In this document: positions 1 through 64,000 of the stretch, piece after piece
How positions within the stretch are numbered: the stretch's first letter is position 1
Layout: each line of letters starts with the position of its first letter
Origin: Patescibacteria group bacterium
GTDB taxonomy: Bacteria; Patescibacteriota; Minisyncoccia; Phycocordibacterales; PALSA-1337
Length of the DNA: 64,000 bases
Assembly: GCA_038061795.1 (NCBI GenBank)
Contig: JBBTYL010000002.1
Location: 105,511 to 169,510 of the forward strand
Reading direction: 5' to 3'
Notes under the pieces: model-generated
The model's database searches: none
Seen by the model: the letters and a program-made list of their open reading frames with translations, nothing else
What the model was told of the DNA's origin: nothing
Made by a program: the position numbers and the translations under genes

Positions 1-218
1 ACCGATATGCTTAAGAAGGTACCGCTTACGATCACCAAAATCGAAGTCAAGCCGAGGAACATATTTGCGATTCCAGCCAAGATGTTGTTTATGAATGATG
101 TTGATGCTCCCTCAAGCAGCGCCGTAACCCCCGCCTGTGCGATTTGCGGCACTATAACCCCCCCTACCGTAATAAGGATCAAGACAGTTGTGAGTATTTT
201 GATAGGGGTATTTTTCAT
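1..218 (-). CDS. Small hydrophobic signal-peptide/membrane protein, N-terminal part only (gene runs off the left edge)
   Basis: Hand translation of the minus strand from the ATG at 218-216 stays open to position 3: MKNTPIKILTTVLILITVGGVIVPQIAQAGVTALLEGASTSFINNILAGIANMFLGLTSILVIVSGTFLSIS. It has a signal-like N-terminus ending AQA followed by a second hydrophobic span. The ATG lies 7 nt after the stop (226-228) of the upstream minus-strand gene, so it is probably in the same operon. It is absent from the ORF track because it is truncated. Confidence 0.45.
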   Translation of the reverse strand, partial: MKNTPIKILTTVLILITVGGVIVPQIAQAGVTALLEGASTSFINNILAGIANMFLGLTSILVIVSGTFLSIS

Positions 219-225
219 GTTTCAA

Positions 226-1842
226 TTATCGGCCGTTTGAGGAATTCTTTTTTGGTGGCGGGAAGGCTTGGCACTGCTGATAGAATGTCGATGCCTGTGT
301 TCGGACTGTAGCCGTGTTTGCTAGAAGGCTGTTGTAATCATCAAGTGCTTTCTGCACGTTCCTCTCGTCAAGCTTGTCCCCATTGCTAGGATCACTCAGC
401 TTCCTAAAGACTTCAGCAGCTTCATTGACATCCTGCAAGCTTTTGGCGTTGTCGGCTTTTTCTTTTGCGCTGAATATTTCCGCGTATTTTATTTGTGCTT
501 CCCGGGCGCCAGCCTCCACGGCGGTATAGACATTGTAAAAGCCTGTGCCAGGAGCTGTTGTTGATTGGATCTTGAGTATTTCCGATTGAGCCATTGCAAC
601 TTCGTCTGGATCAAGCGGCGGCTGGCTGTTCTGTATTTTACCAACATAGCAAGCTTCCGCTGAGTCGAAGGTCGCTTTTGTCGAGGCCATCACTTCAAGC
701 GAGCTGTTCCTATTGTCCATGAACCTTTTTGCAAGGCTGAGGTATGATTCGATATCATCAGAAATCCTTGATCCTATGTCACCGGCTTTCTTTGTGTTCT
801 GCAGGTCATCTACAACGCTGTCTAGATAAGAGCCGCCAGAATAAGAGTCCTTCTTGCTGACCGCCGCGAGGCCCTTTTGGAGTACTTGTGTCGCAAGTTG
901 TGCAAACAGTGCATTGACTATTTCACCAATCTCATCAGCAAGTCCAAGCTTTTCAATAGGTATGTTGAGCTGCTTCTCCAAGGAATTGGCGATAGTTGAA
1001 CCAGGGGTTGAGACAGGACAAATGCTTTTATCCTTTATTGCACTTCCGCTGACTACGAATTTTTCGGTTAGAGGGTCATACGTGCCGCCATCAATAGGTG
1101 TGTCAGAAGTTTCTGATACACCCTTGCAATCCCTCCATGAAAGGAACCCTTTTCCTTGTGAGATTTCACTTTGCTGTTGTCCCTGCTTGTTGGCAACACG
1201 GAAAGAAAGGTCGCTGTCTGCCTGGAGATATGCTCCAAAGACGTTATTTTGCGGTTCGGTGGTGAGAGATACGAAAGCTGGCCACCCGCCCTGTTTGAAG
1301 TCTCCAGCAGTGAAACCGTTGATTGATGCGTTTTCAATAGCGTTTCTTGAATTACTTATGATTGTGCCGAGTGTACAAGCATATCTTTTCTGAAGATTTG
1401 GGCGGTATTTGAACGAAAGTGCAATGCGAATGTCAATGCTGAATGGAGAACATAATTCAGCAAGATCTCCCTTTATGAACTGCCCTGTCGCTTGGTCCGC
1501 TATGTCAAGAAAGAAAGCTCCCGGATTCTGCACAAAGGACGGACTACCATTGAAGCCGCTATTTATCCAATTGACGATCGAACGGGTGATTTCCTGCAGA
1601 ACCATTTCGGCCAGACCGCTTATGAGTGGGTCAAGTATGTACTCTTTGTATTCGTTTGAATAATCAAAAGCCGCGCTCGCAAATTGCGATACCCCATTCA
1701 GAACATTCGTCGCAAGGTTTGGAAGATCGAAAACAGCCCACTGCGCTTCGGTTTTTTTCGGATAAGCTGAAAATGAGGTTGAAAAAGCAATGAGGACGAT
1801 GAGGGTGCCGACAGCAAAATTTTTAACTTTGTTATTTTTCAT
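226..1842 (-). CDS. Secreted/membrane-anchored protein of unknown function (about 538 aa)
   Basis: Long ORF. I prefer the ATG at 1842 (MKNNKVKNFAVGTLIVLIAFSTSFSAYP, a signal or anchor sequence), which lies 4 nt after the upstream stop. The track start at 1890 would overlap the upstream gene by 44 nt. I recognise no catalytic motif. Several Cys pairs and Gly/Asn/Gln-rich segments suggest an extracellular protein. Confidence 0.7.
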   Translation of the reverse strand: MKNNKVKNFAVGTLIVLIAFSTSFSAYPKKTEAQWAVFDLPNLATNVLNGVSQFASAAFDYSNEYKEYILDPLISGLAEMVLQEITRSIVNWINSGFNGSPSFVQNPGAFFLDIADQATGQFIKGDLAELCSPFSIDIRIALSFKYRPNLQKRYACTLGTIISNSRNAIENASINGFTAGDFKQGGWPAFVSLTTEPQNNVFGAYLQADSDLSFRVANKQGQQQSEISQGKGFLSWRDCKGVSETSDTPIDGGTYDPLTEKFVVSGSAIKDKSICPVSTPGSTIANSLEKQLNIPIEKLGLADEIGEIVNALFAQLATQVLQKGLAAVSKKDSYSGGSYLDSVVDDLQNTKKAGDIGSRISDDIESYLSLAKRFMDNRNSSLEVMASTKATFDSAEACYVGKIQNSQPPLDPDEVAMAQSEILKIQSTTAPGTGFYNVYTAVEAGAREAQIKYAEIFSAKEKADNAKSLQDVNEAAEVFRKLSDPSNGDKLDERNVQKALDDYNSLLANTATVRTQASTFYQQCQAFPPPKKNSSNGR

Positions 1843-1846
1843 AAGA

Positions 1847-2749
1847 TCATTTAGGATAGACGAAATAAAAGGCCGGATCCGTCTCTGCATACGTTATGCC
1901 CAAGTAAATCAAATAGCTCTGTACGGCTCTCAACGCGTCGAAGAATCCCTTCTCAATTATAGGCCATTGCCCGGCAGCCTCTATGCCAGCCAAAGGATCG
2001 ATTGTTGCCTTCCTGAATGATTGCATCATGAAAAGTACAGAGTTTATGGCATTTACGAGATCTAAATGAAGGACTTCCATGGATTTCGGAGTCTCAATCT
2101 TAAGAAGCCCATTCACGATATTCTTGTAGCTCTCAATGACAGGATCAAGTTCTTTGAGAATGTCTGGGTTGCCCTTTTGCAAAGCATCTTTGACGATAAG
2201 TCCCTCATTTCTCGATCCAACGACGTATTTTTTAAAAACTGCCGTCATTTCGTTGCCGTATTGCTTTACCGCTTCTTTACTGCTATCGGTTTTTATCTTG
2301 ATCTCCGATATCAGATAGGGCTTTGCTTGCGTTGGGGGTATGGAATCAATCGTTTTCTGTATCAAATCCTGCTGGTTGTATTTGTCACCTGAAATGCCAA
2401 GCTGCCTTAGTTCCATGTAACGCGCAAAGAACTCTCGGCTCAAAGCGTCTATCGGTTCGATTTTTTCAGCAGTTTTTTGCGTCAAGTCCTTGATTATTGA
2501 GGCTGAAGGTGTGCGATTCTCCTTGCTTTTTGGGTCTTTAGGATTCGTCCCGATAAGAATTTCTTCCCAATCCTTCATCCCGTCCCCATCTGTGTCGAGG
2601 TCTTGGGCTGATCTGTCTATCGAATTTACAACCTCTGGTGCGACATAGACATTTTCAGCGTTTTTGTTCCTATATTCGGCGAACACAAAACTTCCTCCAA
2701 CGAGAAGGATTGCGATAAAAATGAACACGATGTTTTTGCCTATTTTCAC
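1847..2749 (-). CDS. Membrane-anchored protein of unknown function with a DxDxDG calcium-binding-like motif
   Basis: N-terminal transmembrane segment (IVFIFIAILLVGGSFVFA). Contains DLDTDGDGMKDWEEILIGTNPKDPKS, which resembles a thrombospondin type-3/EF-hand-like DxDxDG loop. The remainder looks helical and matches nothing I recognise. Confidence 0.7.
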   Translation of the reverse strand: MKIGKNIVFIFIAILLVGGSFVFAEYRNKNAENVYVAPEVVNSIDRSAQDLDTDGDGMKDWEEILIGTNPKDPKSKENRTPSASIIKDLTQKTAEKIEPIDALSREFFARYMELRQLGISGDKYNQQDLIQKTIDSIPPTQAKPYLISEIKIKTDSSKEAVKQYGNEMTAVFKKYVVGSRNEGLIVKDALQKGNPDILKELDPVIESYKNIVNGLLKIETPKSMEVLHLDLVNAINSVLFMMQSFRKATIDPLAGIEAAGQWPIIEKGFFDALRAVQSYLIYLGITYAETDPAFYFVYPK

Positions 2750-2783
2750 AGGTGGCAGTATTTTGGATACTGTGAAAATTATA

Positions 2784-3575
2784 TCAAGATACCAAGCTAT
2801 CTCCTACGATTTTTTTCCACACTTCAAGGCTTATATTCTCTGCACGGAGGTCTTTTGGCAATTTCTCCTTTTCCCAGATGGTCTCGAGCGCCCCTTTGGG
2901 TATTTTTTGCTCTAAATTTCTGATGACAACCTTTCTTTTATGAGCAAACCCCGCTTTCAAAACCTCAAAGAAGTATTTTTCGTCAATCTTCTCGAAAAAT
3001 GATTTGGAAATGTGCTGGATCATAAGCACCGCAGAGTCTACGTTTGGCATGGGACGGAAGAATTTGCGAGGGACTGAGCAAATATACTTCGGCTCTCCAT
3101 AAGCCTTAACTGAAATGGAGAGGATGCTTTCTTTCGCATCCACTACCCTCTTCGCGACCTCCTTCTGTACCATGACGACTATTTTTTGTGGAGGATTGTT
3201 TGATTCGAGAAATTTTCTCAAGAATTCCCCTGTGATGTAGTATGGGATGTTTGCGATGAGGACATAGTTGGCTTTTAATTTTTCATGGGCTGTCTCATCG
3301 AACTCAAGGATGTCGCCATGGATGATTTCAAGCTGCTGGTTTTTTATTTCAGCAAAAAACTTTTCTTGTAGGAAAGGGATTGCCCGATCATCCTTTTCGA
3401 TCGCGATTACGCGTGCCCCAGTCTCGAGCAATTTTGAAGTCAAAGCTCCCTTCCCTGGCCCGACCTCAAGCACGATGCTTTCTTTTGAAATTTCTCCAGC
3501 ATGTATCATCGTGGAAATCACCTGCGGCGCATGCAGGAAATTCTGTCCCAATGATTTTTTTGCTACGAAGCTCAT
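2784..3575 (-). CDS. rsmA: 16S rRNA (adenine1518/1519-N6)-dimethyltransferase
   Basis: KsgA/RsmA motifs SLGQNFL and the SAM-binding EVGPGKGALT. 263 aa is the expected length. Lies 5 nt downstream of pcrA on the same strand. Confidence 0.9.
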   Translation of the reverse strand: MSFVAKKSLGQNFLHAPQVISTMIHAGEISKESIVLEVGPGKGALTSKLLETGARVIAIEKDDRAIPFLQEKFFAEIKNQQLEIIHGDILEFDETAHEKLKANYVLIANIPYYITGEFLRKFLESNNPPQKIVVMVQKEVAKRVVDAKESILSISVKAYGEPKYICSVPRKFFRPMPNVDSAVLMIQHISKSFFEKIDEKYFFEVLKAGFAHKRKVVIRNLEQKIPKGALETIWEKEKLPKDLRAENISLEVWKKIVGDSLVS

Positions 3576-3580
3576 GATAT

Positions 3581-5524
3581 TTAAAAATCTATGAAGATAG
3601 CCTTTACTCCACGAGGAGCTTCTTCATCACCCTTTGATTCTATATGCTCATCGCCGATATCGGAAATGAAATTCGATGGAGCATTGACCTTCTGCGCGCC
3701 ATAGATCGTTCGAAGCTGAGCATAGCTCAAGAAAACTTTTTTTCTCGCGCGAGTGATAGCGACATAGAAGAGCCTCCTCTCTTCTTCCGACTGCGATTCG
3801 CTTTTATTTTCTTCACCCATTCTTTGGTGAGGAAACAAATCTTCTTCGAGTCCAGCGATGAAGACATAATCGAATTCGAGTCCTTTCGATGCATGCACCG
3901 TCATGAGCTTAACAGCGTTATTATCTTTTTCAAGTTCATCTTGATCAGTCGCTAGGGCGGCGTTTTCAAGAAGTTTTTCTATGGCTTCACCTGTTGGAAG
4001 CGCATCGTATTGCGAAGCTACGGAGACCAATTCCCTAAGGTTTTCAAGCTTTTCTTGCTCTTCTGGACCACCATTCCTATACACGGTTTCCATTCCGGTT
4101 TCCTTGATGATGAACTTAATGAGCGTCGAAGGATTTTCTTTCATTGAGACTGCTTTAATCCTTTCAAGGAGGTGGAGAAATTGTTCGACCTTGTTCCTCA
4201 ATGAGGGGCCGAGGGTTTTTTCTTGGCCAGTGATTACCTTTAGCATAGTCGCTTTTCCTATTCCGCGAGGCGGAACATTCACGATTCGAACCATGTCATT
4301 CGTACTTTCTCTGTTGAGCGAAGCCTTTATGAATGAAAGCACATCCTTCACCTCTTTTCTCTCAAAGAATTTTACGCCGAGCACCTGATACGGGATATTC
4401 TTATTCAAGAAAGCCTCTTCAAGGACTCGTGATTGGAAATTTGCTCGATACAAGACTGCAATTTCCCGCGCATTCGTTCCTTCAGAAATAAGCTTTCGCG
4501 CTTCATCGGCGACCATTCTCGCCTCCTCGTGTTCCGTATATGAAATAAGAAGCTCGATCTTTTCTCCCTCAGAATTTTTCGTGAAAAGATTCTTTTCACG
4601 GCGCATGAGATTTTTTTTGATGACGTTATTTGCCGCTGCAAGTATCGTCTGAGTTGAGCGATAATTTTCTTCAAGCGTAATGACTTTAGCTTCAGGATAT
4701 TCTTTTTCGAAATTCAAAATATTTTCTATGTCAGCGCCTCTCCATGAATATATATTCTGGTCCACATCGCCCACGACACAGATGTTCCTGTGTGCTTCAG
4801 CGAGTAGTGAAGCAATCTCATACTGAACCTTGTTCGTATCTTGATACTCATCGATGTGTATATAATTCCAAATTCTACTATAGTGTTTCTTTACCTCAGG
4901 ATGCATTTTAAGGATCATTGATGTTTTTAGCAGAAGATCGTCAAAATCGAGCGATTTCTCTTTCGCAAGCGTCGTTTCATACTTTTCCCAGACTTGTGCC
5001 ACTATTTTCTGAAAATATTCCTTCTGACTGTTCTTGTAAGTTGCCAAAGTGACCCCGTCCCCTTTCTCGCGGGAGATCACATTGAGGATCGTCCCCGGCT
5101 CATATTGCTTCGGATCAAGAGAGAGTTCCTCCAAAGCATCTTTTATCGCCCTTTTTGAGTCTCCTCTATCATAAATCGTAAAATGCCTAGTAATTCCCAA
5201 CAAAGCGCTATTTTCTTTGATTATATGGACACCTAGGGCGTGAAAAGTGCTGACGAAGGGTCTTTCGTTGAAAGAAATGGGAATATTAAGGGTTTTGTCG
5301 GTCTCGATAAGGTGAAAGACACGCTCTCGCATTTCCTTTGCGGCTTTGTTGGTGAAAGTTATTGCTAATATCTTCGATGGTTGCACGCCTTGCTTGATCA
5401 GGTTCAGTATCCTGTGCGTTATTGTTTTAGTCTTCCCAGCCCCAGCTCCAGCAATGATAAGAAGCGGGCCTTTTAGGGTTTCTACGGCTTCTTTCTGGCG
5501 AATATTTAGGCTGCTTTCATGCAT
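3581..5524 (-). CDS. pcrA: ATP-dependent DNA helicase, UvrD/PcrA family
   Basis: Walker A AGAGAGKTKT, DEYQDT (motif II), VGDVDQNIYSWRGA, and TVHASKGLEF near the C-terminus. Start moved from the track's GTG at 5551 to the ATG at 5524 (MHESSLNIRQKEAV), which lies 7 nt after TGGTATAGT (5540-5532, minus strand). Confidence 0.9.
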   Translation of the reverse strand: MHESSLNIRQKEAVETLKGPLLIIAGAGAGKTKTITHRILNLIKQGVQPSKILAITFTNKAAKEMRERVFHLIETDKTLNIPISFNERPFVSTFHALGVHIIKENSALLGITRHFTIYDRGDSKRAIKDALEELSLDPKQYEPGTILNVISREKGDGVTLATYKNSQKEYFQKIVAQVWEKYETTLAKEKSLDFDDLLLKTSMILKMHPEVKKHYSRIWNYIHIDEYQDTNKVQYEIASLLAEAHRNICVVGDVDQNIYSWRGADIENILNFEKEYPEAKVITLEENYRSTQTILAAANNVIKKNLMRREKNLFTKNSEGEKIELLISYTEHEEARMVADEARKLISEGTNAREIAVLYRANFQSRVLEEAFLNKNIPYQVLGVKFFERKEVKDVLSFIKASLNRESTNDMVRIVNVPPRGIGKATMLKVITGQEKTLGPSLRNKVEQFLHLLERIKAVSMKENPSTLIKFIIKETGMETVYRNGGPEEQEKLENLRELVSVASQYDALPTGEAIEKLLENAALATDQDELEKDNNAVKLMTVHASKGLEFDYVFIAGLEEDLFPHQRMGEENKSESQSEEERRLFYVAITRARKKVFLSYAQLRTIYGAQKVNAPSNFISDIGDEHIESKGDEEAPRGVKAIFIDF

Positions 5525-5812
5525 GAAGACAACTATACCACAGAGCCTCACACACCGCAGAAAATCATATATTATTACACAATGAAACTAATATATTTTC
5601 AATAGGTTTTATTGACAGAAATCACTATTTTAGTTGTAAAAATCTTTTCCACAAAGGCTATTGACTTATCAAACCCGCTCGGATAGGCTTGATAGGTACC
5701 TCAAAAATAGATGTATAAAAATGGCTTAACAAAGCCTTCTTCTGAAATTTCAGGTTCGCTGACCCCGCCAGTTATGGCGGCCGAATGATATTGCCGAAAG
5801 ACTATTTGTGTT

Positions 5813-6919
5813 ATGAAATATTTATCTCTTTCAGCCAAAAATAAAATAGCTTTTTTCAAAGCCCTTTCTACAAAAGGTTCATTTTTTGTTGCGACGATTA
5901 TGGCGTTGGTTTTAATGCCAGCATCACATCCAAGGACCGCCCACGCTGGTCTTTTTTCTTTCATTTCCGACCTGACTAGCGACAAGGCATCAGCGAAGAC
6001 GCTTGAAGTTCCTGTTGAATTAAACTCGCAGAATATGGCCTTGCTCCAGGCGGCCGTCAATGTGGACCCCAATCCTAATAAGTCTGACTCATATGACCCG
6101 ATAGTGGTCGACAATTCCTTTGTCGCTCAAATCGGCCCACAAGGTACAGCTTCTGATGTTGAAGATAGGATTTCGACCGAAATCAGCCTTTATACCGTCC
6201 GATCTGGCGATACCCTTTCAAAAATAGCTGAAATGTTCGGTGTTTCAGTGAACACCATCATTTGGGCAAATGAACTTGGCAAGAACCCAGTCATTAGAGA
6301 AGGCCAGATGCTCGTTATCCTCCCAATTTCAGGAATTAAATATACAGTCAGCAGAGGCGATACGATTCGCGGAATCGTATCGAAGTACAAAGCTAATCTA
6401 GAAGAAGTTCTTGAATACAATGATTTGACTCTCGCATCGATTCTTGGGATAGGAGATGTCATTGTCATTCCAGACGCTGAACCTACGATTACGGATGTTC
6501 CAAGGATCATCGCCGCAAGAACCACCGTGTCGACCACAAACGTAGTTCATGATGCCAACGGGCCTTTCTACCCAGGATACTATATTCGTCCGATAGATGG
6601 CGGAAAGAAATCTCAGGGTTTGCACGGATATAACGCCATCGATCTCGCTGCCCCAGTTGGTACAGCCATACATGCAGCCGCTGCTGGTACAGTTATCGCA
6701 AGCATGACGAATGGAGGATGGAATGGTGGCTATGGAAATTATGTAATCATATCTCACAAGAACGGAACCCAAACCCTGTATGCTCATAATCAGAAGAATT
6801 TCGTCAGTGTCGGAGATGCCGTTGAACAGGGGCAATTGATTGCAAAGATCGGGATGACGGGAAAATCAACAGGTCCGCACGTTCATTTCGAGATTCGAGG
6901 AGCAAAGAATCCTTTCTAG
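5813..6919 (+). CDS. Secreted peptidoglycan hydrolase: two LysM domains plus an M23 (LytM-type) metallopeptidase
   Basis: Signal or anchor sequence. Two LysM repeats (YTVRSGDTLSKIAEMFGVSVNTIIWANEL and YTVSRGDTIRGIVSKYKANLEEVLEYNDL). M23 signature HxxxD-like GYNAIDLAAP and the C-terminal GPHVHFEIR. Confidence 0.85.
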   Translation: MKYLSLSAKNKIAFFKALSTKGSFFVATIMALVLMPASHPRTAHAGLFSFISDLTSDKASAKTLEVPVELNSQNMALLQAAVNVDPNPNKSDSYDPIVVDNSFVAQIGPQGTASDVEDRISTEISLYTVRSGDTLSKIAEMFGVSVNTIIWANELGKNPVIREGQMLVILPISGIKYTVSRGDTIRGIVSKYKANLEEVLEYNDLTLASILGIGDVIVIPDAEPTITDVPRIIAARTTVSTTNVVHDANGPFYPGYYIRPIDGGKKSQGLHGYNAIDLAAPVGTAIHAAAAGTVIASMTNGGWNGGYGNYVIISHKNGTQTLYAHNQKNFVSVGDAVEQGQLIAKIGMTGKSTGPHVHFEIRGAKNPF

Positions 6920-6929
6920 CCATCAGCTG

Positions 6930-8459
6930 TCAGAAATTTTTCTGCCGATATTGCAAGGCTTCTAATATATGATTTTTTGTAATTTTATCTGATCCCTCCA
7001 GGTCAGCGATGGTTTGTGAAAGCTTGATGATTCTATGATATGCGCGAGCAGACAGACCGAGTCGCTCGGCTGAATTTTTTAACAGATTCCGCGTATCTTT
7101 TTCGAGGGTGATGCTCTTTTCAATGTCTGAAACACCCATCTCGCTGTTGTATTTTTTGTGCTTGATTCCAAGCCTGCCGAATCTTTTCTTCTGAACCGAC
7201 CTGGCCTTTGCTACCCTTTTTCTTATAGAGCCGGAGCCTTCCGCGTGAGTTGAGGCGTCTGCTAAAGCATCATACTCGATTTTTGAAACGGAGACCCACA
7301 TATCTATTCGATCAATTATCGGTCCAGATATCTTCTTGTTGTAATTGCTGATATCTCTATCGCTGCAAGTACAGCCTCTTTCTTTTCCATAACCGCACGG
7401 GCAGGGATTCATAGAAATGACCATGATGCATTGGGCTGGAAATGTTAGAGAGCCTTTTGCCCGTGAAATGGTAATCAATCTGTCTTCAAGCGGCTGTCGC
7501 AAGGCCTCTATGACCTTTTTGTCAAATTCAGGAAATTCATCAAGGAATAGGACTCCCCTGTGTGCCAGGGTTATTTCTCCTGGCCTCGGAAACGGACCTC
7601 CGCCGACAAGCGATGCGTAAGATGATGTATGGTGTGGCGAGCGGAAAGGCGGCTCTGTAATGAACGGCTTTTCGAGTGTTTTAGCAATGGAATGAATTCC
7701 TGTAACCTCAAGCACTTCTTCATGATCGAGCGGAGGGAGGATTCCTTGGAAGGCTTTTGCCAGCATTGTTTTGCCAGTTCCTGGCGGACCGTACATGCCG
7801 ATATTGTGCCCGCCAGCAGCGGCGATTTCCAAAGCCCTTTTTGCGTTTTCTTGTCCGCGTATGACGCTAAAGTCATTTTGAGGCATAGCGGCTCGCTCCT
7901 TGATTTTTGTTACGGATTGTTTTTTGATCTTCTGGTCTTCTGTCCCGGCAAGATGCCGTAGCACCTGGTTGAGGTTTTGAGCTGCGAAGATGTTTGCGCC
8001 CCTTACCAGCCCCGCCTCCTCGGCGTTTTCAATCGGCACGAAGATTTCTCTGAAGCCATGCCGCTGGGCTCCGCGCACCAGTGGCAGAATGCCGCTTACT
8101 TTCCTGATGTTGCCCTCAAGAGATAGTTCTCCTAGAAAGATCTTTTTTTCAGAATCAAAACAGATATCCCCGCTTGCCGAAAGGTATGCCAATGCCATTC
8201 CCAAGTCAAAAGAAGGCCCTTCCTTGCGTATGTCTGCCGGCGCAAGCGATATTACTACTTTTTGATTTTTCTGTTTCGGGGAGACGTAACCGCTATTTTT
8301 TATTGCTGCTGAAATCCGATCGCGTGCCTCATCCACTGCCTTATCGCCGAGTCCCACAATGGAAAAGGCATGGAGGCCATTGGAGAGATCGACCTCTATT
8401 GTGATGATGTGGGTATCCAACCCCGAAAGCTGCGCACTGAATATTCTTGATATGCTCAT
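6930..8459 (-). CDS. comM: Mg-chelatase-like AAA+ protein YifB/ComM
   Basis: N-terminal Lon-protease-like domain, Walker A GPPGTGKTMLAK, GVLFLDEFPEF (Walker B), and a C-terminal ChlI-like tail. TATAGT (8471-8466, minus strand) lies 6 nt upstream of the ATG. Confidence 0.9.
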   Translation of the reverse strand: MSISRIFSAQLSGLDTHIITIEVDLSNGLHAFSIVGLGDKAVDEARDRISAAIKNSGYVSPKQKNQKVVISLAPADIRKEGPSFDLGMALAYLSASGDICFDSEKKIFLGELSLEGNIRKVSGILPLVRGAQRHGFREIFVPIENAEEAGLVRGANIFAAQNLNQVLRHLAGTEDQKIKKQSVTKIKERAAMPQNDFSVIRGQENAKRALEIAAAGGHNIGMYGPPGTGKTMLAKAFQGILPPLDHEEVLEVTGIHSIAKTLEKPFITEPPFRSPHHTSSYASLVGGGPFPRPGEITLAHRGVLFLDEFPEFDKKVIEALRQPLEDRLITISRAKGSLTFPAQCIMVISMNPCPCGYGKERGCTCSDRDISNYNKKISGPIIDRIDMWVSVSKIEYDALADASTHAEGSGSIRKRVAKARSVQKKRFGRLGIKHKKYNSEMGVSDIEKSITLEKDTRNLLKNSAERLGLSARAYHRIIKLSQTIADLEGSDKITKNHILEALQYRQKNF

Positions 8460-8544
8460 GGATCTACTATACTTGAATGAAATGAAGAAATAATGAAAAA
8501 ACCCCCACAGAGGGAGCTTTTTCGCGTCACATTAAAATTTAACC

Positions 8545-8916
8545 TTATTTTGCTGCATTCATATGCTTGATCGAATTCCTTGCGGATGGATTTGCTTCAA
8601 GCCGCTCCCGCTCGATAGGCTCGCCTGACACCTCGCAAATTCCATATGACCCGCTATCAATCCTTTGAAGCGCCGCTTTCACTTCATTTAACTGCGGCTC
8701 AAGTTGCTGAAGTATTGCTTTATTTTCTTCCAATTCTTCCATCTTGTCAGCGACCTCGTTTTCGTCGGCGCTATCGACCTCTATTTTTCCTGATGTCGCG
8801 TCCCAATCCTCAGGGTTATCTGGATTGACCTTTCCTATGCTTGCCAATTCTTCTTCAAGAAGAGCTTTCTCTTTTAGTAATTTATCCTTGAAATACTGCG
8901 TGTCTTTCTTGTTCAT
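8545..8916 (-). CDS. DksA/TraR-family protein with a degenerate zinc finger
   Basis: Acidic coiled-coil N-terminus. C-terminal YGICEVSGEPIERERLEANPSARNSIKH aligns with the CxxC-(17)-CxxC DksA finger (..RL.A.P.A..C..C), but only the first Cys is kept. Confidence 0.65.
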   Translation of the reverse strand: MNKKDTQYFKDKLLKEKALLEEELASIGKVNPDNPEDWDATSGKIEVDSADENEVADKMEELEENKAILQQLEPQLNEVKAALQRIDSGSYGICEVSGEPIERERLEANPSARNSIKHMNAAK

Positions 8917-8927
8917 ATGGCTTAATA

Positions 8928-9941
8928 CTAGCGTATATAGGTCTGTTTTTCAATGCGGTCGAGCAACGCGCTGATCGTCGACTCCGACGTCGCTACGACG
9001 ACGGTATTTTCGTCGATAAAAGAATAAAGGAAGAGCATCTCTCCTTCCTGGCTGATGAACTCCCTTACATCCCTGTTCTTGATTATCTTATCCTCAAATG
9101 TGCCGCGTATGTTGAAGAACGTCGCAATCGAAGTGGTGCTAAGAGGGTCGCCTATCAGCGTGCGCTGCCTGTAGCCTAGGAGATCCGCCAGATCTTCAGG
9201 CATGAATTCTTCCCACTTGAGCATTCCAGCGAAGGCGTTTTGGAAGAAATCGGTCTTGAAAATCATAAAGGGATAATTCTGACCAGCTGAATCATAAACT
9301 CCGAGCATCCATTGGTCGGTCAGCGATCTTTTGAGGATATCAGGCATGTCGAATTTGATTGCCGAGACGAATTGCGACCCAGTAACCCTGACAGTTGTCG
9401 AGGCGACGGTTTTTGTTGGTATTAGCTCCAATATTTTTTCTGAGCCGATTTCGTATCTCATGAATTCGGTTGACAATAAAGTGACCAGCTGCTCCTCATT
9501 CGAGGAATTAATCGCGACGATTTTCTGGGTGTCAGGTTCGACAATGCTTGGGATTTTTATAGCTTTTTGGGCGGGTTTGTCCGGCACAAGCGGGCTCTTG
9601 AGGTATAGATAATAAGCTCCAGCAACCCCAGCCACGATAAAGACTAGGCTTATGACGATAAGCAGGATTTTTTTTCCTGCTTGCGACGGGGGTTTATTTG
9701 AGATGCTTTCGGAACCAGTCTCCCTTTTGTTTTCAGCGACCACCATGCTCATGACAGAAGATTTCTTTCGTGCCAAGGCTTCGGCGACATCGCTTTCGTA
9801 TGTGCGAATCGGCTTTTGAGCATGCTGCCTGTCTCCTGGTTCAACTTGGTTATCGAGAGCGTGGAGGGGCTGTTTCGAAACGCCCATAGAGTTTTGTGGG
9901 AGTATGGCCGCTATTTCTTCTTTGAGCTTGTCCGGGTTCAT
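8928..9941 (-). CDS. Single-pass membrane protein of unknown function
   Basis: Long ORF between pnp and the dksA-like gene on the same strand (9 nt and 11 nt gaps). One transmembrane segment (ILLIVISLVFIVAGVAGAYYLYL). N-terminal IRTYESDVAEAL motif. No family recognised. Confidence 0.6.
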   Translation of the reverse strand: MNPDKLKEEIAAILPQNSMGVSKQPLHALDNQVEPGDRQHAQKPIRTYESDVAEALARKKSSVMSMVVAENKRETGSESISNKPPSQAGKKILLIVISLVFIVAGVAGAYYLYLKSPLVPDKPAQKAIKIPSIVEPDTQKIVAINSSNEEQLVTLLSTEFMRYEIGSEKILELIPTKTVASTTVRVTGSQFVSAIKFDMPDILKRSLTDQWMLGVYDSAGQNYPFMIFKTDFFQNAFAGMLKWEEFMPEDLADLLGYRQRTLIGDPLSTTSIATFFNIRGTFEDKIIKNRDVREFISQEGEMLFLYSFIDENTVVVATSESTISALLDRIEKQTYIR

Positions 9942-9949
9942 CCACCAAA

Positions 9950-12055
9950 TTATAACATGGAGAGGTTGATTCGTTTCTTCTCGTCGATCTGCCTGATGAC
10001 AACATTAATTTTCGTGCCTTCCTTGAAGCGGTCTGACATTTTTTCGGTTTTTGATGGAGCGATTTCAGAAACATGCACGAGGCCCTCAGTATTCCCTGCA
10101 ATTCGTACGAATACGCCGAAATCCATGACTTTTGTAACTTCTCCTTCGAATTTCTCACCGACCTTGTATTCACGGGTCATGTTGTAGATGATTTCCTTTG
10201 CTTTTTTTGCGGTTCCGTTTTTTCCAGTTATGAAAATTATACCGTCGTCCTCAATTGTTATGTCATCGACGCCAGCCTTCTCTTTTATTTCTTTAATCGT
10301 CTTTCCCCCAGAGCCAATGACAAGGCCGATCTGATCCTGCTTTACTCGCATAGTTATGATTTCAGGCGCATTCGGAGAGATATGTTCTCTCGGAGTCTTG
10401 ATTTCCTTTTCGATGAGATCGAGTATGGTCATGCGGGCTGCACGCGCTTTTTCAAAAGCTTCTTTTATGATTTCAAGAGGGATTCCATCAATTTTAACAT
10501 CCATCTGGATTGCCGTGATTCCTTGCCGTGTTCCAGCTACTTTGAAATCCATATCGCCGTGATGATCTTCTGGGCCCTGGATATCCGTAAGAACTTTATA
10601 TTCGTATTTTTTCTTTCCAAGGAGCCTGCCGAGCACTCCAGGTTTCGCTTCACGCATCATAAGTCCTGAAGCGATACCAGCTACTGGTGCCTTGATCGGA
10701 ACCCCCGCATCCATAAGTGCAAGCGTTGATCCGCAGACGGAACCCATTGAAGTTGATCCGTTTGATGAAAATGCTTCAGATACGATTCTGATCGTGTATG
10801 GGAATGAAAGTCGAGATGGAATAATTGGAAGGAGTGCTTTTTCTGCGAGTGCCCCGTGCCCGATCATCCTGCGATTCGTTCCGCCAATGCGTCCCGTCTC
10901 GCCAGTTGAAAATGGTGGAAAGTTGTAGTGGTGCATGAATCTTTTTTCTTCGTGTACCTCCATGCCGTCCATGACTTGAGCATCTCCTGGCCCTCCGAGT
11001 GTCAGAGCAGAAAGAATATGGGTTGCCCCACGATAAAATATTCCAGATCCATGTAGAATCGGAGAAACTCCCCCTGCTTTCACATAGAGGGGACGTATCT
11101 CATCCATCTTTCTTCCATCCGCTCGCTTGTCGTTCTCGATCGCCTCCGTATGGAGAAGCTCGTTTATCTTTTCATCCAAATATTCTTCTGCGAGCGCCTT
11201 GTTGCCTTCTGGGAATTTCTCATTGAAAAGTTTCATCCACACACCAACAACTTCAGCCATTTTTTCTTTTCCTGGGCCTGCAAATACGTATTCAGAAAGT
11301 TTCGGTGCGATTTCAGAAGCAAAAAGTTCTTCCGTCCCAGGAGTAAGCTGCGGCTTTTCGATGGTCTTTTTTGGCTTGCCGATTTCTTTTATGATTCCTT
11401 CTTGCCATGCCTGGATCTTCTCAATTTCCTCGCTTGCCTTTGCGAGAGCTTTATTCACCTCGTCTTCCGTAACTTCCTTTCCTTCGACTTCGATCATGTT
11501 GATGAGCCCGTCCTTCCCGCAGGCCACGAGGTCAAAAGAAATATTCGCCTCTTCGCGCTGAGCGTAGTTTGGATTTACATGAAAGCCTTCGTTCTTTGAG
11601 ATTCGAATAGCTGAAGCAGGTCCGTTCCATGGAATGTCTGAAGTTCCGAGCGCAAGTGATGCAGCGATAACTGAAATGACATCAGGATCATCTTCATCTA
11701 TTGAAAGCACTGTTAGAACCACCTGCACCTCATGACGGATGTGTTGATCAAAAAGAGGTCTAATTGTCCGGTCTACAATTCGTCCAGAGAGAATCGCTTC
11801 GTCAGTCGGCCGCCCCTCCCTGCGGATGAATCTGCTGCCAAGGATTTTTCCTGAAGCATAGAATCTTTCCTCATAGTCGACAGTGAGCGGAAAAAAATCT
11901 CCACCCTTTGGTTCTTTGCCGATGACTGCAGTGGCGAGTACCACTGTGTTGCCATATCGCATCATTACCGAACCGTTTGCCTGCTCTGCTAAGTCATTGA
12001 ATTCTGCTATGAGCGTCTTGCCGCCGACTTCAAGGGAAAATTGTTTGGAGTTCAT
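9950..12055 (-). CDS. pnp: Polyribonucleotide nucleotidyltransferase (PNPase)
   Basis: 701 aa. Two RNase PH-like cores (FPPFSTGE; MDFKVAGT), a KH motif (GSGGKTIKEIKE) and a C-terminal S1 domain (GEVTKVMDFGVFVRI). Confidence 0.95.
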   Translation of the reverse strand: MNSKQFSLEVGGKTLIAEFNDLAEQANGSVMMRYGNTVVLATAVIGKEPKGGDFFPLTVDYEERFYASGKILGSRFIRREGRPTDEAILSGRIVDRTIRPLFDQHIRHEVQVVLTVLSIDEDDPDVISVIAASLALGTSDIPWNGPASAIRISKNEGFHVNPNYAQREEANISFDLVACGKDGLINMIEVEGKEVTEDEVNKALAKASEEIEKIQAWQEGIIKEIGKPKKTIEKPQLTPGTEELFASEIAPKLSEYVFAGPGKEKMAEVVGVWMKLFNEKFPEGNKALAEEYLDEKINELLHTEAIENDKRADGRKMDEIRPLYVKAGGVSPILHGSGIFYRGATHILSALTLGGPGDAQVMDGMEVHEEKRFMHHYNFPPFSTGETGRIGGTNRRMIGHGALAEKALLPIIPSRLSFPYTIRIVSEAFSSNGSTSMGSVCGSTLALMDAGVPIKAPVAGIASGLMMREAKPGVLGRLLGKKKYEYKVLTDIQGPEDHHGDMDFKVAGTRQGITAIQMDVKIDGIPLEIIKEAFEKARAARMTILDLIEKEIKTPREHISPNAPEIITMRVKQDQIGLVIGSGGKTIKEIKEKAGVDDITIEDDGIIFITGKNGTAKKAKEIIYNMTREYKVGEKFEGEVTKVMDFGVFVRIAGNTEGLVHVSEIAPSKTEKMSDRFKEGTKINVVIRQIDEKKRINLSML

Positions 12056-12065
12056 GCTCCCTATT

Positions 12066-12710
12066 CTACTCCTGTCCCGACAAATCTGCTATATCGTCCG
12101 CTACTGTACCGAGAGTTGCGTCTTTCGGACCGCGTCGCTTGAACATTCCCCTTCCAGGGCGTCCATTTGGTCGATTGCTGTTTCCAGCTTTCGCTGCGAA
12201 TCGATTGCCTATGAGATATTTGCTGACATTTTCATCTAGATCATAGAAATCGTCTACGACTTCTCGGAGCTTTGTTGATGTTGATTTTCCAAATGATACA
12301 ACCTCTACTTGGCAGCCTTGATTGACCTGCAAGTATTCTACGAGAGGCGCGAAGTCGCCATCCCCTGTTACGAGAATGACTGCATCGAGCTTTGGTGCGA
12401 GCTTTACAGCATCGATAGCCATGCCGACATCCCAGTCTGCTTTCTTTGCTCCGCTGCCGAAGATCTGGAGATCCTTGGTTTTTGTTTCGATTCCCATCTT
12501 CGTGAGCGCCTCGAAAAAGGCTTTCTCATCGCCTGCTTCCGTCGTGATGACGTATGCGACCGCACGGATGATGGATCGCTCCCCCACCGCATCTTTCACT
12601 ATCTGGCCGAAATTGACCTTTGAGTGATAGAGATTCTTTGCACTATGATAAATGTTTTGCGTATCGATGAATACACCGACTCGCTGTTCCTTATGTTTGA
12701 TTACTGACAT
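12066..12710 (-). CDS. NYN/LabA-like (PIN-fold) putative ribonuclease
   Basis: RVGVFIDTQNIYHSAK ... AVILVTGDGDFAPLVEYLQ matches the NYN/LabA (DUF88) pattern. It has a basic, Gly/Arg-rich C-terminal tail. The gene sits between rpsO and pnp. Confidence 0.8.
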   Translation of the reverse strand: MSVIKHKEQRVGVFIDTQNIYHSAKNLYHSKVNFGQIVKDAVGERSIIRAVAYVITTEAGDEKAFFEALTKMGIETKTKDLQIFGSGAKKADWDVGMAIDAVKLAPKLDAVILVTGDGDFAPLVEYLQVNQGCQVEVVSFGKSTSTKLREVVDDFYDLDENVSKYLIGNRFAAKAGNSNRPNGRPGRGMFKRRGPKDATLGTVADDIADLSGQE

Positions 12711-12808
12711 ATAAAATTACTTAACTAAATTATTAAAAATGAAAACGAAACCAATTATTAAAAATAACTGACGACAGGAGAAATTATATCATGAAACGAA
12801 GATGGCTG

Positions 12809-13078
12809 TTACTTAGCCTTAATATCGAGCTTCTTTGCGATACTGTTGTAACGTTTCGTGCTCTTTTTCTTCAAATAATTCATGTGAGTCTGGCGATCGG
12901 CAACCATGGCGAGGAGGCCTCGTCGCGAATGGTTGTCTTTCTTATGCTTCTTCAAATGACTTGCCAATTCGTCGATCCTTTTCGTCAAAATTGAAATCTG
13001 AACCTCTGGAGAACCAGTGTCCTTGTCGTGGATTGCCACGTTTTTGATGATGTTTGACTTCTGTCGTGTCGTTAACAT
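12809..13078 (-). CDS. rpsO: 30S ribosomal protein S15
   Basis: 89 aa. GSPEVQISILTKRIDELASHLKKHKKDNHSRRGLL is canonical S15. Confidence 0.95.
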   Translation of the reverse strand: MLTTRQKSNIIKNVAIHDKDTGSPEVQISILTKRIDELASHLKKHKKDNHSRRGLLAMVADRQTHMNYLKKKSTKRYNSIAKKLDIKAK

Positions 13079-13153
13079 TGTGCATGTATACTAGCACGAA
13101 TGGGTTAAGTGCGCAAGTTTGGCCTAATACGTCGGCAGGGTTATACTTTACCC

Positions 13154-14089
13154 ATGTCGCACAATCTACAGAACCTCAAGACCGAATTTCTCCAATATAT
13201 CGAAATTGAGAGAGGCCGAAGTCTCAATACTGTTCGAAATTATGACCAGTATTTGAGCCGTTTCCTTGATTATACAAAGCTTAAGGATCCCAAAGGCATC
13301 ACAGATGGCGTCGTTCGAGACTTCAGAATATGGCTCAACAGGCAGGAGGCGAAGAAGGAAAAAGGCATGTCAGCTACTACGCTCAAGAAACGCACCCAAA
13401 ATTACTATCTGATCGCTCTGAGAGCTTTTCTAAAGTATTTGGCGAGGCAGGATATAGCTTCTTTGGCTCCTGATAGGATAGAACTCGCAAAAATTCCAGA
13501 AAGAACAATAGATCTTATAACTATTGAGGAATTGAGCCGTCTTCTGGCAGCTCCTGATACTTCGGAACTGCGAGGATTGCGGGATAAGGCCATGCTTGAA
13601 CTCTTTTTCTCTACAGGATTGCGCGTTTCAGAGCTTTGTTCCCTGCCCCGCGATATAAACCTTAAGCTTGATGAGCTTTCTGTTCGCGGAAAAGGTGAAA
13701 AAGTGAGGGTTGTTTTTATTTCTGATGACGCGCGTGACGCACTTGAGCGTTATTTGGACAAACGTGACGATATGGACGATGCGCTTTTTGTGCAAATTGC
13801 AGGCAAAAATGAAAAATTAATGAAAAATCGAGATTCGATGAGGCTCACTTCCCGTTCCGTTGAGAGAATCATCAAGCACTACGCAGTCAAGGCTGGAATT
13901 TCCAAAAAAGTGACCCCCCATGTCATTCGCCATTCTTTTGCGACTGATCTATTGAGAAACGGCGCTGATCTACGCTCTGTCCAGATGTTGCTTGGTCATG
14001 CGAATATCAATACTACCCAGATTTATACACACGTTACTGACAGTGAACTCAAGAAAATCCACAAGAAGTTCCACAGGAAGAGCGAATAG
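13154..14089 (+). CDS. xerC: Tyrosine recombinase, XerC/XerD-like
   Basis: SAM-like N-terminal domain. Catalytic-domain motifs HVIRHSFATDLL and LLGHANINTTQIYTHV (R..HxxR..Y). Start moved from the track's GTG at 13109 to the ATG at 13154, which lies 6 nt after TATACT (13142-13147). Confidence 0.85.
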   Translation: MSHNLQNLKTEFLQYIEIERGRSLNTVRNYDQYLSRFLDYTKLKDPKGITDGVVRDFRIWLNRQEAKKEKGMSATTLKKRTQNYYLIALRAFLKYLARQDIASLAPDRIELAKIPERTIDLITIEELSRLLAAPDTSELRGLRDKAMLELFFSTGLRVSELCSLPRDINLKLDELSVRGKGEKVRVVFISDDARDALERYLDKRDDMDDALFVQIAGKNEKLMKNRDSMRLTSRSVERIIKHYAVKAGISKKVTPHVIRHSFATDLLRNGADLRSVQMLLGHANINTTQIYTHVTDSELKKIHKKFHRKSE

Positions 14090-14103
14090 GTTATGATTAG
14101 TCC

Positions 14104-14898
14104 ATGAAAATAATCTCATGGAACGTCAATGGAATCCGAGCAGTAATCAAAAAAGGCGCTTTTCAATCATTTATCGAGGAACATAAGCCGGACATTCTCT
14201 GTTTACAGGAAACAAAGGCTCAACAAGGCCAGGCTGAGATTGATTTGCCAGAATATGGGGAATATTGGAACTCTGCAGTGAAAAAGGGATATTCAGGCAC
14301 AGCGATTTTTACTAAGGTTAAGCCGATTAGTGTCGAAAACGGCTTCCCTGCCGATATAATCGAAAAATATGGCTTAAAGGCTGATGATTATGGTGATCCA
14401 ACGACCGAAGGCCGCGTCATTGCAGCGGAATTCGAAGATTTCTATGTAGTCACTGTCTATACCCCGAACGCAAAGGATGATTTGAGCCGTATTCCCCTTC
14501 GGCATAAGCACTGGGACCCTGCTTTTCTTGCTTATTGCAAGAAACTAGAAAAAAAGAAGCCAGTCATCTTTTGTGGTGATTTAAATGTTGCGCATACCCC
14601 AGATGATCTCGCGCGACCAAAAGAAAATGTTGGACTCAAAGGATTTACTGACGAAGAACGAGAGGGTTTTCAAAAATTTATTGATGCAGGGTTCGTGGAT
14701 ACATTCAGAATTTCTACACAAGGAAATGGTCACTACACGTGGTGGTCTCACTTTGCAAATGCACGAGAGCGAAATGTCGGTTGGAGAATCGATTATTTTT
14801 TAGTGTCAGCAGCGCTTGTGACTAAAATCAAATCCGCCCTTATTTTGCATGATGTAATGGGATCTGATCATTGCCCCGTCGAGCTTGTCCTTAAGTAA
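14104..14898 (+). CDS. xth: Exodeoxyribonuclease III (AP endonuclease)
   Basis: SWNVNGIRA, LCLQETK, and the C-terminal GSDHCPV motif. 264 aa. TATGAT (14092-14097) lies 6 nt upstream of the ATG. Confidence 0.9.
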   Translation: MKIISWNVNGIRAVIKKGAFQSFIEEHKPDILCLQETKAQQGQAEIDLPEYGEYWNSAVKKGYSGTAIFTKVKPISVENGFPADIIEKYGLKADDYGDPTTEGRVIAAEFEDFYVVTVYTPNAKDDLSRIPLRHKHWDPAFLAYCKKLEKKKPVIFCGDLNVAHTPDDLARPKENVGLKGFTDEEREGFQKFIDAGFVDTFRISTQGNGHYTWWSHFANARERNVGWRIDYFLVSAALVTKIKSALILHDVMGSDHCPVELVLK

Positions 14899-14977
14899 TT
14901 TCCAAAGACTTTTTGGGCTGTCTTTTATAAAGGACAAAAAGAAAATGAAGTTATCCACATATTTCTTGCACATGTCC

Positions 14978-15006
14978 TTTACGTGTCTTTTATACATTGC
15001 TATACT
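14978..15006 (+). promoter_or_regulatory. Sigma70-type promoter with an extended -10 and no start codon behind it
   Basis: TTTACG (14978-83), a 17-nt spacer, then TATACT (15001-06), with TGc immediately upstream (TGCTATACT). This is the same -10 class found in front of many genes here. No ATG follows within 100 nt except a 4-codon ORF. Confidence 0.4.
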
Positions 15007-15410
15007 AATCCCAGATCCGCAGTGTTGTATAACCGAGGATCAACGCAGCACCAGCTCTTCAAAAAATTTAGGGGTAGTAAGCTCTTTTTTTGGAATTCAT
15101 TCCGAAGAGAAGCAACCCTTCTTTAGCTTAATTTGAGTCGGTATGGGAATTTTTTGAACACTTTTAGCCGGGCCAATGGCTTAGGCATTATCTATAGAAA
15201 ATCTCACAAACTCCATTATTGTTGAAGTTGCTGGTCAGTTTCGCTGGGTCTCGCTTGGAACTGTGGTTCCAACACATGGACTCCTTCGTGTCATAAGTGG
15301 ATTCCGCACAGCCGCAAATGTTTGTTCTGCACGTATTCTCGTAGTATCTAACCATGAGACGCCGCGCATAATTAAACTAATCTCTGCGGCTGTTTTTGTG
15401 CCTAGAAATT

Positions 15411-15434
15411 TAAAACGGCTATGTTGAGCCATTT
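15411..15434. terminator. Bidirectional intrinsic-terminator-like hairpin downstream of cca
   Basis: AAAACGGCT-atgttg-AGCCATTTT forms a 9-bp stem with one G-U pair on the minus strand. It is flanked by an A-run and a T-run, so either strand reads stem plus U-tract. It lies about 50 nt after the cca stop. Confidence 0.5.
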
Positions 15435-15481
15435 TAGATGTGTTTCACATGAAATCTATTCATTATTAAGGCAAATGTTAC

Positions 15482-16984
15482 TTATGAAACGTGGTATTTT
15501 CTCCTTATTTCCTCAACATTTTCATTATCAGCATCTTCTCGCTTTGATTTACCCTGTTTTCCAAGGAGCTCCAAATCTTTTTCAGGTAATATAATGAGCT
15601 TTTGAGCCTTGTTTTCAAGATATTCTGCAGTATTTAACTTAGGGTCTTCAAGTACCTCTTCAAGCAGAGCATGCAAAACAAAGCCAATCTTAGGTCCAGG
15701 CGTTACATGTGTAACCTCCATAATACGTTTTCCATCTATCTTGAGCATTCCAACAGATACAGGGTCTCGAAGGGCTTCCTCAACCATTGCTTTGTATTTG
15801 CGTAGACGATAGGGGTTTTCCTTCGGACGTCCAGTTCCTATACGATCGCATATTCTTATATTCATGAGATCCCAAATATTGTCTCGACCTACATTTGCAA
15901 TCATCCTACGTACAGCAGAAAGGGTAATCGTTTCTGTATCAGAGAAAAACATATGCCAACGGATCATTTTTACAACCCTTTCAACTGTTTTAACGGGAAA
16001 CCTCATTCTTTCAAGGATTTTCTTTGTTACACGTGAACCAACTACCTCATGCCCGTAGAAGGTAATCTGGTTTGTTTCATGTGAAATTCTCTTTGTTTCC
16101 GGCTTTGATATGTCGTGGAACAGGGCAGATAGGCGGATATCGATGGGCAACCCTTTGTCAGCAGCATGTTGCACGGTGCGCAAAAGATGTTCCCAGACGT
16201 CAAAAGCATGGGCTTGGTTCTGTCCAACTCCCCTAGCCCTAAGCAATTCTGGGACTATATATTGGAGAAGACCGAGCTTTTCAAGCAACTCAATGCCAGC
16301 TTTTGGGCTTGGAGACATGAGTATCCTTACAAATTCATCACGGATTCTTTCAATTGAGATCTTAGTAAGAAGCTTCCCATGGCTCAATATAGCCCTTTCT
16401 GTATCAATGTTAATCGTGAAACTTAATTCTGTGGCCAAACGAACCGCCCGAATCATTCTTAGTGCGTCCTCGGTGAAGCGATCATTAGGATCACCAACAG
16501 CTTTAACGGTTTTGTCCTTTATGTCCTTTAATCCACCAAATAAATCAACAATGTCTTTTATTGCTCCTTTAGACAAACTCACTGCAATCGCGTTAATCGT
16601 GAAATCCCGACGCTTAAGGTCGTCTTCGATAGTTTCACTGAACCTCACCTCATCTGGATGCCTATGGTCAGTATAAGAGCTTTCAAGACGGTATGGGGTG
16701 ACTTCCACAATCTTTAATCGCTCATCCTCAGCGGATTCGTTCACGACTCCAACCGTTCCGTAGGCGTTTTCATAGAAAGTCTTTTGGAATAGGGGAATGA
16801 TCTGTTCCGGCGTCGCGTTGGTCGTGATATCCCAGTCTTTCGGTGTTCGTCCAAGCAAGATGTCTCGAGTGCAACCGCCAACAAGAAAAGCCTTGAAACC
16901 TGCTTTTTCAATGGTCTCAACGATTTGCACTATTTCTTTAGGAATGGCCTGATTTTTCATACATTCATAGTAGCATCTATTCAT
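15482..16984 (-). CDS. cca: CCA-adding tRNA nucleotidyltransferase / poly(A) polymerase family protein with an HD domain
   Basis: GGCTRDILLGRTPKDWDITT (GG.vRD...D.D nucleotidyltransferase motif), the RRDFTINA motif, and HD-domain LFHDISKP. The alternative start MKNQ at 16960 is possible. Confidence 0.85.
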   Translation of the reverse strand: MNRCYYECMKNQAIPKEIVQIVETIEKAGFKAFLVGGCTRDILLGRTPKDWDITTNATPEQIIPLFQKTFYENAYGTVGVVNESAEDERLKIVEVTPYRLESSYTDHRHPDEVRFSETIEDDLKRRDFTINAIAVSLSKGAIKDIVDLFGGLKDIKDKTVKAVGDPNDRFTEDALRMIRAVRLATELSFTINIDTERAILSHGKLLTKISIERIRDEFVRILMSPSPKAGIELLEKLGLLQYIVPELLRARGVGQNQAHAFDVWEHLLRTVQHAADKGLPIDIRLSALFHDISKPETKRISHETNQITFYGHEVVGSRVTKKILERMRFPVKTVERVVKMIRWHMFFSDTETITLSAVRRMIANVGRDNIWDLMNIRICDRIGTGRPKENPYRLRKYKAMVEEALRDPVSVGMLKIDGKRIMEVTHVTPGPKIGFVLHALLEEVLEDPKLNTAEYLENKAQKLIILPEKDLELLGKQGKSKREDADNENVEEIRRKYHVS

Positions 16985-17025
16985 ATTTTTTTCATTACTG
17001 CATATATGATATAATGTTATACAAT

Positions 17026-17577
17026 ATGATATCTAACATTCAAAATGTAAAAAAAGCCCGAGAATTAAGGCTGGCAGGGAAGTCGCTTTCAGAAATTTCA
17101 AAGGAACTCGCAGTTGCAACCAGCACTCTCTCAATGTGGTTGAAAGATATTGTCTTAACCGAGCCTCAACAGCAGGCTCTAAAGGCAAGAGTTAAAAACA
17201 AGATGAACCGGGGAAGGCTGAACGCCATGATTTCTCGAAAATCAGCCCGGATTTTCAAAGAAAAGACTATTTATGAGCAAGCTGAAAAAGAACTGGAATC
17301 TCTTAGAAAAGACCCATTTTTTGTGCTTGGTTTGGCTTTGTATTGGATGAACGGCGCTCAAAAAGGCGCTTTTCAGTTTTCAAATTCTGATCCTGAAGCG
17401 ATTCTAATAATGTCGATATGGATAAAAAAATATCTGAATGCTGAAGATAGCCTCATAAAACAGCGAAATTACAATGGCCATCTCCGGGTTGATATTAGCA
17501 GGATCGATGTTTTGAGGAGAGTAATCGCTTGGCAAAAGCAATTAATCAAGTATTATGCTAGTATAGCTAATGTTTGA
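17026..17577 (+). CDS. Helix-turn-helix protein of unknown function
   Basis: ARELRLAGKSLSEISKELAVATSTLSMWLKDI is a clear HTH. TGATATAAT (17007-17015) overlaps the track's ATG at 17014, so the in-frame ATG at 17026 (MISNIQ) is the more likely start. The rest is unrecognised. Confidence 0.55.
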   Translation: MISNIQNVKKARELRLAGKSLSEISKELAVATSTLSMWLKDIVLTEPQQQALKARVKNKMNRGRLNAMISRKSARIFKEKTIYEQAEKELESLRKDPFFVLGLALYWMNGAQKGAFQFSNSDPEAILIMSIWIKKYLNAEDSLIKQRNYNGHLRVDISRIDVLRRVIAWQKQLIKYYASIANV

Positions 17578-17580
17578 AAT

Positions 17581-17655
17581 GCACCCGTAGTGAAATGGAT
17601 ATCATACCGGTCTTCGGAACCGTTGTTGGGGGTTCGAATCCCTCCGGGTGCACCA
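17581..17655 (+). tRNA. tRNA-Arg (anticodon TCG), CCA encoded
   Basis: Hand-folded cloverleaf. Acceptor GCACCCG/CGGGTGC, anticodon loop CT-TCG-GA, T-loop GGTTCGAATCC, discriminator A, then CCA. Confidence 0.85.
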
Positions 17656-17698
17656 AGTTGGGAATAGGGATGTTTTGTTATATACTATTTCCAACAAT

Positions 17699-17772
17699 GC
17701 GGGCATGGTTTAGTGGTAGAACACGTCCTTGCCAAGGACGAGACGGGAGTTCGATTCTCCCTGCCCGCACCA
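17699..17772 (+). tRNA. tRNA-Gly (anticodon GCC), CCA encoded
   Basis: Acceptor GCGGGCA/TGCCCGC, anticodon stem CGTCC/GGACG with loop TT-GCC-AA, T-arm GGGAGTTCGATTCTCCC, then A plus CCA. Confidence 0.9.
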
Positions 17773-17928
17773 CAAAGAAGGTTGAATTGTCCTATCGTAT
17801 AGTCCTTTTATTAAATGGCTTAAATGCTCATGTTTATCTCAAAACTGTGGATAAGTATGGGGACAATGTTTATAAGACAGTGAAAATGTGGCTTATATTC
17901 GTGTCCTTTGACCTTTTGCGTTGTTCAC

Positions 17929-18309
17929 ATGAAAAACACTTATTCTACAAGAGAAAAGGGAAACAGAGGCGAGGATATTGCATGCCAATACCTTGAAGGC
18001 CGAGGTTTTTTCATTCAGGAACGAAACCATCTCCGAAAATGGGGAGAAATAGATATTATTGCGATAAAGGACGATGTCTTACATTTTGTTGAAGTGAAAA
18101 GCATCATACACTCGGGCGTTTCAGGATATCGTCCTGAGGAAAATGTTCATGCGATCAAGCAGAAAAAACTGCGAAGGGTCATCCAAACCTATCTTAATGA
18201 AACAAGGTATGACAAGGATGCAGAATTCCAGTTCCATGTAATCAGCGTTATTCATAAAGGATCAATGGGGAAGCCAGAGGTGAAAATGCTTGAAAACGTT
18301 ATTTTGTAG
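17929..18309 (+). CDS. yraN: YraN-family (UPF0102) endonuclease-like protein
   Basis: GNRGEDIACQYLEGRGFFIQERN...GEIDIIA...LHFVEVK matches the YraN/restriction-endonuclease-like fold pattern. Start moved from the track's TTG at 17908 to the ATG at 17929. Confidence 0.8.
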   Translation: MKNTYSTREKGNRGEDIACQYLEGRGFFIQERNHLRKWGEIDIIAIKDDVLHFVEVKSIIHSGVSGYRPEENVHAIKQKKLRRVIQTYLNETRYDKDAEFQFHVISVIHKGSMGKPEVKMLENVIL

Positions 18310-18384
18310 GATTCTATAGAATTCGATAGAATTTTTGGCGACGCTGTGCTAGTATGGTTAGGTTCAATTGAAAATCAAGGTCAT

Positions 18385-18457
18385 CGGAGCGTGGTGTAAC
18401 GGCTAACATTCCTGTTTTGGGAACAGGCGACTCCGGGTTCGAATCCCGGCGCTCCGA
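18385..18457 (+). tRNA. tRNA-Pro (anticodon TGG), CCA not encoded
   Basis: Acceptor CGGAGCG/CGCTCCG, anticodon stem CCTGT/ACAGG with loop TT-TGG-GA, T-arm CCGGGTTCGAATCCCGG, discriminator A, followed by caa. Confidence 0.85.
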
Positions 18458-18499
18458 CAAGGTATGAAAATTAACAGCGAATTTTTTAATCAAAAGGAA

Positions 18500-18508
18500 T
18501 GATATACT
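18500..18508 (+). promoter_or_regulatory. Extended -10 promoter (TGATATACT) 7 nt upstream of the ATG at 18516
   Basis: TGnTATAnT motif. The 7-nt spacing to the start codon leaves no room for a leader or Shine-Dalgarno sequence. Confidence 0.5.
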
Positions 18509-18515
18509 AGGGAAT

Positions 18516-18962
18516 ATGTTCAAGAAAACCGTAAACTATTTTGATAAGCTTGAAGACCGCACTCGTGGACGCTTGAGCAAGTTTCCCATCATTTATACCT
18601 TCATCGGCGGCGTGGCTATCGTGCTTTTCTGGAGGGCCGTTTGGAATACTGCGGATATGCTTCAGTCGCAGGGCGGCATCCTGGGTTTTATTTTTTACGA
18701 GCCTGTCAACATGATCATCGTCGTCATTATTCTCCTAGTAAGCGGCCTCTTCGTTTCGTACTTCATTGGAGATACGATTCTGATCTCCGGCCTGAAGCAG
18801 CAGAAGAAAATCTATGAAAAGACCGAGATGGAGGTGAAAGAAGAAGAAGCGACTTTGGGAGAAATCAAAATCGCCCTCAAAGAAATCAAGAAAGAGGTTG
18901 ATGAAATAAAGGATACGGTCGAATATGACCACACTGTCGATGAAGGCAGTGGCAAAAATTAG
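18516..18962 (+). CDS. Two-TM membrane protein with a charged coiled-coil tail, unknown function
   Basis: Hydrophobic spans IIYTFIGGVAIVLFW and MIIVVIILLVSGLFVSYFIG, followed by a Glu/Lys-rich C-terminus. No family recognised. Confidence 0.6.
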   Translation: MFKKTVNYFDKLEDRTRGRLSKFPIIYTFIGGVAIVLFWRAVWNTADMLQSQGGILGFIFYEPVNMIIVVIILLVSGLFVSYFIGDTILISGLKQQKKIYEKTEMEVKEEEATLGEIKIALKEIKKEVDEIKDTVEYDHTVDEGSGKN

Positions 18963-19002
18963 GATTTCTGGTAGTATAGGTTTCGTGCTCAGGAAGGGAA
19001 TT

Positions 19003-19073
19003 GCGGGACTAGTTTAATGGTAGAATAGAAGTTTTCCAAACTTTTGGTGGGAGTTCGATTCTCCCGTCCCGCA
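19003..19073 (+). tRNA. tRNA-Gly (anticodon TCC), CCA not encoded
   Basis: Acceptor GCGGGAC/GTCCCGC, anticodon stem GAAGT/ACTTT with loop TT-TCC-AA, T-arm GGGAGTTCGATTCTCCC, discriminator A, followed by cag. Confidence 0.85.
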
Positions 19074-19102
19074 CAGATAACAGAGTAAGACATAGATAAA
19101 GC

Positions 19103-19128
19103 AAAATACCGTCCTAAGGCGGTATTTT
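19103..19128. terminator. Bidirectional intrinsic terminator between tRNA-Gly(TCC) and hup
   Basis: AAAATACCG-tcctaagg-CGGTATTTT forms a perfect 9-bp stem. The A-run and T-run give a U-tract on either strand. Confidence 0.6.
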
Positions 19129-19171
19129 GTTCAATAAGATCTCGAGCGAGTTCTTATTATTTATACTGTCC

Positions 19172-19444
19172 TTATTTTACAGCGTCCTTCAAAGCCTTTG
19201 CGGCTCGGAACTTAGGAACCTTCATAGCTGGAACCTTGATTGCTTCTCCAGTTCGTGGATTTCGAGCTTCTCGTGCTGCTCGCTGCTTTACTGAGAAGAT
19301 TCCAAGGCCTGCAATTGAAACTTCATCTCCCTTCTTGAGAGAGTTGACGATAGAATTCATCACTGTTTCAACTGCCTGCTCTGCCTGAACCTTCGTTCCT
19401 CCGAGAATCGCATGTACTGCATCTACAATTCCTGCTTTGTTCAT
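19172..19444 (-). CDS. hup: DNA-binding protein HU
   Basis: 90 aa. MNKAGIVDAV..., GDEVSIAGLGIFSVKQRAAREARNPRTGEAIKVPA is canonical HU/IHF. Confidence 0.9.
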   Translation of the reverse strand: MNKAGIVDAVHAILGGTKVQAEQAVETVMNSIVNSLKKGDEVSIAGLGIFSVKQRAAREARNPRTGEAIKVPAMKVPKFRAAKALKDAVK

Positions 19445-19640
19445 TGTGTTTGTTGGTTACTGCTAATAAATGTTTCTAACCTCGGATTAATTATATAATA
19501 AGCCATTCTTTAAGCAATAGGTCCAAAATTAGGCAATATAATTAGCAAATGAGCAAAATAATAAGCCTAGTGGTGCTTAATAGCCATAAATGGTAGCATT
19601 ATGGCTATATTATTAAGTCAGTAACATAATTCAAAATATC

Positions 19641-19892
19641 ATGGCAAATTCAGCATTTATGCAACCGATGAAATTGAGCGCGGATCTAGAGGCGGTGGTG
19701 GGGAAGGGTCCTATGGCTCGATCAGAGGTAGTAAGCAAGCTTTGGGTTTATATCAAAGGAAAGAATCTCCAGGACGCGAAGGACAAACGAATCATCAACA
19801 ATGACGAAGCTCTCAAGAAGATTTTCGATAACCAGCCAACAGTCCATATGATGAAGATGGCAGGGTTCATATCAAAGCATCTTACGAAATAA
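19641..19892 (+). CDS. SWIB/MDM2-domain protein
   Basis: 83 aa. LSADLEAVVGKGPMARSEVVSKLWVYIKGKNLQDAKDKRIINNDEALKKIF follows the SWIB-domain pattern (..L..ivG....sR.e..k.lW.YIk...LQd...kr.I..D..L..if). Confidence 0.8.
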   Translation: MANSAFMQPMKLSADLEAVVGKGPMARSEVVSKLWVYIKGKNLQDAKDKRIINNDEALKKIFDNQPTVHMMKMAGFISKHLTK

Positions 19893-19915
19893 GCCAGTTA
19901 TTACATATGATGTAC

Positions 19916-19943
19916 AAAAAAGCCGGAATCTCCGGTTTTTTTT
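19916..19943. terminator. Bidirectional terminator-like hairpin between the SWIB gene and the ABC permease gene
   Basis: AAAAAAGCCGGA-atc-TCCGGTTTTTTTT: a short GC stem flanked by an A-run and a T-run, between convergent genes. Confidence 0.5.
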
Positions 19944-19950
19944 GTGATAG

Positions 19951-20691
19951 TTACTTCCCAATCCAGTGTAAGTAGTGTTTCTCGATAAAAACGAATATGA
20001 GATTGATCAGATAGCCCAATAGAGCCGTTGTGAATATAGCTGCATATACTTCAGGAACGTTGTATGTAATCTGATTGTCGATTATGAGATGGCCTAGTCC
20101 GTGCGATGTGCCTACAAACATCTCTGTTGCGATGATGAGGAGTAGTACCCAGGTCAGACCAATACGGAGACCAACGAAAATATGCGGAAGTGTCTCGAAG
20201 TAAACAACAGATTTAAGGACGGTAAGCCGGCCGGCTCCCATGATTTCTGCCGCTAATATTCTTGACCTCTTTGTGTGCATCACGCCATGAGCTATGGTAA
20301 AAATGACTATGAATAAGGAACTTCCCCCAGCTGTTAGTATCTTTGAGGCGTCACCAATGCCAAAGAAAAGAAGGAATAAGGGGAATATAGCTAGAGGCGA
20401 AGTTGATTTTCCAAGATCAATGATAAATTCAGTATATTTATAAGCACGCGGATGCGCCCCTAGGATGACTCCAAGAGGGACTCCGATACAAAGAGGACCC
20501 ATAAACGCGAGAAGGACGCGCCTGATTGTGAACCATAAGTCTGTGTAGATATCACCGTGGATGAACTGAAGAAAAAACGCCTTAGCAAACAGGGCTGGAT
20601 TTGGGAACAGAAAAGGGTCTACCAGCTTCAACGATGAAAGCAAGAACCACAAGAAAAATAGGACTAAAATTGAAATAATCGTTTGTTTCAT
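19951..20691 (-). CDS. ABC transporter permease (NitT/TauT-type)
   Basis: Six predicted transmembrane spans, the size and layout of SsuC/TauC-type permeases. Overlaps the upstream ATPase gene by 4 nt. Confidence 0.85.
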   Translation of the reverse strand: MKQTIISILVLFFLWFLLSSLKLVDPFLFPNPALFAKAFFLQFIHGDIYTDLWFTIRRVLLAFMGPLCIGVPLGVILGAHPRAYKYTEFIIDLGKSTSPLAIFPLFLLFFGIGDASKILTAGGSSLFIVIFTIAHGVMHTKRSRILAAEIMGAGRLTVLKSVVYFETLPHIFVGLRIGLTWVLLLIIATEMFVGTSHGLGHLIIDNQITYNVPEVYAAIFTTALLGYLINLIFVFIEKHYLHWIGK

Positions 20692-21440
20692 ATGCTTGTA
20701 CTGCGCTGGAACGTTTGCAGCACTTTGTCTTTGATACGATGAAACGTTTCTGATTTAAGTGCATCAATGGAACGAGGAAAAGGGATTCCGTTCTCAATCG
20801 TATCCAGTATCGTGGTTGGATTTTTGCCCAGCACCAAGATTCGATGTGACAGATGCACAGCTTCCTCAATGTTGTGGGTGATGATGAGCACAGTTGGTCT
20901 GTATGATTCGTAATATCGAAGCAAGTGTTTTCGTAGGAGCAGGTTGTTCTCGTAATCGAGAGCCGAGAACGGCTCATCGATAAGAAGGAGAGTGGGGCGT
21001 GTCACAAGAGCCCTAATGAAGGCGAGGATCTGCTGCTGACCTCCGGAGAGTTGATAGGGATACGCATTCCAGTCGAATTGAAATTCGAAAACTGTCTGGA
21101 GTTCTTCTACTCGTTTTCGAATCTCTTCCTTAGACAAGCCTTGGATTTCAAGAGGAAAGGCAATGTTTTCAAAATTAGTTCTCCAGGGGAAGAGGGAATC
21201 ACGGTAATTTTGAAAGATATAACTCAAACGGAACTCTTTATCTTTGTCTATAGTTCGTTCGCCCTTATCAGGAGTAGTGATTCCCGCGATTATGTTCAAT
21301 AGTGTAGATTTTCCGGAACCGTTCGGGCCAAATATCGCGGTTATCTTTCGCGGCTCAATCTCCACGGAGAAATCCTTGAAGAGCAGGATTTTTCCGAAGC
21401 GCTTAACAAGGCCTTTGACTGTTACAGCGGACGTATTCAT
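20688..21440 (-). CDS. ABC transporter ATP-binding protein (NitT/TauT-type)
   Basis: Walker A GPNGSGKSTLLN, signature LSGGQQQ, Walker B LLLIDEPFSALD. Confidence 0.9.
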   Translation of the reverse strand: MNTSAVTVKGLVKRFGKILLFKDFSVEIEPRKITAIFGPNGSGKSTLLNIIAGITTPDKGERTIDKDKEFRLSYIFQNYRDSLFPWRTNFENIAFPLEIQGLSKEEIRKRVEELQTVFEFQFDWNAYPYQLSGGQQQILAFIRALVTRPTLLLIDEPFSALDYENNLLLRKHLLRYYESYRPTVLIITHNIEEAVHLSHRILVLGKNPTTILDTIENGIPFPRSIDALKSETFHRIKDKVLQTFQRSTSI

Positions 21441-22405
21441 TTATCGAATAGGAAAGCAGCCGCCGAGAGAGGTGAGGTGATGACATTATATTCTTTGAAT
21501 ACCCCAACGAACTTCTCTATCGCATCGATATCTGCCGAAGTGAAATCTTTGTACATCTTATAAACTGGAAGATTCACTTTGCTTGCAAGCTCTGGCGTGA
21601 GCGGTATATACGCAGGGAAATAGTGTCGTAGGCTATCAACATCCTTATCAATGTCTGCATGCGCCATTTCGAGCGCAGTCAAAGCTTTCTTTAACGATTC
21701 CGGATTCTCGTTTACGAACTTCACCGATACATTGCCGACCCCAGCATAGAATGGATCGGATACATAAACGAGATTAGGTGACTTGACGAGTATTTTTGAT
21801 ATATCAAGTGAATCGGCAACAGTAATCACTGGCTCGATGGCTAGAAGTGCGTCGATCTGCTTTGATGCAAGGGCTTGTGCTTGTAGAGGAATTGCAAGTT
21901 CGACCAATGTGAGATCCTTATCGATATCCAAACTATTTTTTAGGAATATATTGCGCGCAATCGTTTTCCATTGGATGCCAGGAAGTACTCCGACCTTCTT
22001 GCCTTTCAGATCGGCGATGCTTGCAATAGAGCTATCTTTTCCCACTAGTATTGCTTCGGCAATATGTTCTTTGTCACCTCCAGCAACGGCGAATACTTTG
22101 AGCGAATTTGGATTCTTACTCTCCGCAATCGCAGTGATTCCTGTTGCTGCCGCCAATGCCATATCTATGTGCCCGGAAATGAGTGCATCGATGATCTGGT
22201 TCGGCGCCTCGAATTTTGTTATTTCGGCACGGATGCCTTGTTCAGCAAAATAGCCTTTTTCCTGCGCTACGAAGAGAGGAAGGGCATGAACGGCTGGAAG
22301 ATAGCCAAAGCGGACCACCTGTTCTGCTGATTTTTCGTTGATACTTAAGGTTATACCTCCGATGATCAGAATTGCTATAACTACGATACTAATGATTTTT
22401 TTCAT
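21437..22405 (-). CDS. ABC transporter substrate-binding protein (NMT1/THI5/SsuA-like)
   Basis: N-terminal anchor sequence and a periplasmic-binding-protein type 2 layout (VRFGYLPAVHALPLFVAQEKGYF, KGKKVGVLPG). First gene of a three-gene operon with 4-nt overlaps. The substrate cannot be inferred. Confidence 0.8.
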   Translation of the reverse strand: MKKIISIVVIAILIIGGITLSINEKSAEQVVRFGYLPAVHALPLFVAQEKGYFAEQGIRAEITKFEAPNQIIDALISGHIDMALAAATGITAIAESKNPNSLKVFAVAGGDKEHIAEAILVGKDSSIASIADLKGKKVGVLPGIQWKTIARNIFLKNSLDIDKDLTLVELAIPLQAQALASKQIDALLAIEPVITVADSLDISKILVKSPNLVYVSDPFYAGVGNVSVKFVNENPESLKKALTALEMAHADIDKDVDSLRHYFPAYIPLTPELASKVNLPVYKMYKDFTSADIDAIEKFVGVFKEYNVITSPLSAAAFLFDK

Positions 22406-22544
22406 AATTATTATATAAACTATTAATACGCGTTATTCTTCCAAATTTGTCAAATTATGTCATTTATGTCGACTATAGATGTTTATTTGACTTATTAAGC
22501 TATATATAGTAACGTTAAATTGTTGTCTAAAGATTCGACACTTT

Positions 22545-23291
22545 ATGCATAAAAACATTCTCACAGAAACTCTTACGGATTTGGGACTCTCGGAAAATGA
22601 GTCTGCAGTGTACTTTTCTGCTCTTTCTCTTGGTCCCACCACCATTTTGAAAGTAGCTAAATCTGCTGAAATCAAAAGAACGACGGTGTATTCAGTTATC
22701 GAATCCCTGCAGAGTAAGGGATTGGTGCGCATAGAGCTCAAAGGCTTCAAAAAGCTCTATGTAGCAGAAGGACCCGAAAAACTTGAATCGATTCTTGAGC
22801 AGCGAAAAGCAAAGCTCAAGCAATTTATGCCCGAACTTGCAGCTTTATATAATCTCAAGGGAGGGGAGAGTTTTTTAAAGTACCATGAAGGGTTGGAAGC
22901 AGTGAAAAATGTCTACGAAAGCCTTATCAAGGATGTCAGGCCACATGAGGACTATCTAGTCATGGCCAATCAAGATCAATGGCTCTCCCTCGATCCTGAT
23001 TATTTCCGTGATTTTCTGGTACGTCGCGCAAAGCTTCCTATAAAAGTCCGTATGATGTTCCAAGACACAGAGCTTGGCAGGAAGTGGCAGGCAGAACGCC
23101 ATGTTCTAAACACCAAGATAAGGATGTTGCCCGAGTCTACCAAGCTTACTACCAATCTTGTTGTCACGCCTCAGCGGGTCCTTATACACCAACTGATTCC
23201 ACCGGTTTTTGGTATTGTCATAGAGAATAGAAGCATTATCAGAATGCATCAAGAGATGTACGATATTATATGGAAATCACTCTCGGAATAA
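22545..23291 (+). CDS. TrmB-family transcriptional regulator
   Basis: The N-terminal winged helix LGLSENESAVYFSALSLGPTTILKVAKSAEIKRTTVYSVIESLQSKGLV is typical of TrmB. Divergent from the ABC operon. Confidence 0.75.
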   Translation: MHKNILTETLTDLGLSENESAVYFSALSLGPTTILKVAKSAEIKRTTVYSVIESLQSKGLVRIELKGFKKLYVAEGPEKLESILEQRKAKLKQFMPELAALYNLKGGESFLKYHEGLEAVKNVYESLIKDVRPHEDYLVMANQDQWLSLDPDYFRDFLVRRAKLPIKVRMMFQDTELGRKWQAERHVLNTKIRMLPESTKLTTNLVVTPQRVLIHQLIPPVFGIVIENRSIIRMHQEMYDIIWKSLSE

Positions 23292-23300
23292 GAATTTTGT

Positions 23301-24830
23301 TTATCTCGCAAAATCAATAACTCTTGTCTCTCGTATAATCGTAACTTTGATTTCTCCTGGATACTTAAGATCTTTCTCTATTTTAAGCGCTATATCCCGT
23401 GCCATGTTCTTGGCTTCGAGGTCAGTGACCTTTTCTGGAGTTACGAAGATGCGTATTTCACGGCCTGCCTGAAGTGCATAGGACTTCTCAACGCCGTTAA
23501 AGGCATTTGCAATAGCTTCTAGGTCCCCAAGGCGCTTAAGGTAATTCTCGATGCTGTCGTGTCGGGCACCTGGGCGAGCGCCTGAAATGGCATCAGCCGT
23601 CTGAACAATGCGGGATTCTATTGTTTCGTAAGGGTATTCCTCATGATGAGCTTGCATTGCCTTGACGATATCTTCGCTTGCGCCGAATTTCTGGAGAATC
23701 CTCCGCCCTATTTCTACGTGTGTACCGACAACCTCATGGTCAAGCGCCTTGCCGATATCGTGGAGAAGGGCACCTGCCTTTGCAACTGCGACGTTTGCGC
23801 CTATTTCAGCTGCAATCATTCCTGCGATATGTGACATCTCTATAGAGTGCTGGAGGACGTTCTGACCATAGCTGGTTCGGAAGTGCAATCGGCCTAATAT
23901 AAGGAGGATTCGAGGATCGAGACCGATAACTCCGCACTCGTAGGCTGCATGCTCGCCTTTTTCCTTTATAGTCTGATTTATGCTTGCGTGCGCCTGTTCA
24001 ACGACTTTCTCGATCTTTGCTGGCTGGATTCTGCCGTCTTTGATGAGTTCCTCGAGAGCGACTCGCGCGACATGTCGTCGTACAGGATCAAATGAAGAGA
24101 TGATGATGGTTCCTGGAGTATCATCGACGATGACTTCCACGCCAGTCATCCTTTCGAACGCCTTGATGTTTCGTCCTTCTTTTCCGATAATCTTTCCTTT
24201 GATTTCATCATTCGGGATCGTAACCGATGTCGACATGACATCTGATGCTACGGAGTTTGCGAGACGCTGAATAGAAGTCGAAAGGATTTCCTTCGCTTTT
24301 CTCTCAAGTGTTTCTTCGCCGTTCTGTTCAAGCTTCTGAATGCGCACAAGCATATCTTGCTCGGAATTCTTCTCGACTGTCTTGATGAGCATATTTCGTG
24401 CATCTTCTGGAGACATGCCGGAAATCTTCTCAAGTTCCTTTGCCTTATCTTGTTCGAGCTTCTCGGCTTTCTCTCGAATAGCTTTTATCTCAGCTACCTT
24501 TTCCTTGATGGCTTCTACCTCCTTATCTATATCAGCTTGCCGCTTGTCGGCAGCGTCTTCTTTCTTAATAAGGCGGAGTTCGGCTTGCCTGACTTTCTCT
24601 TCCTTTTCCTTGATCTCAACCCGCGCTTCCTCGATGAATTTCTTTGATTTCGTATCGGCCTCGGCAGTGATTTTTTTGGCTTCTTCTTTTGCGGTGAGAA
24701 GCATTTCCTTTATTTCGAGCTCCATCGATCCCTTTTTGCCCAAAGAGATAATGAGGCGGAGATAGTAGCCGATTGCGACGCCGGCGACTCCCGCTATGCT
24801 CAGGAATACCGCTACTAATTTTAATGACAT
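23301..24830 (-). CDS. rny: Ribonuclease Y
   Basis: N-terminal transmembrane segment, long Glu/Lys coiled coil, KH domain (GKIIGKEGRNIKAFE), HD domain (LLHDIGK). 509 aa. Confidence 0.9.
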   Translation of the reverse strand: MSLKLVAVFLSIAGVAGVAIGYYLRLIISLGKKGSMELEIKEMLLTAKEEAKKITAEADTKSKKFIEEARVEIKEKEEKVRQAELRLIKKEDAADKRQADIDKEVEAIKEKVAEIKAIREKAEKLEQDKAKELEKISGMSPEDARNMLIKTVEKNSEQDMLVRIQKLEQNGEETLERKAKEILSTSIQRLANSVASDVMSTSVTIPNDEIKGKIIGKEGRNIKAFERMTGVEVIVDDTPGTIIISSFDPVRRHVARVALEELIKDGRIQPAKIEKVVEQAHASINQTIKEKGEHAAYECGVIGLDPRILLILGRLHFRTSYGQNVLQHSIEMSHIAGMIAAEIGANVAVAKAGALLHDIGKALDHEVVGTHVEIGRRILQKFGASEDIVKAMQAHHEEYPYETIESRIVQTADAISGARPGARHDSIENYLKRLGDLEAIANAFNGVEKSYALQAGREIRIFVTPEKVTDLEAKNMARDIALKIEKDLKYPGEIKVTIIRETRVIDFAR

Positions 24831-24967
24831 ATGCGAATATTGATTCGCCTCTGGAGACTTTTAACTTGGTGTATGGGATTTTAGGGATAATGCATGTGAC
24901 ACGGCAGTTTCAGGTTCTTTAAGGGGAATCGAAAAATTAAATTTATAACGCCCCAACTGTATCACAA

Positions 24968-25537
24968 TTAAAAGACCTTGTCGATGATGCCGTATTTCTT
25001 TGATTCTTCTGCATCCATGAAGAAGTTTCGATCCACATCTTTTTCGATCTTTGCTAGAGTCTGGCCTGTGTTTTTGGCAAGCATTTTATTCATATTCTCA
25101 CGAGTCTTTAGGATGTGTCGAGCGCTGATTTCGATATCTGAAGCCTGTCCCTCCGCTCCGCCCAATGGCTGATGAATCATGACCTCGGCATTCGGTAGGG
25201 CATAGCGCTTACCCTTTTTTCCAGCTGAAAGGATGAGGGCCCCCATCGAAGCTGCCACCCCGACGCAGACTGTAGAGACGTCGTTCTTTATATTATTCAT
25301 AGTATCGATAATTGCGAGTCCGGCCGTAACTACTCCTCCGGGTGAGTTGATATAAAGGGTGATGTCCTTCTTTGGATCTTCCGCCTGAAGGAAAAGAAGC
25401 TGCGCCACGACGATGTTTGCTACATGGTCATCTATTGATCCAGTAAGGAAAATGATGTTTTCCTTTAGGAGTCGTGAATAAATGTCATAGGCTCGTTCGC
25501 CCATATTTGTCTTCTCAATTACTGTTGGTATAAGCAT
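24968..25537 (-). CDS. clpP: ATP-dependent Clp protease proteolytic subunit
   Basis: [10 protein letters not shown]..., catalytic Ser context [11 protein letters not shown], His context MIHQPLGG. Start moved from 25555 to the ATG at 25537, which lies 6 nt after TATGAT (25549-25544, minus strand) and gives the canonical ClpP N-terminus. Confidence 0.9.
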
Positions 25538-25606
25538 GTTCCTATCATACCTCATGTTTCATATTTGGCAACTTCCGTGATTTTTTTTAAGGTATATAAT
25601 TTCGGC

Positions 25607-26296
25607 ATGCGGTTGAACCGATTTTTTTGTGAAGTGACGCTTGATCAAAAATCAACGCTTATTACCCATGCACCTCTCGTCAATCAATTGAAGAACGTTT
25701 TTCGGTTAGTGACTGGCGATAAGATTATTCTATTTGATGGTTCTGGCTTTGATTTCATTTCTGTCATAGAAGGTTATGAAAAAGACACTGTTTCATTCTC
25801 GGTAGTTGAAGTAAAGCAAAACATGGTTGTTGCACGAAATGAAACATACCTCTTTGCTTCCATCGTGAAAAAAGACAACTTCGAATGGATCGCGCAGAAG
25901 GCGACTGAGCTCGGAGTTTCGCACATCGTGCCAGTCATGTCCGAACGAAGTGAAAAGAAGAATCTCAACATGGAACGATTGCACAAGATCGTTATCGAGG
26001 CGGCAGAACAGTCTGGTCGCGGAACCATTCCGGAGATTTCAGAAATACTCGGCCTAGAAACCGTGCTTGAAAAATATTCTCATATAAAGTCTCTTGCTTG
26101 GGATATCATGGCAGAAAAGTTTGTTTCACAGGATGTTGCTGAAATTTCTGGAGCGTACATCGGTCCAGAAGGAGGGTGGTCCCCGAAGGAGCTTGAACTG
26201 TTTGCGAAACACAACTTAAAGACCAGATCTCTCGGGCCCCAGGTCTTGCGAGCGGAGACTGCAGTTATCGCAGCTCTCTCACAAATGGTTTTTTAA
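25607..26296 (+). CDS. rsmE: 16S rRNA (uracil1498-N3)-methyltransferase
   Basis: MRLNRFF start typical of RsmE, and the C-terminal SPOUT motif GPEGGWSPKE. Start moved from the track's TTG at 25565 to the ATG at 25607, which lies 6 nt after TATAAT (25595-25600). Confidence 0.85.
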   Translation: MRLNRFFCEVTLDQKSTLITHAPLVNQLKNVFRLVTGDKIILFDGSGFDFISVIEGYEKDTVSFSVVEVKQNMVVARNETYLFASIVKKDNFEWIAQKATELGVSHIVPVMSERSEKKNLNMERLHKIVIEAAEQSGRGTIPEISEILGLETVLEKYSHIKSLAWDIMAEKFVSQDVAEISGAYIGPEGGWSPKELELFAKHNLKTRSLGPQVLRAETAVIAALSQMVF

Positions 26297-26299
26297 TTT

Positions 26300-27406
26300 T
26301 TATTTTGCCTCTTTATTTTCTCCTTCTAGAAACGCGTAGACCTTTTCGTTCGTGAGAACAGTTTCGGCGTAGATTGTTGCCCGCTCTCGGTCGGCATCCT
26401 TATAGTGTTCCACTATATGACTGACCTCCGCTTCTATTTCTTTGATGTCTGGGGCTAGCTTTTCAACCTTTGCAATTTCGTTCAAGATGAGCTGGAGCTT
26501 CGCTTTCTTTTCCGCAGAGGGCTTCCACTCAATTCGGATTTCTTCCATCGTCTTCTTCGCATGTTTTACATAGTCCTCAAGTTTCACACCCATGCGTTCG
26601 ATGTCATCGGAGAACTGAGCCTCGATTCTTCGAAGCTCGCTTTCGACCAATACTTCCGGCAAATCAATCTTTGATTCATCAATGAGCTTGTCTGAAATAG
26701 CGATTCGTTTCTTTTCCTTTGCCTGTGAAACTTTGTCTTCGGCAAGGGAAATTTTTATTTTTTCCTTGAGATCTGCGACATTCTTGAAATCGCCGAGAGT
26801 CATTGCGAATTCGTCTGTCATTTCGGGCATTGAGGTTTCAACAGCTTTCTCGTGCTCCTCCTTTGTCATCTTCTGATGATCATGTCCAGAATGATCGGCT
26901 CGAGACTTTCGGATTCGTAGCAGCGCATCCTCGACATCCTTATCAGTGACTTCTGCGGGCGCAATTTCCTTCTTGCTTTCTTCTTTTGAAATTTTCTTGT
27001 AGTCCGCTAATTTTATTTCCGGAACTACTGCGGTAATTATTTTAAACTCGAGAGGGTTGCCTGTGGCAAGCTTCGTGATGGAAACCTCTGGCCGTCCGAG
27101 CGCGTCGATCTTTTCGCTAATGACTATTTCAGGATATGTTCGTGCAATCGCAAGCTCTGCCATCTCCTCGAGGATTGGCATCTCTCCGACTTTTGAAATA
27201 AGGATGGCTTCAGGGACTTTTCCTTTTCGGAACCCATCAAGCGTGATCTCTTCGTTGATGTTCTGAAGAGCCTTGCTCCGGAATGAAGAAAAGGCTTCGG
27301 AAGAAATGGCGCCTGTGATTTCCACGCGAGATTTATCAAGCTTTGTGATCTTGATATTCTCGACCTTGGAAGCCGCCGCTTCCTTCTTTGTTGATGTTTT
27401 TTTCAT
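26300..27406 (-). CDS. tig: Trigger factor, apparently lacking the PPIase domain
   Basis: The N-terminal ribosome-binding domain contains the GFRKGKVP signature. The C-terminal arm domain starts at PEMTDEFAMTLGDFKNVADLKEKI. Only about 22 residues (DHSGHDHQKMTKEEHEKAVETS) lie where the roughly 100-aa FKBP domain normally sits. Start moved from the TTG at 27415 to the ATG at 27406. Confidence 0.8.
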   Translation of the reverse strand: MKKTSTKKEAAASKVENIKITKLDKSRVEITGAISSEAFSSFRSKALQNINEEITLDGFRKGKVPEAILISKVGEMPILEEMAELAIARTYPEIVISEKIDALGRPEVSITKLATGNPLEFKIITAVVPEIKLADYKKISKEESKKEIAPAEVTDKDVEDALLRIRKSRADHSGHDHQKMTKEEHEKAVETSMPEMTDEFAMTLGDFKNVADLKEKIKISLAEDKVSQAKEKKRIAISDKLIDESKIDLPEVLVESELRRIEAQFSDDIERMGVKLEDYVKHAKKTMEEIRIEWKPSAEKKAKLQLILNEIAKVEKLAPDIKEIEAEVSHIVEHYKDADRERATIYAETVLTNEKVYAFLEGENKEAK

Positions 27407-27511
27407 AGTTTTCAAAGTCTACATTTCGAAGGGCAGTTTGGCAAGTTTTAAGAAAAAGAAAACCCTCTCATCTTTGAAAGGGCATTCTTTCAAAATCTTT
27501 TTTTGTCTAGC

Positions 27512-27799
27512 TTAGAAACTATAATCCACATCCTGAAGCTGAGCGTCAAGGTCAGCTTCAAGGTCAACCTCATTCGTCGAGGTAGAAAGCCCCGCTTCGT
27601 TACGGATAGGCACCTCCTGATTTACGTTAGATTCCTGTGAGGTCGTATCGAGCTTACCGCCGAAGAACCAGAGGGCAGCAATAATGATGATGAGCACGAT
27701 GACCAGCGTGCCGATAATCGGACCGACTTTTCTCTCTGGCTTTGGCACCGGCGGAATGCCATTCATCATCCCGCTTGAATTTTGTGTATTTGGTTCCAT
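27512..27799 (-). CDS. Small single-pass membrane protein, unknown function
   Basis: 95 aa. Pro-rich N-terminus, one strong transmembrane segment (GPIIGTLVIVLIIIIAALWFFG), acidic C-terminus. No recognisable family. Confidence 0.5.
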   Translation of the reverse strand: MEPNTQNSSGMMNGIPPVPKPERKVGPIIGTLVIVLIIIIAALWFFGGKLDTTSQESNVNQEVPIRNEAGLSTSTNEVDLEADLDAQLQDVDYSF

Positions 27800-27824
27800 G
27801 TGTTTGGTGTAAGTTATTTAATGA

Positions 27825-28730
27825 TTAAATTGTGGTTGTCGTGCTTGCTGTCGTCGTTGCCGTACTTGTGGCTGTTCCGTTTCCCTTGCCTCGACTCATT
27901 TTTTTTGCAATCGCTCCAACAACCTTTTTAAAAGCATCTCGTGCATCCTTTACTGCCCTGATAGCGGCATCGCCGACCTGGCGAGGCTTCGTTAATTCGA
28001 TTTCGGCTGTCGTCGAAGCTTCTGCGGCTGCTGATGTATTTCCTGTTGAGATATTGAGTGTACCGAGTGCATCAACAGCAATTCTTGCGTCTGCAAGTTT
28101 CTTGTCTGCGATGATGAGCTGCGCTTTTGCTTCAGTCATATCTCGGCCTTCAGTTTCAACCTTTATAATCCTCTCATTTATTCGTCCTCGGATATTGAGG
28201 AGATTCTCGAGGGCGAAATTCAAGTGTTCAACCAAAGCGCCTTTTCGTATTTCAAATGCGTCTTTTCGCATTTTTTCCATAATGTCCTTTCGGTCATCTT
28301 TGAATTTTTTGAACATTTCTGTTGTAGATGCTCGAAGTTCTTTTCGATCATCCCTCCTATCTTCTCTCTTGTCCTCGATGCAATCACGCCTTAGCCCGGG
28401 AGTCGTAGATGAAACTAGAATGTTTTTACAATCATCATCGCTATCGTCATCACTTTCATCGTCATCATTCTCTCTGAAATTTTTTCTTAATTCACCTATT
28501 GCATTTGTCGTAGATGCCCGAAGCTCCTTCCGATTGTCGTCGAAGTCTTTTCTAAGCCCCCTGAGATCATCAGATTTTTCATTTCTGATTTCGCTGTTTT
28601 TCTCAAATCGAGCCTCCGCTCTCTCTTTGAGCGGATTTGACGAACCGCTTTCTGCGAGTGCGGTAAGCGCGATGGAGGAAATGGCGATGGCACAAGCCAA
28701 AACCAGTGTTTTTGTTATAGATAATTTCAT
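27825..28730 (-). CDS. Secreted, highly charged helical repeat protein, unknown function
   Basis: Clear signal peptide (MKLSITKTLVLACAIAISSIALTALA). Internal duplication (NRKELRASTTNAIGELRKNF and DRKELRASTTEMFKKFKDD). A poly-acidic run (DDDESDDDSDDD) and a Thr/Ser-rich tail. Chosen over the equally long plus-strand ORF 27832..28743. Confidence 0.6.
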   Translation of the reverse strand: MKLSITKTLVLACAIAISSIALTALAESGSSNPLKERAEARFEKNSEIRNEKSDDLRGLRKDFDDNRKELRASTTNAIGELRKNFRENDDDESDDDSDDDCKNILVSSTTPGLRRDCIEDKREDRRDDRKELRASTTEMFKKFKDDRKDIMEKMRKDAFEIRKGALVEHLNFALENLLNIRGRINERIIKVETEGRDMTEAKAQLIIADKKLADARIAVDALGTLNISTGNTSAAAEASTTAEIELTKPRQVGDAAIRAVKDARDAFKKVVGAIAKKMSRGKGNGTATSTATTTASTTTTI

Positions 28731-28805
28731 TTTTGTTGGTTGATTAACGATTAAAAGGCAAATCTAAAAAGATTATGGACCTTGTAACCATTATATCACA
28801 GGAAA

Positions 28806-29945
28806 TTATTCCTCCTTCGGTTCGACGATTTCAGCAATAGGTGTTGACTGAATGTCAATCTTCCAACCGGTGAGTTTTGCCGCAAGACGCACGTTTTGGC
28901 CTCCTTTTCCGATTGCGAGCGACTGCTGATCCTCTGAAACATGCACTATTGCGCGCTTTTCCTCGTTATTTAGGTCAATTCTGATGATTTTTGCGGGAGA
29001 GAGTGATTCCTGGATGAATGTCGCCGGATCCTCGTTCCATTGTATGATATCGATCTTTTCACCTGCTAGTTCGCTCATAACCGTTGAAACTCGTACTCCT
29101 CGCTGCCCGACAAGCGATCCGATGGGGTCAATGTGGCTGTCTGTAGAGTGAACAGCGATCTTTGAACGAGCGCCTGCTTCACGAGCGATAGCCTTTACTT
29201 CTACAGTTCCTTGTGCGATTTCTGGTGCTTCTATCTCAAAAAGCTTGGCCAGGAACTTAGGATGTGATCGGGAAAGCTTCAAAATGATGCCTTTTGGCGT
29301 TTCCTCTACAGCATAAAGGTACGCTCGGATTCGTTCTCCTTGCTTGTAGCGCTCGCTTGGAATCTGCTCTTCGTAACCGATCATTCCCACAGCACGGCCC
29401 ATATCGACGAAAATAGCCCCTCGCTCTATTCTTTGTACCGTTCCAGAGACGATTTCTCCTTCTTTCTGGCCATATTCGCTCAAAACTGAGGTTTTTTCAG
29501 CTTCTCGGATCTTCTGGATGATGACCTGCTTGGCCGTTTGAGCTGCAATTCGTCCGTAATCTCCCTTTTCTTCGAGAGGGAAGATGATTTCATCGTCTAC
29601 CGCAGCGCCTTTCTTTATTTTTTTCGCATCAGCAAGGAGAATATGGTGTTCAGGGTTGAATCGTACTCGGATGTTTTCTTCAGCCATATTAGCGATATCC
29701 TGCTCATCCTCCTCGTCTTCCATGATGACCTTTGATTCGTCAACGACGATTTTCACCTGGTAAAACTCAACTTTTCCGGAGTTATTGTCAAAAACAGCTC
29801 GAACGATCTGGCCCTTCTTGCCGTATTCCTTCTTGTAAGCCGTTGCGAGAGCAAGCTCAATAGCTTCCAACATCTTTTCCTTTGGAATTCCTCGCTCATC
29901 CTCAAGCTGCTGAAGCACTGAATGTATTACTTTAAGATCAAACAT
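28806..29945 (-). CDS. nusA: Transcription termination/antitermination factor NusA
   Basis: N-terminal domain, S1 domain (GEIVSGTVQRIERGAIFVDMG), two KH domains (GPIGSLVGQRGVRV; AIGKGGQNVRLAAKLTGWKIDI). Confidence 0.9.
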   Translation of the reverse strand: MFDLKVIHSVLQQLEDERGIPKEKMLEAIELALATAYKKEYGKKGQIVRAVFDNNSGKVEFYQVKIVVDESKVIMEDEEDEQDIANMAEENIRVRFNPEHHILLADAKKIKKGAAVDDEIIFPLEEKGDYGRIAAQTAKQVIIQKIREAEKTSVLSEYGQKEGEIVSGTVQRIERGAIFVDMGRAVGMIGYEEQIPSERYKQGERIRAYLYAVEETPKGIILKLSRSHPKFLAKLFEIEAPEIAQGTVEVKAIAREAGARSKIAVHSTDSHIDPIGSLVGQRGVRVSTVMSELAGEKIDIIQWNEDPATFIQESLSPAKIIRIDLNNEEKRAIVHVSEDQQSLAIGKGGQNVRLAAKLTGWKIDIQSTPIAEIVEPKEE

Positions 29946-30080
29946 ATGTGATTTTTATGAATTTTTTTAAAAAAAGAGCTCGCCTCGCAGCGAACCTCAG
30001 TTGAAAAGAGTATACCACAATGCATACATATCCACAAGTGGAGATGGAGTTAGCATGATAATAGTAGTATTATTGTATGT

Positions 30081-31217
30081 ATGAATCATAATAAACTATT
30101 TTTATTTTTGGTTTTATTCATTTCTTTCTTCATCATAGGTTCAAAAGCGCAGGCTGGCACAACTCCACTCAAGGGATGGGCATGGTCTGATGGAACCGGA
30201 TGGCTTAGTTTTAGTTCTGCAAATCCCGAATTGGGAGCAGGTCCTGCGTATGGCGTGACATTCTCTACGACGACGAACTCAACTGTCGGAAATTTCGGCG
30301 GATATGCGTGGTCTCCGAATATCGGATGGGTAAGCTTTGATGCTACTGACGGAACTCATCCTAGTGCATCTACAGATCTTACAACAGGCTTGGTGACAGG
30401 CTGGGCTCAGGCGATTGCTGGTGCGGGAAGAACTGACGGATGGGATGGATGGATACGTCTTTCAGACACTGGCGATGCCACTCCAAAGTATCCTTCCGGC
30501 TTTGTCGATGGAACAAAGGGAATCACATTCGATCCTGCGACTGGAAATTTCAAGGGATATTCATGGGGAGACACGAACGTCGGATGGCTTGCCTTCAGCT
30601 CAAATGTCGGCGTACCTTTCACTCCGCCAACCTGTGAGCCGAATTGTGGAGGAGTGGAGGATACATCAAGTCTCGATCTAGAAGTGAATGCAAATGGGAC
30701 TGGGTGGTATAGTTCAGCGTCGATTACGGCGAGAGAAGATAATACTGCGACGGTGGTTGTGAGATGGAATCTAGAAAATGTAAGTAATGTACAAATCGTA
30801 AACAACACCGATGGTGTAATTGGTTGGCCAGGAGCGAATCTTAACGATACAGATTATGGAGATGGAGATTTTTCAATAGATGATCAAACATCTGTTACTT
30901 TCTCAAATATTACTTCTACCATCGTAAAAAAGCTGAGACTTATGTATACAGATAACACTGATGCTGATCGCTATGCAGAAGTTTCTGTTACAATTTATCC
31001 TTATGGTATACCACCAGTCATCAACTGTCCTACACCTACGAATGCGCAGCTATGCTCAGGTTCATCGTATGCCGAGAGTGTGCCTTCAGTGCTTAGAGTA
31101 AATGCCGGACTATGTACTTCAGTAACAACTCCGCTTTCTTGTGAGTTCTATTGCCCTCAAGGATTTAAAATTGTTGGTAGTGTTTGCCGACGATCGGGAA
31201 CTCTAATTGAAAGATAA
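30081..31217 (+). CDS. Secreted protein with G-[WY]-[AS]-W-[SG]...GW-[ILV]-[SA]-F repeats and a Cys-rich C-terminus
   Basis: Signal peptide ending AQA. Motif copies GWAWSDGTGWLSF, GYAWSPNIGWVSF and GYSWGDTNVGWLAF, plus a degenerate TGWAQ...GWDGWIRL copy. The C-terminal region has 8 Cys. TATTAT (30068-73) lies 7 nt upstream of the ATG. Confidence 0.7.
   Translation: MNHNKLFLFLVLFISFFIIGSKAQAGTTPLKGWAWSDGTGWLSFSSANPELGAGPAYGVTFSTTTNSTVGNFGGYAWSPNIGWVSFDATDGTHPSASTDLTTGLVTGWAQAIAGAGRTDGWDGWIRLSDTGDATPKYPSGFVDGTKGITFDPATGNFKGYSWGDTNVGWLAFSSNVGVPFTPPTCEPNCGGVEDTSSLDLEVNANGTGWYSSASITAREDNTATVVVRWNLENVSNVQIVNNTDGVIGWPGANLNDTDYGDGDFSIDDQTSVTFSNITSTIVKKLRLMYTDNTDADRYAEVSVTIYPYGIPPVINCPTPTNAQLCSGSSYAESVPSVLRVNAGLCTSVTTPLSCEFYCPQGFKIVGSVCRRSGTLIER
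30174..30596 (+). repeat. Protein-level tandem Trp/Gly motif repeats (3 clear copies plus 1 degenerate)
   Basis: Copies lie at aa 32-44, 74-86 and 159-172, with a degenerate copy around aa 106-126 of the 378-aa product. Confidence 0.6.
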
Positions 31218-31288
31218 TAAAGTGATGCTATAAAAAGAGATTAGGCGCGTCGCTGTGAAGCAACACGCCTTTTCTTGTGGAAGTTTTT

Positions 31289-31981
31289 TCACTTCCTTTT
31301 CTTCAAAGTACGAAGACCGATCAATCCAAGCAGCAGAATCGCGGTGCTTGAAGGTTCGGGAACACCGAAGTTGATTCTGCTGGAAGCGTTTTCTCCAAAG
31401 AGCGTGTAGGTGACTTCCTGGTATGTAAAATCTGACCAGGATTCCAACGCTTCGTTCAGTGGAGTATTTCCTACATCAATTACGAGTCCGGCACCAGCCA
31501 TATAAACGGCATGGACCAGCGCATTTGCGTTGCCGGAAGAGTATGTAATATCGTCACTTGTTCCCAGGATATTGTCTGGACCCTTGTTGATGCCATATCC
31601 AGTATTGTATCCGCTGAAAGTCCGATCGTATTGGGAAAGGCTCGGATTCACAGTGGAATACCGAATCTGCGAAAGAGAGAAGGCGGTGTCGCTTACAACA
31701 GCAAAAGCATAGCGGAGTCCGCTTCCTGTAGTGCCGTAATTGAATACCGATTGCAGCGGAATGGTGGAATTGTTCGCGACAGGAGTCCAATTTCCGCTGG
31801 CTGGATTGTTGTGTTCCATTGAACCTGCAATGCTGTAATAAGTGGCGGATGAAGCTGGCTGACTAACAATGCCAGCTTGCACCTGAAACCGAAGTGTTCC
31901 CTGCGCCCACGAAGTGGCCGCGAGGAATGTAACGAACAGGGCAACGACAAGCGCCGCCAACCATTTGATTTTGGTCTTCAT
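31289..31981 (-). CDS. Secreted protein with a C-terminal PEP-CTERM-type sorting signal
   Basis: N-terminal signal peptide (MKTKIKWLAALVVALFVTFLAATSWAQG). The C-terminus FGVPEPSSTAILLLGLIGLRTLKKRK has the VPEP motif, a hydrophobic helix and a basic cluster, which is the PEP-CTERM architecture (nt 31292-31369). Confidence 0.75.
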   Translation of the reverse strand: MKTKIKWLAALVVALFVTFLAATSWAQGTLRFQVQAGIVSQPASSATYYSIAGSMEHNNPASGNWTPVANNSTIPLQSVFNYGTTGSGLRYAFAVVSDTAFSLSQIRYSTVNPSLSQYDRTFSGYNTGYGINKGPDNILGTSDDITYSSGNANALVHAVYMAGAGLVIDVGNTPLNEALESWSDFTYQEVTYTLFGENASSRINFGVPEPSSTAILLLGLIGLRTLKKRK

Positions 31982-32125
31982 AGTTTTTTCGAGTAACGGA
32001 CAATTTTGAGTTTGTTGGCTGACCGACGTAGATCAACCGATTTAACTACAGTATACCACTTTATTCAATAAAAGTAAAGCTTTTCACTTTTACACATAAT
32101 TGAGCCCGTAAGACAGCCATTTTTC

Positions 32126-32134
32126 TGATATAAT
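32126..32134 (+). promoter_or_regulatory. Extended -10 promoter (TGATATAAT) for the pilus operon
   Basis: Perfect TGnTATAAT. The track's GTG start at 32136 lies 1 nt after the hexamer and cannot be transcribed from this promoter. The first ATG (32151) would sit on a leader of about 10 nt. Confidence 0.5.
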
Positions 32135-32150
32135 AGTGTTCAACACCCCT

Positions 32151-33899
32151 ATGTTCATCGAAGACTCACAGCTCAATAAATTCATCATCGATTCTAATCT
32201 CGTATCGAAGGCGGACCTTGAAATTGCGCAAAAGGAAGCTGATAAAAAAGGCGTACGAATAGGGGAAATACTCGTCAGCACAGGGAAGATTACGGAAGAC
32301 AATCTCCGAAGGATGCAGGCATACGTGCTCGGTATACCGTTCGTCGACCTTAAGACCAAAAAAATCCCTTTTGAAACACTCTCGCTCATACCTGAACCGG
32401 TAGCCCGAACTCACAACGTCGTCGCTTTCCAGAAGAGCGAGGAAACGCTCGAAGTCGCCATGCTAGATGTCGAGGACCTTTCAGCTATTGATTTCATAAA
32501 AAAGAAGGTTAATTTGAAAATTCTTCCGCGTCTCACTGATGTCGAATCAATGAAAAGCGCTATCATCCAGTATCAAAAAACACTTAAAGCCGAGTTCGGA
32601 GATATCATTCAGAAGGAATCAGAAACGCTCAAGACCATCGCTGAAGAATCAGGAGAGCCGGCTACGGAAGAGGATTTGAAGAAGATTGCGCAGGATCTCC
32701 CGGTAGTACGCATCGTGGACACACTGCTCAAGCACGCAATTCTCCAGGATGCATCTGATATCCATATCGAGCCGATGGATGACCAGCTTCTCGTCCGTTA
32801 CCGCATCGATGGGCTTCTTCACGATGCCATGGTGCTTCCAAAGAACGCAGAGCCTTCTATTACAGCCCGTATCAAGGTGCTTTCGAACCTCAAGCTCGAT
32901 GAGAAGCGACTACCTCAGGACGGACGATTCAAGATCGAGATGAATAACGAAAAAGTTTCATTCCGAGTCTCGATGCTTCCGACATACTATGGAGAAAAGA
33001 CCGTGATGCGTCTCCTTCGGGAGAGCGTTTCAGGATTCACTTTGGAATACCTCGGCTTCCATGGTGAAGGACTTGAGAGGATTCACAACGCAAGCAAGCT
33101 TACGACAGGAATGATCCTTACAACAGGCCCGACCGGTTCTGGAAAGACAACAACCCTCTACACTATTCTTGATATTTTGAATCAGCCTGATGTGAACATT
33201 TCTACGATTGAAGATCCGGTGGAGTATCAGATGAAAAGGATCAATCAGACGCAGGTGAAGCCCGAGATCGGATTTACTTTTGCTTCTGGATTGAGAACTC
33301 TCGTGCGACAGGATCCAGACATCATCATGGTGGGAGAGATCCGAGACAACGAGACAGCATCTCTCGCCGTGAATGCATCGCTGACTGGGCACCTCGTGCT
33401 TTCAACGCTCCATACGAACAGCGCTGCCGGAGCGATTCCACGGCTTCTCGATATGAAGATCGAACCGTTCCTTCTCGTTTCAACTATCAACATCATCATT
33501 GCCCAGCGTCTCGTGAGAAAGCTTTCAGAGAATAAAGAGAAATACCTTCTAACGAAGGCAGAGCTCGCTTCTCTTGGAAAGACCGTGGATCTCGATCGTG
33601 TGCTCGAGCTCCTCAAGGCTGAGAAGATTGTGAAGGCTGGAGATACATGGGAAAAGATCCCGTTCTTCAAGCCAGTAGCATCGAAGGAAGACGACGGCTA
33701 CAAAGGCAGAGTCGGTATTCATGAGGTGCTCAAGGTGACGCAGACGATCAAGGAGCTTATCATCAAGGGCGCGACAAGCGGAGAGATAGAAACGCAGGCA
33801 AAGAAAGAGGGCATGACGACAATGATTGAAGACGGAATCTACAATGCCGCGAAGGGAGATACGACTATAGAGGAAGTGCTTCGCGTTGTCTCCGAATAG
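32151..33899 (+). CDS. pilB: Type IV pilus / type II secretion assembly ATPase (PilB/GspE family)
   Basis: N-terminal GSPII_E_N-like domain, Walker A GPTGSGKTTTLY, Asp box, Walker B IIMVGEIRD, His box LTGHLVLSTLHTN. Confidence 0.9.
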   Translation: MFIEDSQLNKFIIDSNLVSKADLEIAQKEADKKGVRIGEILVSTGKITEDNLRRMQAYVLGIPFVDLKTKKIPFETLSLIPEPVARTHNVVAFQKSEETLEVAMLDVEDLSAIDFIKKKVNLKILPRLTDVESMKSAIIQYQKTLKAEFGDIIQKESETLKTIAEESGEPATEEDLKKIAQDLPVVRIVDTLLKHAILQDASDIHIEPMDDQLLVRYRIDGLLHDAMVLPKNAEPSITARIKVLSNLKLDEKRLPQDGRFKIEMNNEKVSFRVSMLPTYYGEKTVMRLLRESVSGFTLEYLGFHGEGLERIHNASKLTTGMILTTGPTGSGKTTTLYTILDILNQPDVNISTIEDPVEYQMKRINQTQVKPEIGFTFASGLRTLVRQDPDIIMVGEIRDNETASLAVNASLTGHLVLSTLHTNSAAGAIPRLLDMKIEPFLLVSTINIIIAQRLVRKLSENKEKYLLTKAELASLGKTVDLDRVLELLKAEKIVKAGDTWEKIPFFKPVASKEDDGYKGRVGIHEVLKVTQTIKELIIKGATSGEIETQAKKEGMTTMIEDGIYNAAKGDTTIEEVLRVVSE

Positions 33900-33916
33900 C
33901 TTTAAAAATAATTTTC

Positions 33917-35140
33917 ATGTCACATTTCATTTACAAAGCAAAGAAGCCGACTGGCGAAATATATAAAAGCGAAAAGGATGCGCAGGACCGCTACGAGCTT
34001 TATCGTATGATAAAGGAGAGCGGAGAAGAAGTCGTCGATGTCCAGGAAAAAGGCGCTGCGGGCTCTTTCTTCAAGATGCCTTCGCTTACCTTTTCTTTTC
34101 TCAATAACGTAAAGACGCAGGAGAAGATAAACTTTGCGCGAAATCTTGGATCCATGATCACTGCCGGGCTTGCTATGTCCCGCGCCCTTTCCGTCATGGA
34201 GCGTCAGACGAAGAACAAGGCGATGAAGAATATCCTCATTTCCTTACAGAAGGATGTGAGCGAGGGAAAGACATTGAGCACTGCAATGAGCAGCTACAAG
34301 AACGTCTTTTCCCCGCTGTTCATATCGATGGTTGCTGCGGGAGAGCAGAGCGGAAATCTCGCCGAGTCCCTCAAGATTGTCGGGCTCCAGATGGACAAGA
34401 ACTACGCGCTTCAGAGAAGGGTAAAAGGCGCCATGATGTATCCGAGCGTCATTCTCATTGCCATGGTCCTCATCGCCATCCTCATGCTTACCTATATCGT
34501 GCCGACGCTCATGAAGACGTTCACTGAACTCAAGCTGGATCTTCCTTTGTCTACGAAATTCGTGCTCTACACAAGCAATACGATACGTGACCACGGACTT
34601 GTCGTCTTTCTAGCCACCGCGGTGATTATCGGCGCACTCATCGTCTGGTCAAAGCGCGCAAGCGGAAAGAATGTCATCCATTATGCAATCCTCAAGATTC
34701 CAGTCATCGGAGGAATAATAAAGGAGGTGAATGCCGCGCGAACGGCGCGAACGCTCTCCTCGCTTCTCAATTCTGGCGTCGATGTCGTCGAATCGGTTCG
34801 CATAACGATGGACGTCATTCAGAATGTCCATTACAAGGATATTCTCAGAAGGGCAGGCGAGGCGATAAAGAAAGGAGATCCGATCTCGAAGATCTTCACG
34901 GAGAACGAGAAGCTTTACCCGCTTTTCCTCGGGGAGATGATGAATGTCGGGGAAGAGACCGGAAAAATCGGGGAGATGCTCATGGGGGTGGCGGTCTTTT
35001 ATGAGGATGATGTCGAGCAGAAGACGAAGGATATGTCGACCATCATCGAGCCGTTCCTCATGGTTTTCATCGGCGCGGCGGTCGGCTTCTTCGCTGTGGC
35101 GATGATTTCCCCAATGTATTCACTTGTAAATGTCATTTAG
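33917..35140 (+). CDS. pilC: Type IV pilus platform protein (PilC/GspF family)
   Basis: 407 aa. Duplicated GspF domain with 3 transmembrane spans. Motifs GLAMSRALSVM and the C-terminal PMYSLVNVI-type ending. Confidence 0.9.
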   Translation: MSHFIYKAKKPTGEIYKSEKDAQDRYELYRMIKESGEEVVDVQEKGAAGSFFKMPSLTFSFLNNVKTQEKINFARNLGSMITAGLAMSRALSVMERQTKNKAMKNILISLQKDVSEGKTLSTAMSSYKNVFSPLFISMVAAGEQSGNLAESLKIVGLQMDKNYALQRRVKGAMMYPSVILIAMVLIAILMLTYIVPTLMKTFTELKLDLPLSTKFVLYTSNTIRDHGLVVFLATAVIIGALIVWSKRASGKNVIHYAILKIPVIGGIIKEVNAARTARTLSSLLNSGVDVVESVRITMDVIQNVHYKDILRRAGEAIKKGDPISKIFTENEKLYPLFLGEMMNVGEETGKIGEMLMGVAVFYEDDVEQKTKDMSTIIEPFLMVFIGAAVGFFAVAMISPMYSLVNVI

Positions 35141-36908
35141 AAACAAAATAAAGCAAAATGGAAACAGGGCTTTTACCCTAGTCGAGACATTGGTAGGTGT
35201 CGCTGTTTTTCTCATAATCGCCACAGCCACTTATCAGGCATATGTCAGCCTTTTCGCTTTGATCAATCAGAACCAGTACAAGATACTCGGGCTCAATCTT
35301 GCAAACGAGCAGTTTGAGATTATCAGAAATCTCACATATTCCGATGTGGGAGTTCAAGGAGGGCTTCCGAACGGAAAAATTCCCCATGAGCAGACGCTGA
35401 CCAGGGGAGGAGTCGTTTTTAGTGTAACGATAACCATAAGAAACGTCGACCTTCCATTTGACGGTACCATAGGCGGTTCTCCGAATGACCTTTCTCCGGC
35501 AGACAACAAGCTCGTGGAGCTCGAGATAGATTGCCTTTCGTGCAATTCCTTTGCGCCTCTTTTCCTGACGACGACTGTCGCGCCGAAAGCTCTTGAGACA
35601 TCTTCATCGAATGGAGCGCTTTTCATCAGGGTGTTCGATGCAAACGGGGTAGCGGTCACCGACGCTGACGTGCATATAGTCAATACGCAGGCGAATCCTG
35701 ATATCATCATCGACGACGTGACCGATGCTGGCGGCATGCTTCAGATAATCGATGCGCCGCCGGGAGTCGAGGCTTACGAAATCACCGTCACAAAAGCGGG
35801 ATACTCGACAGCCCGCACCTACTCTCAGGCAGAGCTCAATCCATCAATTCCTAGCACCCCACACGCAACGGTGGTAGTTCAAAGTGTGACCTCGATCAGT
35901 TTTGCCATAGATCAATTGGCTTCGCTCGCCATTTCAAGCGTTGATCCATTTTGCGCCCCGGTCGGAAATTTTAATTTTTCTCTAAGAGGCACAAAAAATA
36001 TCGCTGCGAGCCCCGATGTCTCCAAGTATTATCAGAATCTTGCGACAAATGGTTCCGGACTGCTTAATCTTAATTCAATGGAATGGGGAACATACTTCTT
36101 TACTCCGACTGATACTGCTTATGATGTCGCCGGTTTCAATCCGCTCAATCCTGTCGCACTGAATCCAGGAGCCGCGCAGGAAAGTCAGATCATAATCGTA
36201 CCGCAAACCTCAGTCGGCTTATTGGTAACCGTGAAGGATTCTACCACTCAATTGCCTGTAGCAGACGCGGCCGTGACTCTTTCCAAGATCGGATATGACG
36301 AAACTAAGACAACTGGAAAGGGCTATATCATTCAAAGCGATTGGTCTGGAGCAGGTGGTTATACTGAAGAAATAGGGACGGACGAAACGGATCCTGTCGG
36401 GGAAATAAAATTGAAAAAAGTCTTTGGCTTGTACAACCCAGATGGCATTCTCATGTCCTCAACCATTGATACCGGCTCGGCAAGCAACTTTTATAATCTG
36501 ATCTGGGCGCCGTCAGGGGTTCCAGCGTCGACGACGCTCAAGTTCCAAATAGCGACAGCAACGACAACCTCTCCTGTTTCGTGGCAATTTCTCGGACCAG
36601 ACGGCACGCCAGCGACCTATTACGTTATTTCGGATTCCCCAATCAATGCTATTCATAATGGGGACCGGTACTTGCGCTACAAGGCATTTTTGCATACGGA
36701 TGACGGCTTAATAACTCCGAATATATCCGATGTTGCGTTTACCTTCACTTCATCCTGTACTCCCCCTGGCCAGGTTTTTTTCCAAGGAATCACGACAGAC
36801 AACTATGAGCTTGAGATTTCAAGAGCGGGGTACGATACGCAGAACATTTCGATTTCAATTGGCAGCGGGTGGCAGAATCAGGAAGTCATATTGCAAGCTT
36901 CTCCATAA
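35130..36908 (+). CDS. Giant pilin-like protein: class III (prepilin) signal plus repeated carboxypeptidase-regulatory-like beta domains
   Basis: The N-terminus NRAFTLVETLVGVAVFLIIATATYQAY is a prepilin-type signal with Glu at +5. It is followed by about 550 aa containing repeats such as VRVFDANGVAVTDADVHIVN...ITVTKAGYST, LLVTVKDSTTQLPVADAAVTLSKIGYD and YELEISRAGYDT. Overlaps pilC by 11 nt. Confidence 0.75.
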   Translation: MSFRNKIKQNGNRAFTLVETLVGVAVFLIIATATYQAYVSLFALINQNQYKILGLNLANEQFEIIRNLTYSDVGVQGGLPNGKIPHEQTLTRGGVVFSVTITIRNVDLPFDGTIGGSPNDLSPADNKLVELEIDCLSCNSFAPLFLTTTVAPKALETSSSNGALFIRVFDANGVAVTDADVHIVNTQANPDIIIDDVTDAGGMLQIIDAPPGVEAYEITVTKAGYSTARTYSQAELNPSIPSTPHATVVVQSVTSISFAIDQLASLAISSVDPFCAPVGNFNFSLRGTKNIAASPDVSKYYQNLATNGSGLLNLNSMEWGTYFFTPTDTAYDVAGFNPLNPVALNPGAAQESQIIIVPQTSVGLLVTVKDSTTQLPVADAAVTLSKIGYDETKTTGKGYIIQSDWSGAGGYTEEIGTDETDPVGEIKLKKVFGLYNPDGILMSSTIDTGSASNFYNLIWAPSGVPASTTLKFQIATATTTSPVSWQFLGPDGTPATYYVISDSPINAIHNGDRYLRYKAFLHTDDGLITPNISDVAFTFTSSCTPPGQVFFQGITTDNYELEISRAGYDTQNISISIGSGWQNQEVILQASP

Positions 36909-36911
36909 TAT

Positions 36912-37532
36912 ATGAAATTTTATTTTAAAAAAGGATTTACGCTCGTTGAACTCATAGTAGTCATTGGAATTTTGGGCTTGATCATGATCGGCGTCAGTAA
37001 TTTTCAAGTAGATGTGCTTGTGTATAATAAATATGCAGAAAATTCACTCTCAAGTGCGCAAGATGCAAGAAATGTTCTCAGGGTAATAGTAAAAGAGCTT
37101 CGCACCGCATCCCCAAGCAATAACGGGGCATACGCCATTGCTCAAGCGGCAACGAGCACCATAACGTTCTTCAGTGATACTGATGGCGATGGATTGAAAG
37201 AACAGATACGCTATTTTATCTCGACGACAACCCCCGTAACTTTGAAAAAAGGTTCTATCAAGCCTATAGGCTCACCCTCTGTGTACAGTCCTTCTGCCGA
37301 AGTCTTTTCAACCTTAGCGTATAATATAAAGAATGCTACTAGTACAGCACTGTTTGAATATTATGATAACGGCTACGCAGGTACGAGCAGCCCATTGACC
37401 CAGCCAGTGACAGTTACCAGCATTCGTCTGGTCAAGATCAATCTGATGATTGATGCTGATCCGAACAAGTCGCCGATTCCAAGGCTCTATACCTCTCAAG
37501 TAAGCTTAAGAAATCTAAAAGATAATTTATGA
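36912..37532 (+). CDS. Type IV pilin-like protein with a canonical prepilin signal
   Basis: MKFYFKKGFTLVELIVVIGILGLIMIG contains the KKG|FTLVE cleavage/methylation motif. At 206 aa it is the candidate major pilin of the cluster. Confidence 0.8.
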   Translation: MKFYFKKGFTLVELIVVIGILGLIMIGVSNFQVDVLVYNKYAENSLSSAQDARNVLRVIVKELRTASPSNNGAYAIAQAATSTITFFSDTDGDGLKEQIRYFISTTTPVTLKKGSIKPIGSPSVYSPSAEVFSTLAYNIKNATSTALFEYYDNGYAGTSSPLTQPVTVTSIRLVKINLMIDADPNKSPIPRLYTSQVSLRNLKDNL

Positions 37533-38956
37533 TATTAAAAAAAGGCCTTATTCTCGTCAATGTCTTGGTGTTCGGAGCCATTGCCATCATTGTCACAAGC
37601 GCCATGGTGAACTGGGGAGCAACCATGCTGAAAGATACGAAGCAGCTGAGTGCTCGAGAGCAGGCTTTTCAGATTGCTGAAGCCGGCATTGATTATTATC
37701 GATGGCATCTAGCCCACTCTCCCACAGACTATAAGGACGGCACGGCTACCACGACCAACGGCCCCTTTATCCATGATTTCGAAGATAAGGACGGAAACGT
37801 GATTGGCGCGTTCGAGTTGACCATAACTCCGCCGCTGATAGGATCTACGCTGGTGAAGATAGTTTCAAAGGGGACGGTCGTTGAGTATCCTTCAGTCTAT
37901 CGCAAGATTCAGTCAACGCTTGCCATACCATCCCTTGCGAAGTATGCAGTGGTAGCGAATGCCTTCATGAATTTTGGTTCAGGTACTGTCGTACAGGGTC
38001 CAATTCACTCAAATGGGGGAATACATTTCGATGGAATAGCATATAATATTGTTTCGAGCGCTGTTAACACATTTACCGATCCTGATGTCAATGCGACAAA
38101 ATGGGCCGTCTACACCACTTCAGGGAGCGATGATCCGAATCCTATGACGGCATTGCCTGTTCGCAATGATGTTTTTATGGCAGGAAGGCAGTTTCCATTA
38201 GCAGCGGTTGATTTCAATGCCCTCACAGCCGATTTATCAAATCTAAAGGCACAGGCAACTTCCAGCGGCGCATATTTCGCTCCGTCTGGCGCTCAAGGAT
38301 ACCATATAGTCCTCAATACGAATGATACGTTTACTATCTATACCGTAAACTCTTTAATAAATCTTACGGGATCTTGTGCGACAAATGCGACTGCTCAAAG
38401 CCAGTCAGGATGGGGATCGTGGAGCATCAATACCCAAAGCGCAGCCATAGGCACCTACGCATTTCCTTCAAACGGAATTATTTTCGTCGAAGACAATGTA
38501 TGGGTTGACGGGACTATAAATACGGCTCGTCTCACGATAGCAGCAGGAGTCTTTCCAGATGATGCAAGTACAAGGAAAAGCATTACAGTCAATAGTAATT
38601 TGCTTTATACGAATTATGACGGACAGGATGTCATTGCTCTTATCGCTCAAAAAAATATAAATGCTGGATTCAGCAGCCTCAATACGCAAAGAATCGACGC
38701 AGCGCTTGTCGCTCAAAACGGCCGCGCAGGAAGATATTATTATTCTACGAATTGCGGAACAGGGCATACAAGAAGCACACTGACGCTCTACGGCATGATT
38801 GCGACCAATCAGCGTTACGGTTTTGCCTATTCTGGCGGTACAGGATATACGACAAGAAACATTATCTATGATAGTTATCTTCTATATGGCCCCCCACCTT
38901 CATTTCCTCTGACTTCAAGCCAGTATACGACCCTCTCCTGGGAGGAGATTAAATAA
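37529..38956 (+). CDS. Pilus-associated protein with a non-canonical pilin-like N-terminus (PilX-like?)
   Basis: MILKKGLILVNVLVFGAIAIIVTSAMVNW has KKG followed by a hydrophobic helix, but no Phe at +1 and no Glu at +5. The large Gly/Asn/Thr-rich extracellular part suggests a beta-helix. Overlaps the upstream pilin gene by 4 nt. Confidence 0.6.
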   Translation: MILKKGLILVNVLVFGAIAIIVTSAMVNWGATMLKDTKQLSAREQAFQIAEAGIDYYRWHLAHSPTDYKDGTATTTNGPFIHDFEDKDGNVIGAFELTITPPLIGSTLVKIVSKGTVVEYPSVYRKIQSTLAIPSLAKYAVVANAFMNFGSGTVVQGPIHSNGGIHFDGIAYNIVSSAVNTFTDPDVNATKWAVYTTSGSDDPNPMTALPVRNDVFMAGRQFPLAAVDFNALTADLSNLKAQATSSGAYFAPSGAQGYHIVLNTNDTFTIYTVNSLINLTGSCATNATAQSQSGWGSWSINTQSAAIGTYAFPSNGIIFVEDNVWVDGTINTARLTIAAGVFPDDASTRKSITVNSNLLYTNYDGQDVIALIAQKNINAGFSSLNTQRIDAALVAQNGRAGRYYYSTNCGTGHTRSTLTLYGMIATNQRYGFAYSGGTGYTTRNIIYDSYLLYGPPPSFPLTSSQYTTLSWEEIK

Positions 38957-38968
38957 GGATTACCGCTG

Positions 38969-38977
38969 TGGTATACT
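38969..38977 (+). promoter_or_regulatory. Extended -10 promoter (TGGTATACT) 6 nt upstream of the tpiA ATG
   Basis: TGnTATAnT motif. The spacing implies that transcription starts at or next to the start codon. Confidence 0.5.
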
Positions 38978-38983
38978 GTTTTC

Positions 38984-39742
38984 ATGAAGAAAAAGCTGAT
39001 CATCGGCAATTGGAAGATGAATCCGACGACTCTTGATGAGGCGCGTCGGATTTTCCGTTCTACGAAAAATGTGACGAAGAGACTCACTTCGACCGAGGTC
39101 GTTGTCTGTCCTCCTTTTGTCTATATTCCCGCCTTGCTTGCAAAAAGGGGAGACCCTGTCGTCTCCATAGGAGCACAGGACTCATATTCGCAGGAGCAGG
39201 GATCGTTCACTGGAGAAGTCAGCCCGCTCATGCTCAAGGATATCGGCGTGACGCATGTGATCATCGGGCATTCGGAGCGCCGTGCAAAAGGAGAGACAGA
39301 TGAAGCAATTTCCACGAAGATAGCTCAGGCCCTTGAGGCTGGCCTTCGCGTCGTCCTTTGTGTGGGGGAGAAAGAAAGAGACGAGCAGGGAACCTATCTC
39401 GATGTCCTGAAGGTTCAGATAAAGAACTCGCTCAATAAAATTCCTAAAAAGCTTATCGGAAAGCTGATTGTGGCATACGAGCCAATCTGGGCCATTGGCG
39501 GCAAGGAAGCGATGGATCCAGCGCTTATCTATGAAATGTCGCTTTTCGTCAAAAAAGTGCTATCCGATATCTACGGTCACGCCGAAGCCGTATCGACTCC
39601 GGTTCTATATGGCGGCGCTGTCAATTTCAGAAATGCCGGAGATATCATCGTGAAGGGCCAAGTCGACGGGCTGCTTGTCGGCCGTGAAAGCGTCAATTCT
39701 GACGGCTTCACGGAATTGCTTAAGGCCGTTGATCTCCTTTAA
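38984..39742 (+). CDS. tpiA: Triosephosphate isomerase
   Basis: GNWKMN, IGHSERR, AYEPIWAIG, YGGAV motifs. 252 aa. Confidence 0.95.
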   Translation: MKKKLIIGNWKMNPTTLDEARRIFRSTKNVTKRLTSTEVVVCPPFVYIPALLAKRGDPVVSIGAQDSYSQEQGSFTGEVSPLMLKDIGVTHVIIGHSERRAKGETDEAISTKIAQALEAGLRVVLCVGEKERDEQGTYLDVLKVQIKNSLNKIPKKLIGKLIVAYEPIWAIGGKEAMDPALIYEMSLFVKKVLSDIYGHAEAVSTPVLYGGAVNFRNAGDIIVKGQVDGLLVGRESVNSDGFTELLKAVDLL

Positions 39743-39752
39743 TCATTTCGAA

Positions 39753-40814
39753 ATGAAAAACATACTGGATGTTGAAAATTTGGACGGCGTCAGGGTGCTT
39801 GTACGAGCCGACTTCAATGTGCCTATACAGAACGGAATCATTAACGATGACTTTAGAATCAGGAAATCATTGCCCCTTTTGAAATACCTTATCGGAAAAG
39901 GCGCCCAGCTTATCCTCATAAGTCATATCGAGACGAAGGACGACCCGACATTGAAGCCGGTGGCCGATGCGCTCAAGAAAATGGGAATTGATTGCGTATT
40001 CGAAAATAATTACAAAAAGGCACTTAGCACTAAAAACAAGGTCACATTGCTTGAGAACCTCCGTGGACATGATGGCGAAAAGAATAATGACAGGAAATTC
40101 GCAAGGGAACTGGCATCGCTTGCGGATATTTATGTAAATGAAGCATTTTCATGCTCACATAGGGAACATGCATCCATCTGTGCGATTACTGAATTCATTC
40201 CAAGCTATGCCGGATTGCAGTTTGCAGAAGAAATCAAGCATTTGAGCTCGGCATTCAATCCTGACCACCCGTTTCTTTTCATACTCGGCGGCGCAAAATT
40301 CGATACGAAGCTGCCCTTGGTTGAAAAATTCATAAAGCTTGCTGATACGGTTTTCATCGGTGGCGCGCTTGCGAACGATTTCTTCAAGGAACAGGGCAGG
40401 GATATAGGAACTTCAATGGTTTCTGATACGAAGCCTGATCTTTCGAACTTCCTACACAGCGAAAAGCTCCTCTTACCGCTCGATAGCATTCTCAAAGATA
40501 CCGCGATCATGGATGCAGGCCTGAAAACAGTAGAAATGCTCCGCCAAGAAATCGAAAAGGCCCGCTATGTTCTTTGGAATGGTCCGCTCGGCGCTTATGA
40601 GACTGGGTACAAGGCTTCCACGCTCCAGCTTGCCGAGATTCTAGCTGATGCCACTAAAAAAGGAGCCAAAACCATCGTCGGCGGCGGAGATACCCTTGCT
40701 ACTATCACCGAGCTTAAGCTCGAGGATTCATTCACTTTCGTCTCGACTGGAGGGGGGGCGATGCTCGAATATCTTGCAAAAGGCACCTTGCCTGGAATCA
40801 AAGCATTGACGTAG
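39753..40814 (+). CDS. pgk: Phosphoglycerate kinase
   Basis: VLVRADFNVP, ISHIETKDD-type region, GGAKFDTKL, and the C-terminal STGGGAMLEYL. Start moved from the track's 39675 (which overlaps tpiA) to the ATG at 39753. At about 353 aa it is somewhat short for a PGK. Confidence 0.9.
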   Translation: MKNILDVENLDGVRVLVRADFNVPIQNGIINDDFRIRKSLPLLKYLIGKGAQLILISHIETKDDPTLKPVADALKKMGIDCVFENNYKKALSTKNKVTLLENLRGHDGEKNNDRKFARELASLADIYVNEAFSCSHREHASICAITEFIPSYAGLQFAEEIKHLSSAFNPDHPFLFILGGAKFDTKLPLVEKFIKLADTVFIGGALANDFFKEQGRDIGTSMVSDTKPDLSNFLHSEKLLLPLDSILKDTAIMDAGLKTVEMLRQEIEKARYVLWNGPLGAYETGYKASTLQLAEILADATKKGAKTIVGGGDTLATITELKLEDSFTFVSTGGGAMLEYLAKGTLPGIKALT

Positions 40815-40904
40815 ATAAATTTCCATTGCTGACCATCATTTCGTAATTGCGAAATCTCGAAACAAGAGGGATAATGGCATTATATTAATTTTTTTATTAA
40901 AATA

Positions 40905-43055
40905 ATGCCGCAAAAAATCATTAAGCGTGATGGGAAAGAGGTTGATTTTGAAGAGAAGAAAATAGAGCGTGCGATAAGGAATGCGGGAGGCGCGACGCAG
41001 GAATTCGATGGAAAAGTCGCGAAAGTTCTTGCAAAACAGGTCGCTCAGATCATGAAGGCATCGCTCAAAGAAAAAACCGAGAAACATGTTCCTCGGGTAG
41101 AGGAAATTCAAGACATTGTTGAGAAAGTTTTGATGCAGTCTCGCTACAAGAAGACGGCAAAGGCATATATTCTCTACAGGGCACAGCATGCTGAGATGAG
41201 GGCGTTTGCGACTGCTGCCTCGCTTGGACTTATTGATAACTACCTAGAAAAACTTGATTGGCAGGTCAAAGAGAATAGCAACATGGGCTACTCTCTTCAG
41301 GGTCTTAACAATTATATCTTTTCTGAAGTCAGCAAGACGTATTGGCTCAACAAGATTTATCCTCGAGAAATCAGGGAGGCTTATGAAAATGGAGATCTTC
41401 ATCTTCACGATCTTGGAACGCTTTCCATTTATTGCGTCGGTTGGGATCTTCTAGACCTCCTCACGGAAGGCTTCCGCGGAGTTTCTGATAAGATCGAGTC
41501 CGCTCCTCCGAAGCATTTTCGAACAGCGCTCGGCCAGGTCGTGAATTTCATGTACACGTTGCAAGGCGAGGCAGCGGGCGCGATTGCTTTTTCGAACTTC
41601 GATACGCTCCTTGCGCCATTCATCCGCTATGACGGACTTACTTCGGACGAGGTGAAGCAATCCCTTCAGGAATTTGTTTTCAACATGAATGTTCCGACCC
41701 GTGTCGGATTCCAGACCCCGTTTTCAAATATCACTCTTGACCTTACGCCGTCGCCGAATTTCAAGAAGACGAAGGTTATCATCGGCGGAAAGCCTCAGAA
41801 TGAAACCTACTCAGAATTCCAAAGAGAAATGGATATGCTCAACACTGCGTTTTTCGAAGTGATGAGTGAAGGAGACGCCGCAGGAAGGGTATTCACATTT
41901 CCGATTCCTACCGTAAATGTCACGAAGGACTTTGATTGGGACAATCCGAATCTTAAAGGCCTATGGGAAATTACAGCGAAGTATGGCGTTCCGTACTTCA
42001 GCAATTTCGTGAATTCCGATATGAAGCCAGAAGATACTCGCTCAATGTGTTGCCGTTTAAGGCTAGATCTTGAAGAGCTTGATCGAAGAGGGGGAGGCCT
42101 TTTCGGAGCCAATGCGCTAACAGGGTCAGTCGGCGTGGTTACGATCAACCTGCCTCGCCTCGGATATCTCGCACAAGGAAAGGGAAAGGATAAAGGAAAG
42201 AAAGCTTTTTACAAGCTTCTTGCTGAGAAGATGGATATTGCAAAAGAAAGCCTTGAGATCAAGCGAAAGATTCTTGAGCGATTTACCGATGCGAACCTGT
42301 ACCCATACACGAAGTTTTACCTCAGGAAAATCAAGCAATCATACGGCGAGTATTGGAAAAACCATTTCTCGACGATCGGCCTTGTCGGCATGAACGAAGC
42401 CGCGTTAAATCTTATCGGCTGTGATATCGGCCATGATGAAGGAAGAAAATTTGCTGGTGAAGTACTTGATTTCATGAGAAAGAGGCTCGTCGGCTATCAG
42501 AAAGAGACCGGAAATCTTTATAATCTCGAGGCAAGCCCAGCTGAGGGAACTGCATATCGCCTCGCGCTTAAAGACAAGAAGCTTTATCCAGACATCATCG
42601 TTGCAAATGAAAGCGACTTTACAAACGGCGCACAGCCATTCTATACGAACTCATCCCAGCTTCCGGTGAATTACACTACTGACATAATTGAGGCGCTTGA
42701 TATACAAGACAATCTCCAGACAAAATATACCGGAGGAACCGTGGTTCATCTTTTCTTGGGAGAGCGTATCGCCGATGCCTCATCAGTGCCGTCCCTTGTT
42801 AAAAAAATCTGCGAAAATTATAAATTGCCATATTTCACTTTGACTCCCACATTCAGCGTCTGTTCTTCTCATGGATATATCGCAGGAGAGAAGCATACGT
42901 GTCCGACATGCAACGCTGCGTGCGAAGTTTACTCCCGAGTCGTTGGTTATCTTCGGCCAGTCAGCCAATGGAATGCCGGCAAGCAGGAAGAGTATAAGCT
43001 TAGAGACACATTCGTCCCAGAAGTCGAATTGAAGGCATCTGTTAAATCGCATTAA
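40905..43055 (+). CDS. nrdD: Anaerobic (class III) ribonucleoside-triphosphate reductase
   Basis: N-terminal ATP-cone (IIKRDGKEVDFEEKKIERAI), C-terminal Zn site CPTCNAAC and the glycyl-radical motif SRVVGYLRP. 716 aa. Confidence 0.95.
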   Translation: MPQKIIKRDGKEVDFEEKKIERAIRNAGGATQEFDGKVAKVLAKQVAQIMKASLKEKTEKHVPRVEEIQDIVEKVLMQSRYKKTAKAYILYRAQHAEMRAFATAASLGLIDNYLEKLDWQVKENSNMGYSLQGLNNYIFSEVSKTYWLNKIYPREIREAYENGDLHLHDLGTLSIYCVGWDLLDLLTEGFRGVSDKIESAPPKHFRTALGQVVNFMYTLQGEAAGAIAFSNFDTLLAPFIRYDGLTSDEVKQSLQEFVFNMNVPTRVGFQTPFSNITLDLTPSPNFKKTKVIIGGKPQNETYSEFQREMDMLNTAFFEVMSEGDAAGRVFTFPIPTVNVTKDFDWDNPNLKGLWEITAKYGVPYFSNFVNSDMKPEDTRSMCCRLRLDLEELDRRGGGLFGANALTGSVGVVTINLPRLGYLAQGKGKDKGKKAFYKLLAEKMDIAKESLEIKRKILERFTDANLYPYTKFYLRKIKQSYGEYWKNHFSTIGLVGMNEAALNLIGCDIGHDEGRKFAGEVLDFMRKRLVGYQKETGNLYNLEASPAEGTAYRLALKDKKLYPDIIVANESDFTNGAQPFYTNSSQLPVNYTTDIIEALDIQDNLQTKYTGGTVVHLFLGERIADASSVPSLVKKICENYKLPYFTLTPTFSVCSSHGYIAGEKHTCPTCNAACEVYSRVVGYLRPVSQWNAGKQEEYKLRDTFVPEVELKASVKSH

Positions 43056-43058
43056 AAT

Positions 43059-43748
43059 ATGGTTTTCGGAGGATTCGAAAAATGCACGCTGATAGACTAT
43101 CCCGGCAAAGTCGCCTGCATGGTCTACACGATTGGCTGCAATTTTCGATGCCCGTATTGCCATAATCCCGAACTCGTTGACGAAACCGTTGAAAACAAGA
43201 CGAATGAGAGCGATATTTTGAAATTTCTTGAAAAAAGGAAGAAAATGCTCGATGCAATTGTGATTACAGGAGGCGAACCGACAATGCATGGCAGAAAGCT
43301 TCTTTCTTTCATGAAGAAGGTCAAGAATCTCGGCTTTCTGGTCAAGCTGGACTCGAACGGCACGAATCCTGATTTTATCAAAGAAGCTCTTGATAAAAAG
43401 CTTGTTGATTATATTGCGATGGATATAAAGTCTCCGCTTTCGAAATACAGCCAGACAGTAGCAAGGCCGGTCGATATCAGCAACATACGCAAGAGCATAA
43501 GACTTATTATGGACTCATCAATCGAATACGAGTTTCGGACGACTGTCATAAAAGCGCTTCTTTCGCCTCAGGATTTCGATGAAATCGGCCGTGAGATCAG
43601 CGGAGCAAAGAAGTTCTTTCTGCAGAAATTCATCCCGACAAAACTGCTCAACCCCCAGTTCAGGAAGAAGGTCACGTATTCTGATGACGAGTTCTCCCTA
43701 TTGCAAGAAAAAATGAACAACTATGTTGCATACTGCGGAATCCGCTAA
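43059..43748 (+). CDS. nrdG: Class III RNR activating enzyme (radical SAM)
   Basis: CNFRCPYCHNPE radical-SAM cluster motif and GGEPT. Located immediately after nrdD. Confidence 0.9.
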   Translation: MVFGGFEKCTLIDYPGKVACMVYTIGCNFRCPYCHNPELVDETVENKTNESDILKFLEKRKKMLDAIVITGGEPTMHGRKLLSFMKKVKNLGFLVKLDSNGTNPDFIKEALDKKLVDYIAMDIKSPLSKYSQTVARPVDISNIRKSIRLIMDSSIEYEFRTTVIKALLSPQDFDEIGREISGAKKFFLQKFIPTKLLNPQFRKKVTYSDDEFSLLQEKMNNYVAYCGIR

Positions 43749-44946
43749 GACAATTTACCTCGATTATGCCGCAACAACTCCGACAGACCCAGAGGTGCTT
43801 AAGATGATGCTACCGTATTTCGGTCGTGAATATAGCAATGCATCATCTATGCACTCAAGTGGGCGCAGGGCAGGACAGGCTATCGCTGATGCGAGGTCTC
43901 TCGTTGCGAGTATTTTGAAGTGCGAACCAAAAGAAATTATCTTTACCGGCTCTGGAACTGAGTCTGATAATCTTGCCTTGCTTGGAGTCGCCCGCGCCTA
44001 TAAATCAGAAGGCAATCATATCATTATTTCGTCCATCGAACACAAGGCAGTCACTGAATCGGCCCAGTATCTCAGAGAGGAAGGGTTTAAGGTAAGTATC
44101 ACGCCTGTTATGGCGGATGGACTGATTGATGTTTCAGCGCTTATGGCTCTCGTTACGGAGAAAACAATACTTATATCCGTCATGTACGCGAACAATGAGA
44201 TTGGAACGATACAGCCGATTCAAGAAATTGCTTCAAGGCTTCAGCTTTGGAAATCCGCAAGAGGGAACAGGATAATGCCCTTTATCCATACTGATGCGTG
44301 TCAGGCAGCCGGCGCACTATCCCTCGATGTAAAAAAGCTCGGCGTTGATCTCATGACTATAAATAGCTCGAAGATCTACGGCCCGAAAGGGGCGGGCGCG
44401 CTTTTCAAGAATAAAGCAATAAAATTGAAACCCACCATTGTCGGCGGAGAACAAGAAAAAAATCAGCGCGCGGGGACTGAAAACATAGCGCTTATTGTCG
44501 GTTTTGCTGAAGCCTTGAAAAAGGCTGATTCTTTGAGGGTTATGGAAAGCAAGCGCCTTATTCTGCTCAGGGATTATTTTATAAAGTCTTTATTGACAAA
44601 AATTCCAAATGCAATTCTCAATGGACACCCGAAGCGCCGTTTGCCGAATAATATTCATGTATCAATTCCGAATATTGAAGGCGAGTCAATTCTTCTCATG
44701 CTTGATAAGCTAGGCATTGAGGCATCAACAGGTTCCGCATGTTCTGCATATGACTTGCGACCCTCTCATGTTCTTATGGCCATCGGACAGACGCCGGAGT
44801 TCGCACATGGAAGCATTCGATTTTCGCTCGGCAAAACGACGAAGAAAAAAGATATTGACTACGTTCTCTCGGTATTTCCAGGAATCGTCGCTCGCTTATC
44901 AAGCATATCGGCGCTAACAACAAAAAGAAATGAAAAAAAATACTAA
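43723..44946 (+). CDS. nifS: Cysteine desulfurase (NifS/IscS family)
   Basis: IYLDYAATTP, PLP-lysine context SSKIYGPKGAGAL, active-site Cys STGSACSA. The 26-nt overlap with nrdG means the true start may be an internal non-ATG codon. Confidence 0.9.
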   Translation: MLHTAESAKTIYLDYAATTPTDPEVLKMMLPYFGREYSNASSMHSSGRRAGQAIADARSLVASILKCEPKEIIFTGSGTESDNLALLGVARAYKSEGNHIIISSIEHKAVTESAQYLREEGFKVSITPVMADGLIDVSALMALVTEKTILISVMYANNEIGTIQPIQEIASRLQLWKSARGNRIMPFIHTDACQAAGALSLDVKKLGVDLMTINSSKIYGPKGAGALFKNKAIKLKPTIVGGEQEKNQRAGTENIALIVGFAEALKKADSLRVMESKRLILLRDYFIKSLLTKIPNAILNGHPKRRLPNNIHVSIPNIEGESILLMLDKLGIEASTGSACSAYDLRPSHVLMAIGQTPEFAHGSIRFSLGKTTKKKDIDYVLSVFPGIVARLSSISALTTKRNEKKY

Positions 44947-45370
44947 AAAAGTCCAAAAGACGTGCGATGTCGGCGATTGGCTTTATAGCGATGTCGTCAA
45001 GGATCATTTTTTCAATCCTCGGAACATCCTTTTTGATGAAGCAGACTATGTCGCGGACGGAGTTGGGATCGTGGGAAGTCCTGCCTGCGGAGATATGATG
45101 GTTGTCTGGATTAAGGTCGATAAGTCTGGCAAAAAGATACAAGAATGCAAATGGCGCACGTTCGGATGCGCATCAGCGATCGCATCAACTTCGATGATGT
45201 CGCTTATGGTTACCGAGAATGGCGGCATGACGCTCGCGCGGGCCAAAAGACTCTCGCCAGAATCCATCATCGATAGGCTTCTTGGCTTGCCGGATAGGAA
45301 GTATCACTGTTCCGTGCTCGGGCAGAATGCGCTCAGGGAAGCGATTCTGGATTACGAAAAGCAAAAATAA
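44930..45370 (+). CDS. nifU: Fe-S cluster scaffold protein (NifU N-terminal / IscU-like)
   Basis: Three conserved Cys contexts: GSPACGDMM, FGCASAIAS and YHCSVLG-type. Confidence 0.85.
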   Translation: MKKNTKKVQKTCDVGDWLYSDVVKDHFFNPRNILFDEADYVADGVGIVGSPACGDMMVVWIKVDKSGKKIQECKWRTFGCASAIASTSMMSLMVTENGGMTLARAKRLSPESIIDRLLGLPDRKYHCSVLGQNALREAILDYEKQK

Positions 45371-45371
45371 G

Positions 45372-46085
45372 ATGTCACAGGAAGAAATAAAGAAGACGTA
45401 CAAGGTAATTAAGAATCGTGTAGAAACGCACGACACCGCTACGCTCGACCTTGTCTTTGAAGACGGTTCTGTACCGCAATATAAAGCTGGGCAGTTCATA
45501 ACCATTTATTTTCCTGAGATCGGGACACCAGAGGGAAAGGCCTACAGCATTTCAAGCTCGCCTAGTGAAAAGGGAATGAGCATAACCATCAAAGCAATAG
45601 GACTTTTTTCAAAAAGGCTTTGCGCGATGAAGCCTGGAGATGCTTTTATAGGTTCGCTTCCATACGGATATTTTTTCAGCGAATCAGACAGGACGCCGCT
45701 CGTTCTCGTGGCTGGGGGCATCGGCGTGACACCGTTTCGAGGAATGATACTCGATTCATTCGAAAGGACGCCGCATCGCAAGATAATACTTTTTCAGAGC
45801 TGCAAGACGGTCGATGACATTGTCTTCAAGAAAGATTTCGAGGATCTAGCCCGCAAGCACCCCCAATTCAAGCCGATCTTTTTTGTAACTCGTCAGGAAA
45901 GCCCGGACCCGAGCCATATCTGCCGACGCATCGAAGTGATGGATATTGTCGGCAAAAACAGCCCGAAAGAAAAAGAATATTTTATCTGTGGATCGATACC
46001 GTTCGTCGGAGACCTATGGAAGGCTCTTCGAAAGAAAGGGGTTGCAGAAGAAATGATCTGCACTGAAGCTTTCTTTTCGCACTGA
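45372..46085 (+). CDS. FAD/NAD(P)H-binding oxidoreductase, ferredoxin-NADP reductase-like fold
   Basis: FAD-binding KAYSISSSP (RxYS motif) and NAD-binding VAGGIGVTPFRGM. There is no C-terminal Fe-S Cys cluster. Start moved from the track's 45282 (inside nifU) to the ATG at 45372, 1 nt after the nifU stop. Confidence 0.75.
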   Translation: MSQEEIKKTYKVIKNRVETHDTATLDLVFEDGSVPQYKAGQFITIYFPEIGTPEGKAYSISSSPSEKGMSITIKAIGLFSKRLCAMKPGDAFIGSLPYGYFFSESDRTPLVLVAGGIGVTPFRGMILDSFERTPHRKIILFQSCKTVDDIVFKKDFEDLARKHPQFKPIFFVTRQESPDPSHICRRIEVMDIVGKNSPKEKEYFICGSIPFVGDLWKALRKKGVAEEMICTEAFFSH

Positions 46086-46106
46086 ATCATATATAATTAC
46101 GAAACT

Positions 46107-46436
46107 ATGAAATTGTCAGAAAGGAAAAACATGCAGACGGTCCTTCCGAAAGAAGCGTATGAAAAGAACGCGCTTATTTACAAGATTCTTGCCAACCCCA
46201 AACGTCTCGAAATTCTAAATCTGCTCAAGAAGCAGGAGACTTCAGTCGAAGATCTCTTGAGGATAACCAAGCTTCCCAAAGCGAACCTTTCTCAACATCT
46301 TGCGCTTATGCGCCACAACGGCCTTGTTATCCCTCGCCGTTCCGGGCTCAATATCTACTACAGCATCATTGATCCTCGAATAGTGGAGCCTTGCAAGATT
46401 CTTCACGAGCTTCGCCATCAGGACCTTGTAGTCTAA
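46107..46436 (+). CDS. ArsR/SmtB-family transcriptional regulator
   Basis: IYKILANPKRLEILNLL...SVEDLLRITKLPKANLSQHLALMRHNGLV is the canonical ArsR winged HTH. Confidence 0.8.
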   Translation: MKLSERKNMQTVLPKEAYEKNALIYKILANPKRLEILNLLKKQETSVEDLLRITKLPKANLSQHLALMRHNGLVIPRRSGLNIYYSIIDPRIVEPCKILHELRHQDLVV

Positions 46437-46795
46437 CCTAAATTCTCAACTATTAGTTTTTTATTTGTTTCAAAATCTTTTTTATCTCCAGAAACTTTGT
46501 TGTCCGGGAAGACCCATATATGCGCATGATGAACTTCTTCACCAACTATTTTGCTTAAGACAAATTCAGTATTGAAAGCTTTTTTTTGTGCTAGGGCAAT
46601 CTTTTTTACAACTTCAAAATACTCGCCGGCATTTGGAACATCCCAAACCCATCTGTAATGTTGTTTAGGAATTATAAGGGTATGTCCTGGAGACATCGGA
46701 TCAATGCTTAGAAAGGCGAGAAAGTGAGTATCTTCATAGACGACGTGAGCAGGTATGTCTTTTTTTACTATCTTGCAAAAAATACAGTTTTCCAT
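46433..46795 (-). CDS. HIT-family (histidine triad) nucleotide hydrolase
   Basis: MENCIFCKIV... and the HHAHIWVFP histidine triad. Only the C-terminal 120 aa of the 290-aa track ORF look like HIT. The ATG at 46795 lies 6 nt after TGCTATAAT (46810-46802, minus strand). Confidence 0.85.
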   Translation of the reverse strand: MENCIFCKIVKKDIPAHVVYEDTHFLAFLSIDPMSPGHTLIIPKQHYRWVWDVPNAGEYFEVVKKIALAQKKAFNTEFVLSKIVGEEVHHAHIWVFPDNKVSGDKKDFETNKKLIVENLG

Positions 46796-46801
46796 GCAGC
46801 T

Positions 46802-46821
46802 ATTATAGCAGATGGTATACT
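46802..46821. promoter_or_regulatory. Back-to-back divergent extended -10 promoters in the 33-bp HIT/recJ spacer
   Basis: Minus strand: TGCTATAAT (46810-46802), then 6 nt, then the ATG at 46795. Plus strand: TGGTATACT (46813-46821), then 7 nt, then the ATG at 46829. The two boxes are 2 nt apart. Confidence 0.55.
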
Positions 46822-46828
46822 GGTATCC

Positions 46829-48523
46829 ATGCCGAAATATCAAGTGAGGGAAAAGATAGATGGCGATTTCATTGATAATCTGCTCTTTCATCGAGGAATC
46901 AAAACTGCAGAAGAAAAGATGGCTTTTCTCAATCCTGATTACGACAAGCATGTTTATGACCCCTTTTTGCTGAAAGATGCTGAAAAAGCCGCAAAAAGGA
47001 TAATTAAAGCCATTGAAAATGATGAAAAAATAGTCGTCTATAGCGACTATGATGCCGATGGAATTCCTGCAGGAGTCATTTTCCATGATTTTTTCAAGAA
47101 AATCGGCTTTAAGAATTTTACGAATTATATTCCACACAGGCATGATGAAGGTTTCGGCCTCAATGATGATGCTGTCTCTCAGTTTGTTGACGATAAAGTA
47201 AAGCTCCTTATTACGCTTGATTGTGGGATTGCAGACATTGCTGCTGTGAAGCTCGCGAAAAAGGGGGGAATTGATGTCATTATTACAGATCATCACGAGC
47301 CTCATGAGAAGCTACCGCCAGCCTTTGCGATCGTCGATCACAAGCAGAAGGATTGCGAGTATCCTGAAAAAATCCTTTGCGGTTCAGGAGTCGGATATAA
47401 GCTAATCCAGGCGATTCTTAAATCAAACAGGTTTGGGCTTAAGGAGGGCTATGAGAAATGGCTGCTCGATATGGTCGGACTGGCGACGCTTTCTGATATG
47501 GTTCCGCTAACTGGGGAGAATCGTGCATTGGCGCATTTCGGCATGCGAGTCTTGAAAATGAGTCCCCGCAAGGGCCTTATGAGATTGCTTGGGCATTTGA
47601 AAATTCCGCAGAAGCATCTGACAGAAGACGATATCAGCTTCATGATCACTCCGCGCATCAATGCCGCTTCCCGCATGGGCGTTCCGATGGACGCTTTCCG
47701 CTTGCTTGCTACGGACGATGACCATGAAGCCCACGAATACGTACAGCATTTGGACAAGATAAATAATGAGAGAAAGGGAACTGTCGCGGCATTGGTAAAG
47801 GAAGTGAAGAAAATAATTGCTGAGCGTCACGCAGACAATCCTCGAAATGTGATTGTGGCTGGAAATCCCGGATGGCGACCATCGTTGCTTGGACTAGTTG
47901 CCAACAATCTCGCAGAAGAATATGGAAAGCCTGCGTTTTTGTGGGGAAGGGACGGCGATGGCGTGATAAAGGGGTCCTGCCGTTCTGGCGAGACGGTTAG
48001 CGTTGTTGATCTAATGCACAAGGCACCAGTAGGGACTTTCTTGCAATACGGCGGGCACTTCGCTTCCGGCGGCTTTGCGGTTTCAAACGAAGCGATACAT
48101 CACCTTGATGATCATCTCAATTCTGCTTTTGATTTGCTTGCGAAAGAAGATAAAGTAATCGATCCAGATTTCATCGATATGGAGCTTCTGCTTGATGACG
48201 TGAATTGGAATTCGTACGGAAGCGTCGAGAAGCTTGCACCGTTCGGCGTCGGGAACAAGAAACCGACATTCCTTTTTAAGGACATTAAGATTGTTGGAAT
48301 AAAGGAATTCGGAAAAGAAAAAAATCATTTGGAATTGAATTTCAAAAAAGAGAATGGCCAAAGCGTAAATGCCATGGGATTTTTCATGACAGCTGATCTA
48401 TTTAAGAACAAGAAGGGCGAAACGATAAAGCCGACAGATTCGATTGACCTTATCGCTACTATGGAAAAATCGATATTCCGCGGCAAGACAGAGCTTAGGC
48501 TGAGAATTGTTGATATACTATAA
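46829..48523 (+). CDS. recJ: Single-stranded-DNA-specific exonuclease RecJ
   Basis: DHH motifs VYSDYDADGI, TLDCG and ITDHHEP, plus DHHA1 GGHFASGG. Start moved from the track's 46724 (which overlaps HIT) to the ATG at 46829. Confidence 0.9.
   Translation: MPKYQVREKIDGDFIDNLLFHRGIKTAEEKMAFLNPDYDKHVYDPFLLKDAEKAAKRIIKAIENDEKIVVYSDYDADGIPAGVIFHDFFKKIGFKNFTNYIPHRHDEGFGLNDDAVSQFVDDKVKLLITLDCGIADIAAVKLAKKGGIDVIITDHHEPHEKLPPAFAIVDHKQKDCEYPEKILCGSGVGYKLIQAILKSNRFGLKEGYEKWLLDMVGLATLSDMVPLTGENRALAHFGMRVLKMSPRKGLMRLLGHLKIPQKHLTEDDISFMITPRINAASRMGVPMDAFRLLATDDDHEAHEYVQHLDKINNERKGTVAALVKEVKKIIAERHADNPRNVIVAGNPGWRPSLLGLVANNLAEEYGKPAFLWGRDGDGVIKGSCRSGETVSVVDLMHKAPVGTFLQYGGHFASGGFAVSNEAIHHLDDHLNSAFDLLAKEDKVIDPDFIDMELLLDDVNWNSYGSVEKLAPFGVGNKKPTFLFKDIKIVGIKEFGKEKNHLELNFKKENGQSVNAMGFFMTADLFKNKKGETIKPTDSIDLIATMEKSIFRGKTELRLRIVDIL
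48511..48519 (+). promoter_or_regulatory. Extended -10 promoter (TGATATACT) inside the recJ 3' end, 7 nt upstream of the rnhA ATG
   Basis: TGnTATAnT motif. It overlaps the last recJ codons (stop at 48521-23). Confidence 0.45.
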
Positions 48524-48526
48524 TCC

Positions 48527-49015
48527 ATGAATAACGGCACAATTACGATTTTTACTGACGGTTCATCGCGAGGAAACCCTGGTCCTGGAGGCTGGGGAGC
48601 GATTGTTGTTTCTGAAACCACTGTGAAGGAGCTCGGCGGAAGGGAGGATATGACGACGAACAATAGAATGGAATTGCTTGGTGCAATTGAATCTTTAAAT
48701 TCTGTCGACTCAGCAGATTCAATTATCCTCCATTCTGATTCCCAATATGTAATAAAAGGCATGACAGAATGGATTGCTGGCTGGCAGAAAAGAGGCTGGA
48801 GGAACTCTCAGAAAAAAGCCGTATTGAATCGTGATCTTTGGGAAAGGCTTCTCGAGGCGTCTGAAGGAAAAAATATCAAATGGATGTATGTGAAAGGCCA
48901 TGCAGAAAATCCTGGGAACAATAGGTGTGATGAAATAGCTACGACATTCGCTGATAATGAGCCTACTAGGCTCTACGAAGGAACCCCTTCTGGTTACTCG
49001 GTAAAAATTCACTAG
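48527..49015 (+). CDS. rnhA: Ribonuclease HI
   Basis: IFTDGSSRGNPGPGGWGAIV, NNRMELLGAIESL and DSQYVIKG motifs, which carry the DEDD catalytic residues. Confidence 0.9.
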   Translation: MNNGTITIFTDGSSRGNPGPGGWGAIVVSETTVKELGGREDMTTNNRMELLGAIESLNSVDSADSIILHSDSQYVIKGMTEWIAGWQKRGWRNSQKKAVLNRDLWERLLEASEGKNIKWMYVKGHAENPGNNRCDEIATTFADNEPTRLYEGTPSGYSVKIH

Positions 49016-49045
49016 AAATTCATCTCAACCTGCTAGGCTAGTTGG

Positions 49046-50407
49046 ATGAATCATAAGAAGTTTAATTTTATTCTCATAATTGTCTTACTTGCGACAATTT
49101 GCACGCGGGGCTATTTTGCTTTTGATAGGGGTAATCGTGATGCGATGGTTGAGAAGTATTCAGGCCAGACAGTTGAAGTGCTTGGAGTTATTTCTGATGA
49201 GCCATTGGTAAAGGATTTTACTAAGACATTTACAGTGCGCGCAGAAAAAATAAATAGTGAAACAGAGAATGTTTCACTTCGCGTACAGACAGAAAGATAT
49301 CTTGATTTCGAATATGGACAAAAGATTATTTTAAAAGGGAAATTGTCTGCGCCATTCAATTTCAAAAGCAATGGAGGAAGGACATTTGATTACATCAACT
49401 TTCTTCTGAAGGATGGGATTTATTTCGAAATGAAGAAGCCTGTGATTGAGATCGTCGGCGAAAGGGAAGGAAGCATCATTTCAAAAACACTTTTCAGTAT
49501 CAAGCAGGGATTTCTTGGAAATATAAAGAAAGTCTTAGGTGAGCCTCACGCCGCCCTCGCAGGCGGACTTGTGGTTGGGGAGAAGAGCGCGCTTGGGAAA
49601 GAATTAATCGATGATTTTAGGATGGCAGGACTCATACACATCGTTGTGCTTTCTGGCTATAACATCACAATCGTCGCAGATTCGATTAGGAGAATCCTAG
49701 CTTTCTTGCCAAGGACTATCGGCATCATCCTTGGCGGTTTGGGAATCGTTAGCTTTGGAATCCTGGTAGGAGGCGGGGCAACTGTCGTACGTTCGTGCAT
49801 CATGGCTGTGATTGCTCTCTTCGCAACGCTTTTACGAAAGGATTACAATGTCGGCAAAGCGCTCTTTATTGCTGCAGCGCTTATGCTTATTCAGAATCCC
49901 TTGATACTGTTTTACGATCCGTCCTTCCAGCTTTCGTTTCTTGCGACATTCGGCCTGATCCTTCTTTCGTCTCCGATAGAGAAACGGCTTGGATTCATAA
50001 CGGAAAGATTCGGAATCAGGGGACTTGTGGCTTCGACGCTTGCGACCCAGATATTTGTTTCGCCCTACATCCTCTACATGATGGGACAACTGTCGATCAT
50101 CGGAATGGTTGTAAATATTCTTGTTTTGCCAATTATTCCTACAACGATGCTTTTTGTTACGCTTACCGGATTGTTCGGTTTCGTCTCGACGTTCATATCG
50201 GAAATAACAGGATGGGTTTCCCATATCCTGTTATCCTATGAGCTTATGATGGTCCGCTTCTTCGCGCATGTACCTTTTGCCTCAATCAATCTTCCGAAAT
50301 TTTCCTTCTGGATAGTCGTTGGATTCTACGCCAGCTATTTCGTCGCGCTTGCGAAATTTCCCTCGACGATTTCCCAATTCAAGTTTTGGAAAAAATCTTC
50401 CACATAA
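49046..50407 (+). CDS. comEC: ComEC/Rec2 DNA-uptake channel: N-terminal OB-like (DUF4131) and competence domains only
   Basis: N-terminal transmembrane segment plus OB-like region, then the polytopic competence domain (LAGGLVVGEKS..., HIVVLSGYNITIV). It ends without the usual C-terminal metallo-beta-lactamase domain. Confidence 0.85.
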   Translation: MNHKKFNFILIIVLLATICTRGYFAFDRGNRDAMVEKYSGQTVEVLGVISDEPLVKDFTKTFTVRAEKINSETENVSLRVQTERYLDFEYGQKIILKGKLSAPFNFKSNGGRTFDYINFLLKDGIYFEMKKPVIEIVGEREGSIISKTLFSIKQGFLGNIKKVLGEPHAALAGGLVVGEKSALGKELIDDFRMAGLIHIVVLSGYNITIVADSIRRILAFLPRTIGIILGGLGIVSFGILVGGGATVVRSCIMAVIALFATLLRKDYNVGKALFIAAALMLIQNPLILFYDPSFQLSFLATFGLILLSSPIEKRLGFITERFGIRGLVASTLATQIFVSPYILYMMGQLSIIGMVVNILVLPIIPTTMLFVTLTGLFGFVSTFISEITGWVSHILLSYELMMVRFFAHVPFASINLPKFSFWIVVGFYASYFVALAKFPSTISQFKFWKKSST

Positions 50408-50883
50408 TTCTTCTTTCCTGACGGCTGGTAATCTGCTACGTAAGAGTGTTCCCACATATCGAGTGCAAGAATGAGGGGGCAGTCCTGAAGCTGGCTGATA
50501 TGCTGTTCTTCCACCCAGGCGCTGATGAGGGCCTTTTGTTTTGCATCATAGTAGAGCATTGCCCAACCGATACCTCGCGTGAGAGCGATTGCCTTGAAGC
50601 TCGCAAGCCATCCGTCAAAAGATCCGAAGTCAGCTTCTATCTGCTTCTTAAGCGCACCATTTGATAGCGTTCTCGCTCCTCCTTCTAGGCTTGAGAAATA
50701 AATTTCATGATTTCTCATACCGTTGTATTCGAAGCCGAGGCGGCGGACATCTTGCTTGCCTTCGATAGTTTCGTTGAGATTCTTAACATAGCCGGCATAG
50801 AGTTTGAGATGCTCCTCGATCGTCTTTGTGGAAATGCCTTTGAGGGCGGGGATATCAAATTTTTTTTCTGTGTATGTTGTCAT
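50335..50883 (-). CDS. Fe/Mn-family superoxide dismutase (compact form)
   Basis: FDIPAL...TIEEH (ligand-His context), MRNHEIYF (NH motif), and LDMWEHSYVADY (D..H ligands, compare DVWEHAYY). 182 aa. The 3' end overlaps the comEC 3' end by 73 nt (convergent). Confidence 0.85.
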   Translation of the reverse strand: MTTYTEKKFDIPALKGISTKTIEEHLKLYAGYVKNLNETIEGKQDVRRLGFEYNGMRNHEIYFSSLEGGARTLSNGALKKQIEADFGSFDGWLASFKAIALTRGIGWAMLYYDAKQKALISAWVEEQHISQLQDCPLILALDMWEHSYVADYQPSGKKNYVEDFFQNLNWEIVEGNFASATK

Positions 50884-50935
50884 GGATTTTCATTAAATTC
50901 ATTAAAATTTCACTCGACTTATATATGATTGTAGC

Positions 50936-51706
50936 ATGGATTTTTTCAAGAAAAATTGGAAGTGGCTTTTTGTGGCTCTGGCGCTAGCTTCCTTAGGATT
51001 GGGCTTTTATATCTGGAAATGGGAATTCAGAGAGCCCTTGCTTGAGGTGCATTTCTTTAGCCTGAACAAAGGCCGCTCCATTTTTGTCAGAACTTCAGAA
51101 AGCAAAACCATTCTTATCGGAGGAGGGCAGAACTCGGAAGTTATTCGAGAAATTACCAATGTGCTGCCGTTTTATTCCCGCAAGATTGATTATGTACTTA
51201 TTCCAAGTGCTGTTCCCGCGCAGATCGGCGGACTAATCGAGGTGATTGATAGGTATGAAGTTGGGGAAATCATCATGCCGAAACTCTTAGCTACAAGTAC
51301 TGTCCTTACGCAACTTATGAAAGAAGTCAGAAAGAAAAAAATTCATATTGAAGAAGTTGAAAAAGGAGACGATATAGAAATCGGCGGAGCCAAACTCGAA
51401 GTCCTTTTTCCATATGAAGAATTCAAATTCAACAAAAGCAGCCTGCCAGAATTAGGGCTAGAGATTTCTTACAAAGATACTTCTGCATACCTGATGGGGA
51501 ATTTATCAAAAACAATTCAAAAGGATATTCTGAAAAACACTGAAATTAATAAAGGCGAAAATATAATCGAATTCTATAACAGTATGGCAGACGGGAAAGT
51601 TTATAAAGAGCTGGTGGAGGCAATTGATCCGAGGTTCATTTTTTCAACGAATGAGAAAGCCGCCACGATGATATCGGACGGGGAAGGGTGGCGAAAAGAA
51701 AGATAG
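50936..51706 (+). CDS. Stand-alone ComEC-type metallo-beta-lactamase-fold domain with all metal ligands substituted
   Basis: N-terminal transmembrane segment. LLEVHFFSLNKGRSIFVRT..TILIGGGQ aligns with the ComEC l.v.flDVGQGDa...LiDgG motif. IDYVLIPSAVPAQIGGL aligns with iD.liLTHxHxDHiGGl. DVGQGD has become SLNKGR, and HxHxDH has become SAVPAQ. Confidence 0.6.
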   Translation: MDFFKKNWKWLFVALALASLGLGFYIWKWEFREPLLEVHFFSLNKGRSIFVRTSESKTILIGGGQNSEVIREITNVLPFYSRKIDYVLIPSAVPAQIGGLIEVIDRYEVGEIIMPKLLATSTVLTQLMKEVRKKKIHIEEVEKGDDIEIGGAKLEVLFPYEEFKFNKSSLPELGLEISYKDTSAYLMGNLSKTIQKDILKNTEINKGENIIEFYNSMADGKVYKELVEAIDPRFIFSTNEKAATMISDGEGWRKER

Positions 51707-51737
51707 ACAACAAAAAACCGCTTTCGCGGATTTTGTC

Positions 51738-51980
51738 TTATATGATTCCTGCTTTCTTGAGAGTTGCGAATGCACCTCGCTTCTGGATGGTCTTGAGGGC
51801 TCGGGTAGAGATGGTAAGGATGAAGGATTTCTTGAGTTCAGGAACATAAATCTTCTTTTTTTGAAGATTGACGTACTTCCGCACCATTCCTGTAGGGTTG
51901 AACTGCGTAGCACGAGTGGCGTTTGAATATCCGCCCGCTACCATTGAACCTCGTTTTGTTATTGCACATACTTTAGCCAT
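51738..51980 (-). CDS. rpmB: 50S ribosomal protein L28
   Basis: MAKVCAITKRGSMVAGGYSNATRATQFNPTG... is canonical L28. The ATG at 51980 replaces the longer track ORF starting at 52076. Confidence 0.9.
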   Translation of the reverse strand: MAKVCAITKRGSMVAGGYSNATRATQFNPTGMVRKYVNLQKKKIYVPELKKSFILTISTRALKTIQKRGAFATLKKAGII

Positions 51981-52020
51981 AGTGTTAGTCATGCTATCAT
52001 AATCCATATATTTGGCAAGC

Positions 52021-52623
52021 ATGGACGCTTTAACCCTCATTATTTCTATAGTCATACTCATCATGTCAGTGGTCATCCACGAGCTTTCGCATGGTTATAC
52101 GGCTGAACTTTTAGGCGACCCTACTCCTAGGCTGCAAGGAAGGCTTACCCTCAATCCCCTGAAGCATCTCGAAGTTTTCGGTTCCTTGATAGTTCCACTC
52201 ATCACTTCAATGGCAGGATTCACCTTTGGCTGGGCCAAGCCAGTGCAGTGGAATCCTTACAATGTTAAGAATAAAAGATGGGGCGAACTGATGATTGCTA
52301 TCGCTGGACCAGTCTCGAATCTTCTTATTGCTGTGGTTTTTGGCCTTGTGCTACGTGCGGCTGGCCCGTCCCTTTCCGAATCATTCATTCAGATTTCCTT
52401 TTATGTGATTGCAATAAATATCGTCCTAGCGGTCTTCAACTTGGTCCCGATTCCGCCGCTCGACGGGTCAAAAGTCCTTTTTGCATTTCTCCCTGCGAGG
52501 TTTGCAAATGTAAGGGAAACGCTTGAGCGCTACTCGATTTTCTTCTTTTTGATACTGATCTTCTTTCTTTGGAGATTCGTCGAGCCGATTATTCCTTTCA
52601 TATTCAAGCTGATAGTTGGGTAG
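52021..52623 (+). CDS. Site-2 protease family (M50) membrane metalloprotease
   Basis: HELSHGY zinc motif in the first transmembrane segment, and a second ligand context NLVPIPPLDGSK. Start taken at the ATG at 52021 (the track uses the TTG at 52012). Confidence 0.8.
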   Translation: MDALTLIISIVILIMSVVIHELSHGYTAELLGDPTPRLQGRLTLNPLKHLEVFGSLIVPLITSMAGFTFGWAKPVQWNPYNVKNKRWGELMIAIAGPVSNLLIAVVFGLVLRAAGPSLSESFIQISFYVIAINIVLAVFNLVPIPPLDGSKVLFAFLPARFANVRETLERYSIFFFLILIFFLWRFVEPIIPFIFKLIVG

Positions 52624-52708
52624 GGTTAATTTTATTGCAAAATATATGTCCTATGATAGTGTTTAGGGCAGTCAAACTGAAATTTAAACCTACAACCAAG
52701 GCAAAATC

Positions 52709-53128
52709 ATGAGTATCACTTCTTTACCTGATGAGATTACTCAGGCTATTGCTCCGTTACGCGGAAACATCGACGAGATCGATTTTGAAATCATACGGCT
52801 TCTTGGTCAGCGAATCCGATTCGTAAGAGAAATCGGAGAATTGAAAAAGACACTTGGAACGCAGGTGAGAGATCATGGAAGGGAAAACGCTCAAATGCGC
52901 AAGATATTTGAACTAAGCCGTGAACAAAACGTGCCCCCAGGCTACACCGCCCTCGTCTTCCGTATGATTATCGAGGCTTCGGTGCGCATCCAGCAAGGAG
53001 AAGACGCCCCGACGACTTTCCGTGAAGGGCATTGCATCTGCTGTGGCTGGAACACTTCCGCCATGGAGCTCGACCCTGACCTTCATTGGCCGGTATGTAT
53101 CGTTTGTCGTCAGCCACTTTTCTTCTGA
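52709..53128 (+). CDS. AroQ-class chorismate mutase domain fused to a C-terminal Cys4 (zinc-ribbon-like) tail
   Basis: LRGNIDEIDFEIIRLLGQRIRFVREIGELKKTLGTQVRDHGRENAQMRKIFEL...LVFRMIIEASVRIQ aligns motif for motif with CM_2 (LR..I D..D..ll.LL..R......ig..K......v.D..RE.......lf..ii..S...Q). The tail is HCICCGW...WPVCIVC. Confidence 0.75.
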   Translation: MSITSLPDEITQAIAPLRGNIDEIDFEIIRLLGQRIRFVREIGELKKTLGTQVRDHGRENAQMRKIFELSREQNVPPGYTALVFRMIIEASVRIQQGEDAPTTFREGHCICCGWNTSAMELDPDLHWPVCIVCRQPLFF

Positions 53129-53158
53129 TCAGAAAATTATCATCGCCGAACAAACAAA

Positions 53159-53198
53159 GGCACGGATTCCAAGCGGGGTCCGTGCCTGATTTTATTTA
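53159..53198 (+). terminator. Intrinsic terminator after the chorismate mutase gene
   Basis: GGCACGGA-ttccaagcgggg-TCCGTGCC forms an 8-bp GC-rich stem (53159-53186) followed by TGATTTTATTTATT. Confidence 0.6.
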
Positions 53199-53226
53199 TT
53201 GACAAAAATTTCTATCGGAGTAAGAT
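53199..53226 (+). promoter_or_regulatory. Sigma70-like promoter with no ORF behind it
   Basis: Consensus -35 TTGACA (53199-204), a 16-nt spacer, then TAAGAT (53221-26). The predicted transcription start at about 53233 leads straight into a long hairpin, not a start codon. Confidence 0.45.
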
Positions 53227-53577
53227 ATTCCCAGTCCCTGATTTCGTTTGTCGGGAAGGAAAACGGTTCACCCCGTTTTGACTACCGAGATCAGGCTAGG
53301 TCATTGGCACGACTTGCCAAGATTGGATCTAGAAGGCCTAAAATGGCTGGTTATCTATACCTCCTTGCGTCATGGCGAGATACTATCTCCGCCTAGCAGT
53401 CACCTCAATCAAAAGAAAAGGGTGTGCAAAAATAGAAGTTTCAGATTCGTATGCTGGATCATCGATTTACGACAAAGTTGACTCGCAAGAGCAAAGTCGC
53501 ATCTTGGTTCGTCAACAGCGATGTAGGCGTCCAATAGGATCCGTTCCTATCGAAAAATTACCTTTCCACGGTTTTCC

Positions 53578-53615
53578 AAAGCGCGTTTCCTGCAAGGATT
53601 CGCGCTTTTCTTTAT
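53578..53615 (+). terminator. Intrinsic-terminator-like hairpin about 150 nt upstream of rpsL
   Basis: AAAGCGCG-tttcctgcaaggatt-CGCGCTTT forms an 8-bp stem followed by TCTTTAT. Confidence 0.5.
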
Positions 53616-53759
53616 ATAATTTACCTTTTCCTCCTTATATGCTAGAGTAACCCCACGTTCAAATAGAGCTTAGAGGTGAGTAACCGCTTGGTGAAAACAA
53701 TCAACTCTTTGCAGAATTGAGCCCCATTATCAGGTTTTATTAAAAAATTAATATAAAGA

Positions 53760-54191
53760 ATGCCAACAATCAATCAGCTTGTGCGTAAGAATCGCGCTCG
53801 ATTCACGAGAAAGTCAAAGTCGATCGCTCTCACAAAGAGTTTTAATACTATCAAGAACCGCCCTAACTATTTCCCATCTCCATTCAAGCGAGGTGTATGT
53901 ATAAAGGTTACGACAAAGACTCCAAAGAAGCCGAACTCCGCTATCCGAAAGATTGCTCGAGTACGACTTTCAAATGGAATGGAAGTTACAGCCTACATCC
54001 CAGGAGAAGGACATAACCTTCAGGAACACTCAGTGGTTCTCCTTCGAGGTGGACGAGTAAAGGACGTAGGTCTCCGATACACGGTGGTTCGAGGAGTGCT
54101 CGATGCAGCCGGAGTAGAGAAGCGACGAAAGGGTCGAAGCCAGTACGGAAACAAGAAGCCTAAGGAAAATAAAGCGGCAACGAAGGCTTAA
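53760..54191 (+). CDS. rpsL: 30S ribosomal protein S12
   Basis: [10 protein letters not shown]...[10 protein letters not shown]...[21 protein letters not shown] is canonical S12. Confidence 0.97.
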
Positions 54192-54224
54192 TACTATTTA
54201 TCTAACTTAATTTAAAATACTACT

Positions 54225-54692
54225 ATGCGAAGACGAATAAAGAATAAGCATCCGTTGAAGCCAGAGCCAGTTTACGAATCCGTAAAGGTTGCTAAGCTTG
54301 TGAATTACGTGATGGATTCAGGAAAGAAGAATGCAGCGCGGAAGATCGTTTATGATTGCATGACAATCATCAAGGAAAGGACGAAGTCTGAGCCAATCGA
54401 AGTCCTCGAGACAGCATTGAAGAACACGATGCCTGCTATGGAAGTACGATCACGACGAGTGGGAGGTGCAAACTATCAGGTTCCTCGAGAAGTCCGACCA
54501 GAACGACAGCGATCTCTTTCTATGAAATGGATTGTTCTTGCTGCTCGATCAAAGAAGGGAAAGCCTATGGCAGACAAGCTTGCTGATGAGATTATTGCAG
54601 CATCTAAAAACGAAGGAGAAGCAGTCAAGAAGCGAGAAAATACTCATAAGATGGCAGAGGCAAACAAGGCCTTCGCTCACTTTGCTTGGTAA
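54225..54692 (+). CDS. rpsG: 30S ribosomal protein S7
   Basis: Canonical S7 (PEPVYESVKVAKLVNYVM..GKK..A..I; EVRSRRVGGANYQVP). Confidence 0.97.
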   Translation: MRRRIKNKHPLKPEPVYESVKVAKLVNYVMDSGKKNAARKIVYDCMTIIKERTKSEPIEVLETALKNTMPAMEVRSRRVGGANYQVPREVRPERQRSLSMKWIVLAARSKKGKPMADKLADEIIAASKNEGEAVKKRENTHKMAEANKAFAHFAW

Positions 54693-54744
54693 TATGTTTA
54701 CAAGAGTTCTTTATTATTTAATTTAAATTTTGCAATTTTAATTT

Positions 54745-56889
54745 ATGCAACGAGACTATCCCCTAGAAAAAGTTCGTAACTTCGGTATCATCGCCCACAT
54801 CGATGCTGGAAAAACAACCACCTCAGAGCGAATCCTCTACTACACAGGAGAAATCCATAAGATTGGAGAGGTGCACGAGGGTGAAACTACAACCGACTGG
54901 ATGGAACAGGAGCGAGAGCGCGGAATCACTATTACCGCAGCCGCCATCACTTGTTTCTGGAATCCTTCATACATGCCAGCAAAAGATCTTTCAAAGAAAG
55001 TTCGATTCAATGTCATCGACACACCAGGACACATCGACTTTACCGTAGAGGTAAAGCGTTCACTACGAGTTCTCGACGGAGCCGTTGTGGTATTCGACGG
55101 AGTTGCCGGTGTGGAACCACAGTCAGAAACGAACTGGAGATATGCTGACGAGAGCAATGTGCCCCGACTTTGCTTCATTAACAAGATGGACCGAATGGGT
55201 GCATCATTCGAGCGATCATACGCTTCTATTTTAGAGCGACTCAACAAGAAGGCTGTCCGATTCCAGATTCCGATAGGAACGGAAGGCGATCATAACGGAG
55301 TCATCGATCTTTTGAAAATGAAAGCCTACTACTTCGAAGGAGAGAAGGGGATCAATGTCGTCGAGAAGGAAATTCCTGAAAGCCTTCTTGCGGATGCCAA
55401 GAAATATCATGCAGAACTTATTGAGAAGGCTGTTGAGCACAATGATGATCTCATGCAGCAGTATCTCGATGGAAAGGAAATTTCAGTGGATGTCATCAAG
55501 GCAGAGGTTCGAAAGCTGGTCATCGATAACAAAATTTTCCCAGTATTTACAGGTTCAGCCCTCAAGAACGTTGGGGTTCAGCTCGTACTCGATGCTGTTG
55601 TTGACTATCTTCCAGCTCCTACAGATATCAAGGCCGTTCACGGAATTGATCCAAATACAGGAGATAGAATCGAGCGACATCCATCAGATGCAGAGCCTTT
55701 TGCAGCACTTGCATTCAAACTTCAGAACGACCCATTCGTCGGACAGCTTACATTTTTCCGAGTATATTCAGGAACGATCGAAGCAGGAAGTTATATCTAT
55801 AACTCAACAACAGGGAAGAAAGAGCGACTCGGACGCATCGTGCGGCTTCAGGCCGACAAGCGAGAAGAGGTCAAGAAAGTCTTTGCTGGAGAAATCGCAG
55901 CAGCCGTAGGTCTTAAGGATGCTCGAACATCACATACATTCTGCGATGAGGAAAAGCCGATTATTCTTGAGAAGATCAAGTTCATGGAACCGGTGGTTTC
56001 TCTTCGAATCGAGCCAAAGACCAAGGCAGATCAGGAAAAAATGGGCATGGCCCTCAAGAAGCTTGGAGACGAGGATCCAACATTCCGAATTTCTTCAAAC
56101 AGTGAGACAGGAGAGACTATCATTTCAGGTATGGGTGAGCTTCACTTGGATATCATGGTTGACCGAATGAAGCGCGAGTTCGGCGTTGAAGCGAATGTCG
56201 GCAAGCCGCAGGTGGCATATCGAGAGACAATCATGGGAACTGCGGAAGCGGAACACAAGTACATCAAGCAATCTGGAGGTAAGGGTCAATACGGTCACGT
56301 AAAGATTACTCTCAAGCCGATGGAGAAGCTTGACCCAGAAGCAAAAATTCCAAAGAACGTCAGCCGATATGACGACTTCGAATTCATCAACTCAATCAAG
56401 GGAGGAGTTATTCCTCAGGAATTTATTCCAGCTGTTGAGAAGGGAGTTCATGAAGCTATGGACCGAGGTATCGTTGCAGGATTCAGGATGGTTAATGTTT
56501 CGTGTGAGCTCACATTCGGTTCTTACCACGATGTGGACTCATCTGAAATCGCTTACAAGATCGCGGGGTCGCAGGCCTTTCAGGAAGGAGCGAAGCGCGC
56601 GAAGCCGGTCATACTTGAGCCTATCATGAAGATCGAAGTGCTTTTCCCTGACAAGTTCATGGGAGACGTTACAGGCAGCATCTCATCTAAGCGAGGAACT
56701 ATTCTTGAAATGACGGAACGAGGTCAGGCGAAGGTCCTTCACGCTATGGTACCGCTTTCAGAAATGTTCGGATACACGACACAGCTTCGATCGATGACAT
56801 CTGGACAGGGAAGCTCTACGATGGAATTCGATCACTACGAGGTTGTTCCGAAGAACGTCGAAGCAGCTATCGTCGAGACGAGAAAATAA
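54745..56889 (+). CDS. fusA: Translation elongation factor G
   Basis: G1 AHIDAGKTTTSE, G3 DTPGHIDF, G4 NKMD. 714 aa. Domain IV/V motifs are present. Confidence 0.97.
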   Translation: MQRDYPLEKVRNFGIIAHIDAGKTTTSERILYYTGEIHKIGEVHEGETTTDWMEQERERGITITAAAITCFWNPSYMPAKDLSKKVRFNVIDTPGHIDFTVEVKRSLRVLDGAVVVFDGVAGVEPQSETNWRYADESNVPRLCFINKMDRMGASFERSYASILERLNKKAVRFQIPIGTEGDHNGVIDLLKMKAYYFEGEKGINVVEKEIPESLLADAKKYHAELIEKAVEHNDDLMQQYLDGKEISVDVIKAEVRKLVIDNKIFPVFTGSALKNVGVQLVLDAVVDYLPAPTDIKAVHGIDPNTGDRIERHPSDAEPFAALAFKLQNDPFVGQLTFFRVYSGTIEAGSYIYNSTTGKKERLGRIVRLQADKREEVKKVFAGEIAAAVGLKDARTSHTFCDEEKPIILEKIKFMEPVVSLRIEPKTKADQEKMGMALKKLGDEDPTFRISSNSETGETIISGMGELHLDIMVDRMKREFGVEANVGKPQVAYRETIMGTAEAEHKYIKQSGGKGQYGHVKITLKPMEKLDPEAKIPKNVSRYDDFEFINSIKGGVIPQEFIPAVEKGVHEAMDRGIVAGFRMVNVSCELTFGSYHDVDSSEIAYKIAGSQAFQEGAKRAKPVILEPIMKIEVLFPDKFMGDVTGSISSKRGTILEMTERGQAKVLHAMVPLSEMFGYTTQLRSMTSGQGSSTMEFDHYEVVPKNVEAAIVETRK

Positions 56890-56912
56890 TTCATTTCAAA
56901 GATATTACAAAC

Positions 56913-56942
56913 AAAAAGCCACTTTTACCTGAGTGGTTTTTT
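56913..56942 (+). terminator. Intrinsic terminator immediately after fusA
   Basis: AAAA(G)CCACT-tttacctg-AGTGGTTTTTT: a stem with an A/U extension followed by a T-run, 24 nt after the fusA stop. Confidence 0.6.
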
Positions 56943-57014
56943 GTTGACTAAATTGTTTTTATATTGTAATTTAGATGACAGCTACGAACATTACAACCCC
57001 TAACCTCCACTGTT

Positions 57015-57554
57015 ATGATTGAAATTCTCCGTTACGCGGATAACTACCTAATCGTGTTTTTCTTCCAGCCGGTGTCTCGGCTTTTCCAGAAGAAAACCGG
57101 CCTCAATAACTTCTTTCTTGCTCGTCTATTCTTGGCGATTTATGCCACGTTCATGTTTAGTGGCATGTCGAGAATCGAGGGTATTCCTATCGGGGCGTAC
57201 TTATTTCCCGCAATCATTGTTCTCGGCGGACTGATCATTAGCGTGGAAGAGGAGAAGTTGCAGCGCGATGGCGACAAGAATGATCCACCCCTAGGAGGCA
57301 TGCGCCGAAGGGTCATTTTCATCACAGCACGGCTGATTTTTGTTTTCGCAGTGGTGAAGTTTGTTCTCGGATACTTGACTGACTTCCGAGACTGGTCAAC
57401 GTTCATATACACTCTCACCCGCCTGCTCCCGCTGCCGTTCTTTCTCTTCTTCTGTGCATGCGTACCTTCCGGCAAAGAGGGAAACAAGTTTCTGGAATTC
57501 AGAGACAAGATATGGACCAAGGCGCGCACTTGGCTCAAGGATGAATTCGATTGA
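57015..57554 (+). CDS. Polytopic membrane protein (about 4 TM), unknown function
   Basis: 179 aa with four hydrophobic spans. It is preceded by TTGACT (56944-49), a 17-nt spacer, then TAATTT. No family recognised. Confidence 0.6.
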   Translation: MIEILRYADNYLIVFFFQPVSRLFQKKTGLNNFFLARLFLAIYATFMFSGMSRIEGIPIGAYLFPAIIVLGGLIISVEEEKLQRDGDKNDPPLGGMRRRVIFITARLIFVFAVVKFVLGYLTDFRDWSTFIYTLTRLLPLPFFLFFCACVPSGKEGNKFLEFRDKIWTKARTWLKDEFD

Positions 57555-57571
57555 TCGGTTTTGGTTTTCAG

Positions 57572-57598
57572 AAAGCGCCTTGTTTATGCGGGCGCTTT
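57572..57598. terminator. Bidirectional terminator hairpin between convergent genes
   Basis: AAAGCGCC-ttgtttatgcg-GGCGCTTT forms a perfect 8-bp stem flanked by A and T runs. Confidence 0.55.
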
Positions 57599-58404
57599 TA
57601 ATTTGGTGTCGAGAAGAAAGGGAACTCCCCAATCAGTTCTTCTGAATTATAAAAACTTTGCGCAAGTCCCCCGAAGCTATAACTAGTTCCGTTGATTTCA
57701 ATTTCAGCCCCGCCGATCTGAGGGATTGCCTTAGGCTTTGAATTTGCGAACCCGATGTTGTAGAGGGTTGAAACTATACCTGCGTTGTTGCTGATTGAGA
57801 AACCAGCGTGCTCCCACTGCTTCTCGATCTGAGCAATAAAAAGCGCCCCGTAAAGATATGAAAAGTATCTATCGTCCTCGTCCGTGAGCCGCTCGAACCT
57901 TTCCTTGTCGGGATTGTCAGTCTTGAAATTCAAGACATGCTCAAAATTTGGCCCGAGATAAAATGGGGAAGTCCTGTCTTTCAGATTATTCTCGATTTCA
58001 ATCGCTGTCTCCTGCTTTATGCCCATCACGCCCCAAGAAAATTGGCTCTGGTTGCCTAGGATTTTAAGGGGAGCAAACACTTTCTTGAAGACTTCTCGTT
58101 CGGAATAGAAAAGACGGAGCTGTTCTACGACGAGAGGATTGACAATCATGCGAGCAGGAATGCCGGTCTCTAAAGCGACTCTATTTATGACGGCGGAATC
58201 CTTCCTTATTGCTTTTTCGAGAATAAGCCATTCCTCGCTCTTTGACCAAGAATTCTCGTCTACCAGATCTTGGAAATAGTCACGTTGCGTGTCAACCACG
58301 CCTTTTGTTCTCGTCCAGCCGAGTTCTACAGACAAGTATCCAAGCATAAGAAAGAGGCCGACAGCGGCGAATACATAGACCAGGAAGCTGAATATTTTTT
58401 TCAT
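57598..58404 (-). CDS. Membrane-anchored extracytoplasmic protein, unknown function (weak lytic-transglycosylase-like motif)
   Basis: N-terminal anchor (FSFLVYVFAAVGLFLMLGYL). SQFSWGVMGIKQETA loosely resembles the SLT motif S.aGA.GLMQi.p.Ta, but this is too weak for a call. Confidence 0.6.
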   Translation of the reverse strand: MKKIFSFLVYVFAAVGLFLMLGYLSVELGWTRTKGVVDTQRDYFQDLVDENSWSKSEEWLILEKAIRKDSAVINRVALETGIPARMIVNPLVVEQLRLFYSEREVFKKVFAPLKILGNQSQFSWGVMGIKQETAIEIENNLKDRTSPFYLGPNFEHVLNFKTDNPDKERFERLTDEDDRYFSYLYGALFIAQIEKQWEHAGFSISNNAGIVSTLYNIGFANSKPKAIPQIGGAEIEINGTSYSFGGLAQSFYNSEELIGEFPFFSTPN

Positions 58405-58569
58405 AATTCACTCCAATAATATCACATGTGGATAAGTGCCGTTGTGCGCGACAGGAAACGCGCTATACTGATACCACTACCCGAGGACGTCCTGCGAAAG
58501 CAGACGTCTTCTTTCTTTGTCTCGGTAGACACTTTGGAATTATTAATTCGCTCATAATCTTCGCACTAT

Positions 58570-61500
58570 ATGGCACCAATTATCAAAAATACAATGTTCG
58601 GCAAGTACTTCCAGCATGTTCTTGTGCTCACGTTTCTAGCAGGCATCGCATATCCGCTTCCACAAGTGAAAGCGGCAATGGAAGGGGCTTTTGCTTTTGG
58701 AAGCGAGACATCTGCGACAGCCGCGGTTATTTCAATTAGGAAAAATCAGGCTGTCGTTACAGATATCAAAGCTAAGGTTTCGTATGACTCTGGACATAAA
58801 GAGTCAAACCTTGTCGTAACTTCAAGCGTGAAAATTACAGCCGGTGCGTCGGACATCACTTTGTTTGCTAAGGGATCTGCGCAGGCAAATTTATATAACA
58901 AGACGTTGAAGCTTCAAGGTCCGGTTTTGAACATGTCGGTCGTATCTTCAAGCCTCAAGAATAATTCTTCCGGTGCATATATCATCAAAAAGGGGACAGC
59001 GGCTTCTTTCACTTATGTCGGACAGGTCGGTCCAGCCAGCATGATTGCTGGACAGTATGAGGCATCCATCGTCGCAGTGTTTACTGGAGGAGGAAAGCTC
59101 TCTGTCTCAACCAACAAGTCAAAGCCAGTCACTATCGTCGGAGAGGCAAGTCCTTTTATTACAATCGCAGGTAAGGGAATTTACGGAACAGCAAACAAGG
59201 TCAGTGTGAATGGAGTTCGACTTGGGAAGGATATCAAAGTTATGATTCAGAATGACACCTACTCAAAAACTTTCTCCATGTCATTGAAAGAGAAGGCGAC
59301 TCAATTCAGCTTCAATCTCGCTGACTACGCAGTTCCTCCAGGATCTTATTCTATGTTTGTCATCAACACGAAGCTTGGAGATACGGCAGGGAGAAGCAAT
59401 AATGTCGGATTCACAGTTTTGAATCAGAGCAAAGTGATTATCGCAAAGGTTGCACCTGGAACTCTCGCGTTAAGTTTTGATTCAGCAAAAAAGGAATCTC
59501 TTCTTTCTGCGCCATTTAGCGTGAAAGTAAAAGCTGCAAATGATGATCTCGCATTTAACAACTCTACATTCTATGTTGTTGCTCAGAATGAGGTTGGAAA
59601 TCATAATGTCACTTCCACAGTGATAAAGTCTATAAAGTCAGAGAATGGTACTAGTACCCCGTCACAACCTTTTATCCTTAAGGCGGGAACAGAAGCAACG
59701 TTCAATATCGTCTCAGGGATAAATCCACAGACGCTTTTTGCAGGACCATATACGATGTCTGTCATTGGACTGTATCCAGCACCTCAAGGGACATCAAGTC
59801 CAGTTGCTGTTCAGGTCCAAGACAATAAGACAAATAAAGTCGTAATCATCGGAGAATCATCTCCTTACATCACTTCTGTGAATAGTCCTGTAAGTGTCGG
59901 TGATAAAGTGACGATTAAGGGAACGAGATTGAGCGGGGGACAAATCTTAATTGATGGAGCTGTCCTTGAGAACACTATCGTAGTTGGCGCAGTCGACGGA
60001 ACCGTATTGCAATTCGTCCTGCCATCTTCATTTACAAATGGATTCCATCAGCTATCAGTCAAAAGCGATGCGTATGGTGCAAGCAACACAGTTTACTTCG
60101 AATCAACAGGCGGAACAGATGTTCCTCCAGTCGTAGTTTGCCCAGCAGGATATATCTGTGAACCTGTTCCTCCGACAAATCCTCAGCCAGAAGGATGTCC
60201 TGCAGGATTCACATGTACGATAGTTACTACACCAAGTCCGTGCTATGTGTTCAGCTATAACTTAACTCTCGGTGATACTGGGACGGATGTCTCGGCACTT
60301 CAGAAGTTCTTGATTTCAAACGGGTTCGATATACCTGACATAACCTCAGGTCAGAATGCTCCAGGAATCTTTGGTGCCACGACAAAAGAAGCTGTAATCA
60401 AGTATCAGACAAGTGTCGGTCAGCCAGCAACAGGTTTTGTCGGACCGCTTACTCGGGCAGCATTGAATGCGTGTACCCCAACAGTTCCAACACCAACTTA
60501 CCCAGGGTTCTTTATGACACTTTCGAAATCCTCATATTCTGCAAATGAAAAAGTCGTAGCAAAAATAAACAGAGCAGATGGAAATACTAATCCTTATTAT
60601 GTCGATGTGTATGTTTTTGGTCCAAACTTAAATATTCCAACATATTCTCTTAAAAAGAATGTAGGAATTGGTCAGGACACAGAAATATCATTCCAGATGG
60701 ATCAGTTGTCACCAGTTTATAGCGGACCAGGTTATTACTCTCTATTATTGTGTGATGGTGGTCAGAAGTGTGATGGCGGTCGAAATACTAATGCAATTGG
60801 ATTTGAGGTTAAGCCCGCAATTGCACCCCCTATAACAATTCTAAGCCCTAATGGAGGAGAGACATATAAAACCGGTGATGTTGTCCGCATTGCATGGAAG
60901 ACAACTGTAAAAACTGATTCAGTGACTATTTGGTTGTCAGATAAGTATGGACAAACAGTCAGGGAAATTAAAGTGCCAGCTTCTAATACAGGAATTTACC
61001 CATGGACCATTCCACAAGATGTAGTTCCAGCTGGAACTACGGGTGCTTTCAAAATATTTATGAATACTAGCAGTCCTGTAACGGGACAGGTTGATAGTGA
61101 TTTCAGTGATTCTCCTTTCACTATTACAAAACCCTTCACACCACCTGATAATTCAAGCAACTCCTATACAGAGATCAAACCAGTCGTGAGCTTCGTATCT
61201 GCAAACACGAATGTGATTGCTGGCTCGGGCGCGAATGATGATACTGGAGTCTTCAATATAAAGTATAAAGTTACGGCTATAGGTGGCGATGTTTATTTTT
61301 CAGGAACAAGCTATAGAGTTGAGAAGTCAGGCGTGTGGGTGACTTCTCCCAATATAGCAGTAGCATTAAGTAATCTTTCAGATCCGACATTAACAGCCAA
61401 TGGCAACTATTTGGTTGAAGAAGGTGATTCTGAAACAATTGAAGTAACTGTTACTGTGCCGTTGAGTGGGGGAACACTGACTTCAGGCATGTATCGTCTT

Positions 61501-61602
61501 GTTTTCAGAGGTTTCCATTGGGGTATGAATGATTCGCTAGTCAATACTATTTTTGACTCTGGCCTTGAGTCATTCATCACCAATTACGTCAATTTGAACT
61601 AA
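58570..61602 (+). CDS. Large (1010 aa) surface protein: Ig/IPT-like repeats, Cys/Pro-rich linker, PG_binding_1 domain, C-terminal beta domains
   Basis: Signal peptide (FQHVLVLTFLAGIAYPLPQVKA). IPT/TIG-like modules (GESSPYITSVNSPVSVGDKVTIKGTRLSG...; GEASPFITIAGKG...VSVNGVRLG). Linker VVCPAGYICEPVPPTNPQPEGCPAGFTCT. Peptidoglycan-binding repeat LTLGDTGTDVSALQKFLISNGF...GIFGATTKEAVIKYQTSVGQPATGFVGPLTRAAL. Ig-like module ITILSPNGGETYKTGDVVRIAWKT. Confidence 0.75.
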   Translation: MAPIIKNTMFGKYFQHVLVLTFLAGIAYPLPQVKAAMEGAFAFGSETSATAAVISIRKNQAVVTDIKAKVSYDSGHKESNLVVTSSVKITAGASDITLFAKGSAQANLYNKTLKLQGPVLNMSVVSSSLKNNSSGAYIIKKGTAASFTYVGQVGPASMIAGQYEASIVAVFTGGGKLSVSTNKSKPVTIVGEASPFITIAGKGIYGTANKVSVNGVRLGKDIKVMIQNDTYSKTFSMSLKEKATQFSFNLADYAVPPGSYSMFVINTKLGDTAGRSNNVGFTVLNQSKVIIAKVAPGTLALSFDSAKKESLLSAPFSVKVKAANDDLAFNNSTFYVVAQNEVGNHNVTSTVIKSIKSENGTSTPSQPFILKAGTEATFNIVSGINPQTLFAGPYTMSVIGLYPAPQGTSSPVAVQVQDNKTNKVVIIGESSPYITSVNSPVSVGDKVTIKGTRLSGGQILIDGAVLENTIVVGAVDGTVLQFVLPSSFTNGFHQLSVKSDAYGASNTVYFESTGGTDVPPVVVCPAGYICEPVPPTNPQPEGCPAGFTCTIVTTPSPCYVFSYNLTLGDTGTDVSALQKFLISNGFDIPDITSGQNAPGIFGATTKEAVIKYQTSVGQPATGFVGPLTRAALNACTPTVPTPTYPGFFMTLSKSSYSANEKVVAKINRADGNTNPYYVDVYVFGPNLNIPTYSLKKNVGIGQDTEISFQMDQLSPVYSGPGYYSLLLCDGGQKCDGGRNTNAIGFEVKPAIAPPITILSPNGGETYKTGDVVRIAWKTTVKTDSVTIWLSDKYGQTVREIKVPASNTGIYPWTIPQDVVPAGTTGAFKIFMNTSSPVTGQVDSDFSDSPFTITKPFTPPDNSSNSYTEIKPVVSFVSANTNVIAGSGANDDTGVFNIKYKVTAIGGDVYFSGTSYRVEKSGVWVTSPNIAVALSNLSDPTLTANGNYLVEEGDSETIEVTVTVPLSGGTLTSGMYRLVFRGFHWGMNDSLVNTIFDSGLESFITNYVNLN

Positions 61603-61616
61603 AAGAGACCTTAAAT

Positions 61617-61645
61617 TTGACTTCTAAATGCGTACTTGCTATGAT
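61617..61645 (+). promoter_or_regulatory. Near-consensus promoter for tuf
   Basis: TTGACT (61617-22), a 17-nt spacer, then TATGAT (61640-45), with a TGc extension (TGCTATGAT). The leader to the tuf ATG is about 105 nt. Confidence 0.55.
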
Positions 61646-61758
61646 GGCGAGTACGCATTTAGCGTTGGCTTGGTGTCTCTTCTAAGAGACGAACCCCTTA
61701 TTAATAGTTTTAACATAATTTATCTTTGGACCCTCTGGGTTTAAAGCACTAAAATCAT

Positions 61759-62946
61759 ATGGCAGCAGAATTTAATCGTACAAAGCCGCACGTTAACGTT
61801 GGTACTATCGGACACGTTGACCACGGAAAGACAACTCTTACTACTTCTATCCTCGCTGTACAGGCAAAAGACGGTCTTGCTCAACTCAAGGCTTATGCTG
61901 ATATTGCAAAGGGAGGAACGGTGCGAGACGCTACAAAGGTGGTTACCATCTCTCTAGCTCACGTAGAATATGAGTCAAATGCTAGACATTACGCTCATAT
62001 CGATGCTCCAGGTCACGCAGACTATATTAAGAACATGATCACCGGTGCCGCTCAGATGGACGGCGCTATTCTCGTAGTATCTGCTCTTGACGGAGTTATG
62101 CCACAGACACGAGAGCATATTCTTCTTGCAAAGCAGGTCGGAGTGCCACAGATCGTCGTTTTCCTTAACAAGTGCGACATGGTAGCTGAAGCCGATCTCC
62201 TTGACCTCGTTGAAGAAGAGGTTCGAGAACTTCTTACAAAGAATGGTTTCGACGGAAAGGGCGCTCCGGTTATTCGAGGTTCTGCTCTTAAGGCTCTTGA
62301 GGGCGATGCAGCATGGGTTGCAAAGATCAAGGACCTTATGAACGCTCTTGATACATATATTCCTACCCCAGTGCGTGAAGTTGATAAGCCATTCCTTATG
62401 CCAATCGAGGACATCTTTTCAATTGAAGGACGAGGAACGGTGGTTACAGGCCGAATCGAGCGAGGTATGATCAAAGTAGGCGAGGAAGTCGAAATCCTTG
62501 GTTTCAAAGATACTACGAAGACTACGATTACCGGCATCGAAATGTTCAACAAGTCTCTTAAGGAGGGTATTGCCGGAGACAACGCAGGGCTTCTTCTTCG
62601 AGGTACAGGAAAGGATGATGTTACTCGAGGTATGGTTCTTGCAAAGACTGGCTCTGTTAAGCCTCATACTGACTTCGAGGCCGAAGTGTATATCCTCAAG
62701 AAAGAAGAGGGAGGACGACATACTCCATTCTTTACAGGGTACAAGCCTCAGTTCTATATCCGAACAACTGACGTTACTGGAGAGGTTGCCCTTGCTGCAG
62801 GCGTAGAAATGGTTATGCCAGGAGACACAGTTACATTCAAGGTAAAGCTCGTAGCTCCAGTTGCTCTTGAAGACAAGATGCGATTCGCTATCCGAGAAGG
62901 AGGAAAGACAGTAGGTGCAGGAGTTGTAACAAAGATAGTTGCATAA
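61759..62946 (+). CDS. tuf: Translation elongation factor Tu
   Basis: [22 protein letters not shown]. 395 aa, canonical throughout. Confidence 0.97.
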
Positions 62947-62963
62947 TAACTTATTTAACTATC

Positions 62964-63350
62964 ATGACTACAATCGCTGAGGAAAAGAAATCTGTGAAGA
63001 AGGTAACAAAGCCTCGAGCCGCGAAGGCGGTTAAAGAAGGCGATGCTGCAAAGCTCCGAATCCGAGTTCGTGCATACGAACACAAGATTCTTGATGCTTC
63101 TCTCAAGCAAATCATGGACACAGCGATTCGTTATGATGTTAAGTTCTTTGGTCCCATTCCGCTTCCAACTGAAATCAAGAAATATACGGTAAATCGCGCT
63201 TCGTTCGTATTCAAGAATGCTCGAGAACAATTTGAAATGCGAGTGCACAAGCGACTTATAGATATCTTGAATCCCAATCAGAAGATCATAGAAGCACTTA
63301 CCAACCTCAGTCTTCCATCTGGCGTCAATATTGACGTCAAGATGATGTAG
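62964..63350 (+). CDS. rpsJ: 30S ribosomal protein S10 with a Lys/Ala-rich N-terminal extension
   Basis: The core KLRIRVRAYEHKILD...PIPLPT...FTVNRASFVFKNAREQFEMRVHKRLIDI is S10. About 25 extra N-terminal residues (MTTIAEEKKSVKKVTKPRAAKAVKEGDAA) precede it. A GTG at 62994 is an alternative start that would still leave an extension. Confidence 0.9.
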   Translation: MTTIAEEKKSVKKVTKPRAAKAVKEGDAAKLRIRVRAYEHKILDASLKQIMDTAIRYDVKFFGPIPLPTEIKKYTVNRASFVFKNAREQFEMRVHKRLIDILNPNQKIIEALTNLSLPSGVNIDVKMM

Positions 63351-63372
63351 GCTTTCGCTTTAAATTACTGAA

Positions 63373-63990
63373 ATGAAATTCATTCTTGGACGAAAATTAA
63401 ACATGACTCAAATCTTTGATAAAGATGGGCTTGTTCAGCCTGCGACTATGGTCGAGGCTTCTCCCATTGTCGTTACGCAGGTAAAGACAAAGGAAAATGA
63501 TGGCTACGCAGCTGTCCAAGTCGCCACAGGATCAAAGAATCCTAATCGCTTGAACAAGGCGATGAAGGGCCATATGAAGGACCTCGGGGCATACTCCGAT
63601 CTCCGGGAGTTTCGAGATTTCGCTTCTGATGTAGCTCCAGCACAGAAAGTCGGCGATAAGATCGACCTCTCTCAGTTTAAGGAAGGAGATGTCATCGAGG
63701 TAAGCGCCATTTCAAAGGGCAAGGGCTTTCAGGGTGTGGTCAAGAGACATGGTTTCGGAGGAGGTCCACGATCACACGGTCAGAAGCACTCTGAGAGAGA
63801 GCCAGGTTCTATTGGAGGGGGTCTTCGAAACAAGGTTCCGAAGAAGATGCGAATGGCAGGCCGAATGGGCAGCGATCGAATCACGGTGAAGAATCTAAAG
63901 GTCGTTCATATCGACTCTGCATCAAACACTCTTTATATTTCAGGAGCAATTCCTGGACGAAAGGGTACTCTTGTCGAAATAACAGGATAA
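63373..63990 (+). CDS. rplC: 50S ribosomal protein L3
   Basis: GRKLNMTQIFD...VTQVKT..DGY.AVQV...GKGFQGVVKRHGFGGGP.SHG is canonical L3. Confidence 0.95.
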   Translation: MKFILGRKLNMTQIFDKDGLVQPATMVEASPIVVTQVKTKENDGYAAVQVATGSKNPNRLNKAMKGHMKDLGAYSDLREFRDFASDVAPAQKVGDKIDLSQFKEGDVIEVSAISKGKGFQGVVKRHGFGGGPRSHGQKHSEREPGSIGGGLRNKVPKKMRMAGRMGSDRITVKNLKVVHIDSASNTLYISGAIPGRKGTLVEITG

Positions 63991-64000
63991 TCACTATGGA

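Follow-up and report, generated by a model that had tools for sequence, protein, structure and literature searches.

The question raised by this locus is why so many of its start codons lie a few nucleotides behind a TATAAT-like hexamer, and whether these hexamers are promoters that would leave the corresponding mRNAs without a 5' leader. The host belongs to the Paceibacteria (Parcubacteria; Patescibacteria/CPR), is close to 'Ca. Taylorbacteria', and comes from Hainich groundwater; the window referred to below is the whole 64-kb stretch that was analyzed. A previous sequence-only reading had listed 14 genes of this kind, and on re-reading every one of the 14 hexamers and 14 ATGs was present, with the last T of the hexamer 6 nt from the A of the ATG in nine genes and 7 nt in five; TGn is present in 7 of the 14 boxes. 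The names given to these genes were upheld by Pfam for 11 of them (UvrD/PcrA, ComM, ClpP, HIT, Xer, Xth, RsmE, TIM, RecJ, RNase H, and ComEC), whereas a Pfam search of the membrane protein, the W/G-repeat protein, and the 'MBL-like' gene returned no match. The boxes are collected in Table 1 with those of further genes and of the tRNAs.

Table 1. Predicted promoter boxes in the window, with their distances to the start codon or mature tRNA
Feature	Coordinates	Strand	Box	Distance (nt), start	Remarks
pcrA/uvrD	5522..5540	-	TGGTATAGT	7, ATG	predicted leaderless promoter and start
comM	8457..8471	-	TATAGT	6, ATG	
dksA/traR-like gene	8914..8930	-	TAGTAT	8, ATG	absent from earlier reading; orthologues have TAGAAT or TAAAAT at 6-8 nt
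337-aa protein of unknown function	9939..9957	-	TGTTATAAT	7, ATG	absent from earlier reading; conserved in L088 and L094
pnp (PNPase)	12053..12068	-	TAGAAT (weak)	7, ATG	leaderless box doubtful
rpsO (S15)	13076..13096	-	TGCTAGTAT	9, ATG	predicted leader only 2-3 nt
xer recombinase	13142..13156	+	TATACT	6, ATG	
xth	14092..14106	+	TATGAT	6, ATG	orthologues conserved
cca (CCA-adding enzyme)	16958..16975	-	TGCTACTAT	6, ATG	absent from earlier reading; conserved in L088, L089, and L130
tRNA-Arg promoter	17556..17581	+	TGCTAGTAT	16, mature 5' end	
tRNA-Gly(GCC) promoter	17681..17699	+	TATACT	12, tRNA	
tRNA-Pro promoter	18347..18385	+	TGCTAGTAT	29, tRNA	
148-aa membrane protein	18500..18518	+	TGATATACT	7, ATG	
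tRNA-Gly(TCC) promoter	18969..19003	+	TGGTAGTAT	25, tRNA	
clpP	25535..25549	-	TATGAT	6, ATG	
rsmE	25595..25609	+	TATAAT	6, ATG	
W/G-repeat protein, 378 aa	30068..30083	+	TATTAT	7, ATG	no orthologue among related loci
tpiA	38969..38986	+	TGGTATACT	6, ATG	27-nt spacer
HIT-family gene	46793..46810	-	TGCTATAAT	6, ATG	orthologues conserved
recJ	46813..46831	+	TGGTATACT	7, ATG	orthologues conserved
rnhA	48511..48529	+	TGATATACT	7, ATG	
comEC	49031..49048	+	TGCTAGGCT	6, ATG	weak hexamer TAGGCT; TGCTAGnnT conserved in L001 (start GTG), L004, L013, L015, and L027
256-aa protein ('MBL-like' earlier)	50924..50938	+	TATGAT	6, ATG	conserved in L001, L002, L015, and L027

The upstream regions are A/T-rich and some starts in the sequence-only reading had been picked by the motif, so that the pattern might be a by-product of intergenic composition combined with motif-fitted start choice. 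However, when starts were assigned by a motif-blind rule, as the first ATG of each long ORF (n = 64), TAnnnT was found at a gap of 6 or 7 nt in 16 of 64, whereas among the full set of 2341 window ATGs it was found at 61 (2.6%; binomial p 6.7e-12). A second test, which is free of gene calls and scores a strict -10 hexamer followed at gaps of 0 to 30 nt by an ATG opening an ORF of at least 80 codons, gave 8 instances at gap 6, 6 at gap 7, and 0-3 at each other gap in the window, and the same peak at 6-7 nt appears in 160 related loci. For TGnTAnnnT before the ATG of ORFs of at least 80 codons, the counts at gaps 6 and 7 are 4 and 5 in the window, 48 and 32 in related loci L001-020, and 119 and 69 in L021-080, but it should be noted that the related loci represent two syntenic neighborhoods that repeat about 40 gene families, with counts that are not independent and that measure conservation, not genome-wide frequency. 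In an independent replicate around comM (L088-167, 879 ORFs), the share of ORFs in which TAnnnT begins is 21% at position -12 and 9% at position -13, against a baseline of about 3%. Offsets next to the peak reach only 3-7%, and the peak is missing from an E. coli control put through the identical script (2 of 55). Composition also leaves the enrichment of TG and the conservation among orthologues unexplained. On these results this explanation was rejected, and we give it almost no weight. The evidence for the signature, which had been described as genome-wide, comes entirely from the 64-kb window plus some 2.4 Mb of related loci.

The remaining question is whether the element acts in DNA or in RNA. 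The positions outside the motif selection have marked preferences (T-17 in 65%, T-15 in 71%, G-14 in 67%, and a pyrimidine at -1 in 76%), giving the consensus TnTGnTATAAT of an extended -10 element with the A of the ATG at +1; no -35 element was recognizable upstream of the boxes. An RNA-level, non-Shine-Dalgarno (SD) ribosome-binding signal of the GeneMarkS-2 'group B' type on leadered mRNAs, in which base pairing of TAnnnT with an altered 16S 3' tail, or its binding by S1, could for instance be involved, would account for the fixed distance of the motif from the ATG and for its presence before close same-strand followers such as rnhA and xth, which begin 3 nt past recJ and 14 nt past xer, respectively, and it is a fact that 16S tails in Parcubacteria can be AU-rich. 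However, the T-17, T-15, and G-14 flanks are those of a DNA-level extended -10, a pyrimidine at -1 is followed by a purine at +1, and the box is shared by untranslated tRNA genes at variable distances: it lies 12-29 nt upstream of all four tRNA genes in the window, and among 42 tRNAs of the relatives it precedes 18 (p 2e-11) and shows no peak at 6-7 nt. The motif is also most frequent where a promoter just fits: the share of genes preceded by it is 54% for those on the same strand as their upstream neighbor and 16-40 nt away from it, 31% for divergent genes, and 12% (near background) for overlapping genes, and leadered genes are only diffusely A/T-rich and do not carry it. We consider the RNA signal very improbable; the analysis supports the view that the element is a DNA-level promoter rather than a ribosome-binding site, as judged from sequence. 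Strong extended -10 boxes with leaders of 20-130 nt also occur (nusA, rpsL, and others), and leaderless transcription would thus not be the sole mode.

Throughout the class, the box and its spacing are kept down to about 40% protein identity in orthologues of tpiA, recJ, HIT, rnhA, xer, xth, pcrA, and comM, and conservation was also found for comEC, the 'MBL-like' gene, the dksA-like gene, and cca. More than 55 tpiA orthologues retain TGnTATAAT 6-7 nt upstream of the ATG, more than 25 xer orthologues read TGCTACAAT-N6-ATGTCGCA, GTTGATATAAT is retained before rnhA in many relatives, pcrA orthologues retain TGnTATAGT-N7-ATG, and about 25 comM orthologues have a TGnTA..-type box 6-7 nt upstream of ATG or GTG. 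The weakest of the 14 boxes, comEC and the TG-less comM and xer, are all among those conserved in orthologues. In this genome the NYN-domain gene upstream of pnp contains the pnp box in its 3' end; a clear TGnTAnnnT at 6-7 nt precedes pnp in several relatives. Some boxes are closely packed: those of recJ and HIT stand back to back in a 33-nt divergent spacer, rsmE and clpP diverge from a 69-nt spacer, the xth box begins 2 nt past the xer stop codon, and the rnhA box falls within the last codons of recJ.

The choice of start codon bears on a further alternative, that the promoters are real but transcription begins a few bases off the ATG or the true start codon is downstream, resulting mostly in short leaders. 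In some genes the spacing does vary, between 5 and 11 nt (9 in rpsO and an ArsR-like gene, 10 in ORF 17026, and 11 in ORF 58404), and the distance from the -10 element to the transcription start differs among species (PMC12641261). In opposition to this, the sharp peak at 6-7 nt is the canonical -10-to-+1 distance, Pfam and PDB alignments start 1-13 residues from the proposed Met, in xth, rnhA, tpiA, and comEC an in-frame stop (a TAG in xth) is followed by no start codon earlier than the ATG, and by the convention of the field an mRNA with a leader of up to 5 nt still ranks as leaderless (PMC3898074). This alternative is unlikely, although less so than a signal in the RNA. The ATG selected by the motif had been said to yield the canonical N terminus, which alignment to solved structures bears out for ClpP, whose proposed Met aligns with residues 2-3 of solved chains, and for RsmE, where it aligns with residue 1 of Bacillus subtilis YqeU (1vhk) in agreement with the public call. 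The Pfam UvrD domain of PcrA begins at residue 6 from the proposed Met. The expectation that automatic annotation would misplace starts also proved correct: public calls over-extend pcrA (GTG 5551, 656 aa) and recJ (GTG 46724, 599 aa), and clpP is called at both 189 and 195 aa, the longer form occurring in one assembly.

Neither the genes with these boxes nor the remaining ones appear to depend on SD sites. When SD 4-mers were sought in the region -20..-4, they were found before only 2 of 60 window ORFs, whereas the E. coli control processed with the same script has them before 27 of 55, and their frequency in L001-080 (6.3%) and L088-167 (7.1%) is below that in random 17-mers (10.2%), with a median of 5.6% across 105 loci; the proposal of SD-independent initiation is thereby strengthened. 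GGAGG is absent upstream of the longer-leader genes rpsL, rpsG, fusA, and tuf, as had been noted. Genes that are not of the leaderless type have A/T-rich, G-poor upstream sequences or overlap or abut the upstream gene; before them, A/T-rich 4-mers are enriched 2-2.7 times, and SD 4-mers are at only 0.8-0.9 times the expected level. Published work describes loss of the anti-SD in a subgroup of Parcubacteria, along with the frequent absence of bS21 and a short bS1 (PMC9297842), and in Parcubacteria 16S tails without CCUCC accompany about 2% SD genes (PMC10783764). No variant anti-SD is listed for 'Nomurabacteria' (Amin 2018); therefore the anti-SD may persist here, unused.

Motif, spacing, codon use (171 ATG, 14 GTG, and 0 TTG at gap 6), tRNA promoters, and orthologue conservation all fit the leaderless-promoter interpretation of the sequence, and extended -10 promoters that give leaderless mRNAs, together with an SD-free remainder, are the best explanation as a whole and a probable one. 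About 18 of 61 protein genes in the window are of the leaderless type, the median across 105 loci is 29%, and the predicted share in the host and its relatives lies roughly between one quarter and one third of all genes. In the mechanism proposed, about 25-30% of protein genes would lie directly behind an extended -10 without a recognizable -35, and RNA polymerase with the housekeeping sigma factor would start on, or within one base of, the A of the ATG. Such a start is expected when the last T of the hexamer is 6-7 nt before the ATG, and it is from promoter geometry only that we infer it. The resulting mRNA would have no 5' leader, and its 5'-terminal AUG would be recognized directly by a ribosome carrying initiator tRNA, the established leaderless pathway; the remaining genes would presumably use initiation on unstructured leaders or termination-reinitiation coupling, and we infer both this ribosomal mechanism and the translation of the leadered genes. 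Many promoters would be confined to spacers of 16-40 nt or would overlap the final codons of the preceding gene, and adjacent same-strand genes would thus often have their own start; since transcription from upstream promoters would also run through genes behind short same-strand spacers, a leadered form of the mRNA may coexist. Leaderless initiation is a known mode. For Parcubacteria, scarce SD sites and loss of the anti-SD have been published, and no report of leaderless promoters was found in the literature on this group.

The leaderless-rich GeneMarkS-2 'group C' comprises Actinobacteria and Deinococcus-Thermus, such as Mycobacterium tuberculosis (26% leaderless) and Deinococcus deserti (47-60%) (PMC6028130, PMC3898074, PMC4007540). 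As described there, the features in common with the present locus are a TAnnnT -10 box 6-8 nt before many start codons with no conserved -35, a -1 pyrimidine next to a +1 purine, a share of affected genes of about one quarter or higher, and consequent mis-annotation of start codons. The differences are that TGn-extended boxes with an upstream T make up about two thirds of the total here, as opposed to 7% in M. tuberculosis (PMC3898074), and that the other genes here are without SD, whereas group C keeps it for leadered and operon-internal genes (PMC6028130). Also, the genome has 44% G+C, unlike the G+C-rich group C, and its promoters, unlike those of that group, are crowded into spacers of 16-40 nt and into the 3' ends of preceding genes. 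Functions of active growth are depleted from the leaderless set of M. tuberculosis (PMC3898074), in contrast with the predicted leaderless state of the core housekeeping genes tpiA, clpP, recJ, and pcrA and the 2-3 nt leader predicted for rpsO.

SD-scarce bacteria include Parcubacteria lacking a 16S anti-SD (class iv, PMC10783764; Tsurumaki et al. 2022, PMC9297842; Amin et al. 2018). These belong to the same broad lineage as the present host, in which upstream SD motifs at or below background agree with about 2% SD genes in Campbellbacteria and with 16S tails that lack CCUCC (PMC10783764). Those papers describe loss on the rRNA side and absence of SD but do not say what takes its place (the word 'leaderless' does not occur in PMC9297842), whereas a positive replacement signal is present here. 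The Bacteroidota-type 'group B' resembles this genome in lacking SD and in being A-rich and G-poor before leadered and operon-internal genes, but there a single RNA motif lies a short distance ahead of every gene and leaderless transcripts are few (PMC6028130), as opposed to a promoter motif before a subset of genes and tRNAs. A likeness in form, TnTGnTATAAT with a weak or absent -35 serving both protein and tRNA genes, is to the extended -10 (TGn or 'TRTGn') sigma-70/sigma-A promoters of Gram-positive bacteria, from which the present promoters differ in that, for a large fraction of the genes, +1 appears to fall on the start codon.

All 14 of the hexamers and ATG codons that the sequence-only reading had located in the window, belonging to pcrA, comM, clpP, HIT, xer, xth, a membrane protein gene, rsmE, a W/G-repeat protein gene, tpiA, recJ, rnhA, comEC, and an MBL-like gene, were recovered where it had placed them, and the gap between the last T of the hexamer and the A of the ATG is 6 nt in nine genes and 7 nt in the other five. 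Its statement that these boxes are often TGn-extended is borne out by the presence of an upstream TGn in 7 of the 14. Pfam agrees with the gene identity for 11 (UvrD/PcrA, ComM, ClpP, HIT, Xer recombinase, Xth, RsmE, TIM, RecJ, RNase H, and ComEC), with the N-terminal domains starting 3–13 residues past the proposed Met; searches of Pfam with the membrane protein, the W/G-repeat protein, and the "MBL-like" gene gave no match. The starts of ClpP and RsmE were the two ambiguous ones and were therefore compared with solved structures, in which the ClpP Met is aligned with residues 2–3 of full-length ClpP chains and the RsmE Met with residue 1 of Bacillus subtilis YqeU. When curated starts are used, about 18 of the 61 protein genes of the window have a box at 5–8 nt, the additional ones being a dksA-like gene, the gene for a 337-aa protein, cca, and pnp; five further genes, with boxes at 9–16 nt, would carry very short leaders.

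Window coordinates of the genes, boxes, and leaders discussed in the text
Feature	Coordinates	Description
recJ	46724-48523	leaderless form of 564 aa not on record; 599-aa form from GTG 46724 on record
pcrA	3581-5551	leaderless form of 647 aa not on record; 656-aa form from GTG 5551 on record
clpP	24968-25555 (Met 25537)	leaderless form of 189 aa on record; 195-aa form on record in one assembly
rsmE	25607 (Met)	leaderless form of 229 aa on record; no longer form seen
dksA-like gene	8916	box at 5-8 nt
337-aa protein gene	9941	box at 5-8 nt
cca	16960	box at 5-8 nt
pnp	12055	box at 5-8 nt, weak
rpsO		box at 9-16 nt
ORF	17026	box at 9-16 nt
ArsR-like gene	46107	box at 9-16 nt
ORF	58404	box at 9-16 nt
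pilB	32151	box at 9-16 nt
Three further genes	31981, 28730, 12710	strong box, long leader
HIT/recJ divergent starts	46793-46831	spacer of 33 nt
rnhA box	48505-48529	within final recJ codons
nusA promoter and leader	29943-30017 (minus; ATG 29945)	leader of ~57 nt
nusA leader hairpin	29996-29977	terminator-like, then T-run
xer 5' end	13154-13165	opens with ATGTCGCACAAT
rpsL-rpsG-fusA promoter and leader	53612-53762	TATAAT box ~130 nt ahead of rpsL
Four tRNA genes	17556-19074	own extended -10 box each
Type IV pilus/T2SS-like cluster	32126-38956	no internal boxes

Under a motif-blind rule that takes the first ATG, TAnnnT occurs at a gap of 6 or 7 nt in 16 of 64 long ORFs of the window, compared with 61 of all 2341 ATGs (2.6%), an enrichment with a p of 6.7e-12. 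In a test that is independent of gene calls, in which the distance was taken from a strict -10 hexamer to an ATG opening an ORF of 80 codons or more, the window gave eight cases at a gap of 6 nt and six at 7 nt, with zero to three at each of the remaining gaps in the range of 0–30 nt. The possibility that the signal is an artefact of base composition was rejected; for comparison, the identical script was run on a 50-kb stretch of Escherichia coli K-12 that spans the homologous str/S10/spc region, where the hexamer was found in 2 of 55 cases and Shine-Dalgarno (SD) 4-mers in 27 of 55 (49%), indicating that the method distinguishes the two kinds of genome.

The TAnnnT spacing peak anticipated by the sequence-only reading is sharp at gaps of 6–7 nt in the window and also in 160 related loci. 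A search with RecJ against one genome per species gave 80 of these (L001–L080), all from the Parcubacteria/Paceibacteria group of the Patescibacteria/CPR; the nearest relatives (92–76% identity) are labelled Taylorbacteria or, generically, "Saccharibacteria," with Nomurabacteria, Yonathbacteria, and RAAC4_OD1_1 at greater distance. Identical protein sequences in public records assign the window to groundwater of the Hainich well H41. The remaining 80 are metagenomic loci around comM (L088–L167). TAnnnT starts at -12 and -13, respectively, in 19 and 10% of the 332 ORFs of L001–L020 and in 18 and 10% of the 907 ORFs of L021–L080 (baseline about 3–6% for both) and in 21 and 9% of the 879 ORFs of L088–L167 (baseline about 3%), but it should be recognized that the loci represent two syntenic neighbourhoods, so that these counts gauge conservation and not an independent genome-wide frequency. 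ATGs preceded by TGnTAnnnT at gaps of 6 and 7 nt number 48 and 32 in L001–L020 and 119 and 69 in L021–L080. By the first-ATG rule, 25–29% of all ORFs are of the leaderless type against a background of 6–8%, a substantial share, as in GeneMarkS-2 group C, where 25–50% of first-in-operon genes are concerned. In the loci with 12 or more ORFs, 105 in number, leaderless-type starts have a median frequency of 29% and SD motifs one of 5.6%. The orthologues of tpiA, recJ, HIT, rnhA, comEC, and the 256-aa (MBL-like) gene retain the box and its spacing down to about 40–50% protein identity, with divergence of the flanking bases, and the same elements are retained in orthologues of xer, xth, pcrA, comM, the dksA-like gene, and cca. 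Many of the close relatives (L003–L005, L008, L010–L013, and others; 76–80% RecJ identity) were deposited as "uncultured Candidatus Saccharibacteria," yet they group with Taylorbacteria/Paceibacteria, and these labels are probably wrong.

Several properties of the box bear on whether it functions in transcription or in ribosome binding. In 230 cases with a gap of 6 nt, the positions that had not been selected for show T-17 in 65%, T-15 in 71%, G-14 in 67%, T-10 in 59%, A-9 in 77%, and A-8 in 70%, and a pyrimidine is present at -1 in 76%. The flanking positions spell TnTGnTATAAT, the extended -10 element of sigma-70/sigma-A promoters, with which the box shares a TG at -15/-14, one base ahead of TAnnnT, and the lack of a -35 signal, none being found in the logo of the 230 cases. 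Boxes are also present 12–29 nt upstream of all four tRNA genes of the window, as judged from sequence, three having the form TGNTAGTAT, a variant that is found before rpsO as well; in the second set of loci, 18 of 42 tRNA genes are preceded by a box (p 2e-11) at distances of 4–47 nt, with no peak at 6–7 nt. The motif is found before 54% of same-strand genes with a spacer of 16–40 nt and 31% of divergent genes and, unlike that of GeneMarkS-2 group B, is not present before all genes, preceding only 12% of those that overlap their upstream neighbour, a value near background. The codon following a gap of 6 nt is ATG in 171 cases, GTG in 14, and TTG in none. Strong boxes are associated with long leaders as well, as in nusA, rpsL, and three other genes of the window, and the element therefore appears to be the general promoter of the organism, of which the placement at 6–7 nt is a specific subset. 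These five lines of evidence, the extended -10 logo, the tRNA boxes, the context frequencies, the preference for ATG, and the long-leader boxes, favor a promoter; a ribosome-binding motif acting at the RNA level was rejected because it leaves unexplained the TG, the boxes of tRNA genes, and the depletion at coupled genes. From the geometry of the -10 element and the occurrence of a pyrimidine at -1 and a purine at +1, we infer that transcription of the genes with the promoter at 6–7 nt would start at the start codon itself or no more than about 5 nt away from it.

The frequency of SD 4-mers (GGAG, GAGG, or AGGA within -20 to -4) in the window and its relatives is at or below random: they were found in 2 of 60 ORFs of the window, 6.3% in L001–L080, and 7.1% in L088–L167, compared with 10.2% of random 17-mers from the same sequences. 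Upstream of genes without a box, A/T-rich 4-mers are enriched 2–2.7-fold, SD 4-mers are at 0.8–0.9-fold, and G falls to 10–12%, in agreement with the description of the regions preceding rpsL, rpsG, fusA, and tuf as AT-rich. A trade-off between SD use and leaderless frequency was sought among the relatives, but all of the 105 loci are SD-poor and provide no contrast for such a test. No 16S rRNA 3' end, which would carry the anti-SD, was found in the window (Rfam) or in the 160 related loci, and a search beyond the ends of the window reached, apart from short contigs, nothing but the S10/spc operon of ribosomal-protein genes. Taylorbacteria are absent from the supplementary anti-SD tables of three papers; one published entry reads "Nomurabacteria 53 organisms / 0 variant," in which the number of 16S ends actually read is unstated. 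Genes for uL1, bS21, uS2, and IF3, which were sought to learn whether the lineage belongs to the "uL1-lacking" group, were not found in the sequence examined. In the window and the loci, 10–21% of ORFs have AAAA directly after the ATG (positions +4 to +7), making the second codon lysine; such an A-rich coding start may aid initiation on leaderless or unstructured mRNAs.

The sequence-only reading had taken the boxes as a signature of leaderless mRNAs; its observation is confirmed, and sequence and comparative evidence support the interpretation that these transcripts would begin at the ATG. No new mechanism is revealed; initiation on leaderless mRNAs is well known, as is the extended -10 promoter. 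A wider proposal, which we advance tentatively and would expect to fail somewhat sooner than hold, is that the class Paceibacteria has abandoned SD-led initiation, its genomes having been remodelled until nearly all genes are either translationally coupled to a neighbour or equipped with their own -35-less extended -10 promoter giving a leaderless mRNA, so that leaderless, 70S-type initiation would be the housekeeping default. Such a default may be connected with the reduced ribosome of the group, in which the anti-SD, bS21, and uL1 are lost and bS1 is short.

Bacterial genomes rich in leaderless genes are an established category, group C of GeneMarkS-2 (PMC6028130), with which the present sequences share a Pribnow box 6–8 nt before the start codon and an AUG or GUG at the predicted 5' terminus; in contrast with that group, genes without a box here carry no SD-type ribosome-binding site. 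In Mycobacterium tuberculosis, 26% of genes are leaderless and the -10 element is TANNNT with no -35, but TGn is present in only 7% of promoters (PMC3898074), and in Deinococcus deserti 47–60% of mRNAs are leaderless (PMC4007540). The boxes described here differ from those of such classic leaderless genomes in being mostly TGn-extended and in fitting tightly into minimal spacers or into the 3' end of the preceding gene. Campbellbacteria, Wolfebacteria, and unnamed Parcubacteria have 16S tails without CCUCC and about 2% SD genes (PMC10783764; Amin 2018), and the scarcity or absence of SD genes here resembles that of this subgroup lacking the anti-SD. Leaderless transcripts in Parcubacteria are absent from these papers on leaderless genomes, anti-SD, and SD (for D. 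deserti, from the abstract), and a search of the literature outside subscription journals found no report of such mRNAs for CPR, Patescibacteria, or Parcubacteria. Many Parcubacteria have been published as being without an anti-SD and having almost no SD sites, which did not settle how start codons are located by their ribosomes; for a large fraction of genes, the box would supply a concrete answer. TnTGnTATAAT at 6–7 nt from the ATG also provides a simple model with which to re-annotate CPR genomes, predict transcription units, and design expression constructs.

The expectation that automatic annotation would mis-call starts was examined by exact-sequence look-ups of the leaderless and longer protein forms in a public gene-call collection and proved correct, longer forms of recJ, pcrA, and clpP being present among the public calls. 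The N-terminal over-extension amounts to 35 aa in RecJ, 9 aa in PcrA, and 6 aa in ClpP, and the over-extended RecJ overlaps both the HIT gene and the two promoters between them. Standard gene callers over-extend N termini in these genomes, and the errors have already entered public protein collections.

The divergent HIT and recJ genes are separated by a spacer of only 33 nt containing a pair of extended -10 boxes placed back to back, with TGCTATAAT on the minus strand for HIT and TGGTATACT on the plus strand for recJ, which are 2 nt apart, and the -35 position of either promoter falls within the opposite gene; two polymerases could therefore not sit on both simultaneously. This layout is kept in eight of the loci around recJ (L001, L002, L005, L008, L010, L011, L014, and L015). 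The rnhA box lies within the final codons of recJ (..GTT GAT ATA CTA TAA), with the rnhA ATG 3 nt past the recJ stop, and the retention of its promoter sequence, GTTGATATAAT, in many relatives indicates that the C terminus of RecJ (VDI) and the rnhA promoter appear to be mutually constrained.

Other observations concern individual loci. The strong promoter of nusA, TGGTATACT, is followed by a leader containing a terminator-like hairpin and a T-run, which could be an autoregulatory attenuator. A TATAAT box precedes the rpsL-rpsG-fusA operon, and comparison of the long rpsL leader with Rfam gave no family at gathering score. In nearly all relatives xer opens with ATGTCGCACAAT, and in more distant relatives (among the loci listed, L113, L118, L134, L135, L140, and L144) the same 13-mer, TGTCGCACAATAT, is located upstream of the xer promoter or is inverted; this conserved 13-mer may represent an operator or else a dif-like site bound by the recombinase. 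A check of the window for a dif-like palindrome formed from ATGTCGCACAAT at the xer 5' end found none. The type IV pilus/T2SS-like cluster, consisting of a PilB-like ATPase and downstream genes in a tightly abutting or overlapping chain, begins at TGATATAAT, 16 nt ahead of the pilB ATG, and its presence together with comEC and comM suggests a DNA-uptake apparatus.

What the first reader, a model, noticed from the sequence alone, without database searches (positions are those of the whole stretch)
30081..31217. Secreted protein built on an unrecognised Trp/Gly repeat (G-[WY]-[AS]-W-[SG]-x3-4-GW-[ILV]-[SA]-F)
After a signal peptide the protein repeats a 13-14-residue aromatic motif three times: GWAWSDGTGWLSF, GYAWSPNIGWVSF and GYSWGDTNVGWLAF. 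A fourth copy is degenerate (TGWAQ...GWDGWIRL). The copies are spaced about 40-80 residues apart. A middle domain follows, then a tail with 8 cysteines (CPTPTNAQLCSG...CTSVTTPLSCEFYCPQGFKIVGSVC). I cannot assign the motif to any named domain. The regular Trp spacing suggests a beta-propeller or beta-solenoid blade signature, or a carbohydrate-binding surface. Its position upstream of the pilus operon and next to the PEP-CTERM protein makes it a candidate surface or adhesion component.
Basis: seen in the sequence. Interest (0 to 1): 0.55.

Follow-up and report, generated by a model that had tools for sequence, protein, structure and literature searches.

The report
Uncatalogued Trp/Gly surface domain, Patescibacteria
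The gene encodes a secreted surface protein of an ultra-small (Patescibacteria) bacterium whose first 150 residues form a four-repeat, tryptophan-rich domain that occurs in thousands of relatives, has no name in current databases and no convincing structural match, and usually lies beside fibre and pilus genes, so it is probably part of the cell-attachment apparatus.

Summary
ORF 30081-31217 (+) encodes a 378-aa protein. It has a Sec signal peptide, four Trp/Gly repeats (aa 26-176), a CxxxC linker, an Ig-like domain, a six-Cys module and a tail ending in Glu-Arg.

The repeats form one domain. Each repeat is a unit of about 30 residues with three strands. Repeat 2 against repeat 4 gives HHalign E 2.8e-14. 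The AF2 model is confident (pLDDT 82.6, pTM 0.80).

No Pfam, NCBIfam or PDB-sequence match was found, even at E<=10. Foldseek against PDB and BFVD found nothing better than E about 1.

The family is large and lineage-restricted. It has 3,527 clusters at 50% identity. At least 555 loci were found in species-representative genomes, and those inspected are essentially all Patescibacteria/Paceibacteria.

The domain almost always directly follows the signal peptide. It is fused to varying PKD, CARDB, LamG or Cys-rich modules. It is tightly coupled to a C-terminal ...x-Glu-x tail (82% against 5% background).

Gene context is conserved:
- A co-directional fibre gene with an N-terminal 'AWTAPTxxPPxGNxxAPINVG' motif occurs in 47% of loci.
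- pilB/pilC lie downstream in 24% of loci.
- In this gene's own subfamily, a convergent PEP-CTERM-like partner occurs in 7 lineages.

Best reading: a constant docking module that holds variable adhesin modules on a fibre/pilus-associated surface apparatus. The mechanism is inferred, not shown. This is a new domain family, of moderate-to-high interest.

The parts
30081..31217 (+). Whole gene: a 378-aa secreted multi-domain protein. It is identical to MEK7463783.1, 'hypothetical protein AAB610_01540', Patescibacteria group bacterium.
30081..30155 (+). Sec-type signal peptide, aa 1-25 (MNHNKLFLFLVLFISFFIIGSKAQA|G).
   Evidence: Read from the sequence. The AF2 model shows helix 3-19. Homologues have equivalent N-termini. 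No signal-peptide predictor was run.
30156..30608 (+). WG-repeat domain, aa 26-176. It is an all-beta domain of four repeats and the conserved core of the family.
   Evidence: The AF2 domain model has pLDDT 82.6 and pTM 0.80 with 13 strands. Invariant G/W/S/A positions are listed. The domain HMM hits 245/245 collected proteins.
30156..30212 (+). Repeat 1, aa 26-44 (GTTPLKGWAWSDGTGWLSF). It lacks the first strand that repeats 2-4 have.
30246..30338 (+). Repeat 2, aa 56-86 (AYGVTFSTTTNSTVGNFGGYAWSPNIGWVSF).
   Evidence: HHalign of repeat 2 against repeat 4 gives E 2.8e-14.
30363..30458 (+). Repeat 3, aa 95-126 (SASTDLTTGLVTGWAQAIAGAGRTDGWDGWIR). The motif is split by a loop.
30516..30596 (+). 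Repeat 4, aa 146-172 (KGITFDPATGNFKGYSWGDTNVGWLAF).
30633..30647 (+). Conserved CxxxC (CEPNC, aa 185-189) in the linker after the repeat domain.
   Evidence: C189 is nearly invariant and CP(S/T/G)C occurs in homologues.
30669..31001 (+). Ig-like beta-sandwich middle domain, aa ~197-307.
   Evidence: The AF2 model has strands 199-306 with pLDDT 60-89. Foldseek matches Rib domain 6s5w_A (probability 1.00, TMt 0.52) and NCAM Ig 1epf_B (probability 1.00).
31026..31187 (+). Six-Cys C-terminal module, aa 316-369 (CPTPTNAQLC...CTSVTTPLSCEFYCPQGFKIVGSVC). It defines this orthologue subfamily.
   Evidence: It is conserved in P0002-P0008, P0010, P0011, P0022, P0024 and others. AF2 confidence is low here, pLDDT 37-46.
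31188..31214 (+). C-terminal tail RRSGTLIER, ending in Glu-x-COOH. This tail is family-wide.
   Evidence: The penultimate residue is Glu in 184/244 homologues. In the loci it is Glu in 65/79 WG proteins against 36/684 other ORFs.
31243..31270 (.). 12-bp GC-rich hairpin with T-runs on both strands, lying between the convergent genes. It is probably a bidirectional terminator.
   Evidence: This is a consensus scan only.
31289..31981 (-). Convergent 230-aa partner gene. It encodes a signal peptide, an ectodomain of about 170 aa, then VPEPSS, a TM helix and KKRK (PEP-CTERM-like).
   Evidence: NCBIfam TIGR02595 scores 21.1 bits (cutoff 16). Pfam PF07589 scores 17.7, below its cutoff of 20.7. The gene is conserved beside WG orthologues in 7 lineages. 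NCBI names it a PEP-CTERM protein.
32136..38956 (+). Type IV pilus operon downstream: PilB ATPase (32136-33899), PilC (33917-35140), a 592-aa modular pilin (35130-36908), a 206-aa pilin (36912-37532) and a 475-aa protein with weak GspK-like similarity (37529-38956).
   Evidence: Synteny with WG genes in other species is shown.
28806..29945 (-). Divergent nusA. It marks the conserved syntenic position of this WG gene.
   Evidence: nusA lies upstream and divergent in 18 of 64 species-representative loci.

Best explanation
The gene encodes a Sec-exported cell-surface protein of a Patescibacteria (Paceibacteria-type) bacterium.

Its N-terminal 150 residues form a compact all-beta domain. The domain is built from four copies of a three-strand unit of about 30 residues, with the signature phi-x-phi-D-x-x-TG-x-F-x-G-[YW]-A-W-S-x-N-[IV]-G-W-[IV]-S-F. 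I call it the 'WG domain'.

I propose that the WG domain is the constant docking or adaptor module of a large family. It holds variable passenger modules on a conserved, self-encoded surface apparatus. Here the passengers are an Ig-like domain plus a six-Cys knot. Elsewhere they are PKD, CARDB, LamG or InlB-B-repeat domains.

In most relatives the apparatus would be the co-encoded trimeric fibre proteins, which carry a conserved proline-rich N-terminus, and the adjacent type IV pilus machinery. In this gene's own subfamily the partner would be the convergently encoded, membrane-anchored PEP-CTERM-like protein.

The conserved C-terminal ...x-Glu-x-COOH tail is a second constant element of the same system.

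Shown: the domain, its repeats, its conservation, its lineage restriction, its architecture, and its gene neighbourhoods.

Inferred: that it docks to the fibre, pilus or partner proteins, possibly through Trp-lined binding of the Pro-rich fibre N-terminus, and that the protein serves host attachment.
For: 1. The domain is real and confidently modelled. pLDDT is 82.6 and pTM 0.80, with 13 strands in four meanders. Repeat 2 against repeat 4 gives HHalign E 2.8e-14.
2. The architecture is a constant module with variable partners. The domain starts within 60 residues of the N-terminus in 234/245 proteins. Identity within the domain is 35-55%, while the rest does not align. C-terminal parts carry PKD, CARDB, Laminin_G_3, Flg_new, Ig_Rha78A_N and DUF4215.
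3. Whole domains are inserted between repeats, for example LamG after repeat 1 in P0052 and P0053, and about 300-390 aa between repeats 3 and 4 in P0207, P0123, P0224 and P0182. Tandem duplications also exist.
4. Neighbourhood in 80 species-representative genomes. A family beginning with signal peptide + AWTAPTxxPPxGNxxAPINVGxxxQxKxG is found next to 40/85 WG genes. All 47 of these genes are on the same strand as the WG gene, and 21 WG genes have one within 100 nt. Several carry the Peptidase_S74 fibre-chaperone domain or Gly_rich_2.
5. pilB lies downstream on the same strand in 12/49 loci and never upstream, with gaps of 22 and 36 nt in L083 and L055. The recurring order is nusA<- WG-> (small TM) fibre-> pilB-> pilC-> pilins.
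6. In this subfamily the convergent PEP-CTERM-like gene is retained in 7 lineages, down to 30-34% WG identity, and in three different wider contexts.
7. The family is restricted to Patescibacteria and absent from viral contigs.
8. Secreted Ig-like and PKD proteins are among the most highly expressed signal-peptide genes of Paceibacteria attached to hosts (PMC10936435). That gives context only; membership of this family was not checked.
Against:
- The 80 loci analysed are the best matches to the query profile. They are enriched for positional orthologues, so the synteny counts are not independent events and overstate the family-wide linkage.
- About half of the WG genes have neither a fibre gene nor pilB within 6 kb (see also L003, L007 and L008).
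- In this window the gene has its own terminator, and the fibre family is absent from all 64 kb.
- A very strongly conserved, aromatic-rich, N-terminal module is equally what a cell-wall-binding anchor would look like.
Which Trp residues are exposed is therefore unknown.
Confidence: 0.42

Rival explanations
1. The WG domain is a non-covalent cell-wall anchor, functionally like SLH, CWB2 or choline-binding modules. It would bind a conserved peptidoglycan or secondary wall polymer of the bacterium itself and so display many different passenger domains, or an S-layer, on the surface. The neighbouring fibre and pilus genes would simply be other envelope genes.
For: - The domain sits at the N-terminus straight after the signal peptide in 234/245 proteins, followed by highly variable passenger domains.
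- It is extremely conserved and rich in Trp, Tyr and Gly (10 Trp in 151 aa), as in known aromatic wall-binding repeats.
- The family is very large (3,527 clusters), and some loci have two copies (L074, L082).
- About half of the genes lack fibre or pilus neighbours.
Against: - There is no sequence or fold similarity to any known wall-binding module.
- A generic anchor does not predict the strict co-orientation and 3-100-nt adjacency with one particular fibre family, 47/47 on the same strand.
- It also does not predict the subfamily-specific PEP-CTERM-like partner.
- It does not explain the coupled C-terminal Glu-x tail.
Confidence: 0.28
2. WG proteins polymerise head-to-tail. The C-terminal ...x-Glu-x tail of one subunit would insert into the WG domain of the next, for instance filling the strand position that repeat 1 lacks. 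This would build a filament or lattice with conserved ends and a variable exposed middle, in the manner of donor-strand-exchange pili or flagellin-like subunits.
For: - The tail and the WG domain are tightly coupled: 65/79 against 36/684, and 184/244.
- The coupling holds whatever fold precedes the tail and wherever the WG domain sits, for example L016, L035 and L038.
- Repeat 1 has only two of the three strands.
- A few WG-less neighbours also carry the tail: L034:9060-10595, L067:3111-4154 and L008:2912-4918.
- CPR bacteria are now known to build donor-strand-exchange pili from Sec-exported Ig-like subunits (Pam pili; bioRxiv 10.64898/2026.03.03.709456).
Against: - This is purely correlative; no multimer modelling was possible.
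- The tail pattern (phi-x-E-phi) does not match the register of the first-strand consensus of repeats 2-4 (Y-G-V-x-phi-D).
- There are no chaperone- or usher-like neighbours.
- The NCBIfam Pam models hit only 1 of 120 homologues, and weakly.
Confidence: 0.15
3. The WG domain is itself the adhesin head. It would be a lectin- or ligand-binding beta-barrel that recognises a host-cell surface glycan or small molecule, and the rest of the protein would be the stalk.
For: - Aromatic-rich beta repeats often bind sugars.
- The weak best structural neighbours are ligand-binding 8-stranded barrels: hemophilin 7re4_C (TMq 0.46), then TbpB, lipocalins, avidin and GID4.
Against: - Host-binding heads are normally the variable part. 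Here the WG domain is the most conserved part across lineages that are expected to have different hosts.
- It sits next to the signal peptide, at the membrane-proximal end if the N-terminus stays closest to the cell.
- All structural matches are insignificant (E>=1, probability <=0.51).
Confidence: 0.1

Closest known systems
Choline-binding / cell-wall-binding repeats (Pfam CW_binding_1; LytA, CbpA, clostridial toxin CROPs)
   Same: Both are short Gly/Trp/Tyr-rich beta-hairpin repeats in secreted proteins of bacteria with a single membrane. Both act as a constant module attached to variable functional domains.
   Different: The period and signature differ: four units of about 30-45 aa with long linkers, against many tandem 20-aa units. 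There is no Pfam hit at E<=10, and 0/120 homologues hit. The profile search finds nothing in PDB sequences, and no such fold appears among the 50 best Foldseek matches listed. The copy number is fixed at four and forms one compact domain, not an open superhelix.
Clostridioides difficile CWP family (CWB2 anchor) and SLH-domain proteins
   Same: The family logic is the same: one conserved anchoring or docking module after the signal peptide, with many paralogues carrying different passenger domains.
   Different: There is no sequence or structural relationship. Any ligand of the WG domain is unknown. WG genes have specific fibre, pilus or PEP-CTERM-like neighbours, and they carry an additional conserved C-terminal tail.
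PilY1/PilC tip adhesins of type IV pili
   Same: Both are Sec-exported non-pilin proteins encoded beside type IV pilus genes. Both combine a conserved beta-repeat docking domain with a variable adhesive part.
   Different: No PilY1/Neisseria_PilC domain is detected. The WG domain is N-terminal, has 150 aa and four repeats, and matched no propeller fold. Most WG genes are not in pilus operons. This is an analogy in function only, and it is untested.
Pam pili of CPR bacteria (PamA/PamB; bioRxiv 10.64898/2026.03.03.709456)
   Same: Both are CPR-specific, Sec-exported, Ig-like-containing surface proteins with paired cysteines. The Pam precedent shows that CPR surface filaments are built from previously unannotated proteins.
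   Different: Pam pilins are reported mainly in Saccharimonadia and Microgenomatia, whereas the WG family is in Paceibacteria-type lineages. NCBIfam Pam models hit 1/120 homologues at E 0.003, in a non-WG region. No chaperone-like neighbours are present.
Eight-stranded up-and-down beta-barrels (hemophilin, TbpB/fHbp barrels, lipocalins, avidins, GID4)
   Same: These are the best, though weak, structural neighbours of the AF2 domain model, with TMq 0.40-0.46 over about 150 columns.
   Different: All matches have E>=1 and probability <=0.51. They share no sequence signal and have no four-fold internal repeat.

Membership tests
Choline-binding / CW_binding_1 repeats (PF01473) | A match to the family HMM: tandem repeats of about 20 aa with GW..G.WYYF. 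| tested here: not met
   Pfam hmmscan of the protein gives 0 families at E<=10. None of 120 homologues hits the family at E<=0.01.
Choline-binding / CW_binding_1 repeats (PF01473) | A beta-hairpin superhelical fold, as in LytA, CbpF or toxin CROPs. | tested here: not met
   Foldseek of the confident domain model against PDB shows no such entry among the 50 best matches listed. The profile search against all PDB sequences gives 0 hits at E<=10.
ChW (PF07538), GW, WxL, SLH, CWB2, LysM wall-binding modules | A match to the respective Pfam HMM within the N-terminal domain. | tested here: not met
   The only hit is ChW in 1 of 120 homologues, at E 0.0031 (P0120, an atypical short protein). None of the other modules is hit.
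Beta-propeller repeats (WD40, Reg_prop, PQQ, Kelch, FG-GAP, SBBP) | Four to ten four-stranded blades arranged radially, with an HMM or fold match. | tested here: not met
   The units have three strands (two in repeat 1). WD40, TolB and DCAF1 hits have TM 0.12-0.19 and probability <=0.06. There are no Pfam propeller hits. The full-length model's hits to HTCS propeller+Y_Y_Y proteins (E 3e-4, TM <0.2, rmsd about 20 A) did not recur with the domain alone.
PilY1 / Neisseria_PilC pilus tip adhesin | The PilY1 C-terminal propeller domain, with the gene inside a minor-pilin operon. | tested here: not met
   No Pfam or NCBIfam hit. Here the gene is separated from the pilus operon by a convergent gene and a terminator. 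Only the neighbourhood resembles this family.
PEP-CTERM / exosortase substrates | A C-terminal PEP motif followed by a TM helix and a basic tail. | tested here: not met
   The WG protein ends ...SGTLIER with no TM helix. The neighbour at 31289-31981 does have VPEPSS-TM-KKRK. No exosortase was found among the window ORFs that were scanned.
CPR Pam pilus proteins (NCBIfam CPR_pilus_Pam*) | A match to the Pam family HMMs and presence of the pam operon (PamC/D chaperones). | tested here: not met
   The query has 0 NCBIfam hits. PamR is hit weakly in 1 of 120 homologues. No chaperone-like neighbours are present.
Ig-like beta-sandwich (middle domain only) | A seven- to nine-stranded sandwich fold. 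| tested here: met
   Foldseek probability is 1.00 against Rib (6s5w_A, TMt 0.52; 9avk, TMt 0.50) and against NCAM Ig (1epf_B). Model confidence is moderate, pLDDT 60-89. There is no Pfam hit for this copy.
New 'WG-repeat' domain family (defined here) | Four repeats with invariant G-[WY]-A-W-S...G-W, placed directly after a signal peptide, plus a C-terminal x-Glu-x tail. | tested here: met

The most novel reading that the evidence does not exclude
The WG domain and the C-terminal ...phi-x-Glu-phi-COOH tail together define a previously unrecognised surface-assembly system specific to Paceibacteria-type Patescibacteria.

In this reading, a new beta fold captures a short terminal peptide. The peptide could be the tail of the next subunit (head-to-tail polymer) or the proline-rich N-terminus of the co-encoded trimeric fibres.

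This would build or anchor the host-attachment appendages that sit next to the type IV pilus machinery. It would be a new way of mounting adhesins on a cell with a single membrane and no sortase-type signal.
Probability: 0.2. Interest if true: 0.8.

Novelty: new variant of a known kind. Interest (0 to 1): 0.62.

Why it matters
Patescibacteria make up a large share of bacterial diversity and live attached to other cells. Very little is known about the proteins on their surface.

This domain marks thousands of secreted proteins and has no name in Pfam or NCBIfam. It has a confident predicted structure with no recognisable relative. It also travels with fibre genes, pilus genes and a peculiar C-terminal tail.

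Naming it would immediately annotate a large block of 'hypothetical' surface proteins. It would also give experimenters a constant handle for locating the variable adhesins of these organisms, through antibodies, tags or pull-downs. Finally, it would make the question of how uncultured episymbionts mount their attachment apparatus directly testable.

Tried and rejected
1. Sequence searches of the protein against Pfam, NCBIfam and PDB at E<=10 found nothing. A 29-sequence domain profile against PDB sequences also found nothing.
2. Scanning all 120 homologues against Pfam and NCBIfam gave hits only for C-terminal passenger domains.
3. Foldseek of the full model gave HTCS propeller+Y_Y_Y hits (E 3e-4). 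These have TM <0.2 and rmsd about 20 A, and they vanished when the domain was searched alone. I rejected them as an artefact of general beta content plus the Ig-like domain. Foldseek against viral structures found nothing.
4. The viral-contig scan found no relatives, so the family is not phage-borne despite the tail-fibre-like neighbours.
5. I followed the NCBIfam 'invert_tail' (C-terminal anchoring) and 'CPR_pilus_PamR' leads with two further scans of selected homologues. PamR hits P0113 outside the WG domain.
6. The Pam pilus paper was read. It describes different proteins in different classes.
7. Literature searches for the motif strings and for Trp-rich repeats in Patescibacteria found nothing relevant.
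8. I looked for the fibre family ('AWTAP...PINVG') in the window and in the close orthologue loci. It is absent there.
9. I looked for an exosortase among the window ORFs that were scanned. None was found.
10. I considered a covariation (mutual-information) test between tail residues and WG columns. I did not run it. About 320 related sequences would not separate contact from phylogeny.
11. Model coordinates and PAE are not returned by the tools. Strand topology, Trp exposure and any tail-to-domain contact in the full-length model could not be examined.
Full report
**The feature**

ORF 30081..31217 (+) encodes 378 aa. It is identical to GenBank MEK7463783.1, 'hypothetical protein AAB610_01540', from a Patescibacteria-group MAG contig of at least 208,735 bp.

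The motif regex finds GWAWSDGTGWLSF (aa 32-44), GYAWSPNIGWVSF (aa 74-86) and GYSWGDTNVGWLAF (aa 159-172). It finds nothing else in the six-frame translation of the 64-kb window. The protein has 13 Trp, ten of them in aa 26-176, and 8 Cys at 185, 189, 316, 325, 345, 354, 358 and 369.

The N-terminus, MNHNKLFLFLVLFISFFIIGSKAQA|G, reads as a Sec signal peptide. I judged this by eye; no predictor was run.

**The motif defines a large family**

The word-indexed search returned 205 homologues. The exhaustive HMMER search of 1.84 billion cluster representatives returned 3,527 at E<=1e-3, 1,150 at E<=1e-10 and 40 at E<=1e-30. Where a source names the organism, it is Patescibacteria, Paceibacterota or Minisyncoccota.

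The 80 kept come from Taylor-, Yonath-, Nealson-, Niyogi-, Wolfe-, Giovannoni-, Nomura-, Terry- and Sungbacteria, from Ca. Paceibacter, and from unclassified Patescibacteria. Many TPA assemblies are labelled 'Saccharibacteria'. One contig is labelled Gammaproteobacteria but has typical Paceibacteria neighbours. IMG/VR viral contigs hold no relatives.

Only the N-terminal ~150 residues align across the family. G32, W35, S36, G40, W41, A76, W77, S78, G82, W83, F86, G107, W108, G120, W121, D122, G123, I125, G159, W162, G163, G168 and W169 are invariant or nearly so. The 'degenerate' copy is therefore a conserved fourth repeat, (T)GWARA...GWDGWIxLS.

**Repeat anatomy and fold**

The family consensus reads:
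- Repeat 1: LSGYAWSSNIGWVSF
- Repeat 2: YGVTVDESTGNLSGYAWSENIGWISF
- Repeat 3: AKVDLSTGAVTGWARAL...GWDGWISL
- Repeat 4: YGVTLDKSTGKFSGYAWGSDVVGWLSF

Profile self-alignment matches repeat 2 to repeat 4 over 48 columns, with probability 98.2% and E 2.8e-14.

AlphaFold2 on the domain alone, with 120 sequences, gives pLDDT 82.6 and pTM 0.80. It predicts 13 strands, arranged as a short strand, a long strand ending in G-[YW]-A-W-S, and a strand G-W-I-S-F in each repeat. Repeat 1 lacks the first strand.

The full-length model has mean pLDDT 71. It adds an Ig-like sandwich at aa ~197-307 and a poorly predicted six-Cys module.

Foldseek results were as follows.
- The Ig-like domain matches Rib and NCAM Ig domains with probability 1.00.
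- The WG domain alone has no match better than E = 1 in PDB. The best TMq is 0.46, to hemophilin. Other weak neighbours are 8-stranded up-and-down barrels. WD40 propellers score TM <0.2.
- Nothing was found in BFVD.

Pfam, NCBIfam and PDB-sequence searches found nothing at E<=10 for the protein. The same holds for the 29-sequence profile. None of 120 homologues has a hit that can be assigned to this domain. The precomputed Pfam labels of the hits list no family for it either. Literature searches for the motif strings found nothing.

The domain is therefore real, ancient within this lineage and uncatalogued. By the libraries available here it has no recognisable fold relative. AFDB was not available.

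**Architecture**

The domain starts within 60 residues of the N-terminus in 234 of 245 proteins. Some proteins have two tandem copies.

In several proteins a whole extra domain is inserted between repeats. LamG follows repeat 1 in P0052 and P0053. About 300-390 aa lie between repeats 3 and 4 in P0207, P0123, P0224 and P0182. This fits a closed repeat fold with permissive inter-repeat loops.

Downstream modules vary: PKD, CARDB, Laminin_G_3, InlB-B-repeat/Flg_new, Ig_Rha78A_N and DUF4215. The query's subfamily has Ig-like plus C..C...C.F.C..G[FY]......C.

**An unexpected second constant element**

The penultimate residue is Glu in 184 of 244 homologues. Examples are ...SSIQEI...PVFQEL and ...GTLIER. 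A variant is [WF]-[KR]-E-[VI]-x-P-[FW].

In the fetched loci, 65 of 79 complete WG proteins end in Glu-x, against 36 of 684 other ORFs. This holds whatever domain precedes the tail and wherever the WG domain sits.

No TM segment follows the tail, so it is not a sortase- or exosortase-type signal. A few WG-less neighbours carry it too.

**Gene context**

In the window the order is:
- nusA (<-, 28806-29945)
- the WG gene (->)
- a hairpin with T-runs on both strands (31243-31270)
- a convergent 230-aa PEP-CTERM-like gene (<-, 31289-31981)
- pilB, pilC, two pilin-like genes and a 475-aa gene with weak GspK-like similarity (->, 32136-38956)

This is shown. Close relatives share the order.

In 80 species-representative loci containing 85 WG genes:
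- nusA is upstream and divergent in 18 of 64 loci with enough sequence.
- pilB is downstream on the same strand in 12 of 49, and never upstream.
- The gaps to pilB are 22 nt in L083 and 36 nt in L055.

The strongest association is with a second unannotated family. Its members have a signal peptide followed by AWTAPTxxPPxGNxxAPINVGxxxQxKxG. This family occurs next to 40 of 85 WG genes. All 47 of its genes are on the same strand as the WG gene, and 21 WG genes have one within 100 nt. Several members carry the Peptidase_S74 intramolecular chaperone typical of trimeric fibres, or Gly_rich_2.

A recurring order is nusA<- | WG-> small-TM-> fibre-> ... pilB-> pilC-> pilins->.

The fibre family is absent from this window and from the close orthologue loci. 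There the conserved partner is the PEP-CTERM-like protein. It is retained, convergent, beside WG orthologues of only 30-34% identity. These lie in three different wider contexts: nusA/pilB, tRNA-synthetase/acyltransferase, and histidine-kinase/acyltransferase.

No exosortase was seen among the window ORFs scanned.

One caveat applies. The 80 loci are the best matches to the profile and include many positional orthologues. These counts are therefore not independent and overstate the family-wide linkage. Other homologues sit in unrelated contexts.

**Interpretation**

The constant elements are an N-terminal domain, a variable middle and a constant C-terminal tail. The family also shows specific operon-like linkage to fibre genes, to type IV pilus genes or to a membrane-anchored partner.

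Together these point to a surface protein whose WG domain is a docking or adaptor module. It would not be the variable ligand-binding head.

I favour docking to the co-encoded appendage proteins (confidence about 0.4). A Trp-lined surface binding the proline-rich fibre N-terminus is an attractive idea, but it is untested.

The main rival is a self cell-wall anchor of the SLH, CWB2 or choline-binding kind (about 0.3). The architecture fits equally well, but that model does not predict the specific neighbours or the tail.

A head-to-tail polymer using the tail as a donated peptide has a probability of about 0.15. It is the most novel reading still open. CPR bacteria do build donor-strand pili from unannotated Sec-exported proteins (bioRxiv 10.64898/2026.03.03.709456). 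However, those Pam proteins are different proteins, reported mainly in other classes.

A host-lectin head is least likely, because the domain is the most conserved part of the protein.

**Verdict**

The 'unrecognised domain' and 'surface component near pili' readings are supported. The propeller or solenoid reading is not.

This is a new domain family, a new variant of the known kind 'constant surface-display module'. It comes with two further unexplained companions, the Glu-x tail and the 'AWTAP' fibre family. The mechanism remains inferred.

Noticed in passing
window 31188-31214; homologues P0001-P0244; loci L001-L088: Proteins with the WG domain end in a conserved C-terminal tail, [IVF]-x-Glu-[IFLRKQ]-COOH (variant [WF]-[KR]-E-[VI]-x-P-[FW]). 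The frequency is 82% in WG proteins against 5% in neighbouring ORFs. No TM segment follows, so it is unlike known C-terminal sorting signals. A few WG-less neighbours have it too (L034:9060-10595, L067:3111-4154, L008:2912-4918).
   Followed up: partly
e.g. L017:7705-9660, L083:4207-5919, L066:3443-5509, L087:7456-10071, L011:5107-5898 (47 genes in 37 loci): A second unannotated family lies next to WG genes, always on the same strand. Its members have a signal peptide and then a conserved proline-rich start, AWTAPTxxPPxGNxxAPINVGxxxQxKxG. The bodies vary. Several end in the Peptidase_S74 fibre-chaperone domain or contain Gly_rich_2. The family is absent from this window.
   Followed up: partly
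window 31289-31981 (-); L003:9338-10054, L089:1469-2257, L090:4624-5427: A PEP-CTERM-like protein (VPEPSS + TM + KKRK) occurs in a Patescibacterium and is conserved as the convergent partner of this WG subfamily in 7 lineages. No exosortase was found among the window ORFs scanned. The word-indexed search found only 8 relatives.
   Followed up: partly
P0052, P0053 (LamG after repeat 1); P0207, P0123, P0224, P0182 (300-390 aa between repeats 3 and 4); P0186, P0187, P0063, P0150 (tandem domains): Whole domains are inserted between repeats of the WG domain, and the domain is duplicated in tandem in some homologues.
   Followed up: partly
L010:2671-2961, L017:7341-7703, L054:7292-7591, L061:6949-7263: A small single-TM protein of about 96-120 aa recurs between the WG gene and the fibre gene in loci that continue into pilB/pilC.
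   Followed up: no
homologue set A2 (P0001-P0120): Two new NCBIfam models gave weak hits among the homologues. 'invert_tail' (lipo-invert putative C-terminal anchoring domain, NF058595) hit 2 of 120. 'CPR_pilus_PamR' (NF058578) hit 1 of 120.
   Followed up: partly
window 35130-36908 (+): A 592-aa pilin-like protein has a prepilin N-methylation motif plus a CarboxypepD_reg domain. It is a large 'modular pilin' inside the pilus operon. The following 475-aa ORF (37529-38956) has only a weak GspK-like N-terminus.
   Followed up: no
window 58570-61602 (+): A 1,010-aa protein has a hydrophobic N-terminus, a PG_binding_1 domain and a Kre9/KNH-like Ig domain. It is another large envelope protein without a clear function.
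   Followed up: no
window 27825-28730 (-): A 301-aa ORF has a signal-peptide-like N-terminus and a Thr/Ser/Ala-rich C-terminus (...ATSTATTTASTTTTI). It has no Pfam hit. An overlapping 303-aa ORF lies on the opposite strand (27832-28743).
   Followed up: no
window 1847-2749 (-): This ORF carries a bacterial TSP3 (thrombospondin type 3) repeat.
   Followed up: no
window 13109-14089 (+): This ORF is a tyrosine recombinase with Phage_integrase and SAM-like N-terminal domains.
   Followed up: no
L071 (CAYYGX010000004.1): The contig is labelled 'uncultured Gammaproteobacteria'. It carries a WG protein of more than 2,179 aa preceded by an AWTEP-type fibre gene, which is the typical Paceibacteria arrangement. 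The label is probably a binning or naming error. Many TPA assemblies labelled 'Saccharibacteria' have NusA N-termini nearly identical to that of this window.
   Followed up: no

Follow-up and report, generated by a model that had tools for sequence, protein, structure and literature searches.

ComEC is encoded in two pieces in the 64-kb stretch of DNA analyzed here (the window): ORF1, which holds the OB fold and the channel, and ORF2, which is very probably a retained, ligand-free module that was split off from the same protein. The two ORFs are the halves of a split ComEC, with the break in the loop that precedes the last transmembrane (TM) helix, and the split dates to an ancestor within the Parcubacteria/Paceibacteria. 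The explanation that best accounts for the observations as a whole, and which we consider rather likely, is that of an ancient split ComEC in which ORF2 has lost its metal ligands yet is kept as a noncatalytic partner of the ORF1 channel.

Results

Layout of the split comEC locus

The genes of the locus, with positions in the window, are the following.

49046..50407, + strand: comEC N-terminal gene (ORF1), 453 aa, OB fold (DUF4131) and Competence channel
50335..50883, − strand: Fe/Mn superoxide dismutase gene (sod), 182 aa, in convergent orientation to comEC-N and divergent orientation to ORF2
50335..50407: antiparallel, tail-to-tail overlap of 73 nt between the 3' ends of comEC-N and sod
50936..51706, + strand: ORF2, 256 aa, homolog of the anchored ComEC β-lactamase-like domain

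The original prediction had described three ORFs at these positions, with a gap of about 530 bp between comEC and ORF2 that is filled by a convergent sod overlapping the 3' end of comEC by 73 nt, and the coordinates agree with it, giving 528 bp between the end of comEC and the beginning of ORF2. It had also described ORF1 as a ComEC that stops after the channel domain, and a Pfam search of the 453 aa matches DUF4131 at residues 5 to 130 (E = 1.4e-13, above the cut-off) and Competence, PF03772, at residues 175 to 435 (E = 1.1e-49), and finds no metallo-β-lactamase (MBL) domain. Relative to the ancestral protein, ORF1 breaks off behind the penultimate TM helix, and it is 100% identical to a database entry, P0275, that bears the name [quoted passage not shown]. 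Its best 120 homologs, none of which has a fused MBL domain, are 426 to 463 aa long and lack PF00753, the one exception being a 352-aa Competence-only sequence on a 1.2-kb contig. When aligned with the solved full-length ComEC 30bt, ORF1 covers residues 143 to 483 and ORF2 residues 515 to 711, such that the two halves together tile the protein, as expected of the gene fission that had been proposed. Both fall below the 190-bit cut-off of the full-length TIGR00361 equivalog, with 84.7 bits for ORF1 and 19.7 bits for ORF2. The window also contains genes for type IV pili and a ComM-like gene.

The intervening sod gene matches Sod_Fe_C with an E-value of 6.9e-24, and its N-terminal α-hairpin domain (Sod_Fe_N, PF00081) is shortened, is missing the second histidine of HxxxH, and scores 19.2 bits (E = 1.8e-3) against a cut-off of 27. 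All four metal ligands (H, H, D, H) are kept in the alignment to 1coj, and dN/dS is 0.03 to 0.08. Among the 34 loci from relatives that have both genes, 33 show a comEC-sod overlap of exactly 73 nt, the same length as in the window. The conserved N-Y codon junction of the SOD, taken as its reverse complement, gives the comEC stop codon, and the SOD sequence NYVEDFFxNLNW read in antisense yields the ComEC tail SQFxFxKKSST, so the overlap is constant because the conserved SOD C terminus constrains the sequence. This explains the overlap fully, and a functional reason for its constancy was rejected. The sod gene is a historical insertion between the ComEC halves.

ORF2 has the fold and anchor of ComEC's C-terminal domain

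Alignment of ORF2 with the ComEC MBL domain had been claimed, and the profile search proposed as a check gave a mixed outcome: DUF4131 and Competence were found in ORF1 as described above, but ORF2 has no match to any Pfam family, and Lactamase_B (PF00753) is absent even at E-values up to 1, although the intact standalone relatives of ORF2 do match it. The ComEC-specific profiles and the fold do identify ORF2. It matches positions 410 to 559 of the 663 in TIGR00361 ComEC_Rec2 (E = 1.9e-4) and the MBL domain of the solved ComEC structures 30bt (E = 1.2e-5 over the residues given above) and 9ic4 (E = 4e-4), and a profile built from the intact standalone relatives finds it with an E-value of 4.2e-49. 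The AlphaFold2 model has a pLDDT of 91.5, and its top Foldseek match is 9ic4 (E = 5e-16, TM-score 0.75), followed by Pce/CbpE (2bib/1wra), which places its αβ/βα fold closest to the ComEC domain and Pce. The features within and directly before ORF2 are as follows.

50902..50929, + strand: promoter-like TTAAAA-16-TATGAT, ending 6 nt before the ORF2 ATG (consensus scan)
50939..51025, + strand: N-terminal membrane-anchor helix, residues 2 to 30 (DSSP on the AlphaFold2 model)
51059..51076, + strand: motif I remnant S42-L-N-K-G-R47 (was D-V-G-Q-G-D)
51206..51223, + strand: motif II remnant S91-A-V-P-A-Q96 (was H-x-D-x-D-H)
51422..51454, + strand: family-specific loop F163-K-F-N-K-S-S-L-P-E-L173, in the place of the motif III (Asn) loop
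51500..51502, + strand: N189, replacing the metal-bridging Asp of motif IV (D700 in M. glycerini)
51575..51589, + strand: motif V remnant Y214-N-S-M-A218 (was G-H-H-G-S)

The predicted helix at the N terminus holds an uncharged stretch from L11 to W27, in keeping with the earlier claim that ORF2 has its own transmembrane anchor. Residue 13 of ORF2 aligns to residue 515 of 30bt, where the matched part of that structure begins, and the TIGR00361 match begins at position 410; as judged from these alignments and the model, the anchor helix is the counterpart of the last TM helix of full-length ComEC. ORF2 thus has the architecture of a standalone anchored ComEC C-terminal domain, with an N-terminal TM helix and an MBL-fold domain in a protein of ~250 to 300 aa. 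By homology with the solved full-length protein, its domain would lie on the outer face of the membrane beside the OB fold and the mouth of the channel.

The leaderless-type promoter that had been assigned to ORF2 stands in part. The promoter-like pattern is there, TATGAT or TATAAT with the 6-nt spacer is kept in the close relatives L001, L005, L006, L007, L009, and L016, and the upstream sequence shows no Shine-Dalgarno motif. However, the consensus scan found 12 sites in the region against 6.7 expected, and the promoter is a putative one, seen as a sequence pattern.

The former active site has lost all metal ligands

In the alignments to 30bt and 9ic4, DVGQGD is replaced in ORF2 by SLNKGR and HPDADHIGGL by SAVPAQIGGL, exactly as had been read from the window. 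The replacements are themselves conserved, in that S42, L43, G46, and R47 in the first motif, P90, S91, A92, and Q96 in the second, and K164, N166, K167, S169, P171, E172, and L173 in the FKFNKSSLPEL loop, which aligns with "NnsSiv" of the intact relatives, are each at least 95% conserved in the ORF2 family, and the GNLSK motif around N189 is conserved as well. The positions of the Mn2+ ligands (motifs II, IV, and V) are occupied by S91-A-V-P-A-Q96, N189, and N215/S216, the equivalents of the catalytic/DNA-binding residues H725 and S728 are gone, and the alignment shows that a segment of ~55 residues downstream of motif V, containing the NxYGHP "pin loop", is deleted in the ORF2 subfamily.

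Mutagenesis has established that H598, D600, D602, H603, and D700 (M. glycerini numbering) are required for ComEC nuclease activity, which is nearly abolished by H598A, D602A, H603A, and D700A, and that the equivalent ligand mutants of Legionella pneumophila lose transformation; H725 and S728 are assigned roles in catalysis and DNA binding (PMC12455585). Since ORF2 lacks the Mn2+ ligands, the His and Ser of motif V, and the pin loop, its sequence predicts that it cannot be a metal-dependent nuclease. The designation as a pseudo-enzyme is therefore apt for a protein that lacks every ligand needed for nuclease activity in mutagenesis (PMC12455585) and yet is not decaying. The NxYGHP deletion maps, by residue offset (S662 = S728) rather than by superposition, to loop 2 of the L. 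pneumophila protein, residues 682 to 694, which is needed for transformation. The loss of this loop weakens the case for a simple strand-separating or guiding role, and with it the proposal that ORF2 retains the pin loop as a DNA guide.

ORF2 is under purifying selection

Signs of decay, in the form of disrupted frames in relatives or dN/dS near 1, would have been expected of a gene remnant, and neither was found. The ORF2 reading frame is intact in 36 of 36 loci examined, down to 44% identity, and dN/dS in unsaturated pairs is 0.06 to 0.34, well below 1. Both the split and the loss of ligands are shared by relatives, and ORF2 is kept by purifying selection. ORF1 is under strong constraint (dN/dS 0.08 to 0.10), and ORF2 evolves ~3 times faster than ORF1 and sod. 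Across 119 sequences of the ORF2 family 54 positions are at least 95% conserved, and 23 of these fall in the former active-site loops, which make up 50 of 219 positions (p = 1.3e-4); entropy is 0.63 bits in the loops versus 1.38 bits elsewhere (p = 4e-7). The five former active-site loops are thus the most conserved part of the protein, with invariant Lys, Arg, Asn, Gln, and Ser at former ligand positions. Purifying selection that is strongest on the former active-site loops argues that ORF2 is a pseudo-enzyme that has been retained, rather than a remnant.

The split preceded the loss of ligands

The split ComEC is not peculiar to this genome; it is an ancient arrangement that is met very often in Parcubacteria/Paceibacteria. 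Modules of the ligand-free form make up a large, conserved family, which occurs in a clade of Taylorbacteria type with 35 or more species-level genomes; it has at least 148 members with 51 to 81% identity, and its name at NCBI is "hypothetical protein". Intact standalone modules share with ORF2 the gene context comEC-N … MBL … rpmB/M50/rpsL, in which the distant ligand-free relatives of ORF2 also lie, and a rough neighbor-joining tree has one intact clade and one degenerate clade with 0 to 6 residual ligand positions, the series from intact to eroded standalone modules being continuous within the one gene context. Among the loci with intact modules, sod is present in the gap in L040 and absent from it in L042 and L043. 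The fission thus preceded the ligand loss, and in one relative (L040) so did the insertion of sod. Conservation among the relatives is equal across the whole block, sod and rpmB included, so synteny is weak evidence for a link between ORF1 and ORF2.

Discussion

In the mechanism that we favor, ORF1 would provide the OB fold and the ssDNA channel, and ORF2 the last TM helix, as an anchor, and the β-lactamase-like domain. ORF2 would most likely persist as a noncatalytic, membrane-tethered partner of the channel, where it would bind or position a target at the entrance, with the DNA backbone or the OB fold as plausible candidates. Whether it still acts as a subunit of the DNA-uptake channel seems to us evenly balanced. 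With the nuclease ligands lost and the module kept, DNA uptake would proceed either without that nuclease or with a substitute, so that the second DNA strand would be removed by an unrelated nuclease or not removed at all; the original suggestion that another nuclease must stand in for the ORF2 domain is a reasonable one. No substitute secreted nuclease and no second or active MBL gene were found in the window, where nine ORFs have no Pfam match. The only EEP-family protein in the window (14104..14898) was considered as a substitute and set aside, as it looks to be of the ExoIII type.

A more specific form of this mechanism, which we put forward tentatively and consider somewhat doubtful, is that ORF2 is an obligatory noncatalytic subunit of a two-piece ComEC whose former metal site, with its invariant Lys and Arg, grips the DNA backbone directly. 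If so, the C-terminal domain of ComEC would have an essential structural role in import that is separable from nuclease activity, DNA would be imported without ComEC-mediated degradation of the second strand, and the intact, partly eroded, and fully stripped modules would offer a natural series in which this role could be dissected.

An alternative that has a modest chance of being correct, a little below that of direct DNA gripping, is that ORF2 has been recruited for an unrelated envelope function, for example to hold another ligand in a remodeled pocket, and adjoins comEC-N only through stable gene order. This would fit the invariant family-specific motifs FKFNKxSLPEL, GNLSKTIQK, and ATSTVL that replace the catalytic ones, the loss of the pin loop, the faster evolution of ORF2 than of ORF1, its transcription divergently from sod and not together with comEC-N, and the fact that the unrelated genes sod and rpmB are equally syntenic. 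On the other hand, ORF2 was seen without comEC-N in no locus that has enough flanking sequence, it keeps the anchor helix and the general fold of the ComEC module, and the intact-to-eroded series is continuous in one gene context, all of which speak against this alternative.

It is improbable that ORF2 is still a hydrolase or nuclease with a noncanonical site of conserved Glu, Lys, Arg, Asn, and Ser, either metal-independent or using another ligand set, even though its most conserved loops are rich in polar and charged invariants (R47, K164, N166, K167, E172, S191, K192, Q195, E212, and Y214). None of the five canonical ligand positions is retained, the equivalent of the general base D602 among them, and we know of no metal-free MBL-fold nuclease. 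Moreover, single substitutions at ligand residues abolish the activity of the canonical enzyme (PMC12455585).

The reading of ORF2 as a decaying pseudogene of the ComEC C terminus, left behind by the insertion of sod, would account for the missing Pfam match and catalytic motifs, but it is refuted, and we give it hardly any weight, given the full-length ORFs in the 36 loci, the low dN/dS, the 54 conserved positions, the confidently folded model, and the relatives that have sod in the gap and an intact module nonetheless. That the split is an assembly or frameshift artifact of a single comEC has nothing to recommend it beyond the adjacency of the halves, and is refuted as next to impossible by the complete, conserved, opposite-strand sod between them and by the recurrence of the arrangement in independent NCBI, JGI, ENA, and Logan assemblies.

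The nuclease domain has been scored as absent from about half of ComEC proteins, and it is acknowledged to be an open question how these handle the second strand (PMC8579336). The "missing" domain exists in Parcubacteria/Paceibacteria as a separate anchored protein, and surveys of ComEC by domain profile therefore undercount it. That a large clade keeps the module under selection without any catalytic residue argues for a role beyond catalysis, or for a different mode of DNA uptake in these nucleotide-auxotrophic bacteria. The NCBI and JGI annotation pipelines already label intact standalone modules as ComEC. Beyond the original prediction, the analysis adds the great age and wide spread of the split, its precedence over the loss of ligands, the retention of a ligand-free family, and the explanation of the 73-nt overlap by the SOD. 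The ligand-free family, hypothetical at NCBI, could now be named.

Comparison with known systems

Canonical ComEC/Rec2 proteins, such as those of Bacillus subtilis, Neomoorella carbonis (cryo-EM structure 30bt), and M. glycerini (domain structure 9ic4), have three modules in the same order as in ORF1 plus ORF2, but in one polypeptide, whereas here they are spread over two genes with sod between. In L. pneumophila and B. subtilis, the nuclease activity of ComEC has been shown to be essential, and the Mn2+ ligands, H725/S728, and the NxYGHP loop of the canonical nuclease are all missing in ORF2. Further comparators are the standalone anchored modules of Parcubacteria/Paceibacteria, which like ORF2 consist of an N-terminal anchor and an MBL domain encoded downstream of a DUF4131 plus Competence gene. 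These are ~285 to 300 aa long, match PF00753, are annotated at NCBI/JGI as "ComEC/Rec2 family competence protein" or as "MBL fold metallo-hydrolase", and keep DVGQGD, HxDxDH, TGD, HHGS, and NxYGHP, none of which is found in the ORF2 family.

ORF1 taken alone has the DUF4131 plus Competence ("DC") profile, as in Helicobacter pylori, and ComEC of CPR bacteria has been reported without an MBL fusion (Pimentel & Zhang 2018; Meheust et al. 2019). Those surveys count the MBL domain as absent, whereas in this window, and widely in Parcubacteria, it has a gene of its own, one or two genes further downstream. Streptococcus pneumoniae ComEC resembles ORF2 in retaining a β-lactamase-like domain with substituted metal ligands, though that domain is fused and has conservative changes at three ligands, while ORF2 is a separate protein that has lost all of its ligands nonconservatively. 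In S. pneumoniae, strand degradation is carried out by another nuclease, EndA, and the ComEC domain has been suggested to guide DNA (PMC8579336, PMC12455585); no EndA-like gene was found in the 64-kb window. A further parallel concerns the fold itself, as ORF2 is like the proteins CPSF100 and INTS9 in keeping the MBL fold without its metal ligands. Those inactive MBL-fold paralogs serve, with CPSF73 and INTS11, respectively, as partners or scaffolds in nucleic acid-processing machines, but the protein they pair with is an active MBL paralog, of which none was found in the window.

The two halves of comEC

An ORF check of the window places comEC-N, sod and ORF2 exactly where the original prediction had put them:

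49046-50407, + strand: comEC-N (ORF1), 453-aa ORF
50335-50883, - strand: sod, convergent Fe/Mn superoxide dismutase gene, 182-aa ORF
50936-51706, + strand: ORF2, 256-aa ORF

The ComEC ORF does end after the channel domain, as had been proposed, and its Pfam content is limited to the DUF4131 and Competence domains. ORF1 aligns with residues 143-483 of the full-length ComEC solved by cryo-EM, and the alignment of ORF2 to the same protein begins at residue 515, so that the two genes together tile the ancestral ComEC. The fission point is the loop preceding the last transmembrane helix of the ancestral protein, and this helix is now ORF2's own anchor.

ORF2 is the C-terminal module of ComEC

Comparison with ComEC and Lactamase_B profiles gave a divided answer: ORF2 has zero Pfam matches, and it does match the TIGR00361 model of full-length ComEC at the expected part (positions 410-559 of 663, E = 1.9e-4). 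A profile made solely from standalone relatives whose motifs are intact matches residues 6-234 of ORF2 at E = 4.2e-49, with every motif in register. The AlphaFold2 model (pLDDT 91.5, pTM 0.87, from an alignment of 28 family members) predicts an N-terminal helix at residues 2-30, followed by an alpha-beta/beta-alpha domain. Its top match among solved structures is 9ic4, a crystal structure of a ComEC beta-lactamase-like domain (E = 5e-16, TM 0.75), and the second is Pce/CbpE, the closest structural relative known for that domain (PMC12455585). Three independent lines, namely the intact profile, the confident model and the 9ic4 match, establish ORF2 as a genuine ComEC C-terminal module, in agreement with the alignment to the metallo-beta-lactamase (MBL) domain from which it was first recognized.

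Loss of the catalytic residues

The alignments bear out the predicted replacement of DVGQGD by SLNKGR and of the second metal-binding motif (here HPDADH, originally written HxHxDH) by SAVPAQ, and the flanking structural residues IGGL and GGG are kept. Mutagenesis has shown that nuclease activity needs H598, D600, D602, H603 and D700 (M. glycerini numbering), and equivalent metal-ligand mutants in L. pneumophila abolish transformation (PMC12455585); the ORF2 equivalents are, in order, S91, V93, A95, Q96 and N189. The substrate contacts H725 and S728 (PMC12455585) align with N215/S216 and A218, the motif I aspartates are occupied by S42 and R47, and about 55 residues, including the NxYGHP loop (pin loop), are deleted in the ORF2 subfamily. 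By every sequence criterion, ORF2 is predicted to be catalytically dead. Loop 2 of L. pneumophila ComEC includes R688, F689 and F691, and a loop 2 double mutant abolishes transformation. The NxYGHP loop would map to loop 2, by residue offsets from the published equivalence of S662 (L. pneumophila) and S728 (M. glycerini) rather than by superposition, and the invariant P78-F79-Y80, kept in ORF2, is the probable counterpart of loop 1.

ORF2 is maintained by selection

The ligand-free family has at least 148 members with 51-81% identity, all standalone and of about 255 aa, and a full-length ORF2 is present in 36/36 loci examined. For unsaturated pairs, the Nei-Gojobori dN/dS of ORF2 is 0.29, 0.34, 0.06, 0.11 and 0.14, compared with 0.08-0.10 for comEC-N and 0.03-0.08 for sod; ORF2 is therefore not decaying, and is under purifying selection that is more relaxed than that on its two neighbors. 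Constraint on the domain is strongest in the five former active-site loops, with a mean entropy of 0.63 bits versus 1.38 bits elsewhere (p = 4e-7), and with 23 of the 54 positions conserved at 95% or more falling within the 50 loop positions (of 219), where 12.3 are expected (p = 1.3e-4). The ligand-replacing residues S42, R47, S91, A92, Q96 and N189 are conserved in the family, as are the new motifs FKFNKxSLPEL and GNLSKTIQK, and selection thus acts on the pocket for some property other than metal binding.

The split predates ligand loss

Among 1.84 billion cluster representatives, a profile search recovered 10,565 relatives of the module at E <= 1e-3. The best 150 of these include no fused full-length ComEC, all being about 100-400 aa, the shortest of them fragments, and a fused MBL domain is likewise absent from the best 120 homologues of ORF1 (120/120). 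The motif columns of the module relatives fall into three grades: fully intact forms (DVGQGD, THPDxDH, TGD, HHGS), a large and diverse eroded set retaining from 6 down to 0 ligand positions, and the window's own subfamily, the most completely stripped. Intact forms all lie in one clade of a rough neighbor-joining tree and degenerate forms in the other, a separation that is suggestive only, since long-branch effects are possible.

Genomic context is more direct. The distant ligand-free proteins P0129 and P0146 share the recJ-rnhA-comEC-N-sod(-)-module-rpmB arrangement, and in the same neighborhood intact modules also lie downstream of a DUF4131 plus Competence gene in three relatives' loci, in which the gap holds sod flanked by two small ORFs of 147 and 91 aa (L040), two unrelated minus-strand genes (L042) or two small ORFs (L043). 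Because intact and ligand-free modules occur in the same split context, the fission is older than the ligand loss, and in at least one lineage (L040) so is the sod insertion. Both the split and the ligand loss recur in relatives. Split ComEC modules form a series across the lineage, and the window's case, far from being isolated, stands at its extreme.

Searching with the intact profile yielded at least 7,238 clusters, of which the best 120 are all 273-313 aa long. NCBI and JGI name many intact modules "ComEC/Rec2 family competence protein" (Parcubacteria, Nealsonbacteria, Paceibacterota), so the split was already visible to annotation pipelines; ligand-free members at NCBI are "hypothetical protein". 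An extra 133-aa ORF without a Pfam match lies between sod and the MBL-like gene in L003 (4461-4862), and together with the extra ORFs of L040 this suggests that the gap is a hot spot for insertions. In relatives, a gene of a PemK-like toxin family (130-161 aa) separates rnhA from comEC-N (L001, 2636-3121; L003, 1977-2369); the window has only a 30-nt spacer there (49015-49046).

The sod overlap and the sod/ORF2 intergenic region

The predicted 73-nt overlap of the comEC and sod 3' ends (50335-50407) is exact in the window and in 33/34 relatives' loci carrying both genes, its length being constant because the SOD sequence is constrained. The codon junction at the conserved Asn-Tyr in SOD's NYVEDFF, when reverse-complemented, gives the comEC stop (TAA/TAG), and the ComEC tail SQFxFxKKSST, an antisense reading of SOD's conserved C-terminus, is probably a passenger. 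The SOD keeps its four metal ligands. Its N-terminal hairpin domain is shortened and divergent: it falls short of the Sod_Fe_N cut-off and lacks the second His of the conserved pair that follows the first ligand. The same genome encodes an oxygen-sensitive anaerobic ribonucleotide reductase, NrdD/NrdG (40905-43748).

The divergent sod and ORF2 start codons are separated by 52 nt in the window (50884-50935) and by just 0-16 nt in many relatives (L010, L013-L032), so that the two promoters must interpenetrate, each within the other's coding sequence. Transcription running on from comEC-N into ORF2 would be antisense to sod over its full length, and the arrangement may couple the regulation of these genes. 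Close relatives keep a TATGAT or TATAAT hexamer 6 nt ahead of the ORF2 ATG, and there is no Shine-Dalgarno motif; this is a sequence pattern only, compatible with the leaderless start originally proposed.

Other features of the window

Type IV pilus genes and a ComM-like gene are also present and fit a DNA-uptake lifestyle:

32136-38956: type IV pilus cluster, about 10-17 kb upstream of comEC, also including a 592-aa protein with only a weak CarboxypepD_reg match and a 475-aa ORF without a Pfam match
32136-33899: PilB-type ATPase of this cluster
33917-35140: PilC-type platform protein of this cluster
36912-37532: pilin-like gene with an N-methylation motif
6930-8459, - strand: Mg-chelatase/YifB-type AAA+ protein, of the family to which the competence helicase ComM belongs
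3581-5551, - strand: UvrD/PcrA-type helicase, adjoining the AAA+ gene

Four tRNA genes (Arg-TCG, Gly-GCC, Pro-TGG, Gly-TCC) span 1.5 kb at 17581-19074, and two gaps of about 550-600 nt there are free of Rfam matches and of ORFs reaching 150 aa. Neither a convincing ORF nor an Rfam match was seen in the roughly 630 nt upstream of rpsL (53129-53759), an interval that in relatives is occupied by variable genes (an HD-domain protein, small ORFs). Mechanical ORFs at 46433-47305 (- strand, 290 aa) and 46724-48523 (+ strand, RecJ, 599 aa) overlap by about 580 nt, and the genes called in relatives are a HIT-family protein of 120 aa and a RecJ of 564 aa with no overlap; the long versions here probably reach too far upstream, to spurious start codons.

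A possible role in DNA uptake

The original reading of the locus as a gene fission plus a pseudo-enzyme is in essence upheld, with halves that tile ComEC, all catalytic residues lost and the ORF kept by selection. That ORF2 is a retained, ligand-free split ComEC module we regard as very probable. It may still partner the ORF1 channel non-catalytically, on the outer face of the membrane, although loss of the pin loop and the faster evolution of ORF2 than of ORF1 temper confidence in this, and synteny is weak evidence for it, as sod and rpmB show the same degree of synteny; whether ORF2 still belongs to the DNA-uptake channel as a subunit we judge an even question. The explanation as a whole, a retained split module acting as a non-catalytic channel partner, is modestly favored.

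No substitute nuclease and no second MBL gene was recognized within the 64-kb window. Nine sizeable ORFs in it lack a Pfam match at E = 1e-5 (226-1890, 8928-9941, 17014-17577, 27825-28730, 30081-31217, 31289-31981, 37529-38956, 57015-57554 and 57598-58404), and an unrecognized envelope nuclease could in principle be among them.

What is new is a conserved pseudo-nuclease family, a split shown to precede ligand loss, and the finding that CPR ComEC does possess a C-terminal module, as a separate gene. S. pneumoniae offers a precedent for a non-catalytic partner of this kind, in that its ComEC keeps a ligand-substituted domain and the strand is degraded by EndA (PMC8579336).
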